Below are positions 1 to 64,000 of a DNA stretch of 64,000 nt, in pieces. The notes below the pieces were generated by a model. It was not told the DNA's origin and did not search any database. It saw only the letters and a program-made list of their open reading frames with translations. The DNA comes from Candidatus Bathyarchaeota archaeon. Its GTDB lineage: Archaea; Thermoproteota; Bathyarchaeia; Bathyarchaeales; DTEX01. How positions within the stretch are numbered: position 1 is the stretch's first letter; every line of letters starts with the position of its first letter. The stretch covers positions 826,883-890,882 of the forward strand of contig CAVQNT010000002.1 in assembly GCA_963714275.1 (NCBI GenBank), read 5' to 3'. The position numbers and the translations under genes were made by a program.

Positions 1-330
1 TTTTTTGAGAAAAATTGAGTCCCAATGCGTGATGATGTCTGTTGTGGGTCTAGTGTCAACGTCCAGCTGCCACCTTTGCCTCAGCAAGTTCTGGGCAGAC
101 AAACCCACATGTGCAGATGAGCCCGCTCCTGTGAGGGTTACCCTAGGATTCGGCTTCGAAAAAACGTTCGTGTCTAGGAAGGCAAGAACTTCTTCTTTCT
201 GTTTCTTTAGGTTCTCGAAATTTTCTATCCACAGTCTCGGTTGAGCAGCTATTTCCGATGGTGTATACTCGATTCCTTTTTTTGCACGTTCCTCTTTTGG
301 CAAGTTAACGAGCTCGTAGAGTTGGTTCAT
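1..330 (-). CDS. SIS-domain sugar isomerase (AgaS / GlmS-isomerase-like), N-terminal part, continues beyond window edge
   Basis: Manual minus-strand translation from ATG at 330: MNQLYELVNLPKEERAKKGIEYTPSEIAAQPRLW...VTLTGAGSSAHVG. The TxxEIxxQPxLW and GAGSS motifs fit AgaS-type SIS isomerases. Track ORF 5..244 (+) is its antisense shadow. Confidence 0.6.
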   Translation of the reverse strand, partial: MNQLYELVNLPKEERAKKGIEYTPSEIAAQPRLWIENFENLKKQKEEVLAFLDTNVFSKPNPRVTLTGAGSSAHVGLSAQNLLRQRWQLDVDTRPTTDIITHWDSIFLKK

Positions 331-331
331 T

Positions 332-1266
332 CTATCTTCCTACTGGTTTGTGCTGGTTCATGAAGGCTTGAACGTCAGCTTCTGTAATCATTTTCTCTGC
401 TCCCCCTATGTATAGGCATGAAAGGGCGCCTAAAGCGTTCGCAAACTCTATTGAAGCTTTGAAGTCTTTGTTTTTGTGTAAATAGTAATAGATGAAACCG
501 GCGTCAAAGGAGTCGCCTGCCCCAGTGGTGTCAACTGGTTTTATGCTGAACGGATTGACCTTGACTGTTTTGCTTTTATGTCTTCCAACTGCACCTTTTT
601 CGCCACGTTTAATGACAACAACTGGAACCTTCTCGTTTAACTTTTCAAGGGCTAAGTTGACACTGTTTATTCCAGCGTATGGCTTTAGCTTCTTTGTCGT
701 TTGGAAGAAAAATGTCAACGTGACCCAGAATTTCGTTGATGTACTCGTACTTGTTTAACGGGTCAGCGTTCGTGTCCAAAGATGTCGTCAATCCCTGTTT
801 CTTGGCTTCGGAAAAGACCTTGGAGATTGAACTGAGCAGCTTTCTCAAAATGTAGATTGACGAGATATGGAGGTGGTTGTAACCATGAAAAATTTCTGGT
901 GTCATTTCGGGCTCGGTTAAATTGTCGATGCCTTTCATGTAAGTAACGAGAGCCCTATTCTTTGGATATGTCAATGAAATTGTTATACCCGTTTTGATCT
1001 CGTTTTGTACCTTGACCTTGCTTGTTCCGACACCGCTTGACCTAAGATTCTTTAATGCTATATCGCCATTAATGTCAGCGCCTATTTTCCCGAATATGTC
1101 AACTTCGCTGCCTCAGCTGTGCGAGTCTACATGCGAAGATTGAGGCTGCGCCTCCCATTACGGTTTGGAAGTCCTCGCACGGAATTTCATGACCGAGAAC
1201 TGGAAGTTGGGGAGCTCCTGAAACGATCATGTCCACGTTTAGGTCCCCGATGACGAGACTTTTCAA
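332..1266 (-). pseudogene. PfkB-family carbohydrate kinase, reading frame broken twice
   Basis: C-terminal ORF 332..718 carries DTTGAGDSF (PfkB signature 2). The middle is ORF 645..974. The N-terminus (TTG at 1266, LKSLVIGDLNVDMIVSG) is in a third frame. Shifts lie near 1112-1118 (cagctgAggc) and near 675-690. Confidence 0.75.
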
Positions 1267-1425
1267 CTTTAAACACCGTTACTTAGCCTTTAATGCGTCA
1301 ATCATTATTCATAAATGCCTTTTATGTTTAGTCTTCTAACATCATTGAAGCAATTGACGGAATTGGGAGCAACAAGTTTATATGAATTAATGACTTCCCA
1401 AAAAGGGTGTCTGAGAGGAGAGCAG

Positions 1426-2159
1426 ATGAACCAAGCAGCGATCGAAACCGCAAGTCTCGTCAAGACGTTCGGAAACATAATAGCCCTTAACGGGTTGAGC
1501 TTTAGAGTGATGCAGGGGGAAATTTTGGGGCTGATAGGTCCCAACGGTGCGGGAAAAACCACAACCTTGAGGATTCTCGCCACGTTGATTAAGCCTTCTT
1601 CTGGTTCAGCAAAAATTTTCGGTTTTGATGTGGAAAAGAACCCGTCTGAAGTCCGGAGAATCATCAGCTATCTCCCGGAAGAGCTGGAGCCTACAAAAAC
1701 CTTTCAGGATGGGAGTACCTCGTGTTCATGGCAAACTTTTACTCTCTGAACAAGAAGGATGGTCAAGCCACCATTAAAGACGCAGCGGAAATTTCGGGAC
1801 TAGGCGCACGGTTGAAAGACAGGGTTAAAACCTACAGCAAGGGAATGAACCGTAGGCTGCTTCTCGCGAGGGCTTTGATGATGAAGCCTAAACTCGCAAT
1901 TCTGGACGAACCAACAAGCGGTTTGGACGTTGTTCACGCTTTCTACGTTAGACACATCATACAAAACTACGTAAAGACGTACGGCGTAACCGTTCTTCTT
2001 TCGAGTCACAATATGCTTGAGGTTGAGTTGCTTTGCAACCGGGTGGCTCTGATTAACGAAGGCAGAGTCATCGGAGAAGGAACTCCTCAGGAACTAAAGT
2101 CCAGTCACCACGCTAACAACCTTGAGGACGTGTTCATGGAGGCGACGAAACTTGGTTAG
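1426..2159 (+). pseudogene. ABC transporter ATP-binding protein (ABC-2/NatA-like), one frameshift
   Basis: Walker A GPNGAGKTT in ORF 1315..1749. ABC signature and Walker B (YSKGMNRRLLLA..LDEPTSGLD) are in ORF 1722..2159. Homology (LPEEAGAYKNLSGWEYL) puts a 1-nt loss at about 1683. The likely start is ATG 1426, preceded by gaggag. Confidence 0.85.
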
Positions 2160-3456
2160 TGGTTTAAACAATTTAATCAAAAAAGAAGTCAAAGAACTGC
2201 TTCGAGACCCAAAGATTCTACTCGGTACGGTGTTGATGCCGCTTCTCATTTTTCCACTCATGGGTAGCGCAATGAATATTTCTTCAACCGCTGTCGAGGA
2301 ATCCGTGAGGCAAGTCTCGGTGTGGCTGATGGACATGGACCGAGGACCCATGGCTCAAAGCCTTTCCCTCTCCTTCAGGAGCATGAACGTTACGATAATT
2401 GAAACCCATGCTTCCACAGTTGACGAAGCTCTAGAGGAACTCCAACAAACCAACATAACGACGCTGGTCATCATACCCAGTGGCTTCAGCCAAAACCTTA
2501 CCCTTGGCTTGAAAGGCAATGTGGAAGTCTACTCCGTCTACAAAAGCCTAAGCGTCGCAGAAGGAGTCAGGTCAACCATAGTGGACATCCCGATTAACGT
2601 GTTTGAAGGAGCCCTCATCCGACAGGCAATAAGCCAAGCCTTTCCAGGCAGAGACCCTTCGACTGTTTTGGACCCCATCTCTGTGAGTAGCTTTGCTGTT
2701 GTCAAAGGAAAAGTGATTGATGTTCCCCCCGAAGTTCTGAGGAGCCTTTTCCTGTCGCAGTCTCTCGGATTCCCCATGGTCATAATGTTGCTGCTTATTT
2801 CAGCGATGCAGGTGGCTGCGACTACTGTTTCCATCGAAAAAGAGGAGAAAACTTTGGAAACCCTCCTGACAATGCCCATCAGCAGGCTTGGTATATTGAC
2901 AGGGAAACTCGTAGGCTCAGTTGTTGTTGCTGCCGCTGGAGCAGTAGCCTCGATGATTGGAGTCAACTATTACACCAGCTCAATATTCAGTATGATGCCA
3001 ACTGAAACCGTAAACCTTGAAGCCCTTGGGTTGACAATGTCCCCCTTAGGCTACGGACTTTTGGGAGCAGTAATGTTTGTCACCATCGTTTCAGCCTTAG
3101 CCCTAGCCATCGTTGTTGCTGCCTTTTCAGAAAACGTGAGGAGCGCCCAATCTCTTGTCGGATTCCTGAACATCATTTTCATCATTCCTTCACTGGTGCT
3201 GATGTTCGCAGATATCGAAATCCTCCCATATCCTTTCCAAATGGTACTGTACGCCATTCCGTATACCCACGCAATTTTGGCATCTAAAGCTGCGTTCATG
3301 GGCGACTACTTCATTATGGTAAGAAGCATAGCCTACATCTCAGTGTTCACAGTAGCTGTATTGTACATTGCAGCCAAAATTTTCACAACTGAAAAAATTG
3401 TGACAGCAAGAATCTCCTTCAAAAAACGTGGAGCAATGAAGGCTTTATTCAAGTAA
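2122..3456 (+). CDS. ABC-2 type transporter permease
   Basis: 444-aa ORF right after the ATPase. It has an N-terminal TM segment, a large extracytoplasmic loop and about 5 C-terminal TM segments typical of ABC-2 permeases. The start is uncertain (TTG 2152 would avoid overlap). Confidence 0.75.
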   Translation: MRTCSWRRRNLVSGLNNLIKKEVKELLRDPKILLGTVLMPLLIFPLMGSAMNISSTAVEESVRQVSVWLMDMDRGPMAQSLSLSFRSMNVTIIETHASTVDEALEELQQTNITTLVIIPSGFSQNLTLGLKGNVEVYSVYKSLSVAEGVRSTIVDIPINVFEGALIRQAISQAFPGRDPSTVLDPISVSSFAVVKGKVIDVPPEVLRSLFLSQSLGFPMVIMLLLISAMQVAATTVSIEKEEKTLETLLTMPISRLGILTGKLVGSVVVAAAGAVASMIGVNYYTSSIFSMMPTETVNLEALGLTMSPLGYGLLGAVMFVTIVSALALAIVVAAFSENVRSAQSLVGFLNIIFIIPSLVLMFADIEILPYPFQMVLYAIPYTHAILASKAAFMGDYFIMVRSIAYISVFTVAVLYIAAKIFTTEKIVTARISFKKRGAMKALFK

Positions 3457-3550
3457 ATCCGAATCACAATCAGTCTACCTTGCACCGACAGCCACATAAA
3501 CGGCGAGAATCACATTTAAAGAAGTGCAACATCCTTAGAGGAGAAAAAGC

Positions 3551-4366
3551 ATGAAACTGTCATTCACGACGCTAGGATGTCCGCAGTGGACGCTTAAACA
3601 AATAGTCGAAAAAGCTGCCAAGATGGGGTATGACGCAGTTGACTTCCGAGGGCTACTTGAAGACATAGACGTCAGCCACCGACCAGAATTCACAATCCAA
3701 TTAAAAACCACAAAAAAATTGTTCAGAGACCACGGTATTGATGTCTCAGCAATCTCCGTTTCAGCCCATTTCGCAGTTGTTGACTCAGCAGAAAAAGAGA
3801 AAGAGTTCGATGAAGCACAAAGAAACCTTGAACTTGCTGCCAAGCTCGACTCGCATGTAATGCGAATTTATGGTGGGCAAGTACCAAAAGGCTACGCCGT
3901 GGAGACCATAATGCCCATTCTTGTCGAAAACCTCCGCAAAATCGGGGACGAAGCGGAAAAGTACGATGTTACTTTGGCTCTTGAAACCCACGACGACTGG
4001 ACAAACTCAGCCACCCTCGCCCGAGTCATCACCCAAGTTAATCATCCACGTGTACGAGTCTTGTGGGATCTCCATCACCCATACCGCTTTAACGGCGAAA
4101 AACCTGAACTCACCTACGCGCACCTTGGAAAGTTCACCGTCAGCACCCACGTTAAAGACTCGGTTCTCGACAAAGACGGGAAACCGTGTTATGTGCTACT
4201 CGGCAAAGGCACCGTGCCCATAAAAAGGATGCTTGAGATGCTGGTTCAAGGCGGATACGATGGCTACGCGACTCTGGAATGGGAGAAACGTTGGCTACCC
4301 GAACTCGCTGAACCCGAAAATGTTTTTCCGCAGTACGTTCAAAAGATGAGGGAATGGATGGCATAA
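3551..4366 (+). CDS. Sugar phosphate isomerase/epimerase (xylose isomerase-like TIM barrel)
   Basis: 271-aa intact ORF with family-typical pattern (MKLSFTTLGCP..., ALETHDDW, ATLEWE). Neighbours are Gfo/Idh/MocA oxidoreductases. Confidence 0.7.
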   Translation: MKLSFTTLGCPQWTLKQIVEKAAKMGYDAVDFRGLLEDIDVSHRPEFTIQLKTTKKLFRDHGIDVSAISVSAHFAVVDSAEKEKEFDEAQRNLELAAKLDSHVMRIYGGQVPKGYAVETIMPILVENLRKIGDEAEKYDVTLALETHDDWTNSATLARVITQVNHPRVRVLWDLHHPYRFNGEKPELTYAHLGKFTVSTHVKDSVLDKDGKPCYVLLGKGTVPIKRMLEMLVQGGYDGYATLEWEKRWLPELAEPENVFPQYVQKMREWMA

Positions 4367-4375
4367 TCAGTCTGT

Positions 4376-4801
4376 TTAGTTTCTAGACAAATTCGACCTT
4401 AACTTCTGTAACACCCTAAAATCAGAATCCGAAGTTAGAATTATATCAGATGATTGTTCAGCAAGGGCAAGATGTATGCTGTCGTACAAGGAGAAGAAGG
4501 TTTTTCCTGCTCTTTTAAAATATTTTTTCTCTAGTTCTGCTCCTCTGTGAGATATTGATGTGGGGACCTCTTCGATGATCGTAAGGTTTGGGATTCTTTC
4601 TATATATGCCCGCGCCTCCACCGCTTCATCATCTAAACCTTGAGAAAGGAAGGCATATACTATTTCTGCAATAACAATTGTGTCCGTGTATCCGTCATGT
4701 TCTCCGTTTGTCATTTTTGTGAGCCACTCAGCAACTTTTTCGTAGCCCTTCTCTTTCTTTAGAACTTTTAAAAAAGCGTTTGCATCAAAAAAGACCTTCA
4801 T
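4376..4801 (-). CDS. PIN-domain protein (VapC-like ribonuclease)
   Basis: 141 aa with acidic PIN residues in context: FFDANAF, IAEIVY, LYDSIHLA, LTSDSDF. No antitoxin-sized ORF lies upstream. Confidence 0.7.
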   Translation of the reverse strand: MKVFFDANAFLKVLKKEKGYEKVAEWLTKMTNGEHDGYTDTIVIAEIVYAFLSQGLDDEAVEARAYIERIPNLTIIEEVPTSISHRGAELEKKYFKRAGKTFFSLYDSIHLALAEQSSDIILTSDSDFRVLQKLRSNLSRN

Positions 4802-4984
4802 TCAACGTCAACCTCAGCCACAATCTCCTTCATCTTTTTCTTTATGAAAGTGGCATGCAACCATTATTGTGCAAAATTATAGAACAATTTCAAAGTAATT
4901 GAAAAATGTAAATTTCGTTAATACTTGAACCTTAATTTTAAGGATACATAAAAACATTAAACTTGCACTATTACTTATCTGGTT

Positions 4985-5092
4985 TGGCGCCGGGGAAGGG
5001 ATTCGAACCCATGCGGTCCGCAGGGACCACAGGCTTTCTTGGTTGAGATTATTCGCTCAAGGCCTGCGCCTTATCCACTCGGCCACCCCGGC
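4985..5092 (-). tRNA. tRNA-Ser (anticodon TGA) with about 20-nt intron after position 37, CCA encoded
   Basis: Manual fold of the reverse complement: acceptor GCCGGGG/CCCCGGC, anticodon stem CAGGC/GCCTG with loop CT-TGA-G[intron]A, long variable arm TGGTCCCTGCGGACCGC, T loop TTCGAAT. One U-U mismatch in the T stem. Confidence 0.85.
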
Positions 5093-5250
5093 TTACGGTT
5101 GCTTCGTCTTTTTTCGGTGGTAGATTAACGGTTTCCTGTTTATTTGAACCTTTTTCTTGTTGAAAAGGTTTAGGTACCTAAAAGCTGAAAAGACAGGCAA
5201 GTTTTATACAATATTAATTGAAAACTGATTTGTTATTGGAGGAGTCTTCG

Positions 5251-5538
5251 TTGAAGATTCTGCTTGATGAAATGTACGCAGGTCTTAAGGAATACTTCGA
5301 AACGTTGGGTTGGGAAGTCGTGACCATTCAGGGCGCGGGGCTTAGGGGAGCCAAGGACAGGGACGTCGTGGATTATGCGAAGAGAAACGGTCTTTTGCTT
5401 GTCACCCAGGACCAGAAACCAGCTGACCTTGCTGAGCTTTTAGGCGTAAGATGCATCCTGATTTCGAACGCTTTGATTGCGAAGATTGCGGACGAAAAAA
5501 TCAGAAATAAATATCCAGATGCGAAACCAAGCAAATAA
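5251..5538 (+). CDS. DUF5615-like (PIN-like/Mut7-C fold) small protein
   Basis: LKILLDEMY...RGAKDRDVVDYAKRNGLLLVTQDQ matches the DUF5615 pattern. TTG 5251 is preceded by ggagg. The track ORF begins at 5218. Confidence 0.5.
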   Translation: MKILLDEMYAGLKEYFETLGWEVVTIQGAGLRGAKDRDVVDYAKRNGLLLVTQDQKPADLAELLGVRCILISNALIAKIADEKIRNKYPDAKPSK

Positions 5539-5557
5539 AATGGTTGAACAGCCTGCC

Positions 5558-6482
5558 TTATTCGCCAGTTAGTCTTTCTACAAGCAGATCCTCAAACGCG
5601 GAAAGGTTCTTCCATTCGACGGCGCAGTTTACGGCTTTAGCCCCGTTGTCGATTAGGGTGTAGCCGTCGTCGGTAACGTGGACGCCGAGTTTCTGCATGA
5701 CAAGAAGTTTTTCGGAGAAGGCCAAGTAAACCGCTACGGTGTCGAAAAGGATTGTGCTCTGGGTTTTGAACTGTTGCTGCCAGTCTTCGCGGCTTTTCAG
5801 CCAAACCATGTAGTTTTCCATCAACGCTTTAACAACAGGGTCGTCGTATTCTCGAACAACACGGTACTTTTCGCCCTTAAGCACGACGAAGCCACAGGTG
5901 TCAAGCGGAGTGACCGTTACTGACCAAGGAGCACCAAAAACCTTCTGCAGCGCCTTTGGGTTCGCGCTTACATTGTATTCAGCGAGGACGCCGCCTTTTT
6001 TTCCGTCGTATCCCCAAGGGCTTTTGCGGAGGCAACCGTGCATTCCGACGAACCTTGCGTTTCGGGCTATTTCTGGCTTCCGTTCAAGAGCAGCGGCAAT
6101 GTTGGGAACTGGTCCGATGCAGATTAACGTTACAGGTTCAGGCTGAATCTGTTATTGAGTCAATTATGGCTTTTACGCCGTCCTGATGCACTGTGCCGTC
6201 GTAGTCTAACAGTTGATATGTTTTGACCCATTCTTGTTGCGGACCTGTTTTGTGGCTTTGGCGAACGCCGACTCCTACTGGAATATCGGTCCTCCCCGCG
6301 GCTTCCAGCATCTTGGCTATGATTTTGGCTCGGTAGGTCGTGTTTCCCGTGTCGGAAACAACGAGTCTAACGTCAAGCTCAGGCGACTTAAGCAGCATCG
6401 TCAAAGCCCACGTGTCGTCTATGTCGCTTCCGATGTCCGTGTCTAAGATTACGGGAACTTTTTTCCTTGAACGTTGCCCCAT
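5558..6482 (-). pseudogene. Inosine/uridine-preferring nucleoside hydrolase, one frameshift
   Basis: The N-terminal ORF has the IUNH signature VILDTDIGSDIDDTWAL. The C-terminal ORF extends upstream in frame as EPVTLICIGPVPNIAAAL. Deleting one C from cagcctg (plus 6139-6145) restores DSAEPVTLICIGP. Confidence 0.85.
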
Positions 6483-6550
6483 GCTTTACTGCCCCACCTT
6501 GAAAAGTGTCTTCAATGAACTGTTTCAATTAGTAAAGGAACTGAGCGTGC

Positions 6551-7573
6551 TTATGGATACTCGAGCTTCACCGTTTCGCCGATTCTCGAGGACTCTTCGG
6601 CGGCTTCCATGACGGCTATGACTCTCCGCGCTTCCTCAGGCTTAACTAGCAATTTGGTTCCTCGTAGCAGGTGGTCAGCGATGTTTCGGTAATACGCTGG
6701 ATGTTTGCCTTTTCTGAAGTTTACCTGTGTTTCAACGGGTTTTCCGTCGCTGTAGGTCACCATTCGGAAATATTCTTTTTCAGGCACGGTCGTTATTCCG
6801 CCTTTGGTGCCAAGGATTCGCCAACGAGACTTACCTATGCTTGCTAGGCTGGACAGCTGCACATCAGCGACAGCGCCAGATTCGAAACGGATAACCGCTT
6901 CCACTTGGTCCTCGTTCGTGACGTCCATCCACACAAGTTTATGGAAGTAGCCCGTGACTCCCGCGATGTTGCCTGGAATGAGATTGAGAACCCAATCTAG
7001 AAGGTGCGCTCCCCAGTCGTAAAGGGCTCCGCCTGAAACCTTTTTGTTTGAACGCCACCATGTTCCCGGATGCCCATATCCGCCCATGAACGCTTCTAAA
7101 TGGAAGACCTCGCCGATTTGCCCTTTGTCTATAGTTTCCTTTAATGCCATGAAGTCGCCGTCAAGCCGTCTGTTGTGGAAAACCGAAAGTGTCAGGTTCC
7201 TTTTCTTCGCTTCGTCGATCATGGCTGTGGCTTCAGCCGTAGTAATGCACATGGGTTTCTCGACAATAACGTGTTTGCCCGCCTTCAGGCACTGAAGAGC
7301 CAAACTGGCATGAACGTTGTGGGGTGTAACAACTGTGACAAGATCAACATTCGCCTTCTTCAGCATCTTGCCTAAATCCTCGTAGGCTCTGATGGAGGGG
7401 AAATCTTTCTTGGCAGCTTCAGTCTCTTTTGGGTCCGCGTCGCAGACTGCGGCAAGCTCAAGCCCGTCTGTTGCCTTTATTTGGTCGCAGTGAGATTTGC
7501 CCATGTTGAACGCTGGTCCGTAACCTACCACGGCGCATTTAATCGTGTTCTTTTTCGCATTTTTTGTTTGCAT
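6551..7573 (-). CDS. Gfo/Idh/MocA family oxidoreductase
   Basis: 340 aa intact. Has an N-terminal Rossmann motif (KCAVVGYGPAFNMG) and the EKP motif (VIVEKPM). Confidence 0.8.
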   Translation of the reverse strand: MQTKNAKKNTIKCAVVGYGPAFNMGKSHCDQIKATDGLELAAVCDADPKETEAAKKDFPSIRAYEDLGKMLKKANVDLVTVVTPHNVHASLALQCLKAGKHVIVEKPMCITTAEATAMIDEAKKRNLTLSVFHNRRLDGDFMALKETIDKGQIGEVFHLEAFMGGYGHPGTWWRSNKKVSGGALYDWGAHLLDWVLNLIPGNIAGVTGYFHKLVWMDVTNEDQVEAVIRFESGAVADVQLSSLASIGKSRWRILGTKGGITTVPEKEYFRMVTYSDGKPVETQVNFRKGKHPAYYRNIADHLLRGTKLLVKPEEARRVIAVMEAAEESSRIGETVKLEYP

Positions 7574-7715
7574 AACTAGTCCAACTTTTGAACAGTTTTT
7601 CCTTAAATCATGAAATCCATAATTTACTTTTAAGCCTTCTTAACGAAACAAGTTTAAGCCACGATTCCTAAGATTTCTTAAAACATTAAGGCAAATCCGA
7701 GAAGCTGAGAAAACA

Positions 7716-8549
7716 ATGAAGTGCCAATACTGCAACAGGAACGTCGACCTTCCATTCAGATGCTCATTCTGCGGCATCTACTTCTGCGGCGAACATAGGC
7801 TGCCCGAAAACCACAACTGCCCCGAACTATGGCAAGCAATGGTCCGGCAGCCCAGCCTCGAAGAAAAGAGCCCGCAACAATCCGGTGAAGCGCGTCCGCC
7901 TCGGACTGTCAGTCAACCCTCTTTTCAGTACAGGTTCAAAGTGCAGAGAGTCGGCTGGATGAGCAGCACCGAGATGATTCACTTAGCCGCGGGAGCGTTG
8001 ATAGTTATGGCTGTTGGGCTTTCTTGGGGTAGCAGTGGCTTAGACTGGGTTTTCCGTATCTTCTCTGACCCCGTTAACACGTTTGTTTCAGCTGCACTCT
8101 TCACGTTTATTTTTCTGTCTCATGAGCTGGCGCACAAAGCGGTTGCCAAACAATTTGGGCTCTGGGCTGAGTTTCGCATAAGCGCATTGGGTGCAGCTTT
8201 CACTTTAATGACGATACCTTTGAACCTGATCAAGATTGTTTCGCCGGGTGCTGTTAATATTGCTGGTGCAGCGGACAAAAAAATCATCGGAATAACGGCG
8301 CTTGCGGGTCCATTAACAAGCATAGGGCTTGCGGGCGTATTGTTTGGTTCATATTTTCTGATTCCCAGCAGCTCAGGTATTTTATTAATCAGGTGTGCAT
8401 CCCTCGCCATTTGGATAGCCGTCTTTAACCTTATTCCTTTAGGCATTCTGGACGGGGCAAAAGTGTTCTGGTGGAACAAGGCTGCTTGGGCAATCAGCAT
8501 CGCAGTTGCCTTCGCAATAATGATAGTAACATCTAGATTTCTAGCCTAA
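7716..8549 (+). CDS. AN1-type zinc finger fused to a site-2-protease-like (M50) membrane metalloprotease domain
   Basis: N-terminus is CQYCNRNVDLPFRCSFCGIYFCGEHRLPENHNC (AN1 Zn finger). The polytopic membrane part has HELAHK (HExxH) and NLIPLGILDG (NxxPxxxLDG). Confidence 0.7.
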   Translation: MKCQYCNRNVDLPFRCSFCGIYFCGEHRLPENHNCPELWQAMVRQPSLEEKSPQQSGEARPPRTVSQPSFQYRFKVQRVGWMSSTEMIHLAAGALIVMAVGLSWGSSGLDWVFRIFSDPVNTFVSAALFTFIFLSHELAHKAVAKQFGLWAEFRISALGAAFTLMTIPLNLIKIVSPGAVNIAGAADKKIIGITALAGPLTSIGLAGVLFGSYFLIPSSSGILLIRCASLAIWIAVFNLIPLGILDGAKVFWWNKAAWAISIAVAFAIMIVTSRFLA

Positions 8550-8646
8550 GCCAAAAACTGTATATATTATTAATGTGTAGTTTTTGGAATTTGTAAAAAC
8601 CTTTTCAAGGATTTAAGCAGCAATAATTGATTCTGAAACAACTTGC

Positions 8647-9195
8647 CTATCGAGTTTCAACCTCTGCTGCCACGCCTTGTTTGATGAGGGTTTTGGCGTT
8701 TTCTTTCGGAACCGTCGCGACATCTTCGGGTTTGAACGGTCCGTAGGTTTTCATGTCCGCTCCCACTATTTCAGGGATTTCTTGAAGAATCCTAACAACC
8801 ATCAGTCCGGGCGAGTTTTTGCCTGTTTCCTGTGGCAGTCGACCCAGCAGCACATCTTTCAGGAACGATTGGAGTGAATCTGTCTGCGCGGAAACATTTC
8901 TGTAGAGGCCTTCTTCCTCCTTAGTCAGCGTTGCTGAAGGCAGGATTTCGCCTTTTGAGACTGTGCGGACCATTTTTTCGTGGCGGGTTTGAACGAGCTC
9001 CTCAGCCATGCGTTTTACGTTTTCTTCTTCCTGCTGCAGAAGCCTGCCCTTGACTGTTTTTTCGTCAAGCATCCGTCTTTCTTCTCGGAGCTTTTTTATG
9101 TACTCAGCCAAATTAGCGTAGAATCCTTTTGGTAGGGGCTGGAACTCAGCGTTTTCTTTTTCTTTTTTCCACGCTTCAAAAATCTGGTTGTACAA
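8647..9195 (-). CDS. GINS subunit (Gins51/Gins15-type)
   Basis: 182 aa. The N-terminal helical domain (FQPLPKGFYANLAEYIKKLREE) is typical of archaeal GINS. It lies immediately downstream of priS, as in other archaea. Confidence 0.65.
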   Translation of the reverse strand: MYNQIFEAWKKEKENAEFQPLPKGFYANLAEYIKKLREERRMLDEKTVKGRLLQQEEENVKRMAEELVQTRHEKMVRTVSKGEILPSATLTKEEEGLYRNVSAQTDSLQSFLKDVLLGRLPQETGKNSPGLMVVRILQEIPEIVGADMKTYGPFKPEDVATVPKENAKTLIKQGVAAEVETR

Positions 9196-9197
9196 GT

Positions 9198-10436
9198 TTA
9201 GTCCACCAACCTAGCTGCGTCCTTGCATAAGAGGAAGATTGCTGCCGCCATAGGCAACTCGACCTTTTGTTTTTCGTATCCGCCAAACCATTCATCCCCA
9301 ATCCTGAACTTGTGGGTTTTCTCTACATATATTGTGGCTTCTCCCCTTTTGAATGCAACTGCACTTTTGAGCGGATCAAAAGAGTCGATGTTTGATGTCG
9401 GAAACGAAACTTTAAGCCACCCCGTTTTTCCGTGAAGGCTGTTGAGCAGACGGATCAGCCTGTGAATGTCGGTTGTAACCATCGTGTCAATTTTTACGGA
9501 TTGCCCTTCAACTGCGTGGTTGATGAACAGCTTCAGTTCCTCCTTGCCCACGCCTTTTATTATCCGCCAAGGTCCATTCTTCTCCCAACTTTTCAGGACG
9601 ACCTGCTTGTTTGAAAAAAGGTCATTTGCCCTTTTCTCTTTCAATCCAAGGCTCACTAGTTCTTTCACGGTCGCAGTTTTCAAGAACTCGTATGCGCCTT
9701 TCGCGATTCTGCCTTGCCATCCAAAATCGCTTAGGGCAGAACTGACTGTTTTTGCTGGTGCACGGGAAACAACCTCGACAAGGCTGAACAGAGACATATT
9801 TAGTCCAACTCCTGTGATGTAGTCGACGATTTCTTTTCGGGCGCCCGCATCCAGCTCTCGGATAACGGCGTTTACGACATGAACGTGGTAGCCTCGGTGT
9901 CCGCTGAAGGAAACTTCCACTTCTTCTGTGGAAAATCCGAATTCGGTTGTTAACATGTCAACAAGCTTGATTGTCTCTTTTTTTGCTGAGCCTAGGCATT
10001 CGTCGCATGGCCAGATTTTTTCGTCGAACCTTCTGCTTCCGCAGGCTGGGCAAACGTCGGGTTGGCCTTTGCCGCTGAATCCGCAGTCTTTGCAAGTCCA
10101 TGAGTCGTGGGTTTCTTTGCATTTCGTAGCGATGTGGTCTGCGTCGATGTCGAAGTACAGGTCAGCGCCTAGCCAACCCTTGTTTTCCATCCTTTCTTCG
10201 GGCGTCTCGTAGTAGGCTGTTGAGTGGTACGCGTGGGCTGGAACGACCTCTTTCACATATGCCCTGAGCGCATCCGAGTTCGTGAAGCCTTTGTGCCTGA
10301 CCATTATGTTTTCTTTGAAAATCATGAACCCGAATTCTCTTTGTTTGATTGATGGTGGCGCCTCGATTTTTACTGCGTTTTCTTCGTAGAACTCGGCGAA
10401 TTTTTGGCGAATAAAAGTTTGAGAGTCCATTTTCAC
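9198..10436 (-). CDS. priS: DNA primase small (catalytic) subunit PriS
   Basis: 412 aa with catalytic DLYFDIDADH, a Zn-binding cluster (CKDCGFSGKG..CPACG) and SGHRGYHVHV. Confidence 0.9.
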   Translation of the reverse strand: MKMDSQTFIRQKFAEFYEENAVKIEAPPSIKQREFGFMIFKENIMVRHKGFTNSDALRAYVKEVVPAHAYHSTAYYETPEERMENKGWLGADLYFDIDADHIATKCKETHDSWTCKDCGFSGKGQPDVCPACGSRRFDEKIWPCDECLGSAKKETIKLVDMLTTEFGFSTEEVEVSFSGHRGYHVHVVNAVIRELDAGARKEIVDYITGVGLNMSLFSLVEVVSRAPAKTVSSALSDFGWQGRIAKGAYEFLKTATVKELVSLGLKEKRANDLFSNKQVVLKSWEKNGPWRIIKGVGKEELKLFINHAVEGQSVKIDTMVTTDIHRLIRLLNSLHGKTGWLKVSFPTSNIDSFDPLKSAVAFKRGEATIYVEKTHKFRIGDEWFGGYEKQKVELPMAAAIFLLCKDAARLVD

Positions 10437-10453
10437 TGCTAGTTAGCGGAGAC

Positions 10454-11488
10454 TTACTTCTTAAGCGTTCTCGTCTTTCGCGCGTAGTACCTAAGGGGGC
10501 TTCGGATAGTTTTGCACACCTCATCAGGACCGGGGCACAGGGCGTGTGTCTTCAGGGTGTCGCATGTCGGCGACCTGTATTTGGTTCGGGAGCCCCTGTC
10601 TCCTGCTATGTGTTCAACTTGGTACCTCGTCATTCTCTCGTTGAAGTCTGCTGAGGCGCGGAAAAGGTTCACGACTTCCTCAGGTTTCATGTTCACGTTT
10701 ATTAGAAAAGAGGTCAATGTGAAACGGCCAAGGTGAGAAATGTGGGTTCCAGTTTTTGCGGAGCCATAGAATATTTGGATGCACGGCGGAAAGGCTTCGT
10801 TTGTGACCTCTTTGGGAAACATTGTGAGCCGAGCTTTTTCCATGCGGTCAGCGTATTTTAGGCTTAGATTGTCGATGCGTTGAAGAATCGGTTCGGGAAG
10901 CATGGACCTCACATTTATGCTGAGCCGTTTTTCGATGCGTTTCCTGATTTCCTCTTGGAGAAGCCGTGCTGCCTCGCGTTTGTTGAGGTAAACCTCGCTG
11001 TTCACGAGGGTTCGGTTGACAAGCTTCCATTCGTCTTCATGAAAAACCTCGGCGTTACGCAGGAAATCCGTGAAAAAAAGGGCGAAGTCGAACCTTCTGT
11101 AGCCAACAGGCTGGATGGGACTTCTTATTTTCCAGTTGAAAACTTTTGCGACCTCAATTATTTTTTCTTTGTCTTCTTCTTGCAGAAGCTCGTACGCCCG
11201 TCTTGCTTCAGCAAGAGCATAACGTCTTTTGATGTAATCGTTGTTCGAAGCTGCCACCAGAATGATAGCCACGGGGAAAGACGGAATCTCTATGCCTTCT
11301 TCTCGCGGAAGGTAACTGACCTGTGGCGGACTAGTTTTTAGAGCTTCGTCTATTCGGTTCTGGGCTCTGTCAACAATCGGTTTTAGGCTTGGGTTTTCAA
11401 GGTTCGTAACGTCCAAGTCTAACCGTTTAACTTCTTCAGCTGCGTCCAGAACGAACGGGTACTTAGCCAACTCGATTCTTGGTGCCAA
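10454..11488 (-). CDS. priL: DNA primase large subunit PriL
   Basis: 344 aa. The C-terminal Fe-S domain has conserved Cys (FPPC, PTCDTLK, LCPGPDEVC). Adjacent to priS. Confidence 0.85.
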   Translation of the reverse strand: MAPRIELAKYPFVLDAAEEVKRLDLDVTNLENPSLKPIVDRAQNRIDEALKTSPPQVSYLPREEGIEIPSFPVAIILVAASNNDYIKRRYALAEARRAYELLQEEDKEKIIEVAKVFNWKIRSPIQPVGYRRFDFALFFTDFLRNAEVFHEDEWKLVNRTLVNSEVYLNKREAARLLQEEIRKRIEKRLSINVRSMLPEPILQRIDNLSLKYADRMEKARLTMFPKEVTNEAFPPCIQIFYGSAKTGTHISHLGRFTLTSFLINVNMKPEEVVNLFRASADFNERMTRYQVEHIAGDRGSRTKYRSPTCDTLKTHALCPGPDEVCKTIRSPLRYYARKTRTLKK

Positions 11489-11534
11489 TCTTACCTTCCT
11501 TTACAAATCCTTCGTAAATTGGAATGTGACCTTA

Positions 11535-12290
11535 CTATTCGACTTCTATTCTGGGCGCCAAGTAATAGACTAACGTGCCATCGTAGGTTTGTTTGAAGTC
11601 GAGGCGGATGGGCATGTCGTTCGAGAACTCGAGCGTCACAATGTCGGAGGTGGCAACCGCTGCCTTAACAATCTCCGAAAGGTAGCTCAAAGGAAATGTT
11701 GACTTCGAAGGTTCCGTTACCTCAACAGACAACAGCGCGTCGCTGCCTTTTTTGAGTTCTATGCTTGCTCCCATGATGTCTCCTTTGGCGTTCATCGCCA
11801 TGTTTTCGCCGTCGGTTTCCACGCGGACGTGGTCGCTTACTAGCGCAACGTCTTCGAGCGATTGGCGAAGCCCGTCTGTCGTTAAAGTAATCTTCGAGTT
11901 GAATGTGATTTTTGGTAATCCCTGCTCTTCTTCGGTTGCCTCTAGCGTTGGCATCCTGAATGTGCGGATGTATTTTCCTTTAACCGTCATCACGAATTGT
12001 CCTGTGGTTTCGTCCAGATAGAGCTCGACGGCTTCGTCTTTTCCTGCCCTTTTGAGGAGCTTCAGCAGCTCGCCCAAGTTCAGGCAAATTTTGGTTTCCT
12101 GGTCCGAAACATACTCGTCGAAGGCTGTTTTCTGCATAGTAAAGTCGACCATGGCTACGCGTGAAGGGTCCATGGCTCTGAGTTTGATTCCTTCTGTGCC
12201 TACGACGAACGTGCCTTCGTCAATAAGTGTCGAGATAGCTGTGACCGCGTCTCTCAGAAGCTTCGCGTCAGACATCCTAATTTTGAACAT
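11535..12290 (-). CDS. pcn: DNA polymerase sliding clamp PCNA
   Basis: 251 aa with typical PCNA N-terminus (MFKIRMSDAKLLRDAVTAISTLIDE) and length. Confidence 0.9.
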   Translation of the reverse strand: MFKIRMSDAKLLRDAVTAISTLIDEGTFVVGTEGIKLRAMDPSRVAMVDFTMQKTAFDEYVSDQETKICLNLGELLKLLKRAGKDEAVELYLDETTGQFVMTVKGKYIRTFRMPTLEATEEEQGLPKITFNSKITLTTDGLRQSLEDVALVSDHVRVETDGENMAMNAKGDIMGASIELKKGSDALLSVEVTEPSKSTFPLSYLSEIVKAAVATSDIVTLEFSNDMPIRLDFKQTYDGTLVYYLAPRIEVE

Positions 12291-12443
12291 GACCTATTCA
12301 CCGTTCGATAATTGTGTGTGTTTCTATAATTCAATGCACCTAGATTACTTAAATGTTTTAGACAAACCACAATTTAAACAATTTTGTATTGCTGGTTCAG
12401 TTTGAATCTTAACTAGCGATTATTGATTTAATTATTAAACTAT

Positions 12444-12481
12444 GTTTATGAGTATTCTCTGAATGTGTAGTTGCATTTTGT
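12444..12481. repeat. attL: orphan copy of the last 11 codons plus stop of tfs
   Basis: gtttatgagtattctctgaatgtgtagttgcattttgt, identical to 14951..14988. Confidence 0.9.
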
Positions 12482-12519
12482 TTTGGCTCATTAGTATTAG
12501 CTTCTGGAATACTTGACAT
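12482..12519 (-). other. Detached 5' end of the integrase gene (Int-N: start codon plus 13 codons) with its upstream promoter-like region
   Basis: Minus strand from ATG 12519 reads MSSIPEANTNEPK, then enters attL as QNATTHSENTHK. This is the same frame in which attR is read by the integrase body. A purine-rich stretch and TTTAAA (12565-12570) lie upstream. Confidence 0.75.
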
Positions 12520-12609
12520 TCTCTCTTTTTCCCCTTTTTAGCGTGTATATCTCTATCAAACTCCTTTAAATATGTAGCATCGTGTGAGCTGACTTTACTC
12601 TAAGCTTTG

Positions 12610-12649
12610 ATTCTAAGAGTAGAATTTCTGCAAGTCTCTAAGAGTAGAG
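12610..12649. promoter_or_regulatory. Pair of palindromic sites (ATTCTA-AGAG-TAGAAT and CTCTA-AGAG-TAGAG) upstream of the Int-N start
   Basis: Seen directly. The 17-mer attctaagagtagaatt recurs at 14051-14067, and gcaagtctcta also recurs. Confidence 0.55.
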
Positions 12650-12679
12650 GCTCTAACTCTAACTAGTGAAGTTAGCTAG

Positions 12680-12937
12680 TTAGTCTCTCATTACTTTTTC
12701 TCCACTTTTAAAGGAAATAATTGTTGAATCGTCCTCCCAATCTATGTTTCTTTCTCCCATTAATGCAACTCTTACAATAAAGCCCGGAGGTAAAGGCATA
12801 TGTTCAAAATAAATTAAATCGAATCCTTCCTTTCTAAGTCTAGGCATCAATTGATTTGATATATATAGAGAAACAAGTCTTTCGGTTATTCGAGCTTTCC
12901 AATTATTTAGTTCGGAAGGACGAAACGAATATTTCAT
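12680..12937 (-). CDS. Hypothetical protein (85 aa) of the integrated element
   Basis: Intact ORF inside the element. I recognise no family. A 14-nt perfect palindrome gcttgatatcaagc (12994-13007) lies upstream. Confidence 0.4.
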   Translation of the reverse strand: MKYSFRPSELNNWKARITERLVSLYISNQLMPRLRKEGFDLIYFEHMPLPPGFIVRVALMGERNIDWEDDSTIISFKSGEKVMRD

Positions 12938-13118
12938 TTCTTCTCCCTTATTGTTTATATAGAAATCACTATAAAAATTTTAGTGGCTAGCTAGCTTGAT
13001 ATCAAGCGGGACAGAAAGGGCTTTTACCTTCCACAAAAGGCAGTATATGGAAAGAAAACACCGAAAAAGTATTAGACATTTTTATGTCTCGTTCAGTATA
13101 GCTGAATTACTCACCACT

Positions 13119-13817
13119 CTAGCTAGTCCATTCTAGTGTTAAATTCCATCCTGTTAAAGCAGGTCCATCAAAGTAAACTTTTGAATCTACACTTATCCAA
13201 GATTCTCCGTTTATTGTGCCTAATGTTATGTATGTATCGTTTGCCACAACTCCACCACTTTGATAGAGTATTACATGAATCTTAGAATTATAAGCAGTAT
13301 TTGTTCCGACATTGCAGACGTATCCATAGACTTTAAGATACAGTTTGTCCCAAAACGGTCCATTGTCATCACCCTTCAAATTCACACCAATAAGTTTTGG
13401 TGTTATTAAAGTATTAATTTGATTCTGCAAGTTTGTAATTTGAGTAGTCAATAAAGAGACTTGTGTATTTAGATCGGATATTTGGTTCTGTAGATTTGTT
13501 ATTTGCGAATTCAATTGATTATTCTGATCCGTGAGTACCAATATTTGCGAATTCAGTGAATCAATTTGAGTATTATAATATGTAATGTTTTCATCAAGCC
13601 ATGTTTGTAAATAGCTTAGTAGAGTTTCATTCCGATCCAGCCAACTTTGTAGTTGATTCTTTTGGTTAGTAAGAATTTGAATTTGAAAATCTATACTTTG
13701 AATGTAACTATCTTTTCTGTTCACTGCTACTGCCATTCCTAATAAACCGACTGCTAAAATTATGCACAGTATTACTAGCCCGACGACTTTTCTACTTACA
13801 ACGTTCTTTTCACTCAT
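13119..13817 (-). CDS. Membrane-anchored Q/N-rich coiled-coil protein with C-terminal beta-rich domain (element-encoded)
   Basis: 232 aa with an N-terminal TM segment (VVGLVILCIILAVGLLGMAVAV) and heptad-like repeats (LTNQKNQLQSWLD, ITNLQNQISDLNTQVSLLTTQITNLQNQINTL). Confidence 0.6.
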   Translation of the reverse strand: MSEKNVVSRKVVGLVILCIILAVGLLGMAVAVNRKDSYIQSIDFQIQILTNQKNQLQSWLDRNETLLSYLQTWLDENITYYNTQIDSLNSQILVLTDQNNQLNSQITNLQNQISDLNTQVSLLTTQITNLQNQINTLITPKLIGVNLKGDDNGPFWDKLYLKVYGYVCNVGTNTAYNSKIHVILYQSGGVVANDTYITLGTINGESWISVDSKVYFDGPALTGWNLTLEWTS

Positions 13818-14049
13818 TTTATTCCCCCCTTTATATTCGTTATAAAATAAACTCGTATGGCAAAGTGAATAGACCGATTACTATATCTTTTGTTGAAAAG
13901 GACATAAATAAAAATTTGTATTAACAAAGAAGTGTTTTGTGAAAAACTAATACTAATCAGAAAACTGGACTACCAGACAGTAGTGACTAGCATTGAAGCT
14001 CAGCTACATGATATGTACTCTTCATGCACACAGTTCTCTATGAAGAAAA

Positions 14050-14085
14050 AATTCTAAGAGTAGAATTAAGTCCTAAGAGCTAGCA
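14050..14085. promoter_or_regulatory. Second pair of related palindromic sites (AATTCTA-AGAG-TAGAATT plus degenerate TCCTAAGAGCTAGC)
   Basis: Seen directly. Lies between the integrase stop (14271) and the start of the coiled-coil gene (13817). Confidence 0.55.
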
Positions 14086-14270
14086 AGTCTCTAGAACCTG
14101 AGAAGCTAGCTGACTTGACCCAAGGTCTAAGAATTTAATTCTATGCATTGAAAAATCATAGTTCAATAGCAACTAAACTGGCTCGTACCTTGTTAACAGC
14201 TTCTTTATCTACACCAATTTTTTCAAGCAGTTTGAGCACATTTTTACTGTCTGTTATCTTGCTTGCTGAG

Positions 14271-14988
14271 CTAGTACAGCATTGAAGCATAGTAGTGTCT
14301 TAAGTCGTAGAGTCTTATTCTCTTAAGCTCTGAGTCATGCATCTTCTTAGCTAAGCTAGTTCTCAGTCTTTCAAAGGTGTTGCTGATTGTGGAAGACTTT
14401 AGGAAGATTCTGTCGTTTAAGTTGAAGCTGTGTCTCTTTACATGCTCAACTAACATACATTGAGTGTGAGGTTTTAGCTTTAATATTCTAGGGTTGCCGT
14501 ACTTTGCTGAGTATACTGAGACTGTTCCTTTCTCTAAGTCAATGTCTCTGAGTGTGAGGTTTGCTACTTCTATTGGTCTGAGTCCACATTCTTTGATGAT
14601 TGAATAGATTAGTGCATACTTTCTTGAAGCATGTCCAAGCATAAGGTTTACTTTCTCTTCTTTTGGGACTACAAGAATCTTGTGGTCTCTTCTGTACTTT
14701 GGCTTATTCCAAGCTAAACCATTGTACTTGACATAGTGCTGATAGAAGTCGCATAAGTTTCCTTTGTAGCTACTTGCCCATTTTCCTCTAGCTATGAATA
14801 TTGAGACATCGCTTGAATTATCCAAGTTCATTCTATTAGCTAAGAACATTAATGCCCTTAGCATTGTCTCAAGGTAGGCTTTGGAGTATCCTAGTTTCTC
14901 TAGCTCAAAACAGACTTTGATTATTTTGCCCTTAGATTCGAATGCACATAGTTTATGAGTATTCTCTGAATGTGTAGTTGCATTTTGT
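14271..14988 (-). pseudogene. int: SSV-type tyrosine recombinase/integrase body (Int-C), apparently truncated before the catalytic Tyr
   Basis: Contains GLRPIEVANLTLRDIDLEKGTV (box I Arg) and RLYDLRHYYASMLY (box II), then TAG at 14271. The first 31 aa of track ORF 14271..15080 are just tfs read in another frame. Confidence 0.75.
14951..14988. repeat. attR: copy forming the functional 3' end of tfs
   Basis: Same 38-mer. On the minus strand it encodes TKCNYTFREYS-stop of TFS. Confidence 0.9.
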
Positions 14989-15291
14989 GCATCTGAAGAA
15001 TTGGGTTGAGGATTCGTCTGCTCCCCTTGTTTGTACTTGCCAGACGTATGCGGCGTTGTTTCCGCATTTTGGGCATTCAATCGTGGTCGTTGGAAGCGTC
15101 TGAAGCTTCTGTTCCTTCTTGCCGATGACTACTAGATGGTCTCGAGGCTTGGGAGCTGCAACCTTCTGCGTGCAAACGTCAGATTCCACTGACTTCCTAT
15201 AACTGCATTTAGGACAGACAAGATAACAGCCTTTCCCGTCCTTTTTCCGTTTAGCCACGAGACGGGTCTCGCACTTTGGACAAAATTCCAT
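14953..15291 (-). CDS. tfs: Transcription factor S (TFS; RNA polymerase subunit M/TFIIS-like)
   Basis: 112 aa with two Zn ribbons (CPKCETRL..CPKCSY and CPKCGNN..QTRGADESSTQFFRCTKCNYTF). Confidence 0.9.
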   Translation of the reverse strand: MEFCPKCETRLVAKRKKDGKGCYLVCPKCSYRKSVESDVCTQKVAAPKPRDHLVVIGKKEQKLQTLPTTTIECPKCGNNAAYVWQVQTRGADESSTQFFRCTKCNYTFREYS

Positions 15292-15461
15292 TGAAGCCCC
15301 CCAAGTAACAGTTAGCCAAATTTTGTCTATAACGGTTCTTTTAAACTTTTCTGAACCAACACAACATCGCGGTTGTCTACAGCCTAAGCCAAAACAATGT
15401 AACCCAACTGTAAATACTCAATAGTTTAGACGAAGGAAGCTTTAAAAAAATAGTGACTTAG

Positions 15462-15602
15462 CTTAGCCTCCTACCAGACATAATACAGTCACTAAAAAAT
15501 AAACTAGCAGGACTGCCTGACCGAACCTTCGTCTATTCGGGGCACGGAGAAACAACAACAATCGGGAAAGAAAAAATTACGAATCCTTTTCTTCTAGCCT
15601 AA
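15462..15602 (+). pseudogene. C-terminal remnant of an MBL-fold (glyoxalase II-like) hydrolase
   Basis: Manual translation: LSLLPDIIQSLKNKLAGLPDRTFVYSGHGETTTIGKEKITNPFLLA-stop. The GHG..TTIG.EK..NPF tail is typical of that family. There is no N-terminal part upstream. It overlaps the 3' end of 15594..16985 by 9 nt. Confidence 0.5.
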
Positions 15603-16985
15603 ACGAAGGACCTTTCCTGGATTAAGAATGTTGTTCGGGTCGAAAAGCTTCTTGATCTCCTTCATGAGGTTGAACTCCTTCTCACCTGTTGTCAAAGCCA
15701 ACTGTTCGGTTCTGATCGCGCCTATTCCGTGCTCGCCTGTGACGACGCCTCCCATACTGACTCCAGCGTCATAAATTTCGCCTTTAACCTTTGCCACGTA
15801 GTCCGAAGCCTTGCCTTTCTCCCTCATCACGTGAACATGCAGGTTCCCGTCGCCAGCGTGCCCATAAACAGGCAGGTGAACGCCATATTTCGTGGCAATC
15901 TCGTCAACAATGTCCATCAGGTCCCCAAGCCTGCTCGGAGGCACAGTCACGTCTAGAATGTCAACCAGCTGAGGCTTAAGGGTCGTGTAAATGTTGCTTC
16001 TAATCTTAAGAATTCTATCTTGCTCTTCCCTGGTTTCGGCGAGAACAGGCTCCCCAACATTGCCTTCTTCACATGAAGATGAAACCTTTTCGCAGGCATG
16101 AAGCAGCTCCTCTTCGCTTTCCCCCGTGAGTATGATTATGAGCTGCGCTTTGCCTTTTTGAACTGGCCATTTCTCGTTCAGGTGCTCAGCGGACCTGTTG
16201 ATCTCGGCTGGCTCCACATATTCGATGGCAAGCGGAAACACGCCTGAAAGCAGAACCTTCTGGACAGCCCGCAACGCATCGTGGCGACTGTTGAAGGGCA
16301 CGATCACCGTTGCACCGTATTCGCTTTTTGGATGAAGCTTAATCGTGGCTTTAGTTACCACGCACAATGTCCCTTCGCTCCCAATAACAAGATGCAGGAG
16401 ACTGTAGCCAGCGTTGTCCTTGATTAGTTTGCCCCCCAAGCATAGCACCTCGCCTGTTGGCAGAACAGCTTCAACGCCCTTCACGTAGTTCCGCATCACC
16501 CCATACTTCACCGCCCTCACCCCGCCAGCGTTCGTGGCAATCAACCCGCCGACCTGCGCACCTTCGTCTCCCGGATGGGGAGGAAAAAACAAACCAGCTT
16601 CACCAGCAGCCTTGAACAAGTCGCCCAGCGTAGCCCCAGCATCAGCGACCACCATCAAGTTTTCCCTGTCAATTTCCAATTTATTCATTCTTTCCAGAGA
16701 CAAGATTATGCCGGGTTCAGTTGGCACCGATCCGCCAACAAGCCCAGTTCGTCCGCCAACAGGAAAAACGGGAACCCTTTTTGCATTCGCAACCTTTAGG
16801 ACCTGCGACACCTCGATGGTTGATGCGGGCTTCACCAGAACTAGGTTACTCGCAGCCAAGGGTCGAACAGGTTCAGGCGTTTCGTCCCTGAGGTAGCTTT
16901 CCATGTACTCGCGTTCAGTGACAACCCATTCTTTCCCGACAGCCACTGTCAACTCTTTTTTGAGGTCTTTTTCACTTACGTTCAT
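15594..16985 (-). CDS. FAD-binding oxidase (GlcD / D-lactate dehydrogenase family)
   Basis: 463 aa with an FAD-binding PCMH domain (PVGGRTGLVGGSVP, GSEGTL) and C-terminal GEHGIG. Overlaps the etfA stop, so it is operonic. Confidence 0.85.
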   Translation of the reverse strand: MNVSEKDLKKELTVAVGKEWVVTEREYMESYLRDETPEPVRPLAASNLVLVKPASTIEVSQVLKVANAKRVPVFPVGGRTGLVGGSVPTEPGIILSLERMNKLEIDRENLMVVADAGATLGDLFKAAGEAGLFFPPHPGDEGAQVGGLIATNAGGVRAVKYGVMRNYVKGVEAVLPTGEVLCLGGKLIKDNAGYSLLHLVIGSEGTLCVVTKATIKLHPKSEYGATVIVPFNSRHDALRAVQKVLLSGVFPLAIEYVEPAEINRSAEHLNEKWPVQKGKAQLIIILTGESEEELLHACEKVSSSCEEGNVGEPVLAETREEQDRILKIRSNIYTTLKPQLVDILDVTVPPSRLGDLMDIVDEIATKYGVHLPVYGHAGDGNLHVHVMREKGKASDYVAKVKGEIYDAGVSMGGVVTGEHGIGAIRTEQLALTTGEKEFNLMKEIKKLFDPNNILNPGKVLRLG

Positions 16986-17983
16986 CCTGCATTCTCCTCT
17001 CCTTTATAGATTTTAGTTCCCGAATTAATAATGGAATAACCTCATAAATGTCGCCTACGACGCCGTAGTCTGCAACGTTAAAAATCGGAGCCGAAGGGTC
17101 CTTGTTTATGGCGATAATCGTGTCCGAGTCCCTCATCCCGAACAAGTGCTGAGGAGAACCCGAAACTCCACAAGCAACGTAGACCCTCGGCTTAACCGTG
17201 TGCCCGCTGAACCCAACCTGGTGGTCTCTGCTTATCCAGCCAGCGTCAACGAGGGGTCTGCTTGAACCGACAACTCCACCTAAAACTTGCGCTAATTCGC
17301 GGAGAAGAGCGAAATCTTCTGGGCTTTTCAAGCCTCTTCCGCCTGAAACGATGACTTCCGCCTCGGCAAGGTTAACCTCGTCTGCCCCTGTCTTCTTGAG
17401 TATCCGCATCCCTGTGTCATCTACGATTTCAGCATCCCTCACTGTCACTGCGCCTTTCCTGTTCGGGTCCTTCAGGTTGGCTTTCATGACTTTATACCGA
17501 ACCGTCGTCATCTGAGGTCTCGTTTTGGTCTTTATCTGTGCCATGATGTTGCCGCTGAAGGCAGGACGGACCTGAACCAAGTTTCCTCCTTCATCCAAGT
17601 CCAAGTCGACACAGTCAGTCTGTAAGCCCCGTTCTCAAGGCAGCAGCAATCCTCGGCGCCAAGCTTCTTCCAAGGCGGGTCGCACCCAACAAAAAGATGT
17701 CTGGTTTCGTTTCCTCAACAAGCCTGACAATGTTGCGCGAATACTGAATCATGTCGAACTCCGCAAGAAACGGATGGTTAAAAACATAAACCGTGTCAGC
17801 ACCGTAATGGACAAGATCAACAGCCTTGTCCCGAATACCATGCCCCAACAGAACAGCTGACAGTTCCACAGCTAACCTATCAGCAAGCCATCTTCCCTTC
17901 CCAAGCAGCTCGTAAGTCACAGGATGAACTACGTTGTCGTTTTGTTCAGCGAAAACCAGAATGTTGCCTGAGACTGACACCAT
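16972..17983 (-). pseudogene. etfA: Electron transfer flavoprotein alpha subunit, one frameshift
   Basis: ORFs 17615..17983 and 16972..17604 are the N and C halves. Removing one base from cagtctg (17616-17622) restores TGLTADCVDLDLDE, matching the conserved TGLTADC motif. Confidence 0.85.
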
Positions 17984-17986
17984 CGT

Positions 17987-18796
17987 TCACCTTAACACAT
18001 TGAGATCTGCCATAACATCCGCGACCTTCTTCGCCTTCTCTTCAGCTGTTCCTTCGACGATTTGTCCCTTCCTTTTCCCCATTGAAGGAGCGTAGACCTT
18101 TGCGACCCACGTCGGTGAACCCGAAAGACCGAAAAGCTGTTCGTTGGCTAAGCCTGACAGGTCGTTTGCAGTCCAAACTGTAACCTCGGCTTTTCTTGAC
18201 TTCAGCTTGTCCTTTAGTGTGGGTAGGCGGGGATTGTTGATGTCTTTGGTTACGGTAATGAGCCCGGGAAAACGCATTTGAACCAAAAGGCAATTTTCGT
18301 CCAATCTGGACTTGACAACTATTTCTACTGCGTTTACTTTTCGAATTTCCTCGACGTATGCTGCGTGTGGAACGTTGAGAAACTCAGCCACTTCAGGTCC
18401 AACTTGCGCCGTGTCTCCGTCAATGGTTTTCTCTCCGCAAACGACCAAATCAAACGCTTCAATTTTCCTGATTGCGCATGACAAAGTGTAAGAGGTGGCC
18501 AACGTGTCTGCCCCAGCGAACTTCGCGTCAGAAAGAAGAACAGTCCTGTCTGCGCCTCTCGCCAAAGCGTCCCTGAGAGCCTCCTCCGCCTTCGGAGGTC
18601 CCATGCTAAGAACGGTTACGATGCCACCTGTTTGCTCCTTAATCTGCACAGCTGCCTCCAAAGCGTTCAGGTCGAAAGGATTAATGACGGCGCCTGCGGA
18701 ACTTCTGTCTAGACGCCCTTTTTCGTAGTCGAACCTAACTTTCTCGATGTCGGGAACCTGCTTCAAAAGAACGATTATGTTAAGACTTTTCAGCAT
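17987..18796 (-). CDS. etfB: Electron transfer flavoprotein beta subunit
   Basis: The N-terminus MLKSLNIIVLLKQVPD is typical of EtfB. The track ORF extends to 18823; I prefer the internal Met at 18796. Confidence 0.85.
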   Translation of the reverse strand: MLKSLNIIVLLKQVPDIEKVRFDYEKGRLDRSSAGAVINPFDLNALEAAVQIKEQTGGIVTVLSMGPPKAEEALRDALARGADRTVLLSDAKFAGADTLATSYTLSCAIRKIEAFDLVVCGEKTIDGDTAQVGPEVAEFLNVPHAAYVEEIRKVNAVEIVVKSRLDENCLLVQMRFPGLITVTKDINNPRLPTLKDKLKSRKAEVTVWTANDLSGLANEQLFGLSGSPTWVAKVYAPSMGKRKGQIVEGTAEEKAKKVADVMADLNVLR

Positions 18797-18872
18797 CGCG
18801 TTTTCCACTCGGCAGTTCTCCATTTTTATCTTGACTCAGGCTCGGACTGAATGATTTTGGGTTGATTTTTTG

Positions 18873-20291
18873 TTAGTAAGCTTTCGCTATGTAGACGACT
18901 TTCTCGGCTTTTCCTCCACAGACAACGCAGTCTGAGTCAGGCTTCTCTTCAACGTCGATTCTGTGCCCCCTGATTTCGCCGCCTGACTCCTCTTTGATGG
19001 TTTCAGCGCATCCCACGTCCTCGCACCAGCAGACTCGAGCAATCTTTCTGTCGTTAATTGCTTTTCTCAGCGAACCCATGTCCCTGACGTTGGTAGTCAT
19101 CTCCTCAAGGGTTAAACGGCTTTTCTTTTGCAGATTTTCGGTCAAGGAGCCAAAAATTTCTGTGACAGCGGAGACTGCCTTGTCAAAGTCAACGGAGCTT
19201 CTTTTGAGACTGACACGTTCAGAAATCGTCACGCGCCTCTCTTTCAGGTCCCTCGGTCCCACTTCTACCCTCACTGGAACGCCGAGCATCTCCCAGTGGT
19301 AGAACTTTTCTCCCGGCGTCTTTTCTCCACTATCCATATTGACTCTGAATCCCGCCTTTTTGATGCCTTCGTAGACTTCTTTCGCGTAGGCTTCGACCTT
19401 GCCTTCGGATTCTTTGTAATGAATTGGAACAACAATAACCTGGACGGGAGCAACCTCCGGGGGCAACACTAAGCCGTGGTCGTCGCCATGCTGACCTATG
19501 ACAGCAGCTAATACACGGCTTATGCCAAACCCGTAACAGGTCTGCGAAACGTTCCTCCGCGTTCCCTCGGTGTCTTCATACGTGATTTCGAAGGCTTTAG
19601 CAAAATTTTCGCCCAAGTTGTGAACCGTGCCGATCTGGTTGACCCTTCCGTCAGGGTTCCAAGCGTCAAAGGCAACCGAGTAAACTGCTCCGGCGAACTT
19701 GTCGAAGTCGGGACGCTTAAGCATATAATACGAAAGCCCCAACCGCCCAAAAATGTCAACGTAAATCCTAAGCGCCTCTTTGACTTGCTCTTCAGCTGAA
19801 CTCCCGTTTTCGTGTGCTGTGTGAGCTTCGTTCCACAGGAACTCCCTCATCCTCAGCAGTGGGCGTGTTGCCTTGGTTTCGTACCTGTAGACGCATACGC
19901 TTTGGTAAATCCTCAGCGGAAGGTCAGCGTGAGACCTGATCCACTGGGCGAACATGGGGTACATGGCGGTTTCAGAAGTCGGTCTCAGCAGCATTCTTCT
20001 TTCGAGCTTCCTTTTTCCAGCACTCGTTATCCAGAAAACTTCAGCGGTGAAGCCTTCGATGTGTTCAGCTTCCTTGGCGAAATCATCTTCCGATATGGTT
20101 ACTGGAAAAAGCATCGGGTCGTGGCTTGTTGCGTCAAGCTGGTCTTCAAGCATATTGGTTATTTTTTTTGTTATTTTTGCTCCCCACGATTTGTACACGG
20201 CGAAGCCTTTGACGGGGTACCTGTTGTCCATAATTTCCGCTTTGAACAGCGTATCGTCGAACCACGTGCTGAAGTCTTGAAACTTCTTCAT
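18873..20291 (-). CDS. proS: Prolyl-tRNA synthetase (archaeal/eukaryotic type)
   Basis: Class II aaRS motifs and a C-terminal Zn-binding domain (CWCEDVGC...CVVCG). The start is probably MKKFQDFSTWF (20291); the track ORF starts at 20342. Confidence 0.9.
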   Translation of the reverse strand: MKKFQDFSTWFDDTLFKAEIMDNRYPVKGFAVYKSWGAKITKKITNMLEDQLDATSHDPMLFPVTISEDDFAKEAEHIEGFTAEVFWITSAGKRKLERRMLLRPTSETAMYPMFAQWIRSHADLPLRIYQSVCVYRYETKATRPLLRMREFLWNEAHTAHENGSSAEEQVKEALRIYVDIFGRLGLSYYMLKRPDFDKFAGAVYSVAFDAWNPDGRVNQIGTVHNLGENFAKAFEITYEDTEGTRRNVSQTCYGFGISRVLAAVIGQHGDDHGLVLPPEVAPVQVIVVPIHYKESEGKVEAYAKEVYEGIKKAGFRVNMDSGEKTPGEKFYHWEMLGVPVRVEVGPRDLKERRVTISERVSLKRSSVDFDKAVSAVTEIFGSLTENLQKKSRLTLEEMTTNVRDMGSLRKAINDRKIARVCWCEDVGCAETIKEESGGEIRGHRIDVEEKPDSDCVVCGGKAEKVVYIAKAY

Positions 20292-20461
20292 CGAACCAGC
20301 CATCCTTAAAGAGAATCTTTTTTTCAGACTCGTCCGATTCACTCATTGAGGTGAGACTTAATAAATCTTTTATTTCAGTTGACCGTAATTCCAAAAAAAT
20401 CATCAAAATTGGTTAGGTAAGCATATTTACCAGTTTCCCATGATTATAGAAGTGATGGACT

Positions 20462-20872
20462 ATGACTCTGGATTACGAGAAAATACTTGACGAAGCTTAC
20501 GGTGAGCTGCCGCAGGAAGCTCCAAAACATGAACGGTTCGAGGTTCCCCGGCCAATCTGCACCACTTTCGGCGCAAGAACAATTTTCCAAAACTTCAAAG
20601 AAGCCTGCGACATACTGAACAGGGACCCAGTTCACGTGTTAAGGTTCCTTTCCAAGGAATTGGCGACTGCTGGAATAATGGATGGCAACAGAGCGATTTT
20701 TCATGGGAAATTCGGGACTGACACGTTCGGTGGATTGCTGAAAAGGTACGTGGACGGGTTTATCATGTGTCCAGTGTGTAAAAGACCTGACACAAAAATC
20801 GTGAGGGAAAAACGACTTTACTTCCTCGTATGCGAAGCGTGCGGAGCCAGGTCATCCGTTAAACCCGCGTAA
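20462..20872 (+). CDS. Translation initiation factor aIF2 beta subunit
   Basis: 136 aa with a C-terminal Zn ribbon (CPVCKRPDT...CEACG) and the typical eIF2-beta/eIF5 core. Confidence 0.9.
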   Translation: MTLDYEKILDEAYGELPQEAPKHERFEVPRPICTTFGARTIFQNFKEACDILNRDPVHVLRFLSKELATAGIMDGNRAIFHGKFGTDTFGGLLKRYVDGFIMCPVCKRPDTKIVREKRLYFLVCEACGARSSVKPA

Positions 20873-20900
20873 GGCAGAGAACGAAGCGGAAGCGCCGAAC

Positions 20901-21197
20901 TTGGAAGCCTATGTCAACCTGCGGAAGTGGGGCAGACAAGTTCTTCTAGCCATTTGCGACGCCGAGATTTTGGGAAAAACCTTTCAAGAGGCAGGCGTGG
21001 CTTTTGAGGTTAAAGAAGACTTTTATAAGGGTGTCAAGACAAGCATCGACGAAGCTTTGAACCTCGTTAAGCAATCCACAATAGTCAACCTCGTTGGAAG
21101 CAATGTCGTCAAAAAAGCCATCGAAAAAGGCTACGTCCACCCTGAAGCCGTAATCACAATCTGCGGCGTCCTCCACGCACAAATAGTGAAAATGTAA
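20901..21197 (+). CDS. DUF424 family protein
   Basis: 98 aa (LAICDAEILGKTF...). This is the usual neighbour of aIF2-beta in archaea. Confidence 0.6.
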   Translation: MEAYVNLRKWGRQVLLAICDAEILGKTFQEAGVAFEVKEDFYKGVKTSIDEALNLVKQSTIVNLVGSNVVKKAIEKGYVHPEAVITICGVLHAQIVKM

Positions 21198-21326
21198 AAA
21201 AGCACAGGAACCATTCAACCGTTGAACTAAGTAAGAAACAAAAAACAGAAAGTTTCCGAAAGGAATATTAAAAGAAACAGAACCAAAAGGTTCTATAAAA
21301 CCCGCAACTACAGTTTATGTCAAAGC

Positions 21327-21402
21327 GCCGGGGTGGCCGAGCGGTTTAGGCGGCGGGCTGCAGACTCGCTGTACATGGGTTCAAATCCCATCCCCGGCTC
21401 CA
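21327..21402 (+). tRNA. tRNA-Cys (anticodon GCA), CCA encoded
   Basis: Manual fold: acceptor GCCGGGG/CCCCGGC, anticodon arm GCGGG-CTGCAGA-CTCGC, T arm ATGGG-TTCAAAT-CCCAT, discriminator U73 (a Cys identity element). Confidence 0.9.
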
Positions 21403-21482
21403 TGGATTAAACTTATAAGCTTGCTTTTTTTGGGATATTTTGAGTTTTCCGCTTCGCGGATGTTTCTCGAATCTTGATTCAA

Positions 21483-22142
21483 TCAGGGTGCTTGCGAGGT
21501 GAGTGGTTGACCGATTATCGTGAGGAGGCTTTTGGACATCCTTCCGTTTTTCACGAGCTCGTAACCAGCTTGTCTTGCTGCCTGAAAGATTTCCTCGGCT
21601 TTTTCTGGGTTCTCTTCCATATATTGAGAGTGGGGTCTGAGTAGTGCTCCTGAGAACTCAACGTTACAGTCCTTCGCCAGTTCCTTTACAATCCTAAGGA
21701 CAGTTCCGAAGTTGCCCATTTCCCACCAGCCACTCGAAGCCACAAGCACAATTTTGCTGATCTTGACATCAGAGCGGAACCTCGCGCGTGTGCGACCATT
21801 TTGCCGTTTGAGAACTGGGTCAATAAGGGGGACAAGCCTATTGATAAGGTTCTGTATTTCACCGGGCAAAGGGACATAGACGGGTGTGGCCAGCACGAGA
21901 ATGTCTGCTTCGCGCAACTTTGGATAAAGGGACTGCATGCTGTCGTTAATGTAGCATTCACTGGGCTTCTTGTTCCAGCAGTAAAGGTCTCCGTCGCAGG
22001 GCTTGATATTTAGGCGCCTCGCATAAAACAGTTCAACCGTCACTCCAGCCTTCTGCATGCCTTCGAGAAAGGGCGTCAGAATCTTTGCAGTCCTACCCTT
22101 CTCCATCTTCGGGCTACCATTTATGGCTACTACGTTGGTCAA
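21483..22142 (-). CDS. Flavodoxin-like fold NAD(P)H-dependent FMN reductase / iron-sulfur flavoprotein
   Basis: 219 aa with INGSPKMEKGRTAKI and LVLATPVY motifs. Confidence 0.7.
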   Translation of the reverse strand: MTNVVAINGSPKMEKGRTAKILTPFLEGMQKAGVTVELFYARRLNIKPCDGDLYCWNKKPSECYINDSMQSLYPKLREADILVLATPVYVPLPGEIQNLINRLVPLIDPVLKRQNGRTRARFRSDVKISKIVLVASSGWWEMGNFGTVLRIVKELAKDCNVEFSGALLRPHSQYMEENPEKAEEIFQAARQAGYELVKNGRMSKSLLTIIGQPLTSQAP

Positions 22143-22388
22143 AACGAATCTCCTCTTTTCAAAGAAGATTGTTTCATGTATATTTATTGATTATCTCTTC
22201 ACGGCCAGGGCTAAAGAAAAAGGGAATGTTAAGGTTTAGTTAGCTAGCAGTTTACTCGCAGTCATTATGTGTTACTTCACTAATTCAAGATTCTTTGGTA
22301 ACTCTAAGTTCATATGTGCGACTATTAAAATTTAGAAAGTTCCCTGACTCAATACTAAAAAAATAAAAAGGGGAGAGAGTGGGCTATT

Positions 22389-24566
22389 TTATGCCACTTT
22401 CTTTTGTAGGGTTATTACTGCTACGATTGATGCTAGTGCTGCGATGAGTGATAGGACTATTGCTCCGTAAACGGCTGTTGAGATTGTCGAAGTCGTGGCA
22501 GAAGCTGCTTCGGCAGCTGTTTTGGCAGCTGTTGCAGCTGTGGATGCTACTGAAGCTGCGGAGGCTGCGGTTGCAGCTTGAGTGGAAGCGGTTTGAGCAT
22601 AGGTTTCGATGCTTACTAGTCGTGTGGATAATCCGCTTATTTGAGTTGTTAACGCAGACTGGGCGTCAGCAACTGCGGTCTGGATTGCAGTTAATTGGGT
22701 CTTTAGGGATGGTAAGCCGGTGCTGGTGCTATTGACGTAGGATTTTAAGCTGTTTAATGTAGTATCAATAGCGGTGAGCTTGTCCAAGATTACATTTTCT
22801 GCTTCTCCGACAACTGTAAACAGCTTATACGAATCAAGTGTAGGAAGTACGCTTGATACTCCCATCTTATAGAGCGCTATGACGTGTGCGCCTGGATTGA
22901 AGCCAGCGCCAATTACTATCTTAAATGCTGACAGTTCTCCTTTGCTGGAGCCCATGAAGTATTTCGGGTAACCAGACGAGGAGTTGGTAAAGAAGTCCTT
23001 GGAATAGTCTACGCATAGGTCGTAGTAAGCAGGATACGCTAAGCCTGTTCCTGTTATAGTTACCTCAGTTCCGTTGTTTATAGGTGAAGCGGGTGAGATG
23101 GTTAACAGAATCGTTACGGTAAAGGTAGCATTAGAGTATGTTTGAAGTATTCATTTGTGACAGCACTGACATCGTGGTCTCCTCCCACAGTAGTAGGAAC
23201 AGTGAATGCAGGTGAAACGAACTGGCCATTTGCGCCTGTGTAAACTTTGTATACCAAATTCGAATTTGTAGTCTTTGCAAGAGCATCGGTGTAATCCCAT
23301 ATAATGGTTACATTATTATCATTTGTATATGGGAATCCGTATCCAGAAGCAACAACAGATGTGCCAATTGGTCCACTTGAGGGGGTAAGGATTAAGGTTG
23401 GTACCACAGTTACCGTTGCGTTCATGTTGTAGGTAAGGTCGACTAACGTTATTGTGTGTATGCCCATCTGCGATACGGGTACTGTAACGCTGACGTTGAA
23501 GAATCCAGTTACACTATTCACGGTAATACCAGATATGAGTGTTACTTGTGTTGATGCCCCATAATCCCAATACAGAGCAGCTGTACCGCCAGGGTTGGTG
23601 AAGTTGACTGATACATAGATGACTGCACTAACTTTGACGCTGCCATCAACATAACCGTTACCTTGTGCGCCACCCATGCCAAGGTAAGTATTTACTTGTA
23701 GCCACCTTCTTTCGTTCTCAGTATATGTCTTTGTGGCGAGAATACTTACAGTTCCATTATAGTAGGCGTTCACGTATTTTGTCGTTTCAGCGTTGAATAA
23801 CTTACTCTCTGCAACGACGAATGTAGCAGTAAAGGTTCCATTCGTGTATGGTGTTATGAGTGGAATAACTACTGGTGTTGTACGCTGAATTGGAATTAGC
23901 ATAAGATACATTCAGTTTCTTTGTGTTGTCCCAAGCCATACCCTTGACTGTAACTGTTGTTCCTACTGGTCCAGAGGATGGAGTGATTGTTATTGATTCG
24001 TAGGGTTTCCATTGGTTCACTGAGACCGCAACATCACTTGATGGTATGCTCGCTGAAGGTAAGACGTCAACTATCTTTATGTAGTAATTGACGCCTCTTG
24101 GTACAGTACTTCCAGCTGGTAAGGGTCCAATTATCAAGTTGTTGCCAAGCCAGAACCTCTGACCAGATTTGGCGTCAGTTGTTTTTGAATAATTGCCCGA
24201 TGGTACTGAAGCTATAATACTGCTGAGTGCAAACGGACCTGCATACCATACATCACCGGGATCTATGGTAGCTCCGCCTGTTTCAGATATGTAAAGCCAG
24301 ACTTGTGCACCAGTTATTGTCATGCCTGTTATGTTAATAGCTACAAGATCTCCTGAATCATAAGAGTTAATGTGTGTTTGTATAACACTACCGGTAGCAT
24401 AACCGCCAGGAACAAGGGAATTCCAAGCATTTTCTGTATGAGAAGTTACTTTAAGGAGCGTTGGTTTGCCAGTTATCGTTGCCGATACTGGTATTATGGA
24501 AAGTAATGGTAATGCCATCATTAGTACAACAATAAGTGTAGCAAATACTCTAGATTTCTTTTGCAT
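22389..24566 (-). pseudogene. Large secreted, C-terminally anchored surface protein (S-layer/adhesin candidate), two frameshifts
   Basis: Signal peptide MQKKSRVFATLIVVLMMALPLLSIIPVSA, beta-rich repeats with many N-x-S/T sequons, an Ala/Thr-rich coiled-coil stalk and a C-terminal TM segment (AVYGAIVLSLIAALASIVAVITL). Three track ORFs are linked by frame changes near 23850-23911 and 23114-23140. The downstream frame stays open through 22956-23113. Confidence 0.7.
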
Positions 24567-24833
24567 TTTTCATTTTCCTTCTTTTAGTTTGTAGTAGAAC
24601 TGTCTTCTAGATTGGATATTTATATGTTGTGTTAACAATCTGTTGCGTTTTGTCTACAACAATCTTAGCCAACACAATATAATAATACAATAATATATCC
24701 GATAATGATATGCCGATATAGAATCAACTAAAAACAGAGGAACATAATCCATCACCTCGACCCTCATTAACAATCTCACTCAGAAGACGGCACCGAAAAT
24801 GTGGGGGGCGAATGTATCACATGATAAGCCATA

Positions 24834-25409
24834 TTAAGAAAATTTCAGGCGAATAATTCCTTTAAAGCATTTTTTTTCTTGAGTCTTATATCCCATTGAG
24901 TGCATTGCTCCTTCTATGAAGTTCTGCAGCAGAAGCGACCTTTCTTGAGAGGTGAAGGCTGAGATACATCTAAACTGAACCGTTTCTTTATCGTGTTTCA
25001 TGGTTACCTCGTTTAGGTCCCATCTGCCTTCCTGCAACAACCTTAGAAAAATTTCAAGCGGTCTTTCGAACTTTTCTTTCAAATATATTCCGTACCATTT
25101 ACCTGCATTATACCACAGCTGCTGCAGCTCCTCGCCTTTTTCGCTGAATGTTTTCAGTATTAGATAGTCCAAAATATATCTAGGCGTGTAAATGGTGCCT
25201 GCTTCCTTAGGTACTTCGAGAATCTCGTAGATGTCCAGAATCTCCTTAAGGTTTCGCTTCAGATCATAAGCCCGTACTGCCTGCTCAAAAATTTCAGAAA
25301 CATAACTGTATAGGGTTTTTCTTTGACGGCTTGCATCCTGACTTAGCCTTTTAACTAGATTACTGGGTACCCTTATGAGCTTCTGCTTCTTTGAATCAGG
25401 TTCAGACAT
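24834..25409 (-). CDS. Uncharacterised protein: putative RHH N-terminus plus V4R-like C-terminal domain (paralog B)
   Basis: 191 aa, roughly 30% identical by eye to the upstream gene (TLYSYVSEIFEQAVRA, WYNAGKWYG, FIEGAMHSMGY, GIIRLKF). Its start overlaps the upstream stop (TAATG). Confidence 0.45.
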   Translation of the reverse strand: MSEPDSKKQKLIRVPSNLVKRLSQDASRQRKTLYSYVSEIFEQAVRAYDLKRNLKEILDIYEILEVPKEAGTIYTPRYILDYLILKTFSEKGEELQQLWYNAGKWYGIYLKEKFERPLEIFLRLLQEGRWDLNEVTMKHDKETVQFRCISAFTSQERSLLLQNFIEGAMHSMGYKTQEKKCFKGIIRLKFS

Positions 25410-25966
25410 TACTTATCCGACGACTTCAAAAATTTTAAGTTAATAATGCCCCTAGAAACCTCGCTTTGAATTAGGCCATATCCAAGTGCGTTTAAGGCGC
25501 CCTCCAAAAACTTACTGAAGATTTCTGTGTATGTTGCTGAGAACTTTGAACTTAGGCAGGTAAGAACTGCGTTCTTGCCATCCTCTGAAATCTTGAATTC
25601 GGAAATATCCCAAAAATACCTTTTGACTGCAGTTTCGAATTTTTTCAATTCTTCGTAATAGTGTCCATACCACTGTCCAGTTTCGTACCAAAGAGCCGTC
25701 ATTTTTTCTTTGCCTACGCGTTTTTTTGAAACCTCAGCCAAATCATATACTATCTTCTCTGGAACTACTATAAACCCAGCGTCTCTCGCTGTTTTAATCA
25801 TCCACCTGTCGTCAAGAACGTCCTTAAACGTTAAGCCTAACTCCTCAGCTCTGATAGCTTGCTCAAAAATGTCATTCACGTAGTCGTAAAGTGTCCCTCT
25901 TCGAGCTGAAATCATGGAAATTTTATCAGCTAAATCTAATCTGACCCACAGAACCTTTCTTTTCAT
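25409..25966 (-). CDS. Uncharacterised protein: putative RHH N-terminus plus V4R-like C-terminal domain (paralog A)
   Basis: 185 aa with VLWVRLDLADKISMISARRGTLYDYVNDIFEQAIRA (strand-helix-helix pattern), WYETGQWYG, FLEGALNALGY, GIINLKF. Confidence 0.45.
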   Translation of the reverse strand: MKRKVLWVRLDLADKISMISARRGTLYDYVNDIFEQAIRAEELGLTFKDVLDDRWMIKTARDAGFIVVPEKIVYDLAEVSKKRVGKEKMTALWYETGQWYGHYYEELKKFETAVKRYFWDISEFKISEDGKNAVLTCLSSKFSATYTEIFSKFLEGALNALGYGLIQSEVSRGIINLKFLKSSDK

Positions 25967-26027
25967 ATATCAAACAATCCTCCAGCAACCCTTCAACTTA
26001 AACTCAACAACAGCAAATACTAAGATA

Positions 26028-26054
26028 ATAATTTACCACTTTTATAATTTACCA
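26028..26054. promoter_or_regulatory. Tandem direct repeat ATAATTTACCA (x2, 16-nt period) in the divergent promoter region
   Basis: Copies at 26028-26038 and 26044-26054, between the paralog pair (start 25966) and the ABC operon (start 26305). Confidence 0.45.
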
Positions 26055-26304
26055 GTGATACGAACAATAAAACAACTTAAGAGAGAAGTAAATCTTTCCA
26101 AAAAATCCAACAAACACAGCAAAATAAGTAACCAGAAAAATTTAAATATGCAAACTCGAATCATTAAGCGCCTACTTGGAATCGGTGAAAATACGATGTC
26201 CCTTAGAAACCAGCATTAGGAACAAGTAAATAGATTTTTTTAGTTCCAAGTGATGTTTAGGCTGGCTGTAGGCGTTATAAAAAATTTTAAAGGAGGATTA
26301 CTCC

Positions 26305-27300
26305 TTGGACTACGCTGTTGAAACCTTTCAGATTTCAAAAATATTCGAATCAAAAGAAAAAGGCCAAAAACGGTCGGTTAGGGCAGTTGACCGAGTAGAC
26401 ATCAAAGTCAAGAAGGGAGAATTCTTCGGTCTCTTAGGCCCTAATGGCGCTGGAAAAACGACGTTAATAAAAATTTTGTGCACCATAATTCTTCCAGACG
26501 AAGGCACAGCGAAAGTCAACGGATACGACATTCTGAAACAATCATACGATGCGAGAAGCAGCTTCGGATGGTTCCACGGCGAAACAGGCGGCAGATCATT
26601 GTACTGGAGACTTAGCGCTGAGGACAACCTTAGGTTTTACGCTTATCTTCAGAATGTTCCCAGAGAGGTTGCTGACAAAAGGATCGATGCGCTTTTAGAG
26701 TTTTTCGAGCTAACCGAGGAACGAAAAAGCTGAGTCAAGGAATACTCAACCGGAATGAAGGTCAAAGTCATGCTTACCAGGGCACTGCTTCACAATCCTC
26801 CGATTCTATTTATGGACGAACCCACAATCGGGTTGGACACAATAAGCGCTGTGGACACTCGAAAATTGCTGAAAGCCCTCAACACTGAACTTGGAAAGAC
26901 GATTATCTTCACTAGCCACAACATGTTCGAAGTTGAGCAGCTCTGCGATAGGGTTGCAATAATGAGGAAAGGCAAGATAATAGCTGACTCCTCGCCTTCC
27001 CAGCTTAGGGAAACGTTGAGAGACATAAGAGCCGTCGAGGTCGAAGTTAGAGACAATATTGACATAAAGAAAATCGCTGAAAACCTTGCCAACATGCCTA
27101 TTGTCGTAAAAATTCTAGAGACAGAAAACAACGCTTCCTCCGGCGTGATTCGACTTCAAGTCGAAAACGAGTACGAGGCAATTCCCATCATAGCGGAAAA
27201 AATCCGCTCTTTAGGAATCAAAGTTTCAGCGATACGGCAGTCTGAACCGTCGTTCGAAGACATCTTCGTTAAACTGACCAGAGAGGAAGAGAACCCTTGA
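26305..27300 (+). pseudogene. ABC transporter ATP-binding protein with an in-frame TGA
   Basis: Walker A GPNGAGKTT lies before, and signature/Walker B (YSTGMKVKV..LFMDEPTIGLD) after, an in-frame TGA at 26731-26733 (AGC TGA GTC). Both track ORFs are in the same frame. Confidence 0.85.
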
Positions 27301-28179
27301 AAATTGAGCAGATAGTTGACCTTTTCAGGGAAGAGTTTCCACGCCCCTCATCGGAGTTGACACACACATGGGCTGTCTTCTGGGCTAACTTCAAAATTTT
27401 CCTCTCCTACAAGACATGGGTAATCACTGAAACCTTAAGCACAGTGGCCTCAATCGCAATGTACTCGTTCATGGGGCTGCAGGTCGATGCCAACAGGTTC
27501 TTCTCAGTCGGATACGGAGACACCACCTGGCTGGCATTCGCCATCATCGGTATCGCGACAGCTAACTATCTTTGGATGTGCATCAGCCGAATAAGCCATT
27601 CGCTTCAGCACGAGGTTGCGGAGGGAACCTTAGAACCCATAGTTTCCTCGATGATTAAGTCTGAGGTCATACATAATCGGCCAGTCCATCCGAGGCTTCC
27701 TCGTGAGCTCATATTTCATGTTTGGAGCTTTGCTGATAGGAGTTTTCGTCCTGAATGTACCTATGGTAACAACGGTTGAAACCGTCTTCTCCTTCATCGT
27801 AATTCTGATCATGATGATCGTTAGTGACGCAGGCATCGGAATAATGGCAGCAGGAATAATCTTGGTCTATAAAAAAGGAGACCCAATGACCTTCCTTCTA
27901 GCAAGCATAACAGAGTTTCTTGGAGGCGTGCTTTTTCCACTCAACTACCTACAGGGCTACCCGATTCTCTACGGAATGGCTTGGGCTATGCCATACACTT
28001 ATGCCTTGGACGCGGCGCGAAGAGTCCTCCTTACTGGCGCAACATTAACGACGCCTCCTGTCTTAAGCGATCTCATTATTCTCGTGATCTTCACGTTTGT
28101 TTTTCTACCAGTTGGTTTACGGGTTTTCAGGTGGGGGATGGACAGGATAAGAAGAGAAGGAACCGTGGCGACATACTAG
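27297..28179 (+). pseudogene. ABC-2 transporter permease, one frameshift
   Basis: ORFs 27297..27779 and 27703..28179 are N and C parts. The frame change lies at about 27655-27690. The start overlaps the ATPase stop (TTGA). Confidence 0.75.
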
Positions 28180-28185
28180 GAGCAT

Positions 28186-29067
28186 TTGACGATGGACCCC
28201 AAAAAACTGATTGACCTCATGTCCGCGAAGACTCTGCTCAGGAAGAACCCGGTCCATCGGGTAGTGTCCTCGTTCATTGTTAGGGACTTCAGGATTTGGT
28301 GGACCTACAGGTTCTGGATTACGCTTGACATCACAGGTAATCTGCTGTTTGTAGCGACCTATTACTTATTCTCGTTAATTACGTCTTCACAACAGGTTCA
28401 AGACGCAGGATACGTAACAGGCGGCTACTTCACCTTCGCTTTAATCGGCATAGCCTTCCAACAGTATGTCTTCTTTGCTGTTCAGAGTATAAACCAAAGC
28501 GTCAGAGAGGAACAGGTTAATGGCACAATGGAAACAGTACTTTCATCCGCAACCGATTTCAAAGTGTTTCTTCTCGGCGAGACCTGTTTCTTCTTCATAA
28601 TTTGTTCAGCTTTCCTTTTCATCTCGTTCTTTGCCGGGTACCTTCTGGGAGCAACCTTCACATTGAGCATCGCATCTGTGCTTTCAACCATTCTACTTTC
28701 AGCGTTGTTAATTGCTAGTCACATGGCGATTGGAGTACTGAGCGCAGGGGTCATAATGAAGACAAAACAGGGAAATCCATTGACGTGGGTGTTCTCTTGG
28801 ATGACCCAGCTTGTTTCAGGCGTCTTTTATCCACTGAAGCTTCTTCCATGGTATCTTGAATGGATCGGCAAAATCTTTCCCTTAACCTATTCTCTCGACG
28901 GAATTAGGCTGTGCCTTCAAGGAGACCAAAACCTTGCGTCACCAGTGGTCCTAAGCGACACTATTAGCCTCTTCATTTTCACAGTCATAGCAACGCCAAT
29001 CGCGCTTTACGTTTTCAAAATAGGATACGACGCTGCGAGAAAAGATGGCTCTCTCGGACAATTCTGA
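28186..29067 (+). CDS. ABC-2 transporter permease (second membrane subunit)
   Basis: 293 aa intact with six predicted TM segments; a paralog of the preceding permease. Confidence 0.75.
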   Translation: MTMDPKKLIDLMSAKTLLRKNPVHRVVSSFIVRDFRIWWTYRFWITLDITGNLLFVATYYLFSLITSSQQVQDAGYVTGGYFTFALIGIAFQQYVFFAVQSINQSVREEQVNGTMETVLSSATDFKVFLLGETCFFFIICSAFLFISFFAGYLLGATFTLSIASVLSTILLSALLIASHMAIGVLSAGVIMKTKQGNPLTWVFSWMTQLVSGVFYPLKLLPWYLEWIGKIFPLTYSLDGIRLCLQGDQNLASPVVLSDTISLFIFTVIATPIALYVFKIGYDAARKDGSLGQF

Positions 29068-29086
29068 TTTTTGTAAAGATATTTCC

Positions 29087-29954
29087 TTAGACAATACATC
29101 TGTCTGGAAGTCTGTCACGTCTAAAGACAATAATCGGCGTGTGCCTAAAGTTTCTCAGCATACTCCAAGTTACTTCAGTAATACCAACCCCGAATTTATC
29201 AGCCATGACCCAAACTGTTCGCCCAGCGCCTGACCCTCGACGCTTGTGGGCAACCTCAGCTGAAATCCAAGGCTGCTTCGATGTCCATTTTTGTACCAGC
29301 AACAGCCAGAGGTGTTGACCTCCGTTTCAAACGCAAAATCCTTCCAACAACATAGGCAACGAAACCAAATGTGCGAATGCCCCCCAGCGGTTTCGGTCTG
29401 TGCGTAAAATGGAATCCACCGAAAGAATATGTCTTGTCTGTGTCCACAATCATCACTGCGACCTTCTTACCAAGTATTTTCTTCAGGTAAAGACGGATCT
29501 CCTCAGCCGCAGTGAACGGATCGTCAAGAGGCAAACTAACAAACGAGTATGGAAGATTGCTGGCGTCAATTCCGCCTTCGGAACCCCAAAGCAAAGCTTC
29601 CAGGAAACCCGCATACCACAAGGCAACCTGCTTGTGAACGCTTCCTTCCTTTAACGGGTAGGCTCGCAGTCGCATTACGTTTTCTTTTTTTAGGCTGCAA
29701 GCCTGTCCGAGGAAATATCCCCAGATAATTCTCATCCAGAACCGTGTTAACAGTCTAGCCATTTTTCCTGGCTGCACATTTTTTTCGTTTATGATGCGTC
29801 CTTTTGCTGTTGATAACGCTTTTTCAGAAACCGCGACGATGTCTCCGTCCTCGACTTTACCGTCAAGAGCCTTCGCTATGATTTCCGAATAATTATGCCC
29901 AGGCATCCAGTACTCAGTTTCAACTGCCTTAGCTAGGTATTGGAGTCTCTTCAT
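29087..29954 (-). pseudogene. F420-0:gamma-glutamyl ligase (CofE)-like protein, one frameshift
   Basis: Contains GDIVAVSEKALSTAKGR, GGIDASN and VMIVDTD motifs. The C-terminus continues in ORF 29087..29302 (AEVAHKRRGSGAG...). The junction is at ttcagctgagg (AGCT at 29258-29261). Confidence 0.65.
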
Positions 29955-30145
29955 TGTATGATATTACAAAAAGTAGACAAGTTTGCTTAAATATAACACA
30001 AAGCTACGCGTAATTGTGGTTATTGCCATTCATAATTCCTTTTAAACTAGATTGGTCTGTTAGTAGTTTGCTTTTTTGGGCTAAACCGAATGGCTTTATA
30101 GGAAAGAGACTTTCTATTTTTAAGGGTTTTCGGGGATCCTGAAGC

Positions 30146-31870
30146 ATGAACAGTCTTTCATTGGAGGGTTCAAAACGGAACGAAATTTTGACAGTTTGTA
30201 AGGAAGAAGCATCAAAACTGAAGATTGTTGCTGCTTTACGTTATGATTCATTTCTACACATTCCTAAGGACAAGAAACGAGGCTTCAGTGTTCTTTTAAT
30301 TCTTGATTCTCCGAAGCTGATTCTAAGGCATCGGGTAAAACCTCTTAAGGACGGAGAAGTTTCACTTCTGGTGGTTGATAGGAAAACCTTCGAAAAGGAC
30401 GTTGAGAACGACTGGTTAGGCGGGCTTTTAGTCGAGAATTTGCTTACGCCTTACGAAAGTTTGGTTAACGAAGACTTTTTGTGGCAAAAGGAGATTCAAG
30501 CGAAAAAAAGGTTGGTCACCGAGATTCTCGACAACCTTGTTCTTGGGTATCCAGAAATGTCTCATGAGCTCATGATTGAGCCTGAATATTTCATGTATGA
30601 GGCGATGGCTCGTAAAGTATCTCTGTATCCGCCCATAATGTATAAATTTTTGAAGATACTTGAGGGCGACTCTAAAGTTGAGAACTTACACTCGATAAAG
30701 AAAGGGTTCGATGCTGCTTTAAAAATGGCAGCTGAAGAGGGAATCGTGGAACAAACTGATAGATACGTCAAAATCTTGCCAAAACACATCAATGCCGCTA
30801 AGAGAAGAAGAAGGCGCGCGCTTTCCCTTCTAAAGAACGCACGGGCATCAATGCTTCGTCACAGCTTAGAGGTTTTCCCGAAAATGATGCGTTCGCTGAT
30901 GGATGAATACGGGGTGTATGTTGAACGTTTCATGGACCCTGAAAGCCTTAAGATGATGCGTCTACCTGAACTTGAAGACACGAAAAAATACATCTTTATC
31001 CCTACTTCGCTGGGACTTGTGTCTTACTCAGAAAAAGTGACCATTGAAGATTTTATGCGAAAAATCTTTCCTGAAAGCCGAGATTTAAAGGCAGACCCTG
31101 AGAAGCTGGGGGGTGTATTAAACGCTGTCTACGCTTTGAAAATTCAAAGGTTAGGTAAAGAACGGAGGGTTGTGGTGAAATCTTTTAAGGATTGGTATGG
31201 GTGGAAATGGTTCCCGCTAGCGTTGTGGGCTATTGGCACCAGAGGGTTCTCGGTTCGTGGAAAGTCGAGGTTGGAAAGAGAGTATTCCATAAACCGTTAC
31301 TTAGCAAAAAATGGCTGCAATGTTCCTTTGCTTATTCATGTGAGCCCGAAGGAAAAACTGATTTTTCAGGAGTATATTGAAGGCGAAAACCTCGCGAACC
31401 TAATTAAAAGGATTTACTCGTCAAAACATGAAGATCAAAAACTCACTAGCATACTCAAGCAGGTTGGAAGCGAGATTGCTAAGATTCATGGGCTTGATGT
31501 GGCTTTGGGGGATTGTAAGCCCGAAAACATCATAGTCGGTCAGGACGGCAGAATCTGGTTTGTGGACCTTGAGCAGGCTGAAAGAGGCGGAGACCAAGCG
31601 TGGGACTTGGCGGAGTTTCTCTATTATTCGGGACGTTACGCTTTGCTTTCGTCCATTGAGACGACACAGGCAGTAACCAAAGCATTCATTGAAGGATACT
31701 TGGAGGCTGGCGGAAAAATTGTGAATGTGCGAAAAGTAAGGTCCCCCAAGTACATTAAGGTTTTCAGTTTCTTTGCGTCTCCACATATCCTTTATGTTAT
31801 TTCAAATGTTTGCGGGGAAAAATTGAGGGATGCAGAAGCAACCGTGAAAAAAGACCATATTAGTCCTTAA
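30146..31870 (+). CDS. Atypical protein kinase-fold protein (Bud32/RIO/Kdo-kinase-like C-terminus) with a roughly 330-aa uncharacterised N-terminal region
   Basis: 574 aa intact. The C-terminus has VVVKSF (Lys), GDCKPENIIV (catalytic loop) and FVDLEQA (metal-binding Asp). I recognise no family for the N-terminal part. Confidence 0.6.
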   Translation: MNSLSLEGSKRNEILTVCKEEASKLKIVAALRYDSFLHIPKDKKRGFSVLLILDSPKLILRHRVKPLKDGEVSLLVVDRKTFEKDVENDWLGGLLVENLLTPYESLVNEDFLWQKEIQAKKRLVTEILDNLVLGYPEMSHELMIEPEYFMYEAMARKVSLYPPIMYKFLKILEGDSKVENLHSIKKGFDAALKMAAEEGIVEQTDRYVKILPKHINAAKRRRRRALSLLKNARASMLRHSLEVFPKMMRSLMDEYGVYVERFMDPESLKMMRLPELEDTKKYIFIPTSLGLVSYSEKVTIEDFMRKIFPESRDLKADPEKLGGVLNAVYALKIQRLGKERRVVVKSFKDWYGWKWFPLALWAIGTRGFSVRGKSRLEREYSINRYLAKNGCNVPLLIHVSPKEKLIFQEYIEGENLANLIKRIYSSKHEDQKLTSILKQVGSEIAKIHGLDVALGDCKPENIIVGQDGRIWFVDLEQAERGGDQAWDLAEFLYYSGRYALLSSIETTQAVTKAFIEGYLEAGGKIVNVRKVRSPKYIKVFSFFASPHILYVISNVCGEKLRDAEATVKKDHISP

Positions 31871-31895
31871 CGAATATAATTTGTGAGGGAAAGAA

Positions 31896-33251
31896 ATGGA
31901 AACCACGACTTTGACCTTCTATGGCGGAATAAACGAGATAGGCGGAAACAAAATTCTCTTGAAAGATGGAAAAGCAAAGGTGTTTTTTGATTTCGGGCAG
32001 TCCTTTACGATGGGAATAAACTTTTTTACTAGTTCGCTTGGACCAAGATGGCTTTGTGGCTTAAAGGATTACTTTGAGTTTGGTTTGATGCCGAAATTAA
32101 AGGGACTCTACAGCGAAAAGCAACTAATGTACACCGATCTAAGTTATTCTAAGCCAAATTTTGATGCTGTTTTTCTTTCACACGCCCACTTCGACCATAC
32201 AGCGCACATATGTTTCATAGACGAGAAAATTCCAGTGTTTTGCGGATCAGGAACCAAGTCTTTCTAGAATCGATGGAGGAAACCACCTTATCATCACTTG
32301 GAGAACACCCTTACCAGACATTCAGAACAGGCAGCGCCATAGAAATTGACCCGTTAAAGGTTGAACCCATTCACGTAGACCATTCCATACCGGGAGCCTA
32401 TGGCTTCATAATTCACACTTCGGAAGGAGAAATTATCTACACTGGAGATTTAAGAGCTCATGGTCCAAAAAAGGAGATGACGGAAGAATTCGTCGCAAAA
32501 GCATGTGAGTGTAAGCCAACTGCCATGATTACTGAGGGAACGCGAATTGTCGAAAAAAGACCTCGGGCTAATTATTCCGAATCTAAGGTTAAAGAAAAGA
32601 GCAACGAGATAGTTTCCAGCACAAATAAGATAGTCTTCGTCACGCATCACGGTCGAGACATTGACAGATTTAGAACTATATACGAAGTGACAAAGCAGAA
32701 TGACAGGAAGATAGTCATTTTTCCAAGATTGGCTTATCTTTTGAAAAAGCTCTGTTGAAGACGAACATCTAGACTTTCCTGATCCTCTGAAAGACAAAAA
32801 CATACTTGTTTATTTCAAGAGGAAGAAAACTGGAACCTTCATTGAGGAAGACTACTACCTCTGGGAAAGAAACTTCATGCAAAGAATGGTTACAGCGGAT
32901 GACGTACACACAAACCAAAGCGGATTAGTGATGGATTTGGATTTCTACCAGTTCGGGGAGCTCATAGACATCAAGCCAGACAAGGGAAGCCACTTCATTC
33001 ACAGCATGAGTGAGCCTTTCAGCGAAGAAGACATAGAAGACCGGGTAATGCATAACTGGCTTAACCACTTCAAAATCAAGTTTCACCAGCTCCACGCCTC
33101 TGGGCACATGAACAGACAAGAACTCATGGAGATGGTTGAACGCATCAATCCAAAGAAGGTGTTCCCTGTTCACACGGAGAATCCTGCCTTTTTCAAAAAA
33201 ACAAAAAAGAAAACTGTGGTTATCGAAAAAGGAAAAACTTACACACTGTGA
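31896..33251 (+). pseudogene. MBL-fold / beta-CASP (RNase J-like) hydrolase, two frameshifts
   Basis: Contains LSHAHFDHTAH (HxHxDH), IHVDHSIPGAYG and a C-terminal HASGH. Three track ORFs are joined near 32255 and 32750. Confidence 0.7.
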
Positions 33252-33427
33252 TTCGTTTAATGCGACGGGAAATAGTTCATGTTCGAGGGGGACGCTAGTA
33301 AGATTTTTTCTTGCAAATGATTTTTTTGGTTTTGTTGGATTCAGCCTTCGTCTTTTGACCATAATCCTTAACAAAAGGCAGCCACTCAACATTAACAGAA
33401 CGCGACATTTACAGGCAGGAATCCTCA

Positions 33428-34244
33428 TTGGAAAATGTTATTCAGGAAGGAAGCAACGTGCTTCTGTTTTTGGACAAGCGGAGAAGCTACTTGGTTAAGG
33501 TTGAGAAGGGAAGGGACCTTCACACGCATAAGGGCTTCATTCACCTTAGCGACCTGATAGGCAAGGAATACGGCACACGGGTCAAAAGCAGCTTGAAGGT
33601 GGAGTTTGTGGCTCTTAATCCAAGCATCAGAGACTACGTTTTCAAGATGACGAGAAAAACGCAGATAATTTACCCGAAAGACATCGCACTCATCACCATG
33701 TTCAGCAACATTCAGCCTGGAAGCCGAATCGTCGAAGCAGGAACAGGAACAGGAGCCTTAACCACAGCGTTAGCTCAGCTACGTTAAACCCTCGGGACGC
33801 ATCTACAGTTACGAAATTAGGACAGAATTCCTTCAGGCAGCAGCAAAAAACCTTGAAAAAACCAGCGTCACCGAGTACGTTGAACTGAAAAATCAGGATG
33901 TGACGCAGGGAATCCAAGAAAAAGAGGCGGACGCTGTGGTTTTGGACTTAGCAACGCCTTGGCTCGTTGTTCCTCACGCTTATACTGCGTTGAAGGGAAG
34001 CGGAATACTTGTCTCGTTCAGCCCAACAATCGACCAAGTGGTTAAAACGGTTGAGGCATTAGAGGAAACAGGATTCGTGGACATAGAAACCGTTGAATGC
34101 CTACTCAGGGGAATGCAGATTGAAAGAGGAAAGACGAGACCTGAAACATTAATGACCGCCCACACGGGCTACATCACCCACGCAAGGAAGGCAATGCCAT
34201 CAAGTGCTGAGTCTTTGGAGCAAATTTCAAAGGAAAAACCATAA
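33428..34244 (+). pseudogene. trmI: tRNA (adenine-N1)-methyltransferase TrmI (Trm61/Gcd14 family), one frameshift
   Basis: Contains the SAM motif VEAGTGTGALT and DAVVLDLATPW. The frame change is at gctcagctacgtt (33771-33783). Confidence 0.8.
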
Positions 34245-34342
34245 AGACATGTATTTTTTTCTGCATAAAACGTTTAAGGAAGGGCACAAGTCTATTGCTT
34301 AACCTTTCAAAAAAGTTTAGTGAACAATCAGGAGTTCATTGA

Positions 34343-35032
34343 TTGCTGAAAGCTGAATCTGAAAAGGAAACTCTGTTACAAAAAATAAAGAATCTTAGAA
34401 AAAACGGAATATTCGCTACACTGCTGCTTCTTCTCTTTATCTTGTTCACTAACTTCGTTATTCAGGGAGCCTTAACTTTGATTCTTAAGACCTCTCGACC
34501 TCTTCACACGCCGATATCTGGAAGCATGGAGCCGACACTGAACATTGGCGACTTGCTCGTAATTCAAGGCGGAATAACAGGAGAATCCGTGTATGCTCAT
34601 ACAGGTGATGGTGACATCATTATTTTCCGTGATCCGAGAAACCCGGATGGTATCCCTATTGTTCACAGAGCCGTTGATAAGTACATAGTTGGAGACACCT
34701 GGTACATTGTAACGAAAGGAGACAACAACCCTACAGTGGACGATTGGTCGTGGTATGGTTTCCCGAGAGGAGGAAACTATAGTGTTGCAGGTCACCCTGA
34801 AAGTTATATAATAGGCAAAGTAATCTTTTGGGTTCCCTACTTGGGATATTTTTTAAGGGCGTTTGACGAGACCGCGATAAACCTCGGCGTGTTCGCCATC
34901 TCCCTTAGGCAGTTTCTCATCATAATTTTGCTTGTGGCACTCGTTTACCTTGAATTAACAGGTTCAGAGGAAGAAACAAAGAAGCCGCAGGAAACTGAAA
35001 AGCAGGAAAATACAGAACAAATGGCGAAATGA
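34343..35032 (+). CDS. Signal peptidase I (archaeal S26/Sec11 type)
   Basis: Contains the catalytic Ser motif SGSMEPTLNIGDLL and HRAV, plus N- and C-terminal TM segments. Confidence 0.8.
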   Translation: MLKAESEKETLLQKIKNLRKNGIFATLLLLLFILFTNFVIQGALTLILKTSRPLHTPISGSMEPTLNIGDLLVIQGGITGESVYAHTGDGDIIIFRDPRNPDGIPIVHRAVDKYIVGDTWYIVTKGDNNPTVDDWSWYGFPRGGNYSVAGHPESYIIGKVIFWVPYLGYFLRAFDETAINLGVFAISLRQFLIIILLVALVYLELTGSEEETKKPQETEKQENTEQMAK

Positions 35033-35117
35033 ACCATTAAGTATAAATTACCCTTTATAAATTCCTTTATAAAGACCAAAACAAAACCGCTAAACTTTTA
35101 TATTAGAAGGTGACTGG

Positions 35118-35679
35118 ATGTCGCAAGTTACAGCAAAAGTGAAAATAGAAAACGTGGTTGCCTCTGCAACCTTGAACCAGAAGATTGACCTTAAAGCCGT
35201 TGTGAAAAGTTACCCGGGCGTTGAATACCGACCGGAACAGTTTCCAGGATTGGTTTTCAGGCTTAAGAAACCGAAAACTGCCACCCTCATTTTCAATTCG
35301 GGCAAGATGGTTTGCACCGGAGCGAAGTCCGAGAAGGAATCCCGCGGAGCAGTCATGAAGGTCATCAAAGAACTCAAGAAAAGCGGAATCGTAATAATCA
35401 GCAAACCTGAGCTTAAGATACAGAACATTGTCAGCTTCAGCAAACCTCGGCGGAATGATAGACCTTGAGAAGTCAGCTTTCACACTTGGGAAAACCATGT
35501 ATGAGCCTGAACAGTTTCCTGGCTTAATCTTCCGCATGGACGACCCGAAGGTTGTTATCCTGCTTTTCGCCAGCGGTAAACTGGTTTGCACCGGAGCCAA
35601 AAAAGAAGAGGATGTCTACAAGGCTGTGGATAAGCTGCATCGGCGGCTTGAAAGAGAAGAACTAATTTACTACGCGTAG
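35118..35679 (+). pseudogene. tbp: TATA-box binding protein, one frameshift between the two repeats
   Basis: Both TBP repeats are present (PEQFPGLVFRL..., PEQFPGLIFRM...). Removing one base in gtcagct (35430-35436) restores IQNIVASANLGGMIDLE. Confidence 0.9.
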
Positions 35680-36792
35680 TGTTGAAGGTTTTGCAGGTTT
35701 CAAAGCCAGCTGCGCTGATGAAAAAGTTTCGTCATCACATGTTAAGGGAGATTTTCGATGAGCCCGCTGTGTTGAGGGCAACCATTGAGGCTGAGGTGGA
35801 CAACACCCGGAAGATAGCTCAGGCAGTCAAATCTGAAGGATATGAGATGTTCTACATTACGGGAAGCGGAACAAGCTTATCATGCTGGACTGGCCAGCCA
35901 ATATGCGTTGTCGAAACTGACGAACCTGTCTACAAGCATTCTTCCAGCGTCAGAGTTTCAGCGTTGGGTTCCAACTAGATTGCCAAAAAAGGTTCTGTTG
36001 ATGGCTATCTCGCAGTCCGGTGAGAGCTCCGACATCATTGATGCTGCTGAGGCTGCTGTGGACCGAGGGATGACGTTGTTGGCTGTGACGAACACTCCTG
36101 AAAGTAGGCTTGCGAAAATGTCGAATTATCATCTTCTCCCAAGGTCAGGTCTTGAGAAGGCTGTCCCAGCGACGAAGACTTATGTCACGCAGCTCATGTC
36201 CATTTTCATGTTTTCTGTGGAGCTCGCTGAAGGAATCCTGAGCGCGAACGAGTTGTACCGAATAAGAAAAGGGCTTTATGAGGCGCCGCAGCTTCTCGAA
36301 CAAACTTTGCAATCAAGCACTCAAATCCAGAAAATTGCGGAGAAATATAAACAGAAGAACGTCATTTTCATTTTGGGCAGCGGACCAAATTATGCGACTG
36401 CGCTTGAAGCAGCCTTGAAGTTGAAAGAGACATGTATGGTCTTCGCTGAGGGGTTTGCTACACGAGAGTTCCTGCACGGTCCTATGAGGCTAGTTGACGA
36501 GAGAACCTTGATAATTATGCTCGTTTCTCCAAACGAGTTCAAAACTGAGATTGAAATATGCAAAAGCCTGAGAAGCTTCGGTGCTTCTGTTTTGTTAATT
36601 TCGGAAAAAGGGCTAAGTTTCTCTAACATGCTAGAGGCAGCAGACGATGTTGTTTTGGTTCCTAACGGGCTGCCTGATGTTTTTTCGCCACTGTTGCACG
36701 TTGTTCCCAATCATCTGTTCGCATATTATAGTTCCGTGAACAGAGGATTAAATCCTGATAAGCCTGAAAAATTAACGAAGGTGGTGAAATAA
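35679..36792 (+). pseudogene. Two-SIS-domain sugar isomerase (GlmS isomerase-domain-like), one frameshift
   Basis: Contains ITGSGTS, ISQSGESSD and LEAALKLKE motifs. There is an extra T after AGCT at 35874-35878. The start is uncertain (GTG 35679 or ATG 35718). Confidence 0.75.
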
Positions 36793-36794
36793 GA

Positions 36795-37484
36795 TTGAAA
36801 GTAAAAGCCGTAATCTTCGACATTGAGGACACGCTGTACGATTTGTCTCTGCAAATGAGGATGACGAGGCTGAATGCAGTTAGAGCCATGATTGGAGCGG
36901 GTCTTCCAATAGATTTGGAGATAGGATACAAGACGCTTGAAGATATAGCCAACCAGTATGGACCACACTACACGAGACACTTTGACAACTTGCTTGAACG
37001 TCTAGGATTAAGATGGAACCCGAGAGTCATAGCCGCAGGAGTCGTTGCATACCGAGAGACAAGCGAGGTTTACCTGAAACCTTTCTCCGACACGATTCCG
37101 ACACTGGTTAAGCTGCGAGACCAAAAATACGAGCTCGGAGTGGTTTCCGACGGAAAATCAGTCAAACAATGGCAGAAACTCATACAACTAGGCATTCATC
37201 ACCTGTTCCACTCTGTCGTCATTTCTGAGGACGTAAAAGACGAGAAACTCAATACCAAACCATTCAAGAAATGTTTAGAGGAACTTGGCATCAAACCAAA
37301 AGAAGCTGTCTACATTAGCGCTAGACCGAACAAAGAAATTCTCTACGCTAACGAAGCGGGCATCGTCACGGTCAGAATGAGACAGGGAGATGCTGCTTTT
37401 GAGGAACCGATGTCGCCCAAAGCGAAAGCCGTGTATGAAATTAACCAGCTTTCAGAAATCATCGAAACTTTGGACGCCCTTTAA
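36795..37484 (+). CDS. HAD-superfamily hydrolase
   Basis: 229 aa with motif I (VIFDIEDTLYD), motif II (VVSDG) and a C-terminal acidic motif. Confidence 0.75.
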   Translation: MKVKAVIFDIEDTLYDLSLQMRMTRLNAVRAMIGAGLPIDLEIGYKTLEDIANQYGPHYTRHFDNLLERLGLRWNPRVIAAGVVAYRETSEVYLKPFSDTIPTLVKLRDQKYELGVVSDGKSVKQWQKLIQLGIHHLFHSVVISEDVKDEKLNTKPFKKCLEELGIKPKEAVYISARPNKEILYANEAGIVTVRMRQGDAAFEEPMSPKAKAVYEINQLSEIIETLDAL

Positions 37485-37549
37485 GAAGAACCATCAGAAT
37501 AACTGAACGAATCGTATAAAACTTGGTTTCCTTAATTCAAAGAAATTGA

Positions 37550-38542
37550 TTAGCTTTTAAAGTGTTCCCAACCTTTGGGTATTATTGTCAATGTTTCTTC
37601 ATCAATCTTGAGCTCGAGCTTTTTCTCTTTGGTTACGGTGCCTATTCTGATTAATCGGCTTTCGAGCTTCTCCAAAGCATTTTCTGCTTTGTCCCAGAAC
37701 ATTGGTTTCACCGTTACAACAAGCTCGTATTCTTCTCCCCCGTAGAGTCCAAGCTCCAAAGCATTAAAACCAAAGATTCTGGCAAACTCAACAGTCTCGG
37801 AAGCCAATGGAACGCTGTCGATTCTGAAGCCAACATTGCTGGCAACGGAGAGTCTCATGGAGGCTCCAAGCTAATCCGTCGCTCGAATCAATCGAAGCCG
37901 TTAATGCGCCTGTTTCTGCTAATGCGATTCCTTCTTTGAGTCGAGTCTTTAGGCATGTAAACAGCTTCAGTCAAAGGTTTTTCGATTTTACTTGGCACAA
38001 TTCTTTGTTCGAGAAGGATTTTTAGTCCAGCTGCTGTTTTTCCAAACTCTCCCGTTACAGCGACCATGTCGCCTGGTTTGGCGATGCTTCTTTTCACCAA
38101 GGTTCGATTGTTGCAGAACCCGAGAAGCGAGCAGCTGAATGACGAGGTCAGAAGATTCGCCTGTGTCCCCGCCAATAACGTATGTTCCGTATTCGCGTGC
38201 GCCTTCGTTTAAGCCTAAGCCTATCTGTCTGATGTCTTCCTCGCTACAGCTCCTAGGTAAACCTAAGGCGACCAGAACCGCGACTGGCGAGACTCCTTTG
38301 GCTGCGAAGTCGCTTACGTTCATGACAACCGCTTTTCTGGCTGCCTGCCTCAAGCTCATGCCTTGCGGGACGTCCGTTTTGCCGATAAGCATGTCCGTTT
38401 TTATGACTGCGAGAGTGTTTCGGTTAAATTGAACTGCGGATATGTCGTCTCCGAAGGGAACAGGCATCTTAGGCATCGTTTCTAGGCAGCCTTTGATTAT
38501 TTCGATTATTTTTCTTTCGCCGAGCTCGCCTGCTTTTCTCAC
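37550..38542 (-). pseudogene. thiL: Thiamine-monophosphate kinase ThiL (AIR synthase-related), three frame changes
   Basis: Contains FGDDISAV, MNVSDFAAKG, GGDTGESSDLVI, AKPGDMVAVTGEFG and IDSSDGL. The frames change near 38131-38137 (cagctg), 37944-37952 (A run) and 37858-37872 (agct). The likely start is GTG 38542 after ggagg. Confidence 0.8.
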
Positions 38543-38687
38543 AACAGAACCTCCAAGATATGATTTATTATCAAAGTACTTTAAAGAGCCTTCACACCAC
38601 AAAAAGGTGAAGCCATAAACGAACCGTTAAATACGGATGAGACAAAAAGTTCATGAAGACCTCTGAGTGTTTCTATTATGTTTATCT

Positions 38688-38763
38688 GCCTCGGTGGCTC
38701 AGCGGCTAGAGCAACAGCCTCGTAAGCTGTGGATCGCGGGTTCAATTCCCGCCCGGGGCTCCA
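38688..38763 (+). tRNA. tRNA-Thr (anticodon CGT), CCA encoded
   Basis: Manual fold: acceptor GCCTCGG/CCGGGGC, D arm GCTC-AGCGGCTA-GAGC, anticodon arm ACAGC-CTCGTAA-GCTGT, T arm GCGGG-TTCAATT-CCCGC. Confidence 0.9.
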
Positions 38764-39321
38764 TATAGTCCATGTCCGATTCTCTTCCACCAAACAGCCC
38801 TTTTAGTGCTCGGCGACTAATGCTAGTTGAATAGTTGACATACACAATTACACTGAAAGGCTTGAAAGAGCAAAGAAGAGGCTCTTCAAACTTGAGGGCA
38901 GCGAATTATTATTTAACTTCATAGATCATCTAGTCAGCTAGTTCATGTAAAATAAGCAATTTTTTGACGTCTTTTTTGGCAAAGGATTGCATTAAATCTG
39001 CTCTACTTTTGCTGTGGTTTCCGATTTCTAGCTGAGCTATAGTTTAAAGGTAGATACAACATCCTAATAGCCGAAGCTTTCATAGGCTGATTCCGTATAC
39101 ATGGAAAAATTCATCATAATCAGCGACGATGCAGACTACAAACGAATATCCGAAGCCAAAGTCTTAACAGAAAAAGAGTTTATCTCGCACTTAACGTGAC
39201 TTATCCTTTCTTTTAAAAAATCTTACATAAAATAGTGGGTCATGGTTTTTCCTTGAATTGCTGAAGAATCAAGCCTTATAAAACAATAGTAAGTATTCAA
39301 TTGGTTAGAGAGAGATACGAA

Positions 39322-40257
39322 ATGTTTATTAAGATTCTTGTCTGCGACCCCATCGACATTAAGGGCATTGAGAAGCTTAGGCGGGAGGGCTTCGAGGTTG
39401 ACGTTAAGTCCTCAATCAAACAGGCGGAACTCGAAAAAGTCGTTGCAGGTTACAATGCGCTTGTGGTCAGAAGCCGAACCAAGGTAACCAAACAATTATT
39501 GGAGAAAGGAGGACGACTGAAGGTCGTTGGACGGGTCGGATCTGGCGTTGACAACATCGACTCGAAGGCTGCTGAGAAACGTGGAATAGCGGTTTTGAAC
39601 ACGCCTGAGGCTCCGTCTGACTCCGTGGCTGAACTGACCATTGGACTGATATTAGCGATTGCGAGGAGAATCTCGTTCGCTGACCGTTCCATGAAAGACG
39701 GGAAATGGGCAAAAAAAGAGCTGGAAGGCTCATTACTTAACAACAAGACCTTAGGATTGATCGGGCTGGGAAACATCGGAGCCAAGGTTGCGAAGATCGC
39801 GAAAGCCTTGGGCATGAAGATTGTAGTTTTCAAGAGGACTCCGCCAAGTCGGGAGCTGTTTGAGCTGCTGGAGGCTGAGTTTGTTCCGTTGGATGAGCTG
39901 CTTAGGAGAAGCGACGTGGTTTCTGTTCATGTTCCCCTTACTGCTCAGACGGCAGGCATGATCGGAGAGAAGGAGCTAAGTCTCGTGAAGAAGGGAGTGA
40001 TTCTGATTAACACTTCCCGAGGTGGCATCGTGGATGAGGATGCGCTTTTGAAAGCGTTAAAATCTGGAAGACTCGGTGGAGCAGGCTTGGACGTTTTTTG
40101 TGTTGAGCCGTCAAAGAATATTGAGCTCATTCAGTTATCGAATGTTGTTTGCACGCCTCACATTGGGGCTCAGACAAAGGAAGCGCAGAAGGCAGCTTCG
40201 GTTCTATTGGCTGAAAAGATCATACAGTTCTTCAGACAACAATTAAGGAATGTATAG
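39322..40257 (+). CDS. D-isomer-specific 2-hydroxyacid dehydrogenase (SerA/PGDH-like)
   Basis: Contains the NAD motif GLIGLGNIGAKVA and catalytic region (NTSRGGIVDE, TPHIGAQT). The track ORF starts at 39301; the likely start is MFIKILVCDP (39322). Confidence 0.8.
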   Translation: MFIKILVCDPIDIKGIEKLRREGFEVDVKSSIKQAELEKVVAGYNALVVRSRTKVTKQLLEKGGRLKVVGRVGSGVDNIDSKAAEKRGIAVLNTPEAPSDSVAELTIGLILAIARRISFADRSMKDGKWAKKELEGSLLNNKTLGLIGLGNIGAKVAKIAKALGMKIVVFKRTPPSRELFELLEAEFVPLDELLRRSDVVSVHVPLTAQTAGMIGEKELSLVKKGVILINTSRGGIVDEDALLKALKSGRLGGAGLDVFCVEPSKNIELIQLSNVVCTPHIGAQTKEAQKAASVLLAEKIIQFFRQQLRNV

Positions 40258-40335
40258 TCTGCCTTCGCAGGAGTTCGTTACGTTTAAATTGGTTCTGGTA
40301 GAAACAGTTAAGCCATAAACAGGAGTGAACCGTTC

Positions 40336-41603
40336 TTGGTTGAGGTTTGGCTGCCCTACGGAAAAACGGAGGTCTGCGTGAGGATTCCGACCAAAAGTTT
40401 GCTGAAAACAGTTGAGCCAAACAATGTGGGTGCAGCCAAAAATCCTCAGTCCGAACTCGAATCGTCTTTGGCGAACCCTTTGGGGACAAAGCGTTTATCG
40501 GAAACAGCGAAGCCCGAAAGCAAGGTCAGCTATGGTTCTAAGGGACTCGGACACCTCGACCAACCAGATGATAGTTTCCGTCTTGTTGAACGAGCTGAAC
40601 TCTGCGGAAGTAAGAGACGAGGATGTGGCGGTCATCGTTGCTTGTGACCCACTTCGCGACTACCAAACTTGGCAGCAGATGCCGACGTTAGGCGAAAGCC
40701 TTTCTTCAAGAGTCAAGGTTGTTCGTCATGACCCTAAGGGCATGGAGCATGTTAATGTGGGGCGAACTTCTCGGGGAACGGATGTTTTTCTGAACAAAGC
40801 GTTCGTTGAGGCTGACTTAAAAATCGTGGCAGGAGCTGTGGAGCCACATCCTTTCGCTGGCTACAGTGGTGGAGCAGAACTGGTTTTACCAGGCGTATCG
40901 GGCATTGAGTCGATTCGTAAAAATTTTCTTTTAGCGTTGGATAAGAAGGTGGAACGTGGAAACATCGAAGGTAACCCAGTTTATGAGGACATGGTTGAGG
41001 CTGCTGGGCTTGCTGAGGTGGATTTTTGTTTAAACGTGGTTAGGAATGGCGGTTTAGAGGTGGTTAAAGCCTTCGCTGGCGACATTGAGGGTTCTTTTGG
41101 GGAAGCAGTTAAGCTCGTGAATGGGGTGTGCAGCGTTCCTGTTGACAGTCGGGCTGACGTTGTTTTTATTAGTCCAGGCGGTTTCCCATTTGACGGAAGT
41201 CTTTTCGAGTCTTTGAAGTGCTTGGATGTTGCTGAGGAACTGGTAAAAAGGGGTAAGTCTGTGGTTTTGGTCGCGGAGTGTGCTCATGGGCTTGGAGACA
41301 GAGAGTTTGTTGAGGCGGTATCAAGGCGCGATAATCTTAAGGCTTTGGAGAAGGAGGCTGAAGAGAAACTTCAGCGTCGGCAGGCTTGTGGCTTACCGTC
41401 TTTTAACCGCTGCCCAGAACGCCAGGTTATTCTTTGTTTCGGTTGTGCCCGACTACCTTGTCACTCAGGTTCACGGCGTGAAAGGCGCGAGGACGGCTAA
41501 TGAGGCTTACCGTTACGCTTCTGACGCTGCTGGGAAGAACGGGAAGGCTTCGTTTGTTCCGTACGGAAACTTGACTGTGCCCCAAATTAAGACCGTGGAA
41601 TGA
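40336..41603 (+). pseudogene. larA: LarA-like nickel-pincer-dependent 2-hydroxyacid racemase (DUF2088), two frameshifts
   Basis: Contains PHPFAGYSGG and other family motifs. Three track ORFs are joined at about 40525-40531 (gtcagct) and about 41370-41385. Confidence 0.7.
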
Positions 41604-41670
41604 TTACTTTTTTGGGAAAAAGATAAATCTGTCAGCGTGCCTTTTTTAGAGAAAAAAATAAACCTTTAAG

Positions 41671-42168
41671 ATGGGTCTTGGCGTGTTGTCTCAGTATGTC
41701 CTAAGAAAGTTTGAACCGAAGGACTTGCATCAGGTAATCCGCATAAACCAGGTTTGCCTGCCTGAGAATTACTCTAACGGGTTCTTTATTGAGCTTTTCG
41801 AGAAGTTTCCTGACACTTTCATCGTGGCTGAGAAAGACGGAATAATCATTGGCTATGTGCTGTGCAGGATCGAAAGCGGATTTTCGGGTATGAGTTTGAA
41901 GACTCTCGGCATCGCAAAAAAGGGGCACATCATCTCGATCGCTGTGTTGCCTGAGAACCGTAACATCGGCGTGGGATATGCTTTGGCTGATGAGGCTTTG
42001 CGTGCCATGTCGGCGTCTTATGAGGCGAAAAGCTGCTACCTCGAAGTCAGGGTAAGCAATGACGTTGCGCTGAGCCTTTACAAGCGAACAGGGTTCGAGG
42101 TTGAAAGAACCATAAGAGAATACTACTCAAACGGCGAAGACGCCTACATAATGAGCAAAAAAATTTGA
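41671..42168 (+). CDS. GNAT N-acetyltransferase (RimI/Ard1-like N-alpha-acetyltransferase)
   Basis: 165 aa with the acetyl-CoA motif (IAVLPENRNIGVGYAL) and typical length. Confidence 0.75.
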   Translation: MGLGVLSQYVLRKFEPKDLHQVIRINQVCLPENYSNGFFIELFEKFPDTFIVAEKDGIIIGYVLCRIESGFSGMSLKTLGIAKKGHIISIAVLPENRNIGVGYALADEALRAMSASYEAKSCYLEVRVSNDVALSLYKRTGFEVERTIREYYSNGEDAYIMSKKI

Positions 42169-42247
42169 GCAAAGAACGGCGCCAGACTCCGCTTGGCAAA
42201 TTTTTTTTGTTTACTGAATCTGTGGGATTGTTGATTCAGGTGTCCAA

Positions 42248-42279
42248 GTCTGGTCTGATTTGTGTGACATCTGTTTTTA
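42248..42279 (+). repeat. Conserved intergenic motif copy A (gtctggtctgatttgtgtgacatc...)
   Basis: 24/24 with one mismatch to 55129-55152, about 29/32 over the extension. A related core tttgtgtgaca recurs at 42285-42295 and, on the minus strand, at 50167-50177. Confidence 0.7.
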
Positions 42280-42375
42280 TTTTTTTTGTGTGACAAACCG
42301 CAGTCTGTAAAAACTTGTTAATAATGGAAAACAAGGACTCTGCAATCTTAGAACTGTAAGGTTATTATTTGGTAT

Positions 42376-43197
42376 TTAATTTGCTGCGGCTTCGGTTTCT
42401 TCTTCAGTGTAGGTTCGCAGCCTGTTCATAAGTTCGCGGAAGTCAACTTGGTGCGCGTCGAATTCGGGACCGTCCACGCACGCGAATTTTGTTTCCCCGC
42501 CAACCGTGATTCTGCATCCGCCGCACATCCCGGTTCCGTCAACCATAATCGGGTTCAAGCTAACAACCGTTTTTACTTTGAACGGACGGGTAACCTCGGC
42601 GACCGCACGCATCATAGGCACTGGTCCAGCAGCCATGACGAGGTCGATTTTTTTGCCCTTTTCTAGGAGACTTTTCAGAACGTCGGCAGTGAAGCCTTTT
42701 AACCCCTTTGTTCCGTCGTCGGTTGAGACGTGAAGCTCGTCGCTTAGGCTCCGTGACTCCTCCTCCAACAGCAGAAGGTTGACGTTTCTGGCTCCAAGAA
42801 TCGTAATTACGCGATTTCCAGCCTCCTTCAACGCTTTGACCCACGGGTAAATCAGCGCCATTCCCACCCCGCCACCTACCACGGCAACCTCGCCGTACTT
42901 TTCTGCATTAGTGGGGTTGCCTAGGGGACCAACAATGTCCATGATGGTGTCGCCGATGTTGAGGTTTCCCAGCTTCTTGGTGGATGCTCCTACCTCCTGA
43001 AGAATGAGGACGATTGTGCCTTCCTTCGGGTTCCAGTCCACAAGTGTAAGGGGGAACCTTTCGCCTCGTTCGTCAATCCTGAGAATCACGAACTGCCCTG
43101 CGTGAGCCTTCTTCGCAATGAGAGGCGCGGAAACCACTAGGCGTTTGATGCCTGGCGCCAACGAGTCTTTTTTCAGAATCTGGAATTTCTGTGCCAT
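42376..43197 (-). CDS. Ferredoxin-NADP(+) reductase-type flavoprotein small subunit (NfnA/SudB/PyrK-like)
   Basis: Contains the FAD/NAD-binding core (GQFVILRI, VVGGGVGMA) and a C-terminal 2Fe-2S motif (GTGMCGGCR...FACVDGP). The track ORF starts at 43218. Confidence 0.75.
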   Translation of the reverse strand: MAQKFQILKKDSLAPGIKRLVVSAPLIAKKAHAGQFVILRIDERGERFPLTLVDWNPKEGTIVLILQEVGASTKKLGNLNIGDTIMDIVGPLGNPTNAEKYGEVAVVGGGVGMALIYPWVKALKEAGNRVITILGARNVNLLLLEEESRSLSDELHVSTDDGTKGLKGFTADVLKSLLEKGKKIDLVMAAGPVPMMRAVAEVTRPFKVKTVVSLNPIMVDGTGMCGGCRITVGGETKFACVDGPEFDAHQVDFRELMNRLRTYTEEETEAAAN

Positions 43198-43388
43198 AAA
43201 AGGTCCTCCACATTGCATTATGCGGGTCGAGTGTAATAGCGGAAATAATCATATAAACGTTATGAGACAAACTAGTCAGCTCACGTCCATACGTTCGACG
43301 CCCACAATTTCAAAAATAGTTATATCAAGGGCAAAAAATTTTATGTTATCAGACCTTCATAGCATAAAATTGGTTAGGGCGACTGTTT

Positions 43389-43799
43389 ATGGCGGAAGAC
43401 GAGGAACTTGCGGAACTGAGACGCAAAAAGCTTGAAGACTTGATGCGCCAAAAACAGGAGGAACCCGTTTCTCCAACAACGAGCGCAACAGTTGAGGTTA
43501 CTGACCAGAATTTCGCCAAAACAGTAAGCAAAGAAGGCTTAGTAGTGATCGACTGCTGGGCAATCTGGTGTTCACCGTGCCGCATGTTAAGCCCAATCAT
43601 TGAGGAGCTCGCGAAGGACTACGTTGGAAAAATAGTTTTTGGTAAGCTGAACGTGGACGAAAACCGCGACGTTGCCCTTGAGTACCAGATAATGAGCATA
43701 CCCACAATTCTGGTTTTTAAGAACGGAACCCTCGTGGACCGAATCGTAGGCGTCATGCCCAGAAGGCTTCTGGAACCAAAGATAACCCAGCACCTTTAG
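43389..43799 (+). CDS. trxA: Thioredoxin with N-terminal charged extension
   Basis: Active site WAIWCSPC and the thioredoxin fold pattern (LNVDEN, SIPTILVFKNG). Confidence 0.85.
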   Translation: MAEDEELAELRRKKLEDLMRQKQEEPVSPTTSATVEVTDQNFAKTVSKEGLVVIDCWAIWCSPCRMLSPIIEELAKDYVGKIVFGKLNVDENRDVALEYQIMSIPTILVFKNGTLVDRIVGVMPRRLLEPKITQHL

Positions 43800-43802
43800 C
43801 CT

Positions 43803-44651
43803 TCATGGCTTTCGCGGAAGGATTTTCGCAGCCTCATTTGCCACTAGACCAATCTCTTCAGGCGCAAGCTCCCTCGGTCTTCTGGTGTGAAAAGGAAAAG
43901 TGTCCGCCAGCCTAAGAGCCTCGGTTTTTGGAACCCCATATTTGCCTATTAACGGTAGAACAGCGTTCCTCAGCTTCTTGTTCTTCTGCGTAAAAATGAC
44001 CCTTACAACCTCGGAGAAGAAGCCTTCATCGTCAACCTGGAAAGGAGGCTTTTTAGGCTTTAAGCGGACAATCCTCGAATCCACGTTTGGCGAAGGCCAA
44101 AAACGGTCCTTGGGGATTTGGTCCAGAAGCTCAACTTCAGAACGGTAATACGTTGTAACGGTCAGCCTTCCATAGTCGCTGGATCCAACTGGGGCTGCCA
44201 ACCGTTCAGCGAACTCTTCTTGGAAAGAAAGGACTGCTAACTCGTATTTTGTATCTAGAAGCCAAAAAAGAATCGGCGATGAAATAGAGTATGGAGGCGT
44301 GGAAACAACTTTCTCAAAGCCTTGAATACTGAGCTTCAAAACGTCGCTCTCAATCAAGGCAACATTTACTCGGTTTCTCATCCTTTCTCTTAAAACCTGC
44401 ATCAGCCTCGGGTCTACCTCGACGGCTATGACTTTTCCAGCCTTTTCTGCGAGATGTTCGGTGAGAGAACCTAATCCAGCTCCTATCTCAAGCACTATGT
44501 CCTTTTTGTTTAAGGAAGCGTGTAAAACCATCTTCTGTAAGGCGTCTCTGTCTACAAGGAAGCTCTGACCTAAACGTTTCCTCGGCACAATCCCGTGAGC
44601 CCTCAGAATTCTTCTGGTTTCATCCTTAAGGTTCATCGTGGTCTCCGTCAC
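43803..44651 (-). CDS. rsmA: 16S rRNA (adenine1518/1519-N6)-dimethyltransferase (KsgA/Dim1)
   Basis: Contains GQSFLVD, LEIGAGLGSLT and TPPYSISSP motifs. Confidence 0.9.
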   Translation of the reverse strand: MTETTMNLKDETRRILRAHGIVPRKRLGQSFLVDRDALQKMVLHASLNKKDIVLEIGAGLGSLTEHLAEKAGKVIAVEVDPRLMQVLRERMRNRVNVALIESDVLKLSIQGFEKVVSTPPYSISSPILFWLLDTKYELAVLSFQEEFAERLAAPVGSSDYGRLTVTTYYRSEVELLDQIPKDRFWPSPNVDSRIVRLKPKKPPFQVDDEGFFSEVVRVIFTQKNKKLRNAVLPLIGKYGVPKTEALRLADTFPFHTRRPRELAPEEIGLVANEAAKILPRKP

Positions 44652-44739
44652 CCCGCAATCCTTACTAAGCCTAAATTAAATGTTCGTTGTTGAATTATTT
44701 GGTTGGAAATGTAGACAGAAGGGAAAAAAACTTCGACAT

Positions 44740-45339
44740 TTAAGATGAACGGGTGAACAGGCGGTATTTGGTGTCGCTTGAAAGCTCCTCAATGACCCTT
44801 TTAACGATCAGTTTAGCTGGGCTGGGAATGCTAACTCGGTTCTGCAGATCCTCGAAGCTTTCGTAGGGCTTCTTTTCTCTGTTGTTCAGGATGTCCCACA
44901 TGTATTTTTTCCCGATTCCTGGTATCAGTTCCAACGCGTGCATCCTCGGCGTTATCGGTTGGGCGTTGTTGAAAAAGTTCACGAACCACTTTTCTCGGTC
45001 AAGCGCAATCTTTTCGATGGCGGTCTCGAGATCCATCCTCGCGTTCGCTGTCAACTCGTCGTACCCGACTCGTCCAAGAATGTACGTAATGTCGTGGCGG
45101 GAATTCTTGCCCACGTAAACCTTGTCCAGCGGTCTAAGCGTGACTCCTGCTCTGACGTTCGCTTCGAGAAGCGTGAAATAGTGAGTTCCCACTACTTGAA
45201 CCACGGCTCCCGCCCGAAACTTGCCTTTAGTTCCAGGCTTGCCGAACAGCAAAAAATCCAGAATGTACGCGTTTTCCTCGTAAAGCTGCCGAGATTCTCT
45301 TTCTTCCAACTCTTGCCTTTCCCCCATTCGTTCCTTCAT
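44740..45339 (-). CDS. DUF655 family protein (HhH-containing, RNA/DNA-binding)
   Basis: 199 aa in the conserved archaeal neighbourhood rpoF-rpl21e-...-DUF655-ksgA. Confidence 0.65.
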   Translation of the reverse strand: MKERMGERQELEERESRQLYEENAYILDFLLFGKPGTKGKFRAGAVVQVVGTHYFTLLEANVRAGVTLRPLDKVYVGKNSRHDITYILGRVGYDELTANARMDLETAIEKIALDREKWFVNFFNNAQPITPRMHALELIPGIGKKYMWDILNNREKKPYESFEDLQNRVSIPSPAKLIVKRVIEELSSDTKYRLFTRSS

Positions 45340-45568
45340 GTCAGGTGAATAGAACTTTGCAAAAAAACAATGTGCAATCCATGTTACGTTTTTTTGACCT
45401 TTATGCGTTGAACGGAAAAGACGGGATGAACGGAAGAAACATGACTTTCAGTAAGGGATGACAAGCAGAAATCGAAGATGAGAACATGTTCTGTCTGCAT
45501 ACTTAAACCTCACCAAGCAACATAGCATTACGTTTAAAAGGCTAATAACCTTTTTCTTTCCCCTAAGC

Positions 45569-45916
45569 TTAGGCTTCCTTCTTTTTTCTGTACTTGCCCA
45601 AAAGATTCAGAATCGATTCCAGCTTTGATGTTTCCACAATTTTCCGTCCGCCAGCGAGAAAAACCCGCAGTTCGCCAACAGTCTCAGGCATGCAGTTTAC
45701 TATCTGAACCGCCTCTTCGTCGTCCATCATCCCAGTTTCCTTGAGTTCAGCCAGAAGCTTCTCAGCGGACGCGGAATCAATCTTCGAAAACTTCGCTGCG
45801 TAATCCAAAGACCTCCGCTGGAACTGGTCCAAGTTTTCTTCGCCTAAGGATTCAAGTAAAGCCTTAACCTGAGGCGTCGTAACGGTTTGAGTTTTTGTTA
45901 CTTTTTTGTTCGACAA
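45569..45916 (-). CDS. rpoF: DNA-directed RNA polymerase subunit F (Rpo4)
   Basis: 115 aa with an HRDC-like pattern, adjacent to rpl21e as in most archaea. Confidence 0.75.
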   Translation of the reverse strand: MSNKKVTKTQTVTTPQVKALLESLGEENLDQFQRRSLDYAAKFSKIDSASAEKLLAELKETGMMDDEEAVQIVNCMPETVGELRVFLAGGRKIVETSKLESILNLLGKYRKKKEA

Positions 45917-45919
45917 ATT

Positions 45920-46216
45920 TTATTCCTCGCTGTAACTTTTCAGATGTTCAGGTCGAATAATCAATTCCTTGACAGCGTCTCCCAGAGTGACGCTAACCTC
46001 GTAGGACCTTCCTCTCTTGGACCGTACGACTCCTATCCTTCCTTGGTACCTGTGGTGCGGCATGCCCTTGTGGACGCTTGAGTCTATGCTGATGACTACT
46101 TTGTCGCCTGGCTCATACTTCTTAAGCAGCTTGCTAAGTCCAAGTTTACCACTTTCTCTAGGCTTTTTGGTCAACAGGGCACGAGTCTTTTTTCGGAATC
46201 CTTGAGATTTCGGCAT
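45920..46216 (-). CDS. rpl21e: 50S ribosomal protein L21e
   Basis: 98 aa; MPKSQGFRKKTR...HHRYQGRIGVV is typical of L21e. Confidence 0.9.
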   Translation of the reverse strand: MPKSQGFRKKTRALLTKKPRESGKLGLSKLLKKYEPGDKVVISIDSSVHKGMPHHRYQGRIGVVRSKRGRSYEVSVTLGDAVKELIIRPEHLKSYSEE

Positions 46217-46225
46217 TTACGTTCA

Positions 46226-47551
46226 TCAACCTTTTATCGAGACGCTTAATACGTCAAGTTCAAGGGGCTCAGCCTTCGCGTCGACGATTTTCGACACGTT
46301 CGGTTCTGTGCGTCCTCCGTCCCCTGTAACGAGTTCCTTGACGTAGAGTCCTCCTTGGCATCGAACCTTCATTTCGACGCTGTTCGGGGAGATTCTCTTT
46401 ACCGTGGTCTCATATATGTGTTTTTCTCGAGTCTTATCAGCCCTTCTACGTAACACGCGTGTCGGAGTCTGCTGAAAAACTTTAACTCCTGACAGGGAAC
46501 GCGCAATTTTCTCGATCTCGTCGTCTGAAACATCCCTGTCGAAACGCACCGTGACCCTGTACGTCTTCTTGGCTGCCTCCAAATGCTTCAGAGCCCTAAT
46601 CATATCTTTGTCCACTTTTTTTAGGCTTGAGACCTTGATTTTTCCGTCAGCCCGCTTGTTTATGGCTTGGGCAAGCTCCTTAAGGTCTATCTCACGTTTG
46701 CGCGGTCGTTTGACTTGAACGATGAACGGTCTCCCTTTCCCCAGCATACGGGCGTCAGCGTCCTCCCTGCCTGCTCCGTGAAAAGAAGCGCCCTCGCCGC
46801 GAACCGTCTCTACCGTTGGACCAGCGACCAGCTCCTCAACCGATTCAGGATGCAACCTCCCCCTGAAGCCGCATTCGGCACATCCTTTGCCTCTGCATTT
46901 GGGGCAGAACCATTTTGACTGCGGAATCCCGCGTACAAGCTTCTGGTATTTTCCCATCACGAAAAGCGGGTTCACCTGAAGCTGAATGTCGCCTGCTAAG
47001 GGGTTGACAAGAACGACTATTTGGGGATTCAGGAAGTCCACGGTTTTCCCTGTTCTGTCTGAAAGCATTTTCCCGAATTCTCGGCTTATCTCGTTCCTGA
47101 AGTTTTCGCCGTGTTGAACCTCGAATTGTGCTTTGAACTCGTCTTCCCTCTCCTCGGCTTCATGAGGTAATTTGACGCCGACCAGAAAAGTGTCGTGCTC
47201 GTAGCCTTGAAGCTTCTCAGCAGCTTTCGCAACAAGGGACGGCAAGGATTCGAAACAGCCTTCGCACAGAAAACACTTTTTCGCTTGTTTGGGTCTTCGT
47301 TTAAGTTTCCTAAGTATCTCAGCTGCCATGGGAAAGGAACCATTTTCAGCTAGAATTCTTAGAAGCGAAACGCCTTCCTTGTTTTTTTGAAGAGCCAAGT
47401 GATGCCCCTTCATCGTGAGAAACAGCTTTATTGTTCTTCCACGTTCTTGGTTGTCGATGCCGAAGCCTAGGAACGCAAACTGCCTGCCTAAACAATGGTC
47501 GCATAAAGGATGTTTCTCAAGCATCATCCGAGCCTTTTCGTTGATTTCCAT
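46226..47551 (-). CDS. pus10: tRNA pseudouridine(54/55) synthase Pus10
   Basis: Contains the N-terminal Zn motif CDHCLGRQF, a second CPKCRGKGCAECG and a C-terminal PsiS catalytic domain. The likely start is Met at 47551 (track ORF to 47650). Confidence 0.85.
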   Translation of the reverse strand: MEINEKARMMLEKHPLCDHCLGRQFAFLGFGIDNQERGRTIKLFLTMKGHHLALQKNKEGVSLLRILAENGSFPMAAEILRKLKRRPKQAKKCFLCEGCFESLPSLVAKAAEKLQGYEHDTFLVGVKLPHEAEEREDEFKAQFEVQHGENFRNEISREFGKMLSDRTGKTVDFLNPQIVVLVNPLAGDIQLQVNPLFVMGKYQKLVRGIPQSKWFCPKCRGKGCAECGFRGRLHPESVEELVAGPTVETVRGEGASFHGAGREDADARMLGKGRPFIVQVKRPRKREIDLKELAQAINKRADGKIKVSSLKKVDKDMIRALKHLEAAKKTYRVTVRFDRDVSDDEIEKIARSLSGVKVFQQTPTRVLRRRADKTREKHIYETTVKRISPNSVEMKVRCQGGLYVKELVTGDGGRTEPNVSKIVDAKAEPLELDVLSVSIKG

Positions 47552-47625
47552 GCCCAAAATTTCACCGACACGTCCCAAATGCCCAAAGCATGTTTCGCTG
47601 AATTTTCGAAGTATGATTAATCGGG

Positions 47626-48577
47626 ATGATTTATATTTGTATATCTCCACAAAACTTAAGGCGGCGAGTAGAATTGAGGATTACACGTTACGTTCACCGA
47701 GGAGCAGAATCCTACGGCGTTATCCAAAGAAACGATAAGATTGCGGACCTTCCCAAACTTGGCAAAATTCAGGGAAAAACTGTTCCACCAACAATCGATG
47801 GACTCATCTCTCAAGGTTCAGCAGCGGAAAATCTTGTCAAAGAAATTTTGGACAGTGCCCCGAAAAGCCAAAACAAAAAATTCCTTCTTGAAAAAGACGC
47901 GGTTAAATTGAAGGCGCCAGTCATTTCTCCGCCTAAGATTATTTGTTTGGGGGTTAACTACAGGGACCACGCTGAAGAGGCAGAAGCCACTCTTCCAGAA
48001 GAACCCATAATTTTCATGAAGCCGAGAACAGCCTTGATAAGCCCCGAAGAACCCGTGAGAAAACCACGTTTTGTCCGAAAGTCTGGATTACGAAGTTGAA
48101 CTCGCAGTAATCATAGGCAAAACAGGAAAGAACATTCCAACCTCAAAGGCGCATGAACACGTTTTCGGATACACAGTTTTCGACGACATTTCAGCGCGGG
48201 ACATACAGTTCAAGGACGGTCAGTGGACGAGGGGAAAAAGCTTCGACACCTTCGCTCCTTTCGGACCCTGCATCACGACATCTGACCAGATTGGCGACCC
48301 GAACAATCTCCGTCTGTGGACTCGGGTGAACGGCGATACGAGGCAAAACTCTTCGACAAAAAATATGTTGTTCAACGTTTACGAAATCGTTCATCACCTA
48401 AGCCGAGTGATGACCCTTGAACCGTGCGACATAATAGCGACTGGGACACCGGCAGGCGTGGCAGCTTTCATGAAGCCGATACCTAAGTTCCTTGAGCCGG
48501 GCGACGTCGTAGAGGTGGAAGTCGAAAACATCGGAACCCTCAGAAACCCCATAACCGAAGATGCTGCAGCAACGTGA
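47626..48577 (+). pseudogene. Fumarylacetoacetate hydrolase (FAH) family protein, one frameshift
   Basis: Contains PKIICLGVNY, LDYEVELAVIIGK and GTPAGV. The frame change is near 48060-48075 (aaaa/tttt runs). The start is uncertain. Confidence 0.75.
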
Positions 48578-48630
48578 GGGCTTTGAAGATCTAAATTTTA
48601 AATAAAGATGCGGTTATTCTTTTCTTTCAA

Positions 48631-48767
48631 GCCGCGGTAGCTTAGTTTGGGAGAGCACCCGACTTACAGCTGTCCGAATCAGCAAAGTAAGGGTGAAGCT
48701 GAAGCCCAAACCGAGCGCAAGGTCTGAAACCGGGTTGTCGGGTGTTCAAGTCACCCCCGCGGCACCA
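48631..48767 (+). tRNA. tRNA-Val (anticodon TAC) with about 60-nt intron, CCA encoded
   Basis: Manual fold: acceptor GCCGCGG/CCGCGGC, D arm GCTT-AGTTTGGGA-GAGC, anticodon stem CCCGA with loop CTTACA (TAC at 48665-48667), T arm GGGTG-TTCAAGT-CACCC. The 3' intron boundary is not resolved: my best model leaves an A31-C39 mismatch. Confidence 0.7.
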
Positions 48768-48861
48768 GAACAAACTATTCAGCGATAACCGTTTTTCGAG
48801 TCTGTTTTACCCAGAAAAAATATAAGTTCATGAACCCTCTTCGGATAAGAGGTCTTAAGTA

Positions 48862-49500
48862 ATGCCTTCGTCGGTTCTGTCTCACCAAGCGCCCGTGCTT
48901 CAGCTTAAGATTAAGTGGTCAAAAAAGTTTGACGGCACAAGCCTGTGTGTAGGCTCATTTGCCCCGGACTTTGAATGGTTTCTTTCCTTGTTCAACATCA
49001 GCGTCGCCGAACGTACGTTTCATTCCGTGGGCGAAATGATCTACATTTTCCCGGTGTCTCTTGTTTTGGTGCTTCTCCTCGACAAAGTATTGTTGCCGTT
49101 AGCGTCATTTTTTGCGAGAAACAACCGTTTAGGTCCGTTCTCTAGGTGCCTGTCGTTCTTCGGCGTCGACGAATGGCATATTCTGAAAACCAAAAAAATG
49201 GACGCCCGTTGGCTAGTGAAGGCATCCTACTCTTTTGTCGTAGGCGTTCTGTCTCATTTTCTACTCGACCTGCCGAGTCACGACCAAATAACGTACTTGG
49301 AACCATTTTATAGTGCCGTAATGCCCACGTGGTTCCTGCGTGAATATGCGAGGTTGGAGCTGCCCCTTTTTGGATTCGAAGAAGTGACCATTTACAACCT
49401 GCTTTGGCTTGTCTTCACCGTGGTCTTTGGCATCGTCGCGCTTTACCAGTTACGTTACATTAAGAAACACAAATTGATGGCGAAATGGTACGGAACCTAG
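48862..49500 (+). CDS. DUF4184-like integral membrane protein
   Basis: 212 aa with an N-terminus (MPSSVLSHQAPVL) like the MPFTxSHP start of DUF4184, several TM segments and a conserved HFLLD. Confidence 0.45.
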   Translation: MPSSVLSHQAPVLQLKIKWSKKFDGTSLCVGSFAPDFEWFLSLFNISVAERTFHSVGEMIYIFPVSLVLVLLLDKVLLPLASFFARNNRLGPFSRCLSFFGVDEWHILKTKKMDARWLVKASYSFVVGVLSHFLLDLPSHDQITYLEPFYSAVMPTWFLREYARLELPLFGFEEVTIYNLLWLVFTVVFGIVALYQLRYIKKHKLMAKWYGT

Positions 49501-49582
49501 GCAACTCGGCTGAACATTTGGTTAAAGGTTAATAGGGCGTCTAAAAGATTTTAAGACAACACTCAATACAATTCATACCTGC

Positions 49583-49660
49583 GCGGCTGTAGTCTAGTTT
49601 GGTCCAGGACGTCAGCCTGCCACGCTGGTGACCCGGGTTCAAATCCCGGCAGCCGCACCA
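49583..49660 (+). tRNA. tRNA-Gly (anticodon GCC), CCA encoded
   Basis: Manual fold: acceptor GCGGCTG/CAGCCGC, anticodon arm TCAGC-CTGCCAC-GCTGG, T arm CCGGG-TTCAAAT-CCCGG. Confidence 0.9.
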
Positions 49661-49705
49661 TGATCAGGCTTTTCTAGAATTCATGGCTCAAAAAAATTGG
49701 TGGAA

Positions 49706-50005
49706 TTATTGAATGTTGTAAGAACCTATGTGCTGGGTATTTTTAGGGAATTTCCGTAAGAGTTCTAAGTCAGCGGTTAGAAGGGCAGCCTTAAGATGGA
49801 GAGTGAACGCAACATACGAAGCATCATAGACTGATACATCATGTTTTAAGCTAATCGTGGCGGCTTGTTCAAGAATTTTGCCTTTAGGTTCCCACGTATC
49901 AAAGCTAGCTCAGCTATAGGCAGCGCTTGAGTAAGTGGCTTTCCAGACTTCCAAAATTTCCTTTTCGACGGGAGTCATCTTCTTAAAGATATTGTTCATG
50001 CCCAT
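49706..50005 (-). pseudogene. Degraded PIN-domain (VapC-like) gene with in-frame TGA
   Basis: Manual translation: MGMNNIFKKMTPVEKEILEVWKATYSSAAYS-TGA-ASFDTWEPKGKILEQAATISLKHDVSVYDASYVAFTLHLKAALLTADLELLRKFP... The YDAxYVA...LLTAD pattern is the C-terminal half of PIN. The pieces are too short for the ORF track. Confidence 0.4.
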
Positions 50006-50205
50006 GGTTCATCAAAACTTACCATATTATGGGAACCTTTTAAATAAAATTTTAGCATATTCAAACTAACTTCAGACTTTTCTGATGGTTCATTGCCTTT
50101 TCTCACGCTTGCGTCAGCGACGTTTTTTGTTTAAACCGTTTTTATCATGCAAACAGAAAATCCCATTGTCACACAAAAACAGACAGCCTATGACGCCATT
50201 GGTTT

Positions 50206-51410
50206 TTATAAGCCCCAATGTTCGTTGATGGGTTTCTGGTATTCCTCAGTTTTTCCGCTGACGACTTCGTCGTACTTCACGGCTTGACCGACATATGCGG
50301 ATTCGAAAATGGCTTCGCAGATGGCTTTAGCTTTCAGTCCAGCATCGCCATCAACCTCAGGCTTCCTCTTCTTTTCAACGGCGTCCAAGAAGTCGTAGCA
50401 TTCGATGACGAAACCGTCCATGAACCCATGCGGGAACAACGCGTTTTTTTTCGCTTCGCCCAGCTGGGCAAGATATTGCTTCTGCATCTCAACCATCGGC
50501 GTCGTAATTTTCTTGGGACCTTCCTGCAAAATTATTTCGGCGGAACTGAACGGACCATGGAAGGCATCACCATGGTCGAGAATGCATCCTTTGCTGCCGT
50601 AGTGGACAACATTCGTGTACGAGTAACCGGGGGCAGCCATAGTCCACTCCAAACTGCGACCAATCCGTTTTTGAAGGTTACCGTGGCAGCCCAAGTGTCT
50701 TCTCGGTCGTCCATGACTGATTTGTCTTCCTTTTTGTGAGGCCACTTTTCGAGCTGCTGAACCTTCGCGTAGACTGTTTCCGGGTCCCCGTACAGGAACC
50801 GTATGGTGTCGCAGAAGTGGGCACCGCTGTCCATAACCATGCCTCCTCCGCCCATCCACTTGTCGACCCTCCAGTGCCACCGTCTCTCTGTCGACGGGTC
50901 GAACCAGCCTGCTTGTTGAGAAAAAAGGAGCCGTGGCGTGCCTAAGAGCTTTAACTCGTTGATGATCCAGTGAGAGGTACGCTGGCTGATTCCTCGGCGG
51001 ATGTTCTCAGCCGTGGCAACGATCTTTTTGTTCTTTTTTCCAGCAGCGATTATGGTTTTGCTTGCCTTGACCGTTATGCCCAAGGGCTTCTCAATCATCA
51101 CGTTGACGCCGGCATCGAGACACGCAATCCCCGCAATGTGGTGTTCAGAATGAGGCGTACAAATGTCAACCGCGTCGAGCTCTTCCTTGGCCAACATCTC
51201 CAAAACACTGGTGTAAACTTTCGGCTTGTGGTCTTGAAGGGCTGCAGCTTGGTCCGCGAACTGTTTGGCTGACGCAGTCACGGGGTCGCACATGGCTGTG
51301 AACTCAAACTTCGCGGGTTCCTTTTGCTTAATCTGTTTATATGATTGCAGGTGGACCTTGGCTATTCCGCCGCATCCTATCATTGCGAGCTGTAAAGGTT
51401 TTTGGGGCAA
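50206..51410 (-). pseudogene. Gfo/Idh/MocA family oxidoreductase, one frameshift
   Basis: Has an N-terminal Rossmann motif (LAMIGCGGIAKVH) and EKP. The frame change at about 50650 is fixed by adding one T to a TTT run (AVLEWTMAAPGY). Confidence 0.8.
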
Positions 51411-51543
51411 CTTGTTCAGTCTCCAATTATTTGACGGGTATAATGTCTATGCCTTATTTCTTATTAGACTTTTGACTTAAGCCTACACCACGGTTAAAAG
51501 TTAGGTATCTTTAATCAAATCATAAGCCTTAATTGGGACAGAA

Positions 51544-52392
51544 ATGTTCTTCACGTTACACCCGACCATACGAGGCGTTAGAATGCAGAAAAAGTCACCG
51601 ATGATTGTTCGGTCCGCAGAGGAAGAAAAAGATTATGCTACCCTAGCCCATGTCATGAGCGAATGCTTTGGACCCGTGACGCCTCGAAACATGAAGAGGT
51701 GGATTCAAAATGAAAAAAAGAACGCCTCAGGGTACGACAGGTTCTTTGTGGCTGAGGTAGACGGAAAAGCTGTCGGCAACGTTTCAGCGGCTCCTCGGAA
51801 GCTGCACTTGGGCGAAGAAGTCTACGTGAAGACGCTGGGAGTTTTAGCTGTTTGCACTAGCTCAGAATATAGAAACCGGGGCGTAGCCACAAGCCTGCTT
51901 AAGCAAGCGATGGCTTTTGCGGACAAGTCGGGGTTCTCGAACACTTCCCTTTACACTGCCACTTTGCTTCCAGCGCACAGGATTTACGAGCGGCAGGGTT
52001 TTCGTGACGTAGAAAAAACCACGAGATACGTCAAACATTTGGATTATGATTTTTTTTCCGAAGGTGGGTAATGTGGTGCAACCGTTACCTAAAATATTCT
52101 AACATAGACTCAAAAGACGCTTCAAGGCTGGAACCACTCGGTTGTTTTCGATTTAGGAAGCATAGGCGTCAAGGCGTTCCGGTTCAGAAACGGTCGTTTT
52201 CAAAGGTTGACTAAGCCCCCTCAGGCAGCAGACATCCACATAGTCGCAAGTGCAGAGACCTTGACGCGCCTCATGTCCGAAGTATGCTTTTTGGGGGATG
52301 CAATAAAAACTGGGGAGGTGCAGGTGAAAAGAGGAAGCGACTCTGACCTTAAGATTCTAAACAAGATTCTGGTGGGCATCTGGGACGAGTGA
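51544..52392 (+). pseudogene. GNAT acetyltransferase with C-terminal SCP2-like domain (Eis-like), multiply disrupted
   Basis: The GNAT core is in ORF 51544..52071 (YRNRGVATSLL). The C-terminal part (TLQGWNHSVVFDLGS...GEVQVKRGSD) aligns to the downstream paralog but lies in other frames. There is a T8 run at about 52046. Confidence 0.55.
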
Positions 52393-52414
52393 GACGGGAC
52401 TTGAGATTAGGCAG

Positions 52415-53170
52415 ATGGTTCAAGGGGACGCTCAGCAATTACTCAAACTTCACGCAAGTTTCACTCAAGAATATGTGGGTCCTTTTGAACGAGAGGTCGA
52501 GTATTATCGGCGGGCAGCCAGAAAGAAAGATGGGCTTCGATGGGTAGCCGTAAACCAGAAGGGGCAAATCGTCGGGTATGTCATGGCATTCTACCTTAAA
52601 AGGAGAAGGTTTGGAAGAATATTCGAGATTGCAGTGGATCCAAACTTGGATTTTGGTTCCGTCGCGAGAATGCTTGTCGAAAAAGTACATAATATTTTGG
52701 TCGAAAAAGGCGTAGCGACCATCCAAGCTCCAACCATGTTGAACCCAAATTACGAACAGGTTTTTCCTGATATGGGGTTCTTCAAGGTTGAAATGCAGGA
52801 AGTTTTCATGGTTGCCATCAACAACATTCCAAGGTTTCTCGATGAAATAAAACCCATCATGGTAAACCGCCTAAAAAAAGTTCAAGGCTGGAACGGAACA
52901 TTGGAACTGAAATGCGGAGAACACAGCACCTTCTTCAAGAAAGACGGCGACAAAATCCAAACGTTCGACTGGACAAACCACGACATGGATTACAGAATCC
53001 TCATGGACGAATACACCCTCACAGCGGTTCTGCTAGGCGTAACAGAATACGAAGCTGCATATGCCGAAGGAAAAATTCAGATTAAAACAGTGCTTTCTAA
53101 GGGTAAAGCAAAAGAACTGTTGGGAACCCTCTTTCCGAAACGCCAATTCCTAGCGTTCAACTTTTGGTAG
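52415..53170 (+). CDS. GNAT acetyltransferase with C-terminal SCP2-like domain (Eis-like), intact paralog
   Basis: 251 aa with a GNAT fold pattern and a C-terminal region homologous to the fragment at 52113-52392. Confidence 0.55.
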   Translation: MVQGDAQQLLKLHASFTQEYVGPFEREVEYYRRAARKKDGLRWVAVNQKGQIVGYVMAFYLKRRRFGRIFEIAVDPNLDFGSVARMLVEKVHNILVEKGVATIQAPTMLNPNYEQVFPDMGFFKVEMQEVFMVAINNIPRFLDEIKPIMVNRLKKVQGWNGTLELKCGEHSTFFKKDGDKIQTFDWTNHDMDYRILMDEYTLTAVLLGVTEYEAAYAEGKIQIKTVLSKGKAKELLGTLFPKRQFLAFNFW

Positions 53171-53235
53171 CCCGACATTGTCGCATGTTTCAAAGTTTTG
53201 ATTTTATGGAATCATGAACCGTCTTTCGACGCCTT

Positions 53236-54576
53236 TCAGAGCCTTCTATGGGCGATTTCCGCTGCTAAAACCAGTGGTTCCCAAGCTTCACAGACCGATG
53301 GCGCATAGCACGTGTCAGCTTTAGCGAGGTCGTAGACCGATATGTGGTTCTGGATAGCCAAAGCCAAAGCATTAATGCGTTGGGTTACCTCTTCGCCGCC
53401 GACGATCTGTCCTCCCACGACGCGCTTGGTTTTCTTCTCCACGACAATCTTGATTTTGATCGGCAAACCGCCTGGAAAATAGTCAGCCCTAGTCTTACTC
53501 GTTAACTTGCCGACAACAACATCCACGCCAACCTGCTTAGCCCAGAACTCTGTGAGTCCGACTCCGCCCACGTCAAGATGGAAGATTCGGGAAATCCAAG
53601 AGAATAGGGTTCCCGGGTAAACTGCGTCTCCGCCTGCAGCGTTAGTGCCTGCTACTTTGCCCATCTTTACAGCTGCTGAACCCAAAAGCGGCAACGCTGG
53701 CTTTCCAGTCACGATGTGCGTTGTTTCAGCGCAGTCTCCAGCCGCATAAACGTTTTCGTTGCTTGTCTGCATTTGGCTGTTCGTTTTGATACCGCGAGTC
53801 TCACCTACAGCTATTCCTGCCTTTTGAGCTAATTCAACGTTCGGTCTTACGCCCGCAGCGTTCAAAACGATGTCTGCTGGAATCTCTTCGCCACCGACAG
53901 TTACTGCCTTAACCTTTTTTTCTCCTAGAATGGCTTCTGCTGGTTTTCCGAGAATGAAAGTTACGCCATTTTCTTCGAACCTTTTTTGGACGTTGCTGGA
54001 CATGTCAGGGTCCAAAAGACGCGGGAGAACCGAAGGAAGCATTTCGACAACTGTGGTTTTTATTCCGCTCTCCATGAAAGCTTCAGTTGCTTCCAGTCCC
54101 ACAAGCCCAGAACCAATCACTACGGCTGCCTTAGCCTTCTGCATGGCTTGAGCCAGTTTCTGTCCGTCGCTTAGTGTGTGAAGCGTCAAGACGCCTTCCT
54201 TGTCTATTCCTTCAAGGGGCAGCTGGAAGGGGTAAGCGCCCGTCGCAAGAATTAAGATGTCATACTCTAGGATTTCATGTTTCCCGTCTTTGGATTCAGT
54301 TTCAACGGTTTTCGTCTTCGTGACGACGTTTGTTGCTGTAGTCTCCTGTTTCAAGTCAAATTTCATCATCCGATAGAAGTTGGGCGAATAGACCACTAGA
54401 TTCTCGAATGAGGGTATGTGCCCACCAAGAACGAAGGGAAGCCCGCATCTGGAATATGCTCCCACATTGTCCTTGGTTAAAAGAGTGATTTCGGCTTCTC
54501 TGTCGGTTTTTCGGGCTGCCACAGCTGCGTCGACGCCTGCAGCGTTCGCTCCGATTATGACTATTTTTTTGGACAT
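53236..54576 (-). CDS. Pyridine nucleotide-disulfide oxidoreductase of the CoA-disulfide reductase/NADH oxidase type
   Basis: Contains KIVIIGANAAG (FAD), single redox Cys YSRCGLPF, VVIGSGLVGLE (NAD) and AAGDCA. The preferred start is 54576 (track ORF to 54612). Confidence 0.8.
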   Translation of the reverse strand: MSKKIVIIGANAAGVDAAVAARKTDREAEITLLTKDNVGAYSRCGLPFVLGGHIPSFENLVVYSPNFYRMMKFDLKQETTATNVVTKTKTVETESKDGKHEILEYDILILATGAYPFQLPLEGIDKEGVLTLHTLSDGQKLAQAMQKAKAAVVIGSGLVGLEATEAFMESGIKTTVVEMLPSVLPRLLDPDMSSNVQKRFEENGVTFILGKPAEAILGEKKVKAVTVGGEEIPADIVLNAAGVRPNVELAQKAGIAVGETRGIKTNSQMQTSNENVYAAGDCAETTHIVTGKPALPLLGSAAVKMGKVAGTNAAGGDAVYPGTLFSWISRIFHLDVGGVGLTEFWAKQVGVDVVVGKLTSKTRADYFPGGLPIKIKIVVEKKTKRVVGGQIVGGEEVTQRINALALAIQNHISVYDLAKADTCYAPSVCEAWEPLVLAAEIAHRRL

Positions 54577-54581
54577 TATGC

Positions 54582-55007
54582 TTAGCTTTCCTGGGCGAGT
54601 TGTTTGTGCCACTCCGCAGCCTGTTCATAGTTCATTAGGGTTTTAAGGTCGTCCGCTAGGTTTGTGGGCGATATTACGAGTATCCAGCCTTCGTTGTACG
54701 GGTCCTCGTTGAGCGTTTCTGGGTTGCTGCCAACTTTTCCGTTTACTTCGACGATTTTTCCGCTGACAGGCGCAACAAGGTCGGATACGGATTTAACTGA
54801 TTCAACTGTTCCGAAGGGTTCGCCTTTTATGGCTTCGTTTCCTGCGCTGGGGAGCTCCGCGAAGACAACCTCGTTCAGCTGTTTCTGTGCGTAATCGGTT
54901 ATGCCCACTCGGACTTTACCGTTCTCGACTTTAACCCACATCCAATCCTTGGAGTAATACAAGCCTTCGGCAACTTCGTAGCCTTGAACCTTCACCAAGT
55001 TTGCCAC
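54582..55007 (-). CDS. gcvH: Glycine cleavage system H protein-like lipoyl carrier
   Basis: 141 aa with the lipoyl-lysine motif VESVKSVSDLVAPVSG. Confidence 0.85.
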   Translation of the reverse strand: MANLVKVQGYEVAEGLYYSKDWMWVKVENGKVRVGITDYAQKQLNEVVFAELPSAGNEAIKGEPFGTVESVKSVSDLVAPVSGKIVEVNGKVGSNPETLNEDPYNEGWILVISPTNLADDLKTLMNYEQAAEWHKQLAQES

Positions 55008-55128
55008 CTCATTCAGAGATTGTTTTTTGCTTCTGCATAATAAATTTAACTAAAAATAATGGAGGAGGAAATGTAAAAATTGTGTTAACAGTATTCGTTA
55101 ATGAAAAACCAACATTTAGGGCGTTTCT

Positions 55129-55160
55129 GTCTGGTCTGATTTGTGTAACATCGGTTTTCA
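55129..55160 (+). repeat. Conserved intergenic motif copy B (gtctggtctgatttgtgtaacatc...)
   Basis: See copy A. Located between the moeA stop and the gcvH start. Confidence 0.7.
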
Positions 55161-55192
55161 ATTTTTGTATAATAAACGTTTTCTTTATTGCA

Positions 55193-56402
55193 TTATTCGA
55201 ACAGTGTCACGGTAACCTGTTCGTCTTCTTCTATCACGTCTAGGTTTATGGGCAAGATGATGTATCCGTCTGCTTTAGCTAGGCTAGTTATGTCGCCTGA
55301 TTTTTTGAAGGTCGGATAAGCCTTGCCATTCTTCAACTTTACTGGAAGAAACTGTTCTCTGCCCGAGCCTGAAACGAACTGTTTGCCCATTTTCGCCTTA
55401 ACCGTTTTAGGGTTCATCGGAGGCAGCTTAGCCAACACACGGATTACTGGAACAAGAAAAACGTAGGCGTTGCTTAGGCACGAAGTCGGGTATCCAGGCA
55501 TCCCGAAAACGGGCTTTCCTTCAACTATTCCGAAAAGGGTTGGTTTACCGGGCTTTATTTGAACGCCGTGGAAGACAACTTCGCCTGTTTTTTCGAGAAC
55601 CTTAACAAGGAGGTCCCGTTCGCCAACTGAGACTCCCGCCTGAAAACACAATCAGGTCGTGGTTGAGAAAGCTGATTACTGCGGACTTAAGGCTCTCAAA
55701 CGAGTCTGGCACAACCGGAGATCTTGTTACCTGAGCTCCGTTCGCTGAAAGAATAGAAGCTAAAGTATACGTGTTGACGTCGTAAATTTGTCCCTTGCCA
55801 ATCTTTGCGCCGGGTTCACAAATTTCGGATCCAGTCGGAACAACAACAATACAAGGCTTCTCGTAGACCGAAACCGTTCTTTGCCCCAACGCAGCCATAA
55901 CTCCTACTTTCGCGGGCGTGATGATTTCGCCCTTTTTCAGGACTGCTTCGCCTTTTTTCATGTCTTCTCCTCGGGGTGAAATGTTTGCTCCGGGATGAAC
56001 CGCGTCGAAAACGGAAACGTTGCCTTCTGTTTCGTCAGTGAATTCAACCATAACCACGGCGTCTGTACCTAACGGAACTGGACAGCCTGTTGCTATCCTC
56101 ACGCATTCACCTTTATTCACAGTGATGCTGAATGATTCTCCTGCGTGCAAAACAGCTGCGACTTTAAGGTCCTAGGGTTTTGTTGAGACGCGCCATAAGT
56201 GTCCTCAGCTTTAACTGCGTAGCCATCCATTGCAGCCCGGTCGAAGGGTGGAACGTCTTCTTTGGCTATGATGTCTTCCGCTAAGACTCGTCCCGAAGAT
56301 TCCTCGATTGGGACGGTTTCGGTTCTCTCAACAGGTTTCACGGGAGCTCATAATCCTCTTTATCGCTTCTTCACGGGATATGAGAAGCTTGAACGGAACC
56401 AT
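55193..56402 (-). pseudogene. moeA: Molybdopterin molybdenumtransferase MoeA, three frameshifts
   Basis: Contains [37 protein letters not shown] and KPGKP motifs spread over four frames. Junctions are at about 56345-56350 (gagctc), about 56150-56157 (cagctg) and about 55635 (gggAgtc). Confidence 0.85.
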
Positions 56403-56585
56403 TTCGCTCACGAGATTGACCCTCCTCTTGTTAACCATTTTAGACTTGCATCGACCCTAGTCTAAATTTGTATATTCGGTTTCATCATCAGCAAGAACGA
56501 AGGAAGCTTAATAACTTTAACTAAACGAAAGCGGCTTTAGGTTTTTCGTTTTTCATCGGTCAGGAAACACAGAAAGGCGCGTGGT

Positions 56586-57065
56586 TCATCCGCCAGGCGA
56601 GCCATGGAACGGGACGCTTCTCCACATGACTTCGAACCATTCTTCATCGGTGATGGTTTCTCCTCGGACCAGAATCTCCAGAATCCGCTGCAAAAGCGCA
56701 TGATGCCTTTTTTCGTCTTCAAGAATCGCGGTGAGGAGCAGCTTGACCTTTTCGTCTTTTAAGTTGGGGATTTGCTCGCCTATTTTTTCTATGAGAACCG
56801 CCTCTATCTGGATGTGTTTTTCGACGAGGGCTTTCTGGGTTTCGAGCTGTTTCTGCGTGAGAGCCTTCGGAGTTTTCGTTAAAAGGTTGATGGCTGAAGC
56901 GTACATCTGAGCGTGCTTCAACGAGTCCAGCGAAACGCCCTTTAAGGTTCCCTTTACAGCTGGGTTCTCAACGTCAACTAAGCCCTTGTTCAGCGAATCA
57001 ACAATCCCGTTTTCAACCTTTATTTGTTCCTTAAGAAACTTCAGCAACATTTCTTTGGTGCTCAA
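56586..57065 (-). CDS. Ferritin-like (rubrerythrin/DUF-type di-iron) domain protein
   Basis: 159 aa, all-helical, with SLKHAQMY and ILEDEKRHHALL (ExxH). Confidence 0.45.
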   Translation of the reverse strand: MSTKEMLLKFLKEQIKVENGIVDSLNKGLVDVENPAVKGTLKGVSLDSLKHAQMYASAINLLTKTPKALTQKQLETQKALVEKHIQIEAVLIEKIGEQIPNLKDEKVKLLLTAILEDEKRHHALLQRILEILVRGETITDEEWFEVMWRSVPFHGSPGG

Positions 57066-57142
57066 AAAGTTAACCTCCTTTCTTGGACTTGATTTATTTT
57101 ATGTTGTGTTAAAGACAAAAGGGTTTCGGAATTGTGGTGTTC

Positions 57143-58159
57143 TCAAATCTTCTGCATTAAAAGGGTGGTCTCGAACCTGTTGTGAGGTAGCCTTCTAACC
57201 CTAAAGTTTGCATACTGAGATCCAAGGATTTGGATTGCTTCTTCAACGTGCCTTTTCCTGTTTCTTGTTATGAACTTCACCGTCATGATTGCAAAACTAC
57301 CTTTCTTCAAGCAAGAAGCAAAAGCAACCATTATCTTCGCGGATTCAGCGGGAGCAAGGTTCATGTCGTTCGTTACAAAGTCAAACAAACCTATGTCGTC
57401 TGGAATTTCCTCAGCCCTGCACCACAAGTGAACCACATTAGGTAGCCTTTCAACCTCGGACTCCAAAGCAGCTGGGTCAACCGCCACCACCTTTTTTGCT
57501 GAGTGAGCTAACACTTTTGTCCAACCACCAGGAGCCGCGCCGAGGTCTAGCACTTCGTAGTTTGGCTTAACCTCGACATTGAAGGTTCCGAGAGCTTCCT
57601 TGATTTTGTGTTCTGCGCGTGTGAACGGTCTTTCGCCCTTCGCGTATTTTCTGGAGACCCGTATCGGTTTAACGATAAGGTTTTCTGAATCTGTTAGTCC
57701 TAGGAAAGTGGTATTCTGAAAAATTTGGACAACCACAACTTTTTTCGGGTTCCGCAAATCCACCGTGGCTCCGGAGGTTTCTTCAAGTTTTAAGCCCAAG
57801 ATCCGTTCGACGTCTTGGCTTGAAAAATTGTGAGTCCCCCGCCTCTGGCACCTGACCGCGAAACTGTCTTCAGGTTTAAGCTTCCCTTCCAACAACTCAT
57901 AAAGTCTAAAGATGCTTTCTTTTTCGGGTGTAATCGCGACTTTCGCGTCAACGGGAAAAACTCGGCCAATGCAAAGGGTTTCGGAATCCTTTAACTTTTT
58001 TACTGCCTCTTCCTCTTTCAAAGAAAATTCGACCAGAAGGTTGCCCTTAAAGAATAGACTTCGGACCTTTGAGCCTGGAAGTATACCTTCAATTTCCCTT
58101 TTTGCTTCAAGCTCGAAACCAGAAGGAACCGTGACGATGAACGAAATTCCCGTATTCAT
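57143..58159 (-). CDS. THUMP-domain plus FtsJ/RlmM-like SAM-dependent RNA methyltransferase
   Basis: 338 aa with an N-terminal THUMP-like region and a C-terminal VLDLGAAPGGWT (SAM motif I) and NDMN. Confidence 0.65.
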   Translation of the reverse strand: MNTGISFIVTVPSGFELEAKREIEGILPGSKVRSLFFKGNLLVEFSLKEEEAVKKLKDSETLCIGRVFPVDAKVAITPEKESIFRLYELLEGKLKPEDSFAVRCQRRGTHNFSSQDVERILGLKLEETSGATVDLRNPKKVVVVQIFQNTTFLGLTDSENLIVKPIRVSRKYAKGERPFTRAEHKIKEALGTFNVEVKPNYEVLDLGAAPGGWTKVLAHSAKKVVAVDPAALESEVERLPNVVHLWCRAEEIPDDIGLFDFVTNDMNLAPAESAKIMVAFASCLKKGSFAIMTVKFITRNRKRHVEEAIQILGSQYANFRVRRLPHNRFETTLLMQKI

Positions 58160-58270
58160 TGGGCAACCTTCGTTTCATACTTCGTTATTTTATTTTCTGG
58201 ACTGCTTCAACAACCCAACCAATTATACAAAAAAACAAAGGAAAAAAGGACTTTGCGTAAACGTAGACTC

Positions 58271-58594
58271 TTAAGGCAGGATGATTTTTATCACTTGAAC
58301 GGGGCACTGGGTTTCACACGCGAGGCACTGTATGCATTCTTCTTGCCTTGCGGGAAAAGTCTTCTTGTCCGATTTGGGATGCCCAGGAGTGTTTCGCCAC
58401 TCATAAAGCTGCACGGGGCAAACCTCAAGGCATATTCCGTGTCCTTCGCAGATATCCCAGTCTACAGCCACGTTGGTTCCTCTGATGCCCAGCTTTTTAG
58501 GAGGCTCCGTTGGTCCCCAGATTGCCACGCCTTCTTGTTCTCCGGTCTTTTTGCGGTTTTTCTGAAAATCAGAATCTATAGGCAAACGGTTCAC
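58271..58594 (-). CDS. 4Fe-4S dicluster ferredoxin
   Basis: Contains CEGHGICLEVCP and CIQCLACETQCP motifs. Confidence 0.8.
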   Translation of the reverse strand: MNRLPIDSDFQKNRKKTGEQEGVAIWGPTEPPKKLGIRGTNVAVDWDICEGHGICLEVCPVQLYEWRNTPGHPKSDKKTFPARQEECIQCLACETQCPVQVIKIILP

Positions 58595-58644
58595 CTAACA
58601 ACATAATAGATACCTTGAAAATATTAACGTTTCTTTCTCAGACT

Positions 58645-59613
58645 CTAAGGCATCCTTTCCAACACTATGCGAAGTTGAGATTGCCTAGAATCTCTGAGAA
58701 CGGTTATTTCAGTTTCTTCCCCGGGCTGTTTTTCTTTTAGCACGTTTTGAAGGTCCTCGATGCTGCCGATTTTTTGACTGTCCATTCCTAGTATGATGTC
58801 GCTTTTTTTCATTCCAGCCTTGCTCGAAGGGCTATCGGATTCGACGCCTACCACAAGCACTCCGCTTTCGACTGGCAATCTGTATTGCGCTGCAACCTCT
58901 CTGGTTATCGTGAACCCCGTTATACCGAGCCACGGTTTTTTAACACCGCCGTGAAGTAAAATGTCGTCCGTGAAAGCCTTGGCTGCGTTGATCGGGACAG
59001 CGAAGCCTATGCCTTGGGCAAACGGGATAATCGCCGTGTTGATCGCGATCACTTTTCCCTCAACGTCTATGAGCGGTCCTCCACTATTCCCCGGGTTAAT
59101 CGCTGCGTCAGTTTGAACCAAGCCTTCGAAGGCTCCTTGCTCCGAATTAATCGTTCGGTTCAAAGCGCTAATCACGCCCGAAGTGACGGTTGGTCCGCCA
59201 ATAAGACCAAACGGATTCCCAATAGCGAACACTCTTTGCCCAACACGCAGTTTGTCCGAGTCTCCAAGCATCGCAGGAGTCAGGTTTTCGCCTTCGATTT
59301 TTATGACCGCAACATCCGTGCTTCTGGATGTCCCCGTAAGATGTCCTTGAAAAACGCGACCGTCACTTAATGTTACGGTGATTTCGCGGGCTTCTGCGAT
59401 GACGTGGTTGTTTGTTAAAACGTAGCCTTCGTTGTCAATGATGAATCCTGAGCCCATCCCTTGAACTGGGACGACCCGGTAGAAAAGGTCGCGAAATATT
59501 CTTATCGTGTTCACGTTGACGACACTTTGGCTTGCTTTTTCAATCAGGTCAACCATGTTTTTTTCGCTCAATAGACAACGCCACCAAAGAGTAGGTAAAT
59601 GATTAGTAGTCAA
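58645..59613 (-). CDS. HtrA/DegP-family serine protease with PDZ domain
   Basis: Catalytic triad context (TNNHV, DVAVIK, GNSGGPL) plus a C-terminal PDZ domain. The start is uncertain (internal Met at 59556). Confidence 0.85.
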   Translation of the reverse strand: MTTNHLPTLWWRCLLSEKNMVDLIEKASQSVVNVNTIRIFRDLFYRVVPVQGMGSGFIIDNEGYVLTNNHVIAEAREITVTLSDGRVFQGHLTGTSRSTDVAVIKIEGENLTPAMLGDSDKLRVGQRVFAIGNPFGLIGGPTVTSGVISALNRTINSEQGAFEGLVQTDAAINPGNSGGPLIDVEGKVIAINTAIIPFAQGIGFAVPINAAKAFTDDILLHGGVKKPWLGITGFTITREVAAQYRLPVESGVLVVGVESDSPSSKAGMKKSDIILGMDSQKIGSIEDLQNVLKEKQPGEETEITVLRDSRQSQLRIVLERMP

Positions 59614-59722
59614 GTTTTAAACGCATATTTTAAGGATTATGCAAACACCATTAAAGCAATTTTAAAAACAGTTTTATTTCAGCAGCCCAATCATTATTTG
59701 AAGCTCTTTTGAAGGGAAAAAA

Positions 59723-61474
59723 ATGAAAGTTAATAAGCTGTCCTTTCTAATCGGCGGAGAAGCCGGTGCGGGAATCACACGTTCAGGCTTTCTTTTCGCT
59801 AAGACCTGCATGAGAACTGGGCTTAACGTCTTCGGAACCAACGACTACCAGTCTCTCATTAAAGGGGGACACAACTTCTACGTTGTTCAAGTGGACGCTG
59901 AGGAAGTTTTTTCGCAAACTGACAAAATCGACCTTCTTTTGGCTTTAAACGCTGAGACTGTTATGCTTCACAAGGATGAATTAGTTTCAGGCGGAGGCAT
60001 AATTTACGATCCCGATGACATTTTGTTGAAACCCGAAAACCTTAACCGAGAAGACTTAATGCTCTATCCTGTTCCTTTAAAAAAGACCGTGTGGGAAGAA
60101 CTGAAAGAAGACCCCATCATGCGGAACGCTGTTGCCTTGGGAGCTGCCTTTGCCCTTTTACATTGCGACCTAGATTTGTTAGAAGAGGTTTTAAAAGGTA
60201 CCTTTAAACCAGCAGTTGCAGAGTCGAACATGAAGGCTGCCAAGAAAGGGTACGACCATGTTCAGAATAATTTTGACGACAATTTTGAGTACAGACTTAC
60301 AAAAATAGAATCTGCTGGTAAACGAAAAATCCTTCTAAGTGGGAACGAGGCAGTCGGGTTAGGAGCGTTAAAGGCGGGATGTAAATTTTTCGCAAGTTAC
60401 CCGATGACGCCAACGACTGGGTTGCTTCATTTCATGGCTGAGAACGAAAGAAAAATGGAGATGCTCATTATTCAGCCTGAAGGTGAGATAGCAGCAATTA
60501 ACATGGCTGCAGGTGCAGCTTTCGCAGGAGTCCGAGCGATGACCGCGACTTCTGGTGGTGGATTTTGCTTGATGGTTGAAGGCTTAGGCATGACTGGTAT
60601 GACGGAGACTCCTGTGGTAATTATGGTTGGACAGAGACCGGGACCGAGCACAGGATTGCCGACATACTCAGCGCAGGGTGATTTGAGATTCGTCGTTCAT
60701 GCGTCTCAAGGCGAATTTCCGAGGGTCGTTGTGGCTCCTGGCGATGTTGAGGAATGCTTCTATGAGACGATGCGTGCTTTCAACTGGGCTGAAAAGTACC
60801 AGATGCCTGTTATCGTGTTGACTGATAAGTACCTTGTTGAAAGCCAAGTGTCAATCGAATCCTTCGAGACCAGCCGCATGAAAATAGAAAGGGGCAACCT
60901 AATTACGGGGCAGTATCAAGGCACTGGAGAATACATGAAATACGAGCTCACCGAAACTGGTGTCTCTCCGAGGGCTCTGCCATCAACTAAAGGCGCGATT
61001 ATACGAGCCAATGCTGATGAGCATGATGAATTTGGTTTCACAAGCGAAGACCCGATGATGACGGTAAGCATGATTCAGAAAAGGCAGAAAAAACTTGTTT
61101 TCTTGGCAAAGGAACTCGAGGAAAAAAAGATCGAGACAACCAAGTTGTACGGTCCAGAAAAGGCAACAGCAACGATAGTTTCGTGGGGTGGAACAAAGGG
61201 TCCGATACGTGAAGCCTTAAAAATCCTTAAGCGTGATGGTGTCGTTGCCAATTATTTACAGATTATCTATTTACATCCCTTCCCGGTCGAAAGGGTAGAA
61301 AAAGTTCTAAACAACACGAGCAAGGCGATTGTTGTGGAACATAATAGAACCTCTCAGCTTTCAAGCCTCATCCGTGAATATTTACTTAGAGATGCGGATT
61401 ATACAATTTTGAAGTATGATGGGAGACCCTTCAGTCCCGCCTATTTAGTGGCTAAGGTAAAGGAGGTGCTGTGA
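59723..61474 (+). CDS. 2-oxoacid:ferredoxin oxidoreductase, fused gamma-alpha subunit
   Basis: 583 aa intact with an N-terminal gamma-like domain (GGEAGAGI) and an alpha domain (YPMTPTT). Overlaps the beta gene start (GTGA). Confidence 0.85.
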   Translation: MKVNKLSFLIGGEAGAGITRSGFLFAKTCMRTGLNVFGTNDYQSLIKGGHNFYVVQVDAEEVFSQTDKIDLLLALNAETVMLHKDELVSGGGIIYDPDDILLKPENLNREDLMLYPVPLKKTVWEELKEDPIMRNAVALGAAFALLHCDLDLLEEVLKGTFKPAVAESNMKAAKKGYDHVQNNFDDNFEYRLTKIESAGKRKILLSGNEAVGLGALKAGCKFFASYPMTPTTGLLHFMAENERKMEMLIIQPEGEIAAINMAAGAAFAGVRAMTATSGGGFCLMVEGLGMTGMTETPVVIMVGQRPGPSTGLPTYSAQGDLRFVVHASQGEFPRVVVAPGDVEECFYETMRAFNWAEKYQMPVIVLTDKYLVESQVSIESFETSRMKIERGNLITGQYQGTGEYMKYELTETGVSPRALPSTKGAIIRANADEHDEFGFTSEDPMMTVSMIQKRQKKLVFLAKELEEKKIETTKLYGPEKATATIVSWGGTKGPIREALKILKRDGVVANYLQIIYLHPFPVERVEKVLNNTSKAIVVEHNRTSQLSSLIREYLLRDADYTILKYDGRPFSPAYLVAKVKEVL

Positions 61475-62336
61475 AAATGGTTACACTAAAGGATTTAGTT
61501 ACGCCCATCAAAAGTAACTGGTGCCCCGGTTGCGGAAATTATGGTATCCTAACAGCGATGAAAGGGGCTTTGGTGGAACTTGGCTTGGAAAGGGAGCAGG
61601 TTGCCTTCGTTTCAGGAATAGGTTGTCACGGAAAGATGGTTAACTACGTGGACGTAAACGGTTTTCATGGCATACACGGCAGAGTTCTCCCAATAGCCAC
61701 GGGCATAAAGCTCAGCTAACCCCGAATTAACGGTTATAGGGTTCGCTGGGGACGCTGACCAATACGATGAGGGATGGGACCACTTCTGCCATGCGATGCG
61801 GAGAAACATCGACATGACCCTGATTGTGCACGACAACCAGACCCTCGGTTTAACAACGGGACAGACAACAGCAACAAGCCTTCAAGGGTTTAAATCCAAA
61901 TCGACGCCCTTTGGCTCGGTTACACCTCCATTGAATCCCATTGCCCACGCTCTTGTCAGCAACGGAACGTTCGTTGCCCGAGGCTTCGCGGGAGACCCAA
62001 GGCACCTTCAAAGTCTAATTGTTGAAGCTGTTAGGCACAGAGGTTTCGGGTATATCGACGTTTTTCAGCCTTGTGTAACCTTCAATTACCTGAACACGTA
62101 CCAGTGGTTCCGAGAAAGAGTCTACAAACTTGATGAACAAGGACATGACTACACTGACAGGCTGAAGGCTTTGGAAAAGAGACTTTGAATGGGGTGAACG
62201 GATACCAATCGGCATCTTCTATAAGGAAGAAAGGCTCACTTACCTCGATACTTTACCTCACATAAAGGGTAAATCGCTTGCGAAATTGCCTGTTGAGAAC
62301 GTGGATGTAGCCGCCATCATCGAAACCATGAAGTAA
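61471..62336 (+). pseudogene. 2-oxoacid:ferredoxin oxidoreductase beta subunit, two frameshifts
   Basis: Contains WCPGCGNYG (TPP/Fe-S subunit start), GFAGDAD and IVHDNQ. The frames change at 61709-61717 (aagctcagctaac; removing one base gives IKLANPELTVIGF) and at about 62170-62185 (A run). Confidence 0.85.
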
Positions 62337-62504
62337 CTATCAAATAAAAGCACAAAACAACAAGAAATTTTCTGAGCGATAAGAACATTGTTTTTTACAA
62401 TTCATTTTAAGAATCGCTGAACTTTATTGAGGATTCTCTCAGTCTGCAACCGTATAAGTTAGATTCAAGTATTACTTGGCTGTATTAACTGCTGGTGTTT
62501 TCTG

Positions 62505-63287
62505 ATGGTGCCGAAAGTTGCGCTTGTGAAGACCAAAGGAAATGTGGCAGAAGCCTATCAGCAAGCTTTGAAGCTGATCGGCGGAAAAGATTTTTTGGAT
62601 GCCCTAAATGTGACAATAAAGGTTGGATTATACGACAAGCGGAACACTAACTACCCCACGGTTCAAGTCGTTAATGCGGTAGTGGACTCGTTCGCTAATT
62701 CGAAAAGGGTTCTAATCGTTGAATCTGACAACCATAACGGAAAAGCCCTAGAACGGTTACAAGAGTGGAAAGAGGTTTTTTCGGACCGTGTGACACCTTT
62801 CAGCCTTTCAGACGACCCACACATTCGTGAAGTAACGATTTGCGGAGAAAAAATCCGCTTTTCAAGCTCGCTTTTTAAGCCCAATTTCTTCGTCAGTCTC
62901 CACGTTCTGCGTAAAGGAAAGGCAGGCTGCATCTTCAAGAATCTTCTCGGCTTAATTCCTGACACAAGGAAAGAGCGTTTCCACGACAATCTAGGCGCCA
63001 CCCTCATTGAAATGGCTGAAGCCATAGGGTGGATAGACCTTGCTGTGATAGATGGAACATACATTTTTGGAAGCGAATGGAAAGAAGGCTTGCCATTAAA
63101 GAGAGAACGAAGAGACCTTATCGTCGTAGGCAGAGACCCCGTGGCAGTCGAAACAGTCGGAAGCACACTCGCAGAGGAAGATCCGCTGGCTATCCCCGCC
63201 TTAGCCATAGCTCAAAAAAGAAAACTTGGAGAAACCGACATTAATCGGATCGAAATACTCGGAGAAAGCATTAACAACTTTCTTTAA
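62505..63287 (+). CDS. DUF362 domain-containing protein
   Basis: 260 aa with an N-terminus (VALVKTKGNVAEAYQQALKLIGG) and overall pattern typical of DUF362. Confidence 0.55.
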   Translation: MVPKVALVKTKGNVAEAYQQALKLIGGKDFLDALNVTIKVGLYDKRNTNYPTVQVVNAVVDSFANSKRVLIVESDNHNGKALERLQEWKEVFSDRVTPFSLSDDPHIREVTICGEKIRFSSSLFKPNFFVSLHVLRKGKAGCIFKNLLGLIPDTRKERFHDNLGATLIEMAEAIGWIDLAVIDGTYIFGSEWKEGLPLKRERRDLIVVGRDPVAVETVGSTLAEEDPLAIPALAIAQKRKLGETDINRIEILGESINNFL

Positions 63288-63613
63288 ACCAGACGGACAT
63301 GAAGACTGATCAGCGTGAAGAACGAGTTCGACGTTGAAGAGATGATAAAACGCATAGACCGAGAGGTCAAAAAATACGAAGGGAAATTGTCTCCGAAGGA
63401 CCGAAAAAAATATTCAGTATTCTACCATAACAAAGACACCGTTGACTATGCAGAGTATGCCGTCTCAGCACATTGAAAAATACGCTTCTATGGTTTTTGG
63501 AAGAGAAAGAACTAGAGTTTTAGCTTAATAGGCAGCGTTTGAACCGTAAAATAACGTTTATCGTGGACGAAAACCGTTATTAGAACTGTATTCAAATATT
63601 TAATCGGTTAGAA

Positions 63614-63829
63614 TTGAAAGTCGAAGATAACCGAAAAAATGAAGAAACGTGTAAGGATTTCTGCGGTAGCTGCCCAAGTTACCCCGGAACAGGCGAATGG
63701 CTCTTCTGCGCAAGATGGAAAAGCAAACAAAAGATAAAAAGAAACGGGTGCCTGTGCCCCGCTTGCCAAGTTTACATTGATTACGACCTTGAAGGCGATT
63801 ACTTCTGCGACAAAGGTGCAGCCACATAA
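63614..63829 (+). CDS. Cys-rich DUF2769-like small protein
   Basis: 71 aa with CKDFCGSCPSYP and CLCPACQVY motifs. Confidence 0.5.
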   Translation: MKVEDNRKNEETCKDFCGSCPSYPGTGEWLFCARWKSKQKIKRNGCLCPACQVYIDYDLEGDYFCDKGAAT

Positions 63830-63851
63830 CTTGTGGAAGCCAAAGGACAGA

Positions 63852-64000
63852 TTATTCTACAATGACCTGCTGCTCTCTTCCTTCCCAGACGCCATGCAAG
63901 TTGCAGTATCCGCGAGCTTTCAACGTCGCTGTTTCGTTCAAAGTTACGTTGATTGTGGAAACGTAGCTATCGCTCAGTTCAGGTGCGAACTCAATTCTTG
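63852..64000 (-). CDS. Superoxide reductase (neelaredoxin/desulfoferrodoxin family), C-terminal part only
   Basis: Manual minus-strand translation: ...TLKARGYCNLHGVWEGREQQVIVE-stop. CNLHGxW is the SOR active-site Cys motif. The gene starts beyond the window. Confidence 0.6.
   Translation of the reverse strand, partial: RIEFAPELSDSYVSTINVTLNETATLKARGYCNLHGVWEGREQQVIVE

Follow-up and report, generated by a model that had tools for sequence, protein, structure and literature searches.

The window analysed here is a 64,000-nt stretch from Candidatus Bathyarchaeota archaeon (GCA_963714275.1, contig CAVQNT010000002.1, positions 826,883-890,882 of the forward strand), in which we counted about 32 frame lesions across 21 genes. 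Nucleotide alignment of the window to its relatives placed 30 in-gene lesions to the base, an approach that favours indels over substitutions. These were short-read contigs from independent assemblies, 98-99% identical to the window for the same species and 80-96% for close relatives; those at 94-99% were MEGAHIT, SPAdes and JGI contigs from other DNA samples than that of the window. Nucleotide identity to the window was 99% for L060, 98.2% for L080, 96.4% for L062 and 94% for L076. The affected genes and intergenic sites are listed below, with the reading of the relative before that of the window, inserted bases in square brackets, missing bases as hyphens and, for part of the sites, the contig compared in parentheses.

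335-1276, minus, pfkB kinase: 670..682, at 677, CAGCTA to CAGC[G]TA, AGCT destroyed (L062); 1110..1121, second lesion, CTAGCTG to CT[C]AGCTG
~1425-2159, plus, ABC ATPase: 1677..1689, GAAGAAGCTGG to GAAGA-GCTGG, A lost directly 5' of AGCT
4376-4801, minus, PIN-domain gene: 4411..4423, at 4417, CCCTTAAAA to CCCTAAAA, TT to T, non-AGCT, C-terminus garbled
5558-6482, minus, nucleoside hydrolase: 6136..6149, TCAGCTGAA to TCAG[G]CTGAA (L075, intact gene of 307 aa)
6551-7573, minus, Gfo/Idh/MocA oxidoreductase: 7418..7436, CAGCTC to CAG[T]CTC at 7423 and, 11 nt away at 7434, GGGG to GGG (L060)
15444..15464, intergenic: A8 to A7, TAGCTAGCTAGCTT to TAGTGACTTAGCTT (L060)
16972-17983, minus, etfA: 17614..17626, CAGCTG to CAG[T]CTG (L060, intact etfA of 336 aa)
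22392-24587, minus, S-layer-like surface protein: 23140..23155, frame change, AGCT not nearby; 23877..23889, CAGC[G]TAC on the minus strand, repair joins two ORFs
26305-27300, plus, ABC ATPase: 26722..26736, A6 to A5 plus AGCTA to AGCT[G]A (L001)
27297-28179, plus, ABC-2 permease: 27655..27666, at 27660, AAGCTG to AAG[T]CTG (L001)
29087-29954, minus, CofE-like F420 ligase: 29255..29268, extra base, CAGCT[G]AAA (L001)
31896-33251, plus, beta-CASP / RNase J-like gene: 32254..32264, at 32259, AAGCTCT to AAG-TCT; 32747..32757, AAGCTTG to AAGCT[C]TG (both L001)
33365-34244, plus, trmI/GCD14: 33771..33783, AGCTAGCT to AGCT[C]AGCT (L001)
35103-35679, plus, TATA-binding protein (TBP): 35428..35440, GT[C]AGCT (L001)
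35679-36792, plus, SIS-domain isomerase: 35871..35884, +1 base at AAGCTTA (six relatives)
37550-38602, minus, thiL: 37848..37860, at 37853, GAG-CTC in the relative to GAG[T]CTC; 37941..37953, CGAG[T]CTTT, 1-nt insertion agreed by six relatives; 38131..38143, CAGCTAAT to CAGCT[G]AAT, confirmed by L080 (98.2% nt)
38800..38819, intergenic: TTTTAAGCTCTCGGCAGCTA to TTTTA-GTGCTCGGCGACTA, two AGCT garbled
39028..39042, intergenic: CTAGCTAGCTAGCT to CTAGCTG---AGCT
39083..39090, intergenic: TAGCTGA to TAG[G]CTGA
~40336-41603, plus, larA: 40522..40535, GGTAGCTATGG to GGT[C]AGCTATGG, confirmed by L080; 41351..41365, at 41357, GGAGCTGAAG to GGAG[G]CTGAAG, predicted first and then confirmed by L080
42279..42288, intergenic homopolymer: T8 in the window, T6 in four same-species contigs
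47626-48577, plus, fumarylacetoacetate hydrolase: 48077..48089, at 48082, AAGCTGG to AAG[T]CTGG (L058)
49900..49918, minus, PIN-like remnant: putative lesion, in-frame TGA at 49910-15 inside AGCTAGCTCAGCT, read as AGCTAGCT[C]AGCT
50206-51410, minus, Gfo oxidoreductase: 50642..50654, CAGCTC to CA-CTC; 50712..50728, +1/-1 pair (50718/50723) 5 nt apart, non-AGCT
51544-52392, plus, GNAT: 52046..52060, at 52054, TTTTGTTTT to T8, non-AGCT; 52103..52116, at 52108, TAGCTC to TAG[A]CTC (both L058)
55193 to ~56402, minus, moeA: 55627..55640, at 55632, GAGCT to GAG[A]CT; 56156..56169, 1-nt deletion 5 nt from CAGCTG, ambiguous between GAGCTT to GA-CTT and CC to C; 56339..56356, +1 base at GGGAGCTCAT
61471-62340, plus, 2-oxoacid:ferredoxin oxidoreductase (OFOR) beta subunit: 61708..61721, AAGCT[C]AGCTAAC; 62177..62192, at 62182, GAGCTT to GAG[A]CTT (both L076)

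Base-level alignment bore out the lesions that the initial annotation had placed at 1115, 1682, 6139-45, 17616-22, 26728-33, 29258, 32748, 33772-80, 35430, 35874, 38133, 40525, 56345 and 61709. It also brought up lesions absent from that list (677, 7423+7434, 27660, 32259, 41357, 48082, 52108, 55632 and 62182), all of them at AGCT, and moved a thiL lesion from the AGCT at 37869 to its true place at 37853. At the in-frame stop reported at 26728-33, the TGA at 26731 results from the double indel (26729/26733) with a net shift of zero. The other pair of compensated errors within 4-11 nt, 7423/7434, leaves an ORF that looks intact, yet about four codons are wrong. In half of the AGCT lesions (13/26) the word itself was destroyed in the window, for example AGCT to AGTCT, so that some had earlier been called homopolymers or left unplaced. 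Of the lesions first ascribed to homopolymers, those at 37944-52 and 50650 are destroyed AGCT words. At 37941..37953 the AG[T]CT of the window suggests a former AGCT, although no relative has AGCT here, and the surface-protein lesion at 23877..23889 probably derives from CAGCTAC by analogy with that at 677.

Concentration of the lesions at AGCT

Among the 30 in-gene lesions placed to the base, 26 were in or adjoining AGCT, one was ambiguous and three were non-AGCT. The concentration at AGCT is stronger than first claimed, and it held in an unbiased count of 1-nt indels over all 4-mers with the sites taken from the relatives: AGCT ranked first of 136 words (18/212 vs 0.67% overall, p=1.3e-14), and the next-ranked words overlapped AGCT. 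It was also the most-changed 4-mer against the 99% relative L060 (8/48 vs 3.7%), and 12 of the 30 lesions lay no more than 2 nt from an AGCT that the window has kept intact, a distance shared by 3.9% of positions (p=5e-10). AGCT alone is the motif, not CAGCTG, which had been proposed beside it; the neighbouring bases differ from site to site. There are 314 AGCT in the window, one per 204 nt and not the one in 256 assumed before (observed/expected 1.28). The truly non-AGCT gene lesions are only 52054, 4417 and the pair 50718/50723. In the comparisons with L060 and L080-L084 (98-99%), all indels were at AGCT or a homopolymer, save three intergenic ones at 21196-21237. In this interval L085 and L086 were mutually discordant.

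Each sequence context tends to bring up its own kind of miscall again, namely about nine AG[T/A]CT, about eight T[C]AGCT/AGCT[G]A and three AG[G]CTGA, together with AG[-C]T. Both +1 and -1 events are present, and intergenic AGCT clusters are garbled too. At AGCT sites of the relatives the window read AACT or AGTT five times, and the reverse case was found zero times; window-specific substitutions at highly conserved residues did not cluster at AGCT. In the consensus only about 8-10% of the AGCT are wrong, and 88 TAGCT sites of the window are still intact. The site alone therefore does not fix the miscall, and something else must contribute, for example low coverage or wider sequence context. 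The central errors that are informative about strand take the plus form seven times up to 48082 and then the minus form five times from 50647, with a single switch (P=0.0025). Such a switch between 48 and 50.6 kb is what strand-specific read errors would produce.

Intact relatives and repair of the genes

Where the window has lesions, both AGCT and the genes are intact in L060, L080, L062 and L076. The errors are absent from independent short-read contigs at 94-99% nucleotide identity, which serve by proxy as a modification-blind comparison. With 28 edits at AGCT-derived sites, 17 of the 18 split genes became single-frame and full-length relative to their homologues, and the repaired genes yielded full-length Pfam domains, the repaired pfkB protein giving a full-length PfkB match. 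Moreover, L080 (98% identical) was found after the predictions had been made and matched three predicted repairs exactly.

The frame lesions are therefore not a biological feature, as the initial annotation had argued in preferring consensus error to decay or programmed frameshifting. Programmed ribosomal frameshifting or stop-codon recoding at AGCT-containing sites, to which the TGA identity of both in-frame stops might point, is refuted: the orthologous sites are ordinary sense codons in single-frame, uninterrupted genes, shifts go in both directions without slippery sequences, and the 26731 stop is a double indel. Recent pseudogenisation or a mutational process targeted to AGCT would take the deposited sequence at its word, and deaminases are known to favour AGCT in other biological settings. 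A deaminase is expected to cause transitions, however, not indels, some of which here even occur in compensated pairs. The lesions fall in essential genes, namely the single-copy TBP, etfA, thiL, moeA and OFOR-beta; several independent metagenomes supply intact contigs at 98-99% identity; and protein identity to L001 before and after the lesions was about equal (96/91, 84/81, 86/86/89, 90.5/90.9 and 94/92%), with no decay downstream. Insertions next to deletions and garbled intergenic clusters also speak against real mutations, which we consider extremely unlikely.

Origin of the errors

We conclude that the lesions are very probably a motif-specific consensus artefact, for which native nanopore reads over modified AGCT are the likeliest source. 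The contig was most likely assembled from long reads of native DNA, probably of the nanopore type; the exact proteins of the window occur on a contig of more than 1 Mb, which fits a long-read assembly. In this Bathyarchaeia population the AGCT cytosine may be modified on both strands, most plausibly to N4-methylcytosine (m4C) by an orphan type II methyltransferase, and the artefact pattern suggests that such an enzyme is active in the organism. A basecaller or polisher untrained on the modified k-mer would mis-segment the signal and give a small stereotyped set of miscalls: AGCT to AG[T]CT (AG[A]CT on the other strand), TAGCT to T[C]AGCT (equivalent to AGCTA to AGCT[G]A), AGCTGA to AG[G]CTGA, AG[-C]T, loss of an A beside the site and probably C to T or G to A substitutions. 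The leftover errors would be ordinary miscounts of short homopolymers. AGCT is not avoided in the window, in contrast to GGCC (observed/expected 0.14), GATC (0.32) and CCGG (0.40), as is expected for an orphan methyltransferase without cognate endonuclease. AGCT m4C has been documented in Thaumarchaeota, Methanohalophilus and Methanospirillum (PMC6329791, PMC8919816, PMC11033074). The modification may instead be m5C of the M.AluI type or another one. In published R10.4.1 data most errors from modification are substitutions, and here indels dominate; this, the small share of AGCT sites hit, the conserved-residue substitutions that do not cluster at AGCT and the lack of a DNA methyltransferase gene in the window count against the explanation. 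A bulkier or unusual modification, other than plain m4C or m5C, that disturbs the signal strongly would give mostly indels in place of the C to T and G to A changes typical of methylcytosine on current nanopores, though we regard this variant as improbable.

The stereotyped, context-dependent errors could likewise come from an algorithmic bias of the basecaller or polisher at AGCT k-mers with no DNA modification, particularly as the modification is deduced here. We give this explanation little chance, because every training set is rich in unmodified AGCT k-mers, which are not a known error hotspot, related archaea carry m4C at AGCT (PMC6329791), and published motif-linked nanopore errors are strand-specific and vanish after amplification (PMC11610603, PMC11610573). 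A library artefact at blunt AluI-type cuts (AG^CT) is very unlikely. In this reading, A-tailing or end repair would add or remove a base in the middle of the site, and the commonest error, a T or A exactly between AG and CT, is the product expected from A-tailing at an AluI end. On the other hand, many errors are non-central (C before, G after, a neighbouring A lost), central G insertions, deletions, substitutions and garbled (TAGC)n blocks occur as well, about 90% of sites are intact, and AluI belongs to no standard long-read or shotgun protocol.

Consequences and known parallels

About one-third of the genes in the window would be annotated as pseudogenes or split. Intact-looking ORFs hide further errors, some in compensated pairs and others probably substitutions, and thus gene calls, completeness, pseudogene counts and dN/dS derived from this assembly are unreliable until it is polished. 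Indirectly, the error pattern may also report on the methylome: modification of AGCT is predicted for an uncultured Bathyarchaeia species, and this motif carries m4C in Nitrososphaerota and several methanogens.

The closest parallel is the nanopore error at Dcm CCWGG sites (Wick et al., 2019, PMC6591954), where about 70% of consensus errors fell in one short untrained methylation motif and homopolymers formed the second class, as in the window. The window also shows hints of strand-specific forms, like the 'ambiguous positions' and strand-specific mismatches of R10.4.1 data (PMC11610573, PMC11610603). Such nanopore errors are likewise absent when the same organism is sequenced with short reads, and likewise create spurious frameshifts and pseudogenes. 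Our case differs from them in its motif, AGCT, in the uncultured archaeal source and in the excess of indels over C to T and G to A changes, and we infer both platform and modification. With regard to the enzyme, the orphan archaeal N4-cytosine methyltransferases M.Mma5219II, M.MhuIV, M.NspBD3I and M.Nca01I recognize the same 4-bp palindrome (PMC6329791, PMC11033074). Unlike in those systems, methylation is read here from the error pattern alone, and the 64-kb window has no credible ORF for a DNA methyltransferase with N4/N6 (DPPY-type) or C5 motifs. The hosts of these enzymes are archaea, including the neighbouring Nitrososphaerota, and AGCT is unavoided in the window.

Comparison contigs and positions of the lesions

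The 64-kb window comes from a Bathyarchaeia genome and has a G+C content of 45.7%. When species-representative genomes were scanned with the intact 574-aa protein (30146-31870), matches were found only in Bathyarchaeia and related archaea, and the top match was L001, a SPAdes contig of a MAG that is 87% identical in nucleotide sequence across window 24559-35691. Through homologue searches and exact-protein look-ups, independent contigs assembled from short reads were then obtained for the species of the window or one very close to it; the exact look-up of the OFOR-alpha protein gave no match, and the close relatives came from the homologue searches. More distant syntenic relatives (L002-L005, L009, L022, L059 and L077) were alignable to the window too.

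Table. Contigs aligned to the window (source; identity; window positions)
L060: ENA, MEGAHIT; 99%; 7193-12481 and 14951-18007
L080: GCA_964353545.1; 98.2%; 38114-44991
L081-L086: various sources; 98-99.8%; short pieces
L062: JGI; 96.4%; 1-4530
L076: JGI; 94%; 56555-64000
L075: JGI; ~91%; 3155-4368 and 4984-6672
L058: ENA; 84-90%; 44449-53090

Every indel between the window and a relative was listed, relative by relative. Non-multiple-of-3 indels inside genes almost all touch AGCT, and intergenic indels against the more distant relatives resemble ordinary divergence; those at 1422, 5049-5247, 47573-47622, 51542 and 63842, outside coding sequence and possibly natural, were left out of the count. 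The position of 30 lesions could be fixed to the base: 26 fall at AGCT, one is ambiguous (56162) and three are elsewhere (4417, the 50718/50723 pair and 52054). The initial annotation had recognised the concentration at AGCT but put the enrichment too low. For roughly half of the lesions, AGCT is seen in the relative and the lesion itself has abolished it in the window. This is why some lesions had been left unplaced or ascribed to homopolymers (37944-52 and 50650, actually the destroyed AGCT sites 37946 and 50647), and why the thiL lesion had been put at AGCT 37869 instead of its true place, 37853 (AGCT to AGTCT). Where the window keeps AGCT, the extra base adjoins the motif.

Table. Error forms at AGCT (relative to window; bracketed base, extra in the window; dash, lost base)
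AGCT to AGTCT, site destroyed: 7423, 17619, 27660, 37853, 37946, 48082
AGCT to AGACT, site destroyed: 52108, 55632, 62182
AGCT to AGGCT, site destroyed: 6141, 41357
AGCT to AGCGT, site destroyed: 677
AGCT to AG-T, site destroyed: 32259
AGCT to A-CT, site destroyed: 50647
T[C]AGCT, AGCT intact: 1114, 33776, 35433, 40527, 61713
AGCT[G]A, mirror image of T[C]AGCT, AGCT intact: 26733, 29262, 38137
A lost 5' of AGCT, AGCT intact: 1683, 26729
Other insertions adjoining AGCT, AGCT intact: 32752, 35876, 56348

The in-frame TGA at 26731 comes from two events, A6 to A5 and AGCTA to AGCTGA, and the frame is kept. The S-layer-like surface protein (22392-24587, minus) is split into three ORFs, and its L001 counterpart of ~710 aa has only 27-54% identity. 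One ORF junction matches CAGC[G]TA and the other, at ~23147, is without AGCT; we infer that the lesion at 23880, outside the set of 30, is at AGCT. A PIN-like C-terminal remnant (49700-50003, minus) is preceded by an unrelated 31-aa N-terminus and an in-frame TGA inside AGCTAGCTCAGCT (49910). No homologue of this remnant was found among the fetched loci, and the spacer there, 534 nt in the window versus 211 nt in L058, is shorter in close relatives.

The window contains 314 copies of AGCT, or one per 204 nt. In a 4-mer test on the six closest relatives (no overlap, 42,846 4-mer sites, a 1-nt window indel being scored in or next to each), AGCT ranked first of 136 4-mers (18/212, 8.5%, versus 0.67% overall; p=1.3e-14), directly followed by the overlapping 4-mers GCTA, CAGC, CTAG and AAGC. 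It was also the most-changed 4-mer against the 99% identical L060 (8/48 versus 3.7%). When only the AGCT sites still intact in the window are counted, 12 of the 30 lesions lie within 2 nt of one, versus 3.9% of positions (p=5e-10). The motif is not CAGCTG, since any of the four bases may stand on either side of an error site, and a deterministic context rule was rejected too, since 88 TAGCT sites are still intact. Only ~10% of AGCT sites are wrong in the window and many TAGCT are intact, so coverage or the wider sequence context must play a part as well.

A 2.47-kb segment (12482-14950) is absent from L060. It lies between the two copies (12444-12481 and 14951-14988) of a perfect 38-bp direct repeat, the 3' end of a TFIIS-like gene, and overlaps an ORF (14271-15080, minus) with a Phage_integrase domain (E=8.8e-9) and a premature end at ...LRHYYASMLY*. 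The stretch 12444-14988 thus resembles a small integrated element whose tyrosine integrase is truncated. Short intergenic (TAGC)n blocks such as CTAGCTAGCTAG are found in L060 (opposite 15451), L058 (opposite 47603 and 48797) and L080 (opposite 39035). In close relatives the blocks carry a stop in six of six frames, and TAGCTAGC is ~10 times commoner there than in distant Bathyarchaeia loci; the window versions are all garbled or shortened.

Consensus error at AGCT

The lesions are most likely consensus errors in an assembly of native-DNA nanopore reads, made at a modified motif for which the basecaller had no training. This reading is favoured because one short palindromic motif is hit at a minority of its sites by a few stereotyped context-dependent miscalls, because short homopolymers are the sole other error class, and because the errors are absent from short-read data. 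This combination is what nanopore consensus errors at modified motifs are known to look like: ~70% of consensus errors were in Dcm sites, followed by homopolymers (Wick et al., PMC6591954), and modification-linked errors are strand-specific and gone after amplification (PMC11610603; PMC11610573). According to recent literature such errors are mostly substitutions, whereas indels dominate in the window, though detection here favours indels. A contig of >1 Mb with the exact proteins of the window exists in the collection (look-ups of 41671-42168 and 20462-20872), consistent with long-read assembly.

Central miscalls, whose form is independent of the flanks, take the plus-strand form AG[T]CT / AG[-C]T without exception at 7423-48082 (n=7) and the mirror form AG[A]CT / A[-G]CT without exception at 50647-62182 (n=5). 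The separation is perfect (P=0.0025), with a single switch between 48082 and 50647. This switch fits strand-specific read errors at a palindrome and may mark a point in the assembly where the dominant or backbone reads change orientation. GC skew tracks gene orientation and no feature was seen in it at 48-50 kb.

An algorithmic bias unrelated to modification is a possible but unlikely source of these errors. A library artefact at AluI ends would account for the central T/A insertions but leaves the other error types unexplained. 

As for substitutions under the consensus-error reading, AGCT in the relative is AACT or AGTT in the window in five cases and the reverse in none, which also fits strand-specific read errors and weakly suggests C-to-T calls at the motif cytosine. 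Window-private substitutions at residues >90% conserved in OFOR-alpha, PriS and Pus10 did not cluster at AGCT, so substitution errors there are only suggested by the asymmetry.

Intact relatives and repaired genes

Several lines of sequence evidence indicate that the lesions are not real mutations. In same-species short-read contigs from several independent projects both AGCT and the genes are intact, for example etfA (336 aa in L060) and larA (421 aa in L080); together with the orthologues, this excludes real mutation and programmed frameshifting. In the comparisons with L060 and L080-L084 (98-99%), indels are confined to AGCT or homopolymers, apart from three intergenic ones at 21196-21237, where L085 and L086 differ from each other and which therefore look like natural strain polymorphism. 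Intergenic AGCT clusters are garbled in the window as well (15451-64, 38806-19, 39035 and 39086).

Protein identity to L001 is equal on both sides of each lesion, with no decay past the 'frameshift', and the broken genes include the essential TBP, etfA, thiL, moeA, OFOR-beta and trmI. Of the 18 split genes, 17 became single-frame, full-length matches to the proteins of relatives after 28 edits at AGCT-derived sites, and full-length Pfam domains were recovered (PfkB, PIN, ABC_tran, ABC2_membrane, F420_ligase, Lactamase_B_2+RMMBL, GCD14/TrmI, SIS, AIRS/AIRS_C and GNAT). The repairs at 38137, 40527 and 41357, the last from analogy with 6141 alone, were fixed before any close relative covered the region, and L080 later matched all three exactly. 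Intact contigs, repairs and stereotyped miscalls thus support the systematic consensus error preferred in the initial annotation.

In some places a second error a few bases away restores the frame (7423/7434 and 26729/26733), and in +1/-1 pairs at 7418-7436, 26722-36 and 50712-28 the ORFs stay open with a few residues wrong. An ORF of this assembly that looks intact may therefore still contain errors.

Predicted modification of AGCT

What had looked like a feature is an assembly artefact of an already known kind, and the sole biological content of the lesions is a testable prediction: modification of AGCT in this Bathyarchaeia species. Several palindromes are strongly avoided in the window (observed/expected: GGCC 0.14, GATC 0.32, CCGG 0.40, GTAC 0.42, CTAG 0.50), which suggests restriction pressure on them and none on AGCT. 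Since AGCT is over-represented (1.28) while GGCC, GATC, CCGG and GTAC are depleted, an orphan methyltransferase fits better than a restriction system. A six-frame regex search of the 64-kb window for DNA-methyltransferase catalytic motifs gave only short or out-of-frame matches and no such gene.

Archaeal precedents for AGCT are M.Nca01I, M.MhuIV and M.Mma5219II (PMC11033074). An orphan M.Mma5219II-like methyltransferase accompanies m4C reported at 96% of AGCT sites in a Thaumarchaeota MAG (PMC6329791), and in marine Thaumarchaeota 82-91% of AGCT sites were modified (PMC8919816). The motif of these systems is the same as that of the errors in the window, where the modification is predicted from the error pattern.

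Follow-up and report, generated by a model that had tools for sequence, protein, structure and literature searches.

A small AT-rich element at the 3' end of tfs

The window (the whole 64-kb stretch of Bathyarchaeia DNA analysed here) has an AT-rich insert of 2,507 bp that separates tfs from the PCNA gene and is bracketed by a perfect 38-bp direct repeat (12444-12481 = 14951-14988) whose identity ends at both edges (Table 1). The chance expectation for such a repeat in 64 kb is about 3e-14 (calculated as N^2/2 / 4^38). Its reverse complement (ACA AAA TGC ... TCA TAA AC) corresponds to TFS residues TKCNYTFREYS, the stop codon and 2 nt, in agreement with the first-pass annotation, which had recognized in it the last 11 codons, stop and 2 nt of tfs. 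The tfs product has a TFIIS-type C-terminal zinc ribbon with the ADE acidic loop, and the gene is undamaged by the insertion. GC content is 0.31-0.38 in the interior, the lowest of the window, against 0.45-0.51 in the flanks, and the three genes of the element (int, ORF232 and ORF85) share the minus strand with tfs and the PCNA gene; the AT-richness and the common orientation of the three genes had both been remarked on from the sequence alone, and both hold. An Rfam search of 12000-15500 returned no match.

Table 1. Coordinates of the tfs element and of adjoining host features in the window.
Feature	Position	Strand	Description
Host spacer polymorphism, 61 nt	12383..12443	.	AT-rich, outside the element; present in empty sites L024 and L002, missing in the L001 type
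PCNA-proximal att copy	12444..12481	-	In the int frame, after int(N); host spacer directly next, as in L024
int(N)	12482..12519	-	ATG at 12519 and 12 2/3 codons (MSSIPEANTNEPK), by translation; detached from the rest of int when the element integrated
Putative int promoter and leader	12520..12575	-	TATA-like TTTAAA at 12565-12570, ~45 nt before the ATG; purine-rich GGGGAAAAAGAGAGA directly before the ATG
Second 17-nt palindrome copy	12610..12626	.	~90 nt upstream of the int(N) ATG, in a ~70-nt stretch similar to 14040-14110
ORF85, ORFan cargo gene	12680..12937	-	Only in copies of the window element; no Pfam or PHROG match
ORF232, cargo gene	13119..13817	-	N-terminal membrane anchor, ~130-residue single helix (coiled-coil stalk), C-terminal Ig-like beta-sandwich
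Unique spacer beyond the truncation breakpoint	13821..14270	-	No similarity to any related locus; spurious-looking 44-aa ORF 14156..14290
int(C), truncated	14271..14950	-	N-terminal core-binding domain and catalytic domain ending R-H-Y-Y-A-S-M-L-Y-stop
tfs-proximal att copy	14951..14988	-	Last 11 codons, stop and 2 nt of functional tfs; +1 frame = Int residues QNATTHSENTHK
Host tfs, 112 aa	14953..15291	-	PF01096 match, 1.4e-17

Exact empty sites in metagenome contigs (L024, L002, L001 and others) confirmed the earlier proposal that an integrative element occupies the 3' end of tfs. Contig L024 encodes an identical PCNA protein and has flanks 97.5-98.4% identical to the window, and L002 is 96-98.8% identical to the window flanks. 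In both, tfs is followed by a single att copy and then by the spacer as in the window, which sets the insert at exactly 2,507 bp. The attB sequences of L024, L001 and L002 are identical to the tfs-proximal att copy, and the TFS protein at the empty sites is identical to that of the window. The 61 nt at 12383-12443, considered as part of the element or as an insertion scar, were rejected on both counts since the empty sites L024 and L002 have the same 61 nt.

The window comes from a metagenome assembly, in which a 38-bp repeat might, in principle, cause a misjoin. Nevertheless, we give practically no credence to the idea that the locus has no mobile element and arose by local rearrangement or duplication at the end of tfs, or as a chimera assembled at the shared 38-mer. 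Independent assemblies of other samples contain the tfs::int junction, and metagenome proteins P0236 and P0237 show it with the same truncated int; the element interior recurs in ENA contig L054 at 98.75% identity; an integrase gene lies at the junction; the composition is foreign; and the same architecture is repeated in eight other genomes with different cargo. The tfs element is therefore not an assembly artefact.

The attachment site lies within the integrase gene

On the minus strand, the ATG at 12519 reads MSSIPEANTNEPK and continues as QNATTHSENTHK through the left repeat copy. That frame is kept in the right copy, which supplies residues 32-43 of the ORF 14271..15080 and leads into a PF00589 tyrosine-recombinase body. 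The placing of this ATG and of both repeat copies in one int frame, as originally described, agrees with the translation, and the TTTAAA box reported upstream is present. By its sequence, the segment 12520..12575 may act as promoter and leader of int: an A/T box stands at the matching distance in L021 and L023, and a purine-rich stretch precedes the ATG in L021, L022, L023 and L029.

With only about 13 codons, int(N) could be a coincidence if taken alone, and the argument for a split gene rests on the comparative pattern. Five relatives have the same split layout as the window. In L012, L013 and L015 the distal att is preceded, at a distance of 12-15 codons, by an in-frame ATG, and in L029 the distance is 22 codons; such distal ATGs are repeatedly preceded by stops; the corresponding leader of the first element in L011 has no ATG. 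Unsplit int genes, with no tfs attached, are found in L021, L022 and L023, where they have their own ATG and a leader upstream of attP, and leaders of the int(N) kind are also seen in P0101, P0014 and P0019, which are unsplit genes. The attP of the unsplit L021 includes the exact 38-mer of the window host. The ~4.5-kb contig L022 is a relative of circular type, with 141 nt shared between its two ends, which makes a circle or tandem of 4,528 bp; the overlap could mean a tandem array instead of a free circle. The stretch from att to the enzyme's first conserved helix has no start codon. We conclude that attP lies inside int and that integration parts a short int(N) from int(C), as the first reading had it; the distal ATGs of the relatives and the unsplit genes bear this out.

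We consider it very unlikely that int is instead never split, starting in the alternate frame of tfs or at an internal Met and remaining intact after integration as in pNOB8-like elements, with the ATG at 12519 a coincidence. The frame indeed has no stop over 31 codons of tfs (TTG at 15080), ATGs occur in that stretch in many integrated relatives (MFGKC..., MNLQ..., MSLR...), gene callers often choose an internal Met (268-aa calls), and the YxxR signature of the family is that of pNOB8-type enzymes. However, the host-derived ATGs hang on synonymous tfs codons and none occurs in the window, L012 or L015; an internal start would drop the conserved first helix; the tfs-free genes of L021, L022 and L023 have their own ATG, purine-rich stretch and leader, with the A/T box in L021 and L023; and the distal ends repeatedly show an in-frame ATG behind stops. 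A host-supplied start codon as a conserved feature was likewise rejected, being dependent on synonymous codons and giving no sign of selection.

A Xer-like recombinase that has lost its catalytic end

The family enzyme is a Xer-like PF00589 tyrosine recombinase and not an SSV-family integrase. PF00589 was the only match (E up to 10) of the window Int and of four homologues, and PF16795 was not among the matches; in the family, coverage extends over profile positions 5-168 of 172 with E values of 1e-18 to 1e-24. A PDB sequence-profile search (E<=10) recovered no chain of SSV1 Int, and SSV1 Int was not among the top 50 fold matches in PDB or BFVD. The closest solved structures are XerA, IntI4 and XerH. 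The family signature is L-Y-D-L-R-H (YxxR), whose Y aligns with the H of the XerA HxxR, and differs from KxxR; R, YxxR, LGH and Y are invariant. In the AF2 model built for P0014, an unsplit Int (pLDDT 83.9), residues 1-31, comprising the int(N) and att-encoded parts, score below 50, and the remainder adopts a two-domain Xer-like fold, with XerA, IntI4, Tn1549 Int, XerH and lambda Int as best PDB matches. The family Int has in addition an extra C-terminal beta-alpha-beta domain of ~35 residues.

Alignment with homologues of 317-328 aa shows that the last ~76 codons of the window int are gone, including the LGH...YTH motif with the catalytic tyrosine, which is not present in this copy. The PF00589 match of the window Int covers profile positions 15-141 of 172 and reaches the protein end, and nucleotide homology to L020 (91% identical) breaks off exactly at 14272. 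No remnant of the missing 3' end was found in the 64-kb window or in other frames downstream of 14271. The 44-aa ORF 14156..14290 was examined as a candidate for the lost tail and rejected, the likeness being superficial and the ORF having no Tyr. The same truncated allele occurs in P0236, P0237 and L054, and a sequencing or assembly error at 14272 is unlikely given this recurrence in three other assemblies. The reconstituted ORF has 251 aa and ends three residues after RHYYAS, so that the window copy would be unable to self-excise even with int(N) and int(C) rejoined. We infer this inability, and likewise the timing of the truncation.

The first-pass annotation had gone further, proposing an SSV-type integrase gene that is rebuilt on excision. 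Neither part stands: excision would not rebuild a working gene, as the catalytic end is missing, with homology to L020 stopping at 14272, and the enzyme has PF00589 only, with no PF16795, no likeness to SSV1 Int and Y-D-L-R, not KxxR. It is accordingly most improbable that this locus is an active element of SSV1 type that regains a functional integrase gene on excision. The split architecture and the frames are as claimed, relatives demonstrate the mechanism in this family, and the site is occupied or empty among genomes 96-98% identical; against this, the 251-aa rebuilt ORF is without the LGH...Y-T-H segment invariant in full-length homologues, the homology breakpoint lies at 14272, and there is no PF16795 match or similarity to SSV1 Int.

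Our preferred reading, in which we have good confidence, is that 12444-14988 is an integrated and now defective small mobile element of a Bathyarchaeia family with a self-splitting Xer-like integrase. As such, the copy in the window is a decayed remnant of an ordinary kind. It is doubtful, although some plausibility is left to the idea, that the truncated element is still moved in trans, in satellite-like fashion, by a related intact integrase of a co-resident element. Both att copies are still perfect, the truncated element is found in several metagenomes at ~98.8% identity, occupied and empty sites coexist in near-identical hosts, the unsplit L021 has the host's exact 38-mer in its attP, and SSV2 and pTN3 provide documented cases in which split-integrase elements were excised in trans (PMC8371274). 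However, the divergence among copies (1.2%) is close to that of the host flanks (1.6-2.5%), which fits simple vertical inheritance, and every observed copy with a junction is in tfs. Furthermore, an exact 22-mer scan of JGI metagenome contigs for a circular or second left junction of the window element gave only two chance matches in unrelated DNA; absence of the circular junction is what would be expected of a dead copy.

Cargo and other interior features

The AF2 model of ORF232 (pLDDT 85.8) gave weak, generic Ig-like or SadB-type fold matches, and Pfam and PHROGs returned coiled-coil noise only. It is probably a cell-surface protein. It has 146 homologues, those named being from Bathyarchaeia, and the block 12986-13820 around it is 94% identical at the nucleotide level in the unrelated contigs L025-L028. 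No homology was found between the cargo of the window element and that of related tfs elements. Capsid, packaging, Rep and conjugation genes had no Pfam or PHROG match among the window ORFs or the cargo of L020, L021 and L022, and the cargo of relatives could be annotated only as a zf-AN1 domain and a weak HTH.

The interior also contains a palindromic 17-nt motif, ATTCTACTCTTAGAAT, with a first copy at 14051-14067 and a second upstream of int(N) (Table 1), which may serve as a regulator-binding site. A scan for bacterial-type promoters and terminators, which is not applicable to archaea, gave no more hits than shuffled sequence and was discarded.

Related elements at tfs and at tRNA genes

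Use of tfs as a target extends across the clade. In all eight Bathyarchaeia genome loci with enough flank (L011-L018), the int homologue begins inside the tfs 3' end; six of these loci reach as far as PCNA, which is found 2-7 kb downstream. The elements are flanked by direct repeats of that gene end, exact over 32, 33, 24 and 37 bp, and degenerate in L016 and L018. Among homologous proteins that keep the att peptide, 30 of 32 have the alternate-frame tfs segment before it. More distant relatives have their int split on tRNA genes and sit at these, namely tRNA-Pro (L029, with a 37-bp direct repeat), tRNA-Arg (L030) and tRNA-Gln (L034). IMG/VR yielded two relatives at 36-37% identity (L033, L034), the other 19 matches being at <=33% or short fragments. 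Our literature search found no description of tfs as an integration target or of split integrases in Bathyarchaeia, and the tfs-element family of this class is apparently undescribed.

Proposed mechanism

These observations are consistent with the following scenario. The attP lies within the first ~25 codons of the family int and duplicates, in the +1 frame, the last 11 codons and stop of tfs. Site-specific recombination of attP with its attB, the 3' end of tfs, by a chemistry that we infer, would place the element between tfs and PCNA and regenerate tfs unaltered. The int promoter, ATG and ~13 leader codons would thereby move to the PCNA side, and the int body would be joined to tfs in another frame; in the free circular form the two halves of int would be contiguous. 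In the window, a deletion or replacement with its breakpoint at 14272 would then have taken ~76 codons, comprising the LGH...Y motif with the catalytic tyrosine and the small C-terminal domain. The copy would persist as a trapped remnant carrying ORF232 and ORF85, at best mobilisable in trans.

Discussion

We read the tfs family as a second lineage of self-splitting integrases, one clade of which has been retargeted to a protein-coding gene. Its origin appears to be separate from that of the SSV/pTN3/pT26-2 superfamily and to lie within the Xer-like PF00589 recombinases of Bathyarchaeia. Splitting appears to cost the gene only its promoter, its start codon and ~25 residues of disordered leader, and one clade appears to have left tRNA genes as its target for the zinc-ribbon codons of tfs. 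In addition, int is co-oriented with tfs, its frame is open into tfs and the folded domains are all in int(C), so that read-through from the tfs promoter could give an active integrase with a host-encoded N-terminus. If so, the 'suicidal' integrases of this family would not be suicidal. Taken jointly, an undescribed self-splitting lineage separate from SSV/pTN3/pT26-2, a tRNA-to-tfs switch and a possible host-started Int make a reading that we regard as evenly balanced between right and wrong.

If confirmed, the gene-splitting architecture would have evolved more than once, or would be far older and more widespread than thought, and the family would offer a natural example of a specificity switch from tRNA to protein gene. 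The tfs-PCNA spacer would be an integration hot spot helping to locate mobile elements of Bathyarchaeia, and the compact attP/attB/Int system would be a possible genetic tool for these archaea, for which, to our knowledge, no genetic tools exist. The class is described as common and abundant in sediments (PMC10848311).

Comparison with known systems

The SSV1/pTN3/pT26-2 'suicidal' (type I) integrases are described as a single monophyletic PF16795 lineage, mainly of hyperthermophilic archaea, that always targets tRNA genes (PMC8371274, PMC7253208). The window family resembles them in having attP within the int ORF, an integrated element with int(N) at one end and int(C) at the other, and att translated within Int, as well as flanking direct repeats, regeneration of a conserved host-gene 3' end, and tandem and decayed copies gathering at the site (PMC8371274, PMC7253208). 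In contrast, its enzymes are PF00589/Xer-like with YxxR, where the SSV type is PF16795 with KxxR; its split falls in a leader for which disorder is predicted, among the first ~25 codons; its hosts are Bathyarchaeia known from metagenomes, where those of the SSV type are mainly hyperthermophiles; and the tfs clade targets a protein-coding gene, whereas described suicidal integrases all target tRNA genes (PMC7253208). The R...YxxR...Y catalytic signature is shared with pNOB8-type (type II) integrases, but the pNOB8 int stays intact after integration (PMC8371274) and that of the window family is split.

The first-pass annotation had called the target unusual. This is true for self-splitting integrases, for which every known target is a tRNA gene (PMC7253208), but not for archaeal elements generally, since 14 of the 68 thaumarchaeal elements counted in a 2019 survey lie in the 3' ends of protein genes (PMC6563490). 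According to the sections of that survey drawn on here, those elements are likewise small and cryptic, with an att that restores the 3' end of a protein gene, and the insertions were verified there as well by setting empty against occupied sites. They belong, however, to another host phylum, tfs is absent from the targets listed in those sections, and integrase splitting is not mentioned there, 'SSV-type' appearing once, for a DnaA-like ATPase (PMC6563490). Similarly, dusA-specific integrases are site-specific tyrosine integrases devoted to one conserved protein-coding gene, but they are bacterial and their own gene stays intact (PMC4482086).

The closest solved relatives, by profile (1.5e-22) and by fold, are the XerA proteins of P. 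abyssi (4a8e) and T. acidophilum (5hxy), which have the same two-domain architecture. XerA is a chromosomal dif-site resolvase with HxxR, whereas the enzymes of the window family are element-borne, with an att-encoded disordered leader, YxxR and the extra ~35-residue C-terminal domain. Among bacterial systems, phage Mx8 has its attP within intP, and integration alters the integrase gene itself, changing the int 3' end and not the promoter and start.

An element with exact boundaries in the 3' end of tfs

The element lies between tfs, which encodes a TFIIS-type transcription factor, and the PCNA gene, and is bounded by a perfect 38-bp direct repeat (att) whose identity ends at once on either side; the computed chance expectation for such repeats is ~3e-14 in 64 kb. 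In reverse complement (ACA AAA TGC AAC TAC ACA TTC AGA GAA TAC TCA TAA AC), the repeat equals the final 11 codons of tfs (TKCNYTFREYS), the stop codon and 2 nt, and tfs is regenerated by insertion. The 2.5-kb interior has the lowest GC content within the window (0.31-0.38 versus 0.45-0.51 in the flanks), and its three ORFs run in the same direction as tfs and the PCNA gene. All the sequence-level statements of the first-pass annotation (repeat, match to tfs, reading frames, TTTAAA box, low GC and common orientation) are correct.

Features of the element and of its target gene, in window coordinates
Feature	Position	Strand	Description
att copy, PCNA side	12444-12481		38-bp direct repeat
TTTAAA box	12565-12570
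17-nt motif ATTCTACTCTTAGAAT	12610-12626 and 14051-14067		palindrome-containing; two similar intergenic stretches
ORF85	12680-12937	minus	seen only in copies of the window element
ORF232	13119-13817	minus	N-terminal membrane anchor, single ~130-residue helix, C-terminal Ig-like beta-sandwich
att copy, tfs side	14951-14988		38-bp direct repeat
tfs	14953..15291	minus	112 aa, PF01096 match at 1.4e-17

The TFS protein is identical on ten other metagenome or MAG contigs, and the PCNA gene directly follows tfs wherever the contig reaches past it. The empty site proposed as a check was found, and is exact, on two contigs. In L024, whose PCNA protein is identical and whose flanks are 97.5-98.4% identical to those of the window, tfs is followed by a single att copy and then by the window's spacer, with a tfs-to-PCNA distance of 155 nt; L002 has the same empty arrangement at 96-98.8% identity. 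These sites define an insert of exactly 2,507 bp (element plus one att copy) and, together with the perfect repeat, establish that the element in the 3' end of tfs is real. Its occupancy is polymorphic, filled and empty sites occurring in hosts at least 96% identical.

Empty sites of the type of contig L001 (91% identical) have a spacer of 94 nt and do not carry the 61 nt found at 12383-12443. These 61 nt were considered as part of the insert, but the empty sites of L024 and L002 have them too, so they represent a host-spacer polymorphism. This AT-rich indel in the tfs-PCNA spacer is bracketed by GTTTAA...GTTTAA, and could be the scar of an older insertion at the tfs-PCNA hot spot.

An assembly artefact at the tfs::int junction was likewise rejected, since two further proteins from metagenomes (P0236 and P0237) have this succession of a tfs alternate-frame N-terminus, the att peptide and the integrase (int) body, and an ENA contig (L054) matches the element at 98.75% identity over window 14718-12559.

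The att site divides the integrase gene in two

On the minus strand, translation from an ATG at 12519 gives MSSIPEANTNEPK, followed by QNATTHSENTHK across the left repeat. Read in this same frame, the right repeat continues as a tyrosine-recombinase body (PF00589, 7.5e-9). In the window, the stretch from the right att copy to the first conserved helix (IIKVCFELEKLGYSKAYL...) has no start codon, so the int ORF must start within the att site or farther out. Once integrated, int has a frame that continues into the +1 frame of tfs, where the sole start is a TTG at 15080, while at the opposite end the ATG and 13 codons read without a frame change into the second att copy. Taken alone these 13 codons could be a coincidence, which the comparative pattern rules out.

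Three further Bathyarchaeia loci have the tfs 3' end in direct repeat (L012, 33 bp; L013, 24 bp; L015, 37 bp), each with an in-frame ATG 12-15 codons ahead of the distal att, preceded by stop codons, and with the leaders MTETQEAPRGADAV, MAENEKEARNFGDAL and MEERESDINSIN, respectively. Moreover, in three contigs (L021, L022 and L023), where no tfs is close by, int is unsplit and has an ATG and a leader of its own. The L021 gene starts with MTETQKEPETEPCDA, QNATTHSENTHK and HCAF... in succession, and its attP contains the exact 38-mer of the window. The ends of L022 overlap exactly over 141 nt, the mark left by k=141 assembly on a 4,528-bp unit that is circular or in tandem; the L022 integrase (P0014, 327 aa) is intact, and codons ~21-32 contain a 31-nt match to the tfs 3' end of the L015/L016 type. 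Putative promoter and pre-ATG elements are also shared with the window: an A/T-rich box ~45 nt upstream of the int ATG in L021 and L023, and a purine-rich stretch just before it in all three contigs.

Both int halves are thus in frame, and unsplit and circular-type relatives exist. The claim that int is split by the att site and rejoined in frame therefore stands, but not that rejoining yields a functional integrase, whose active site is missing. From tyrosine-recombinase chemistry, Int-mediated strand exchange between attP and attB would take place within the 38-bp identity.

The int frame is open for 31 codons into the tfs +1 frame (window 14951-15080). In many hosts synonymous tfs codons (TAT-GTx, GAT-GAA) create ATGs in that frame; one is present in L001 and absent from the window. 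In intact relatives that are integrated, the recombinase-body half of int might be transcribed from the tfs promoter and carry an N-terminus of host origin.

The window copy carries a truncated integrase

The reconstituted ORF of the window encodes 251 aa, with a stop three residues past RHYYAS. Full-length homologues have 317-328 aa and read on as YKTKDILLVKEKLGHRNINNTLxYTHLV..., so that the missing segment comprises the invariant LGH and the nucleophilic Tyr, then a small C-terminal domain ending in KLFRKRK. Identity to the nearest intact relative (P0002, on contig L020) is 91% at the nucleotide level from window 14866 down to 14272, where it ends abruptly, and the TAG stop arises at this breakpoint junction. 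No remnant of the missing 3' part was found anywhere in the 64-kb window. The same truncated allele is present in P0236, P0237, P0238 and L054, indicating that the truncation is old enough for spread or inheritance. In P0236, Glu replaces the nearly invariant Arg of KRIRLYDLRH, a change that fits relaxed constraint on a dead gene.

Excision would thus rebuild an ORF with a start codon and without an active site. Judged from its sequence, the window copy is dead, its integrase being predicted to be non-functional; it is probably unable to excise itself, and is an ordinary fossil. The perfection of both att copies and the identity of the L021 attP would allow intact relatives to go on moving the truncated element in trans; however, a divergence of 1.2% between copies, against 1.6-2.5% between host flanks, fits plain vertical descent.

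A family of tfs-targeting elements in Bathyarchaeia

A scan of one genome per species recovered nine loci, eight in named Bathyarchaeia/Bathyarchaeota MAGs and one in an uncultured archaeon. The int homologue starts within the tfs 3' end in all eight loci having enough flank, and in the six that extend as far as PCNA, this gene lies 2-7 kb downstream. The smallest elements, as bounded by direct repeats, are those of L016 (~1.8 kb, with a degenerate repeat) and L011 (2.4 kb), and the largest reach 5.5-6.6 kb. L011 harbors two different int elements in tandem in one tfs (L011:9941-13370); copies of a 32-bp repeat lie at 10003 and 12449. Past the distal att of L012 (16657-16760) comes the decayed 5' end of a second int (HCAYRGEVIKAVVKLREMGYSLELLC, then a stop), left by an older element that had occupied this site, and the int genes of L017 and L018 are frameshifted or truncated. 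These tandem, decayed and truncated copies indicate that the tfs-PCNA spacer is a hot spot gathering both live and decayed elements.

In a collection of 5.8 billion proteins, the att peptide is kept in 32 of 114 homologues, and is preceded by the tfs alternate-frame segment in 30 of these 32, including the unsplit P0014, whose attP homology extends further upstream. At greater distance (30-44% identity), the N-termini of eleven homologues correspond to tRNA-gene read-through. At the locus level, tRNA-gene targeting was examined in one of them (L029:9983-14744), whose int (33% identity) overlaps a tRNA-Pro(ggg) in antisense; this 4,682-bp element is bounded by a direct repeat of 37 bp that spans the tRNA's 5' half, and an ATG lies 22 codons ahead of the distal copy. 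Gene splitting therefore belongs to the wider family, and tfs targeting to one clade.

Cargo and other low-GC regions

All the fold matches of the AlphaFold2 model of ORF232 (pLDDT 85.8) are generic ones (SadB and CARDB, for instance), and all the named sources among the 146 homologues of ORF232 are Bathyarchaeia. The block 12986-13820 is 94% identical at the nucleotide level to four contigs (L025:1007-1808, L026:7873-8722, L027 and L028), where it lies in a different low-GC context beside a collagen-repeat gene. Sharing with unrelated contexts indicates that the cargo is mosaic, and the block looks like a surface-protein cassette recombining between contexts. The homology begins 3 nt ahead of the ATG.

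The 17-nt motif may be a candidate regulator-binding site. No Rfam family matched in the element region, and neither the window element nor the L020, L021 and L022 cargo yielded any replication, capsid or transfer gene.

Elsewhere in the window, a block of lower GC (22389-24566, ~0.40-0.43) carries Thr/Ser-rich surface-protein-like ORFs, two of which (23114..23911 and 23802..24566) overlap, possibly through a frameshift.

Comparison with known integrases and elements

The first-pass annotation had assigned the integrase to the SSV type, a similarity that neither Pfam, nor PDB profile searches, nor PDB/BFVD fold comparisons recovered. The family matches PF00589 only (profile positions 5-168 of 172, E down to 7e-24), and no match to PF16795 was obtained even at E<=10. 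In a 2021 review of archaeal tyrosine recombinases, PF16795 is carried by the suicidal integrases (SSV, pTN3-like, pT26-2-like), a feature of hyperthermophilic archaea that apparently arose by one single event within one monophyletic superfamily (PMC8371274). Against the PDB, the family profile matched XerA (4a8e, 1.5e-22), IntI4, XerA (5hxy), XerH and XerD, and the SSV1 integrase was absent from these matches. The AlphaFold2 model of the unsplit P0014 (pLDDT 83.9) has XerA, IntI4, Tn1549 Int, XerH, lambda Int and Cre as best PDB folds, and ordinary phage integrases as best matches in BFVD. Its residues 1-31, encoded by the leader and by att, have pLDDT <50; the split would thus fall in a predicted disordered leader, with all folded domains in the recombinase-body half. 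The catalytic motif L-Y-D-L-R-H has the YxxR signature, shared with pNOB8-type integrases, whereas SSV-type integrases are defined by KxxR (PMC8371274).

Concerning targets, the attachment sites of the 2020 pT26-2 integrase set are all tRNA genes, and in this set identical insertions in tandem were reportedly never seen (PMC7253208); the L011 tandem consists of two different elements. In Thaumarchaeota, 14 of 68 elements lie in 3' ends of protein genes, tfs not being among the targets listed in that study (PMC6563490), and a survey of Bathyarchaeia viruses touches on integrases only in passing (PMC10848311). Neither tfs-targeting elements nor Bathyarchaeia split integrases turned up in the literature, whose coverage here is incomplete, so that this absence is not proof. 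The element and the split of int are real, and the integrase is outside the SSV family. The family revealed by the window copy is of real interest for specialists of archaeal mobile elements. It shares the working mechanism of SSV-type elements, but differs from them in three of the four features that define their family.
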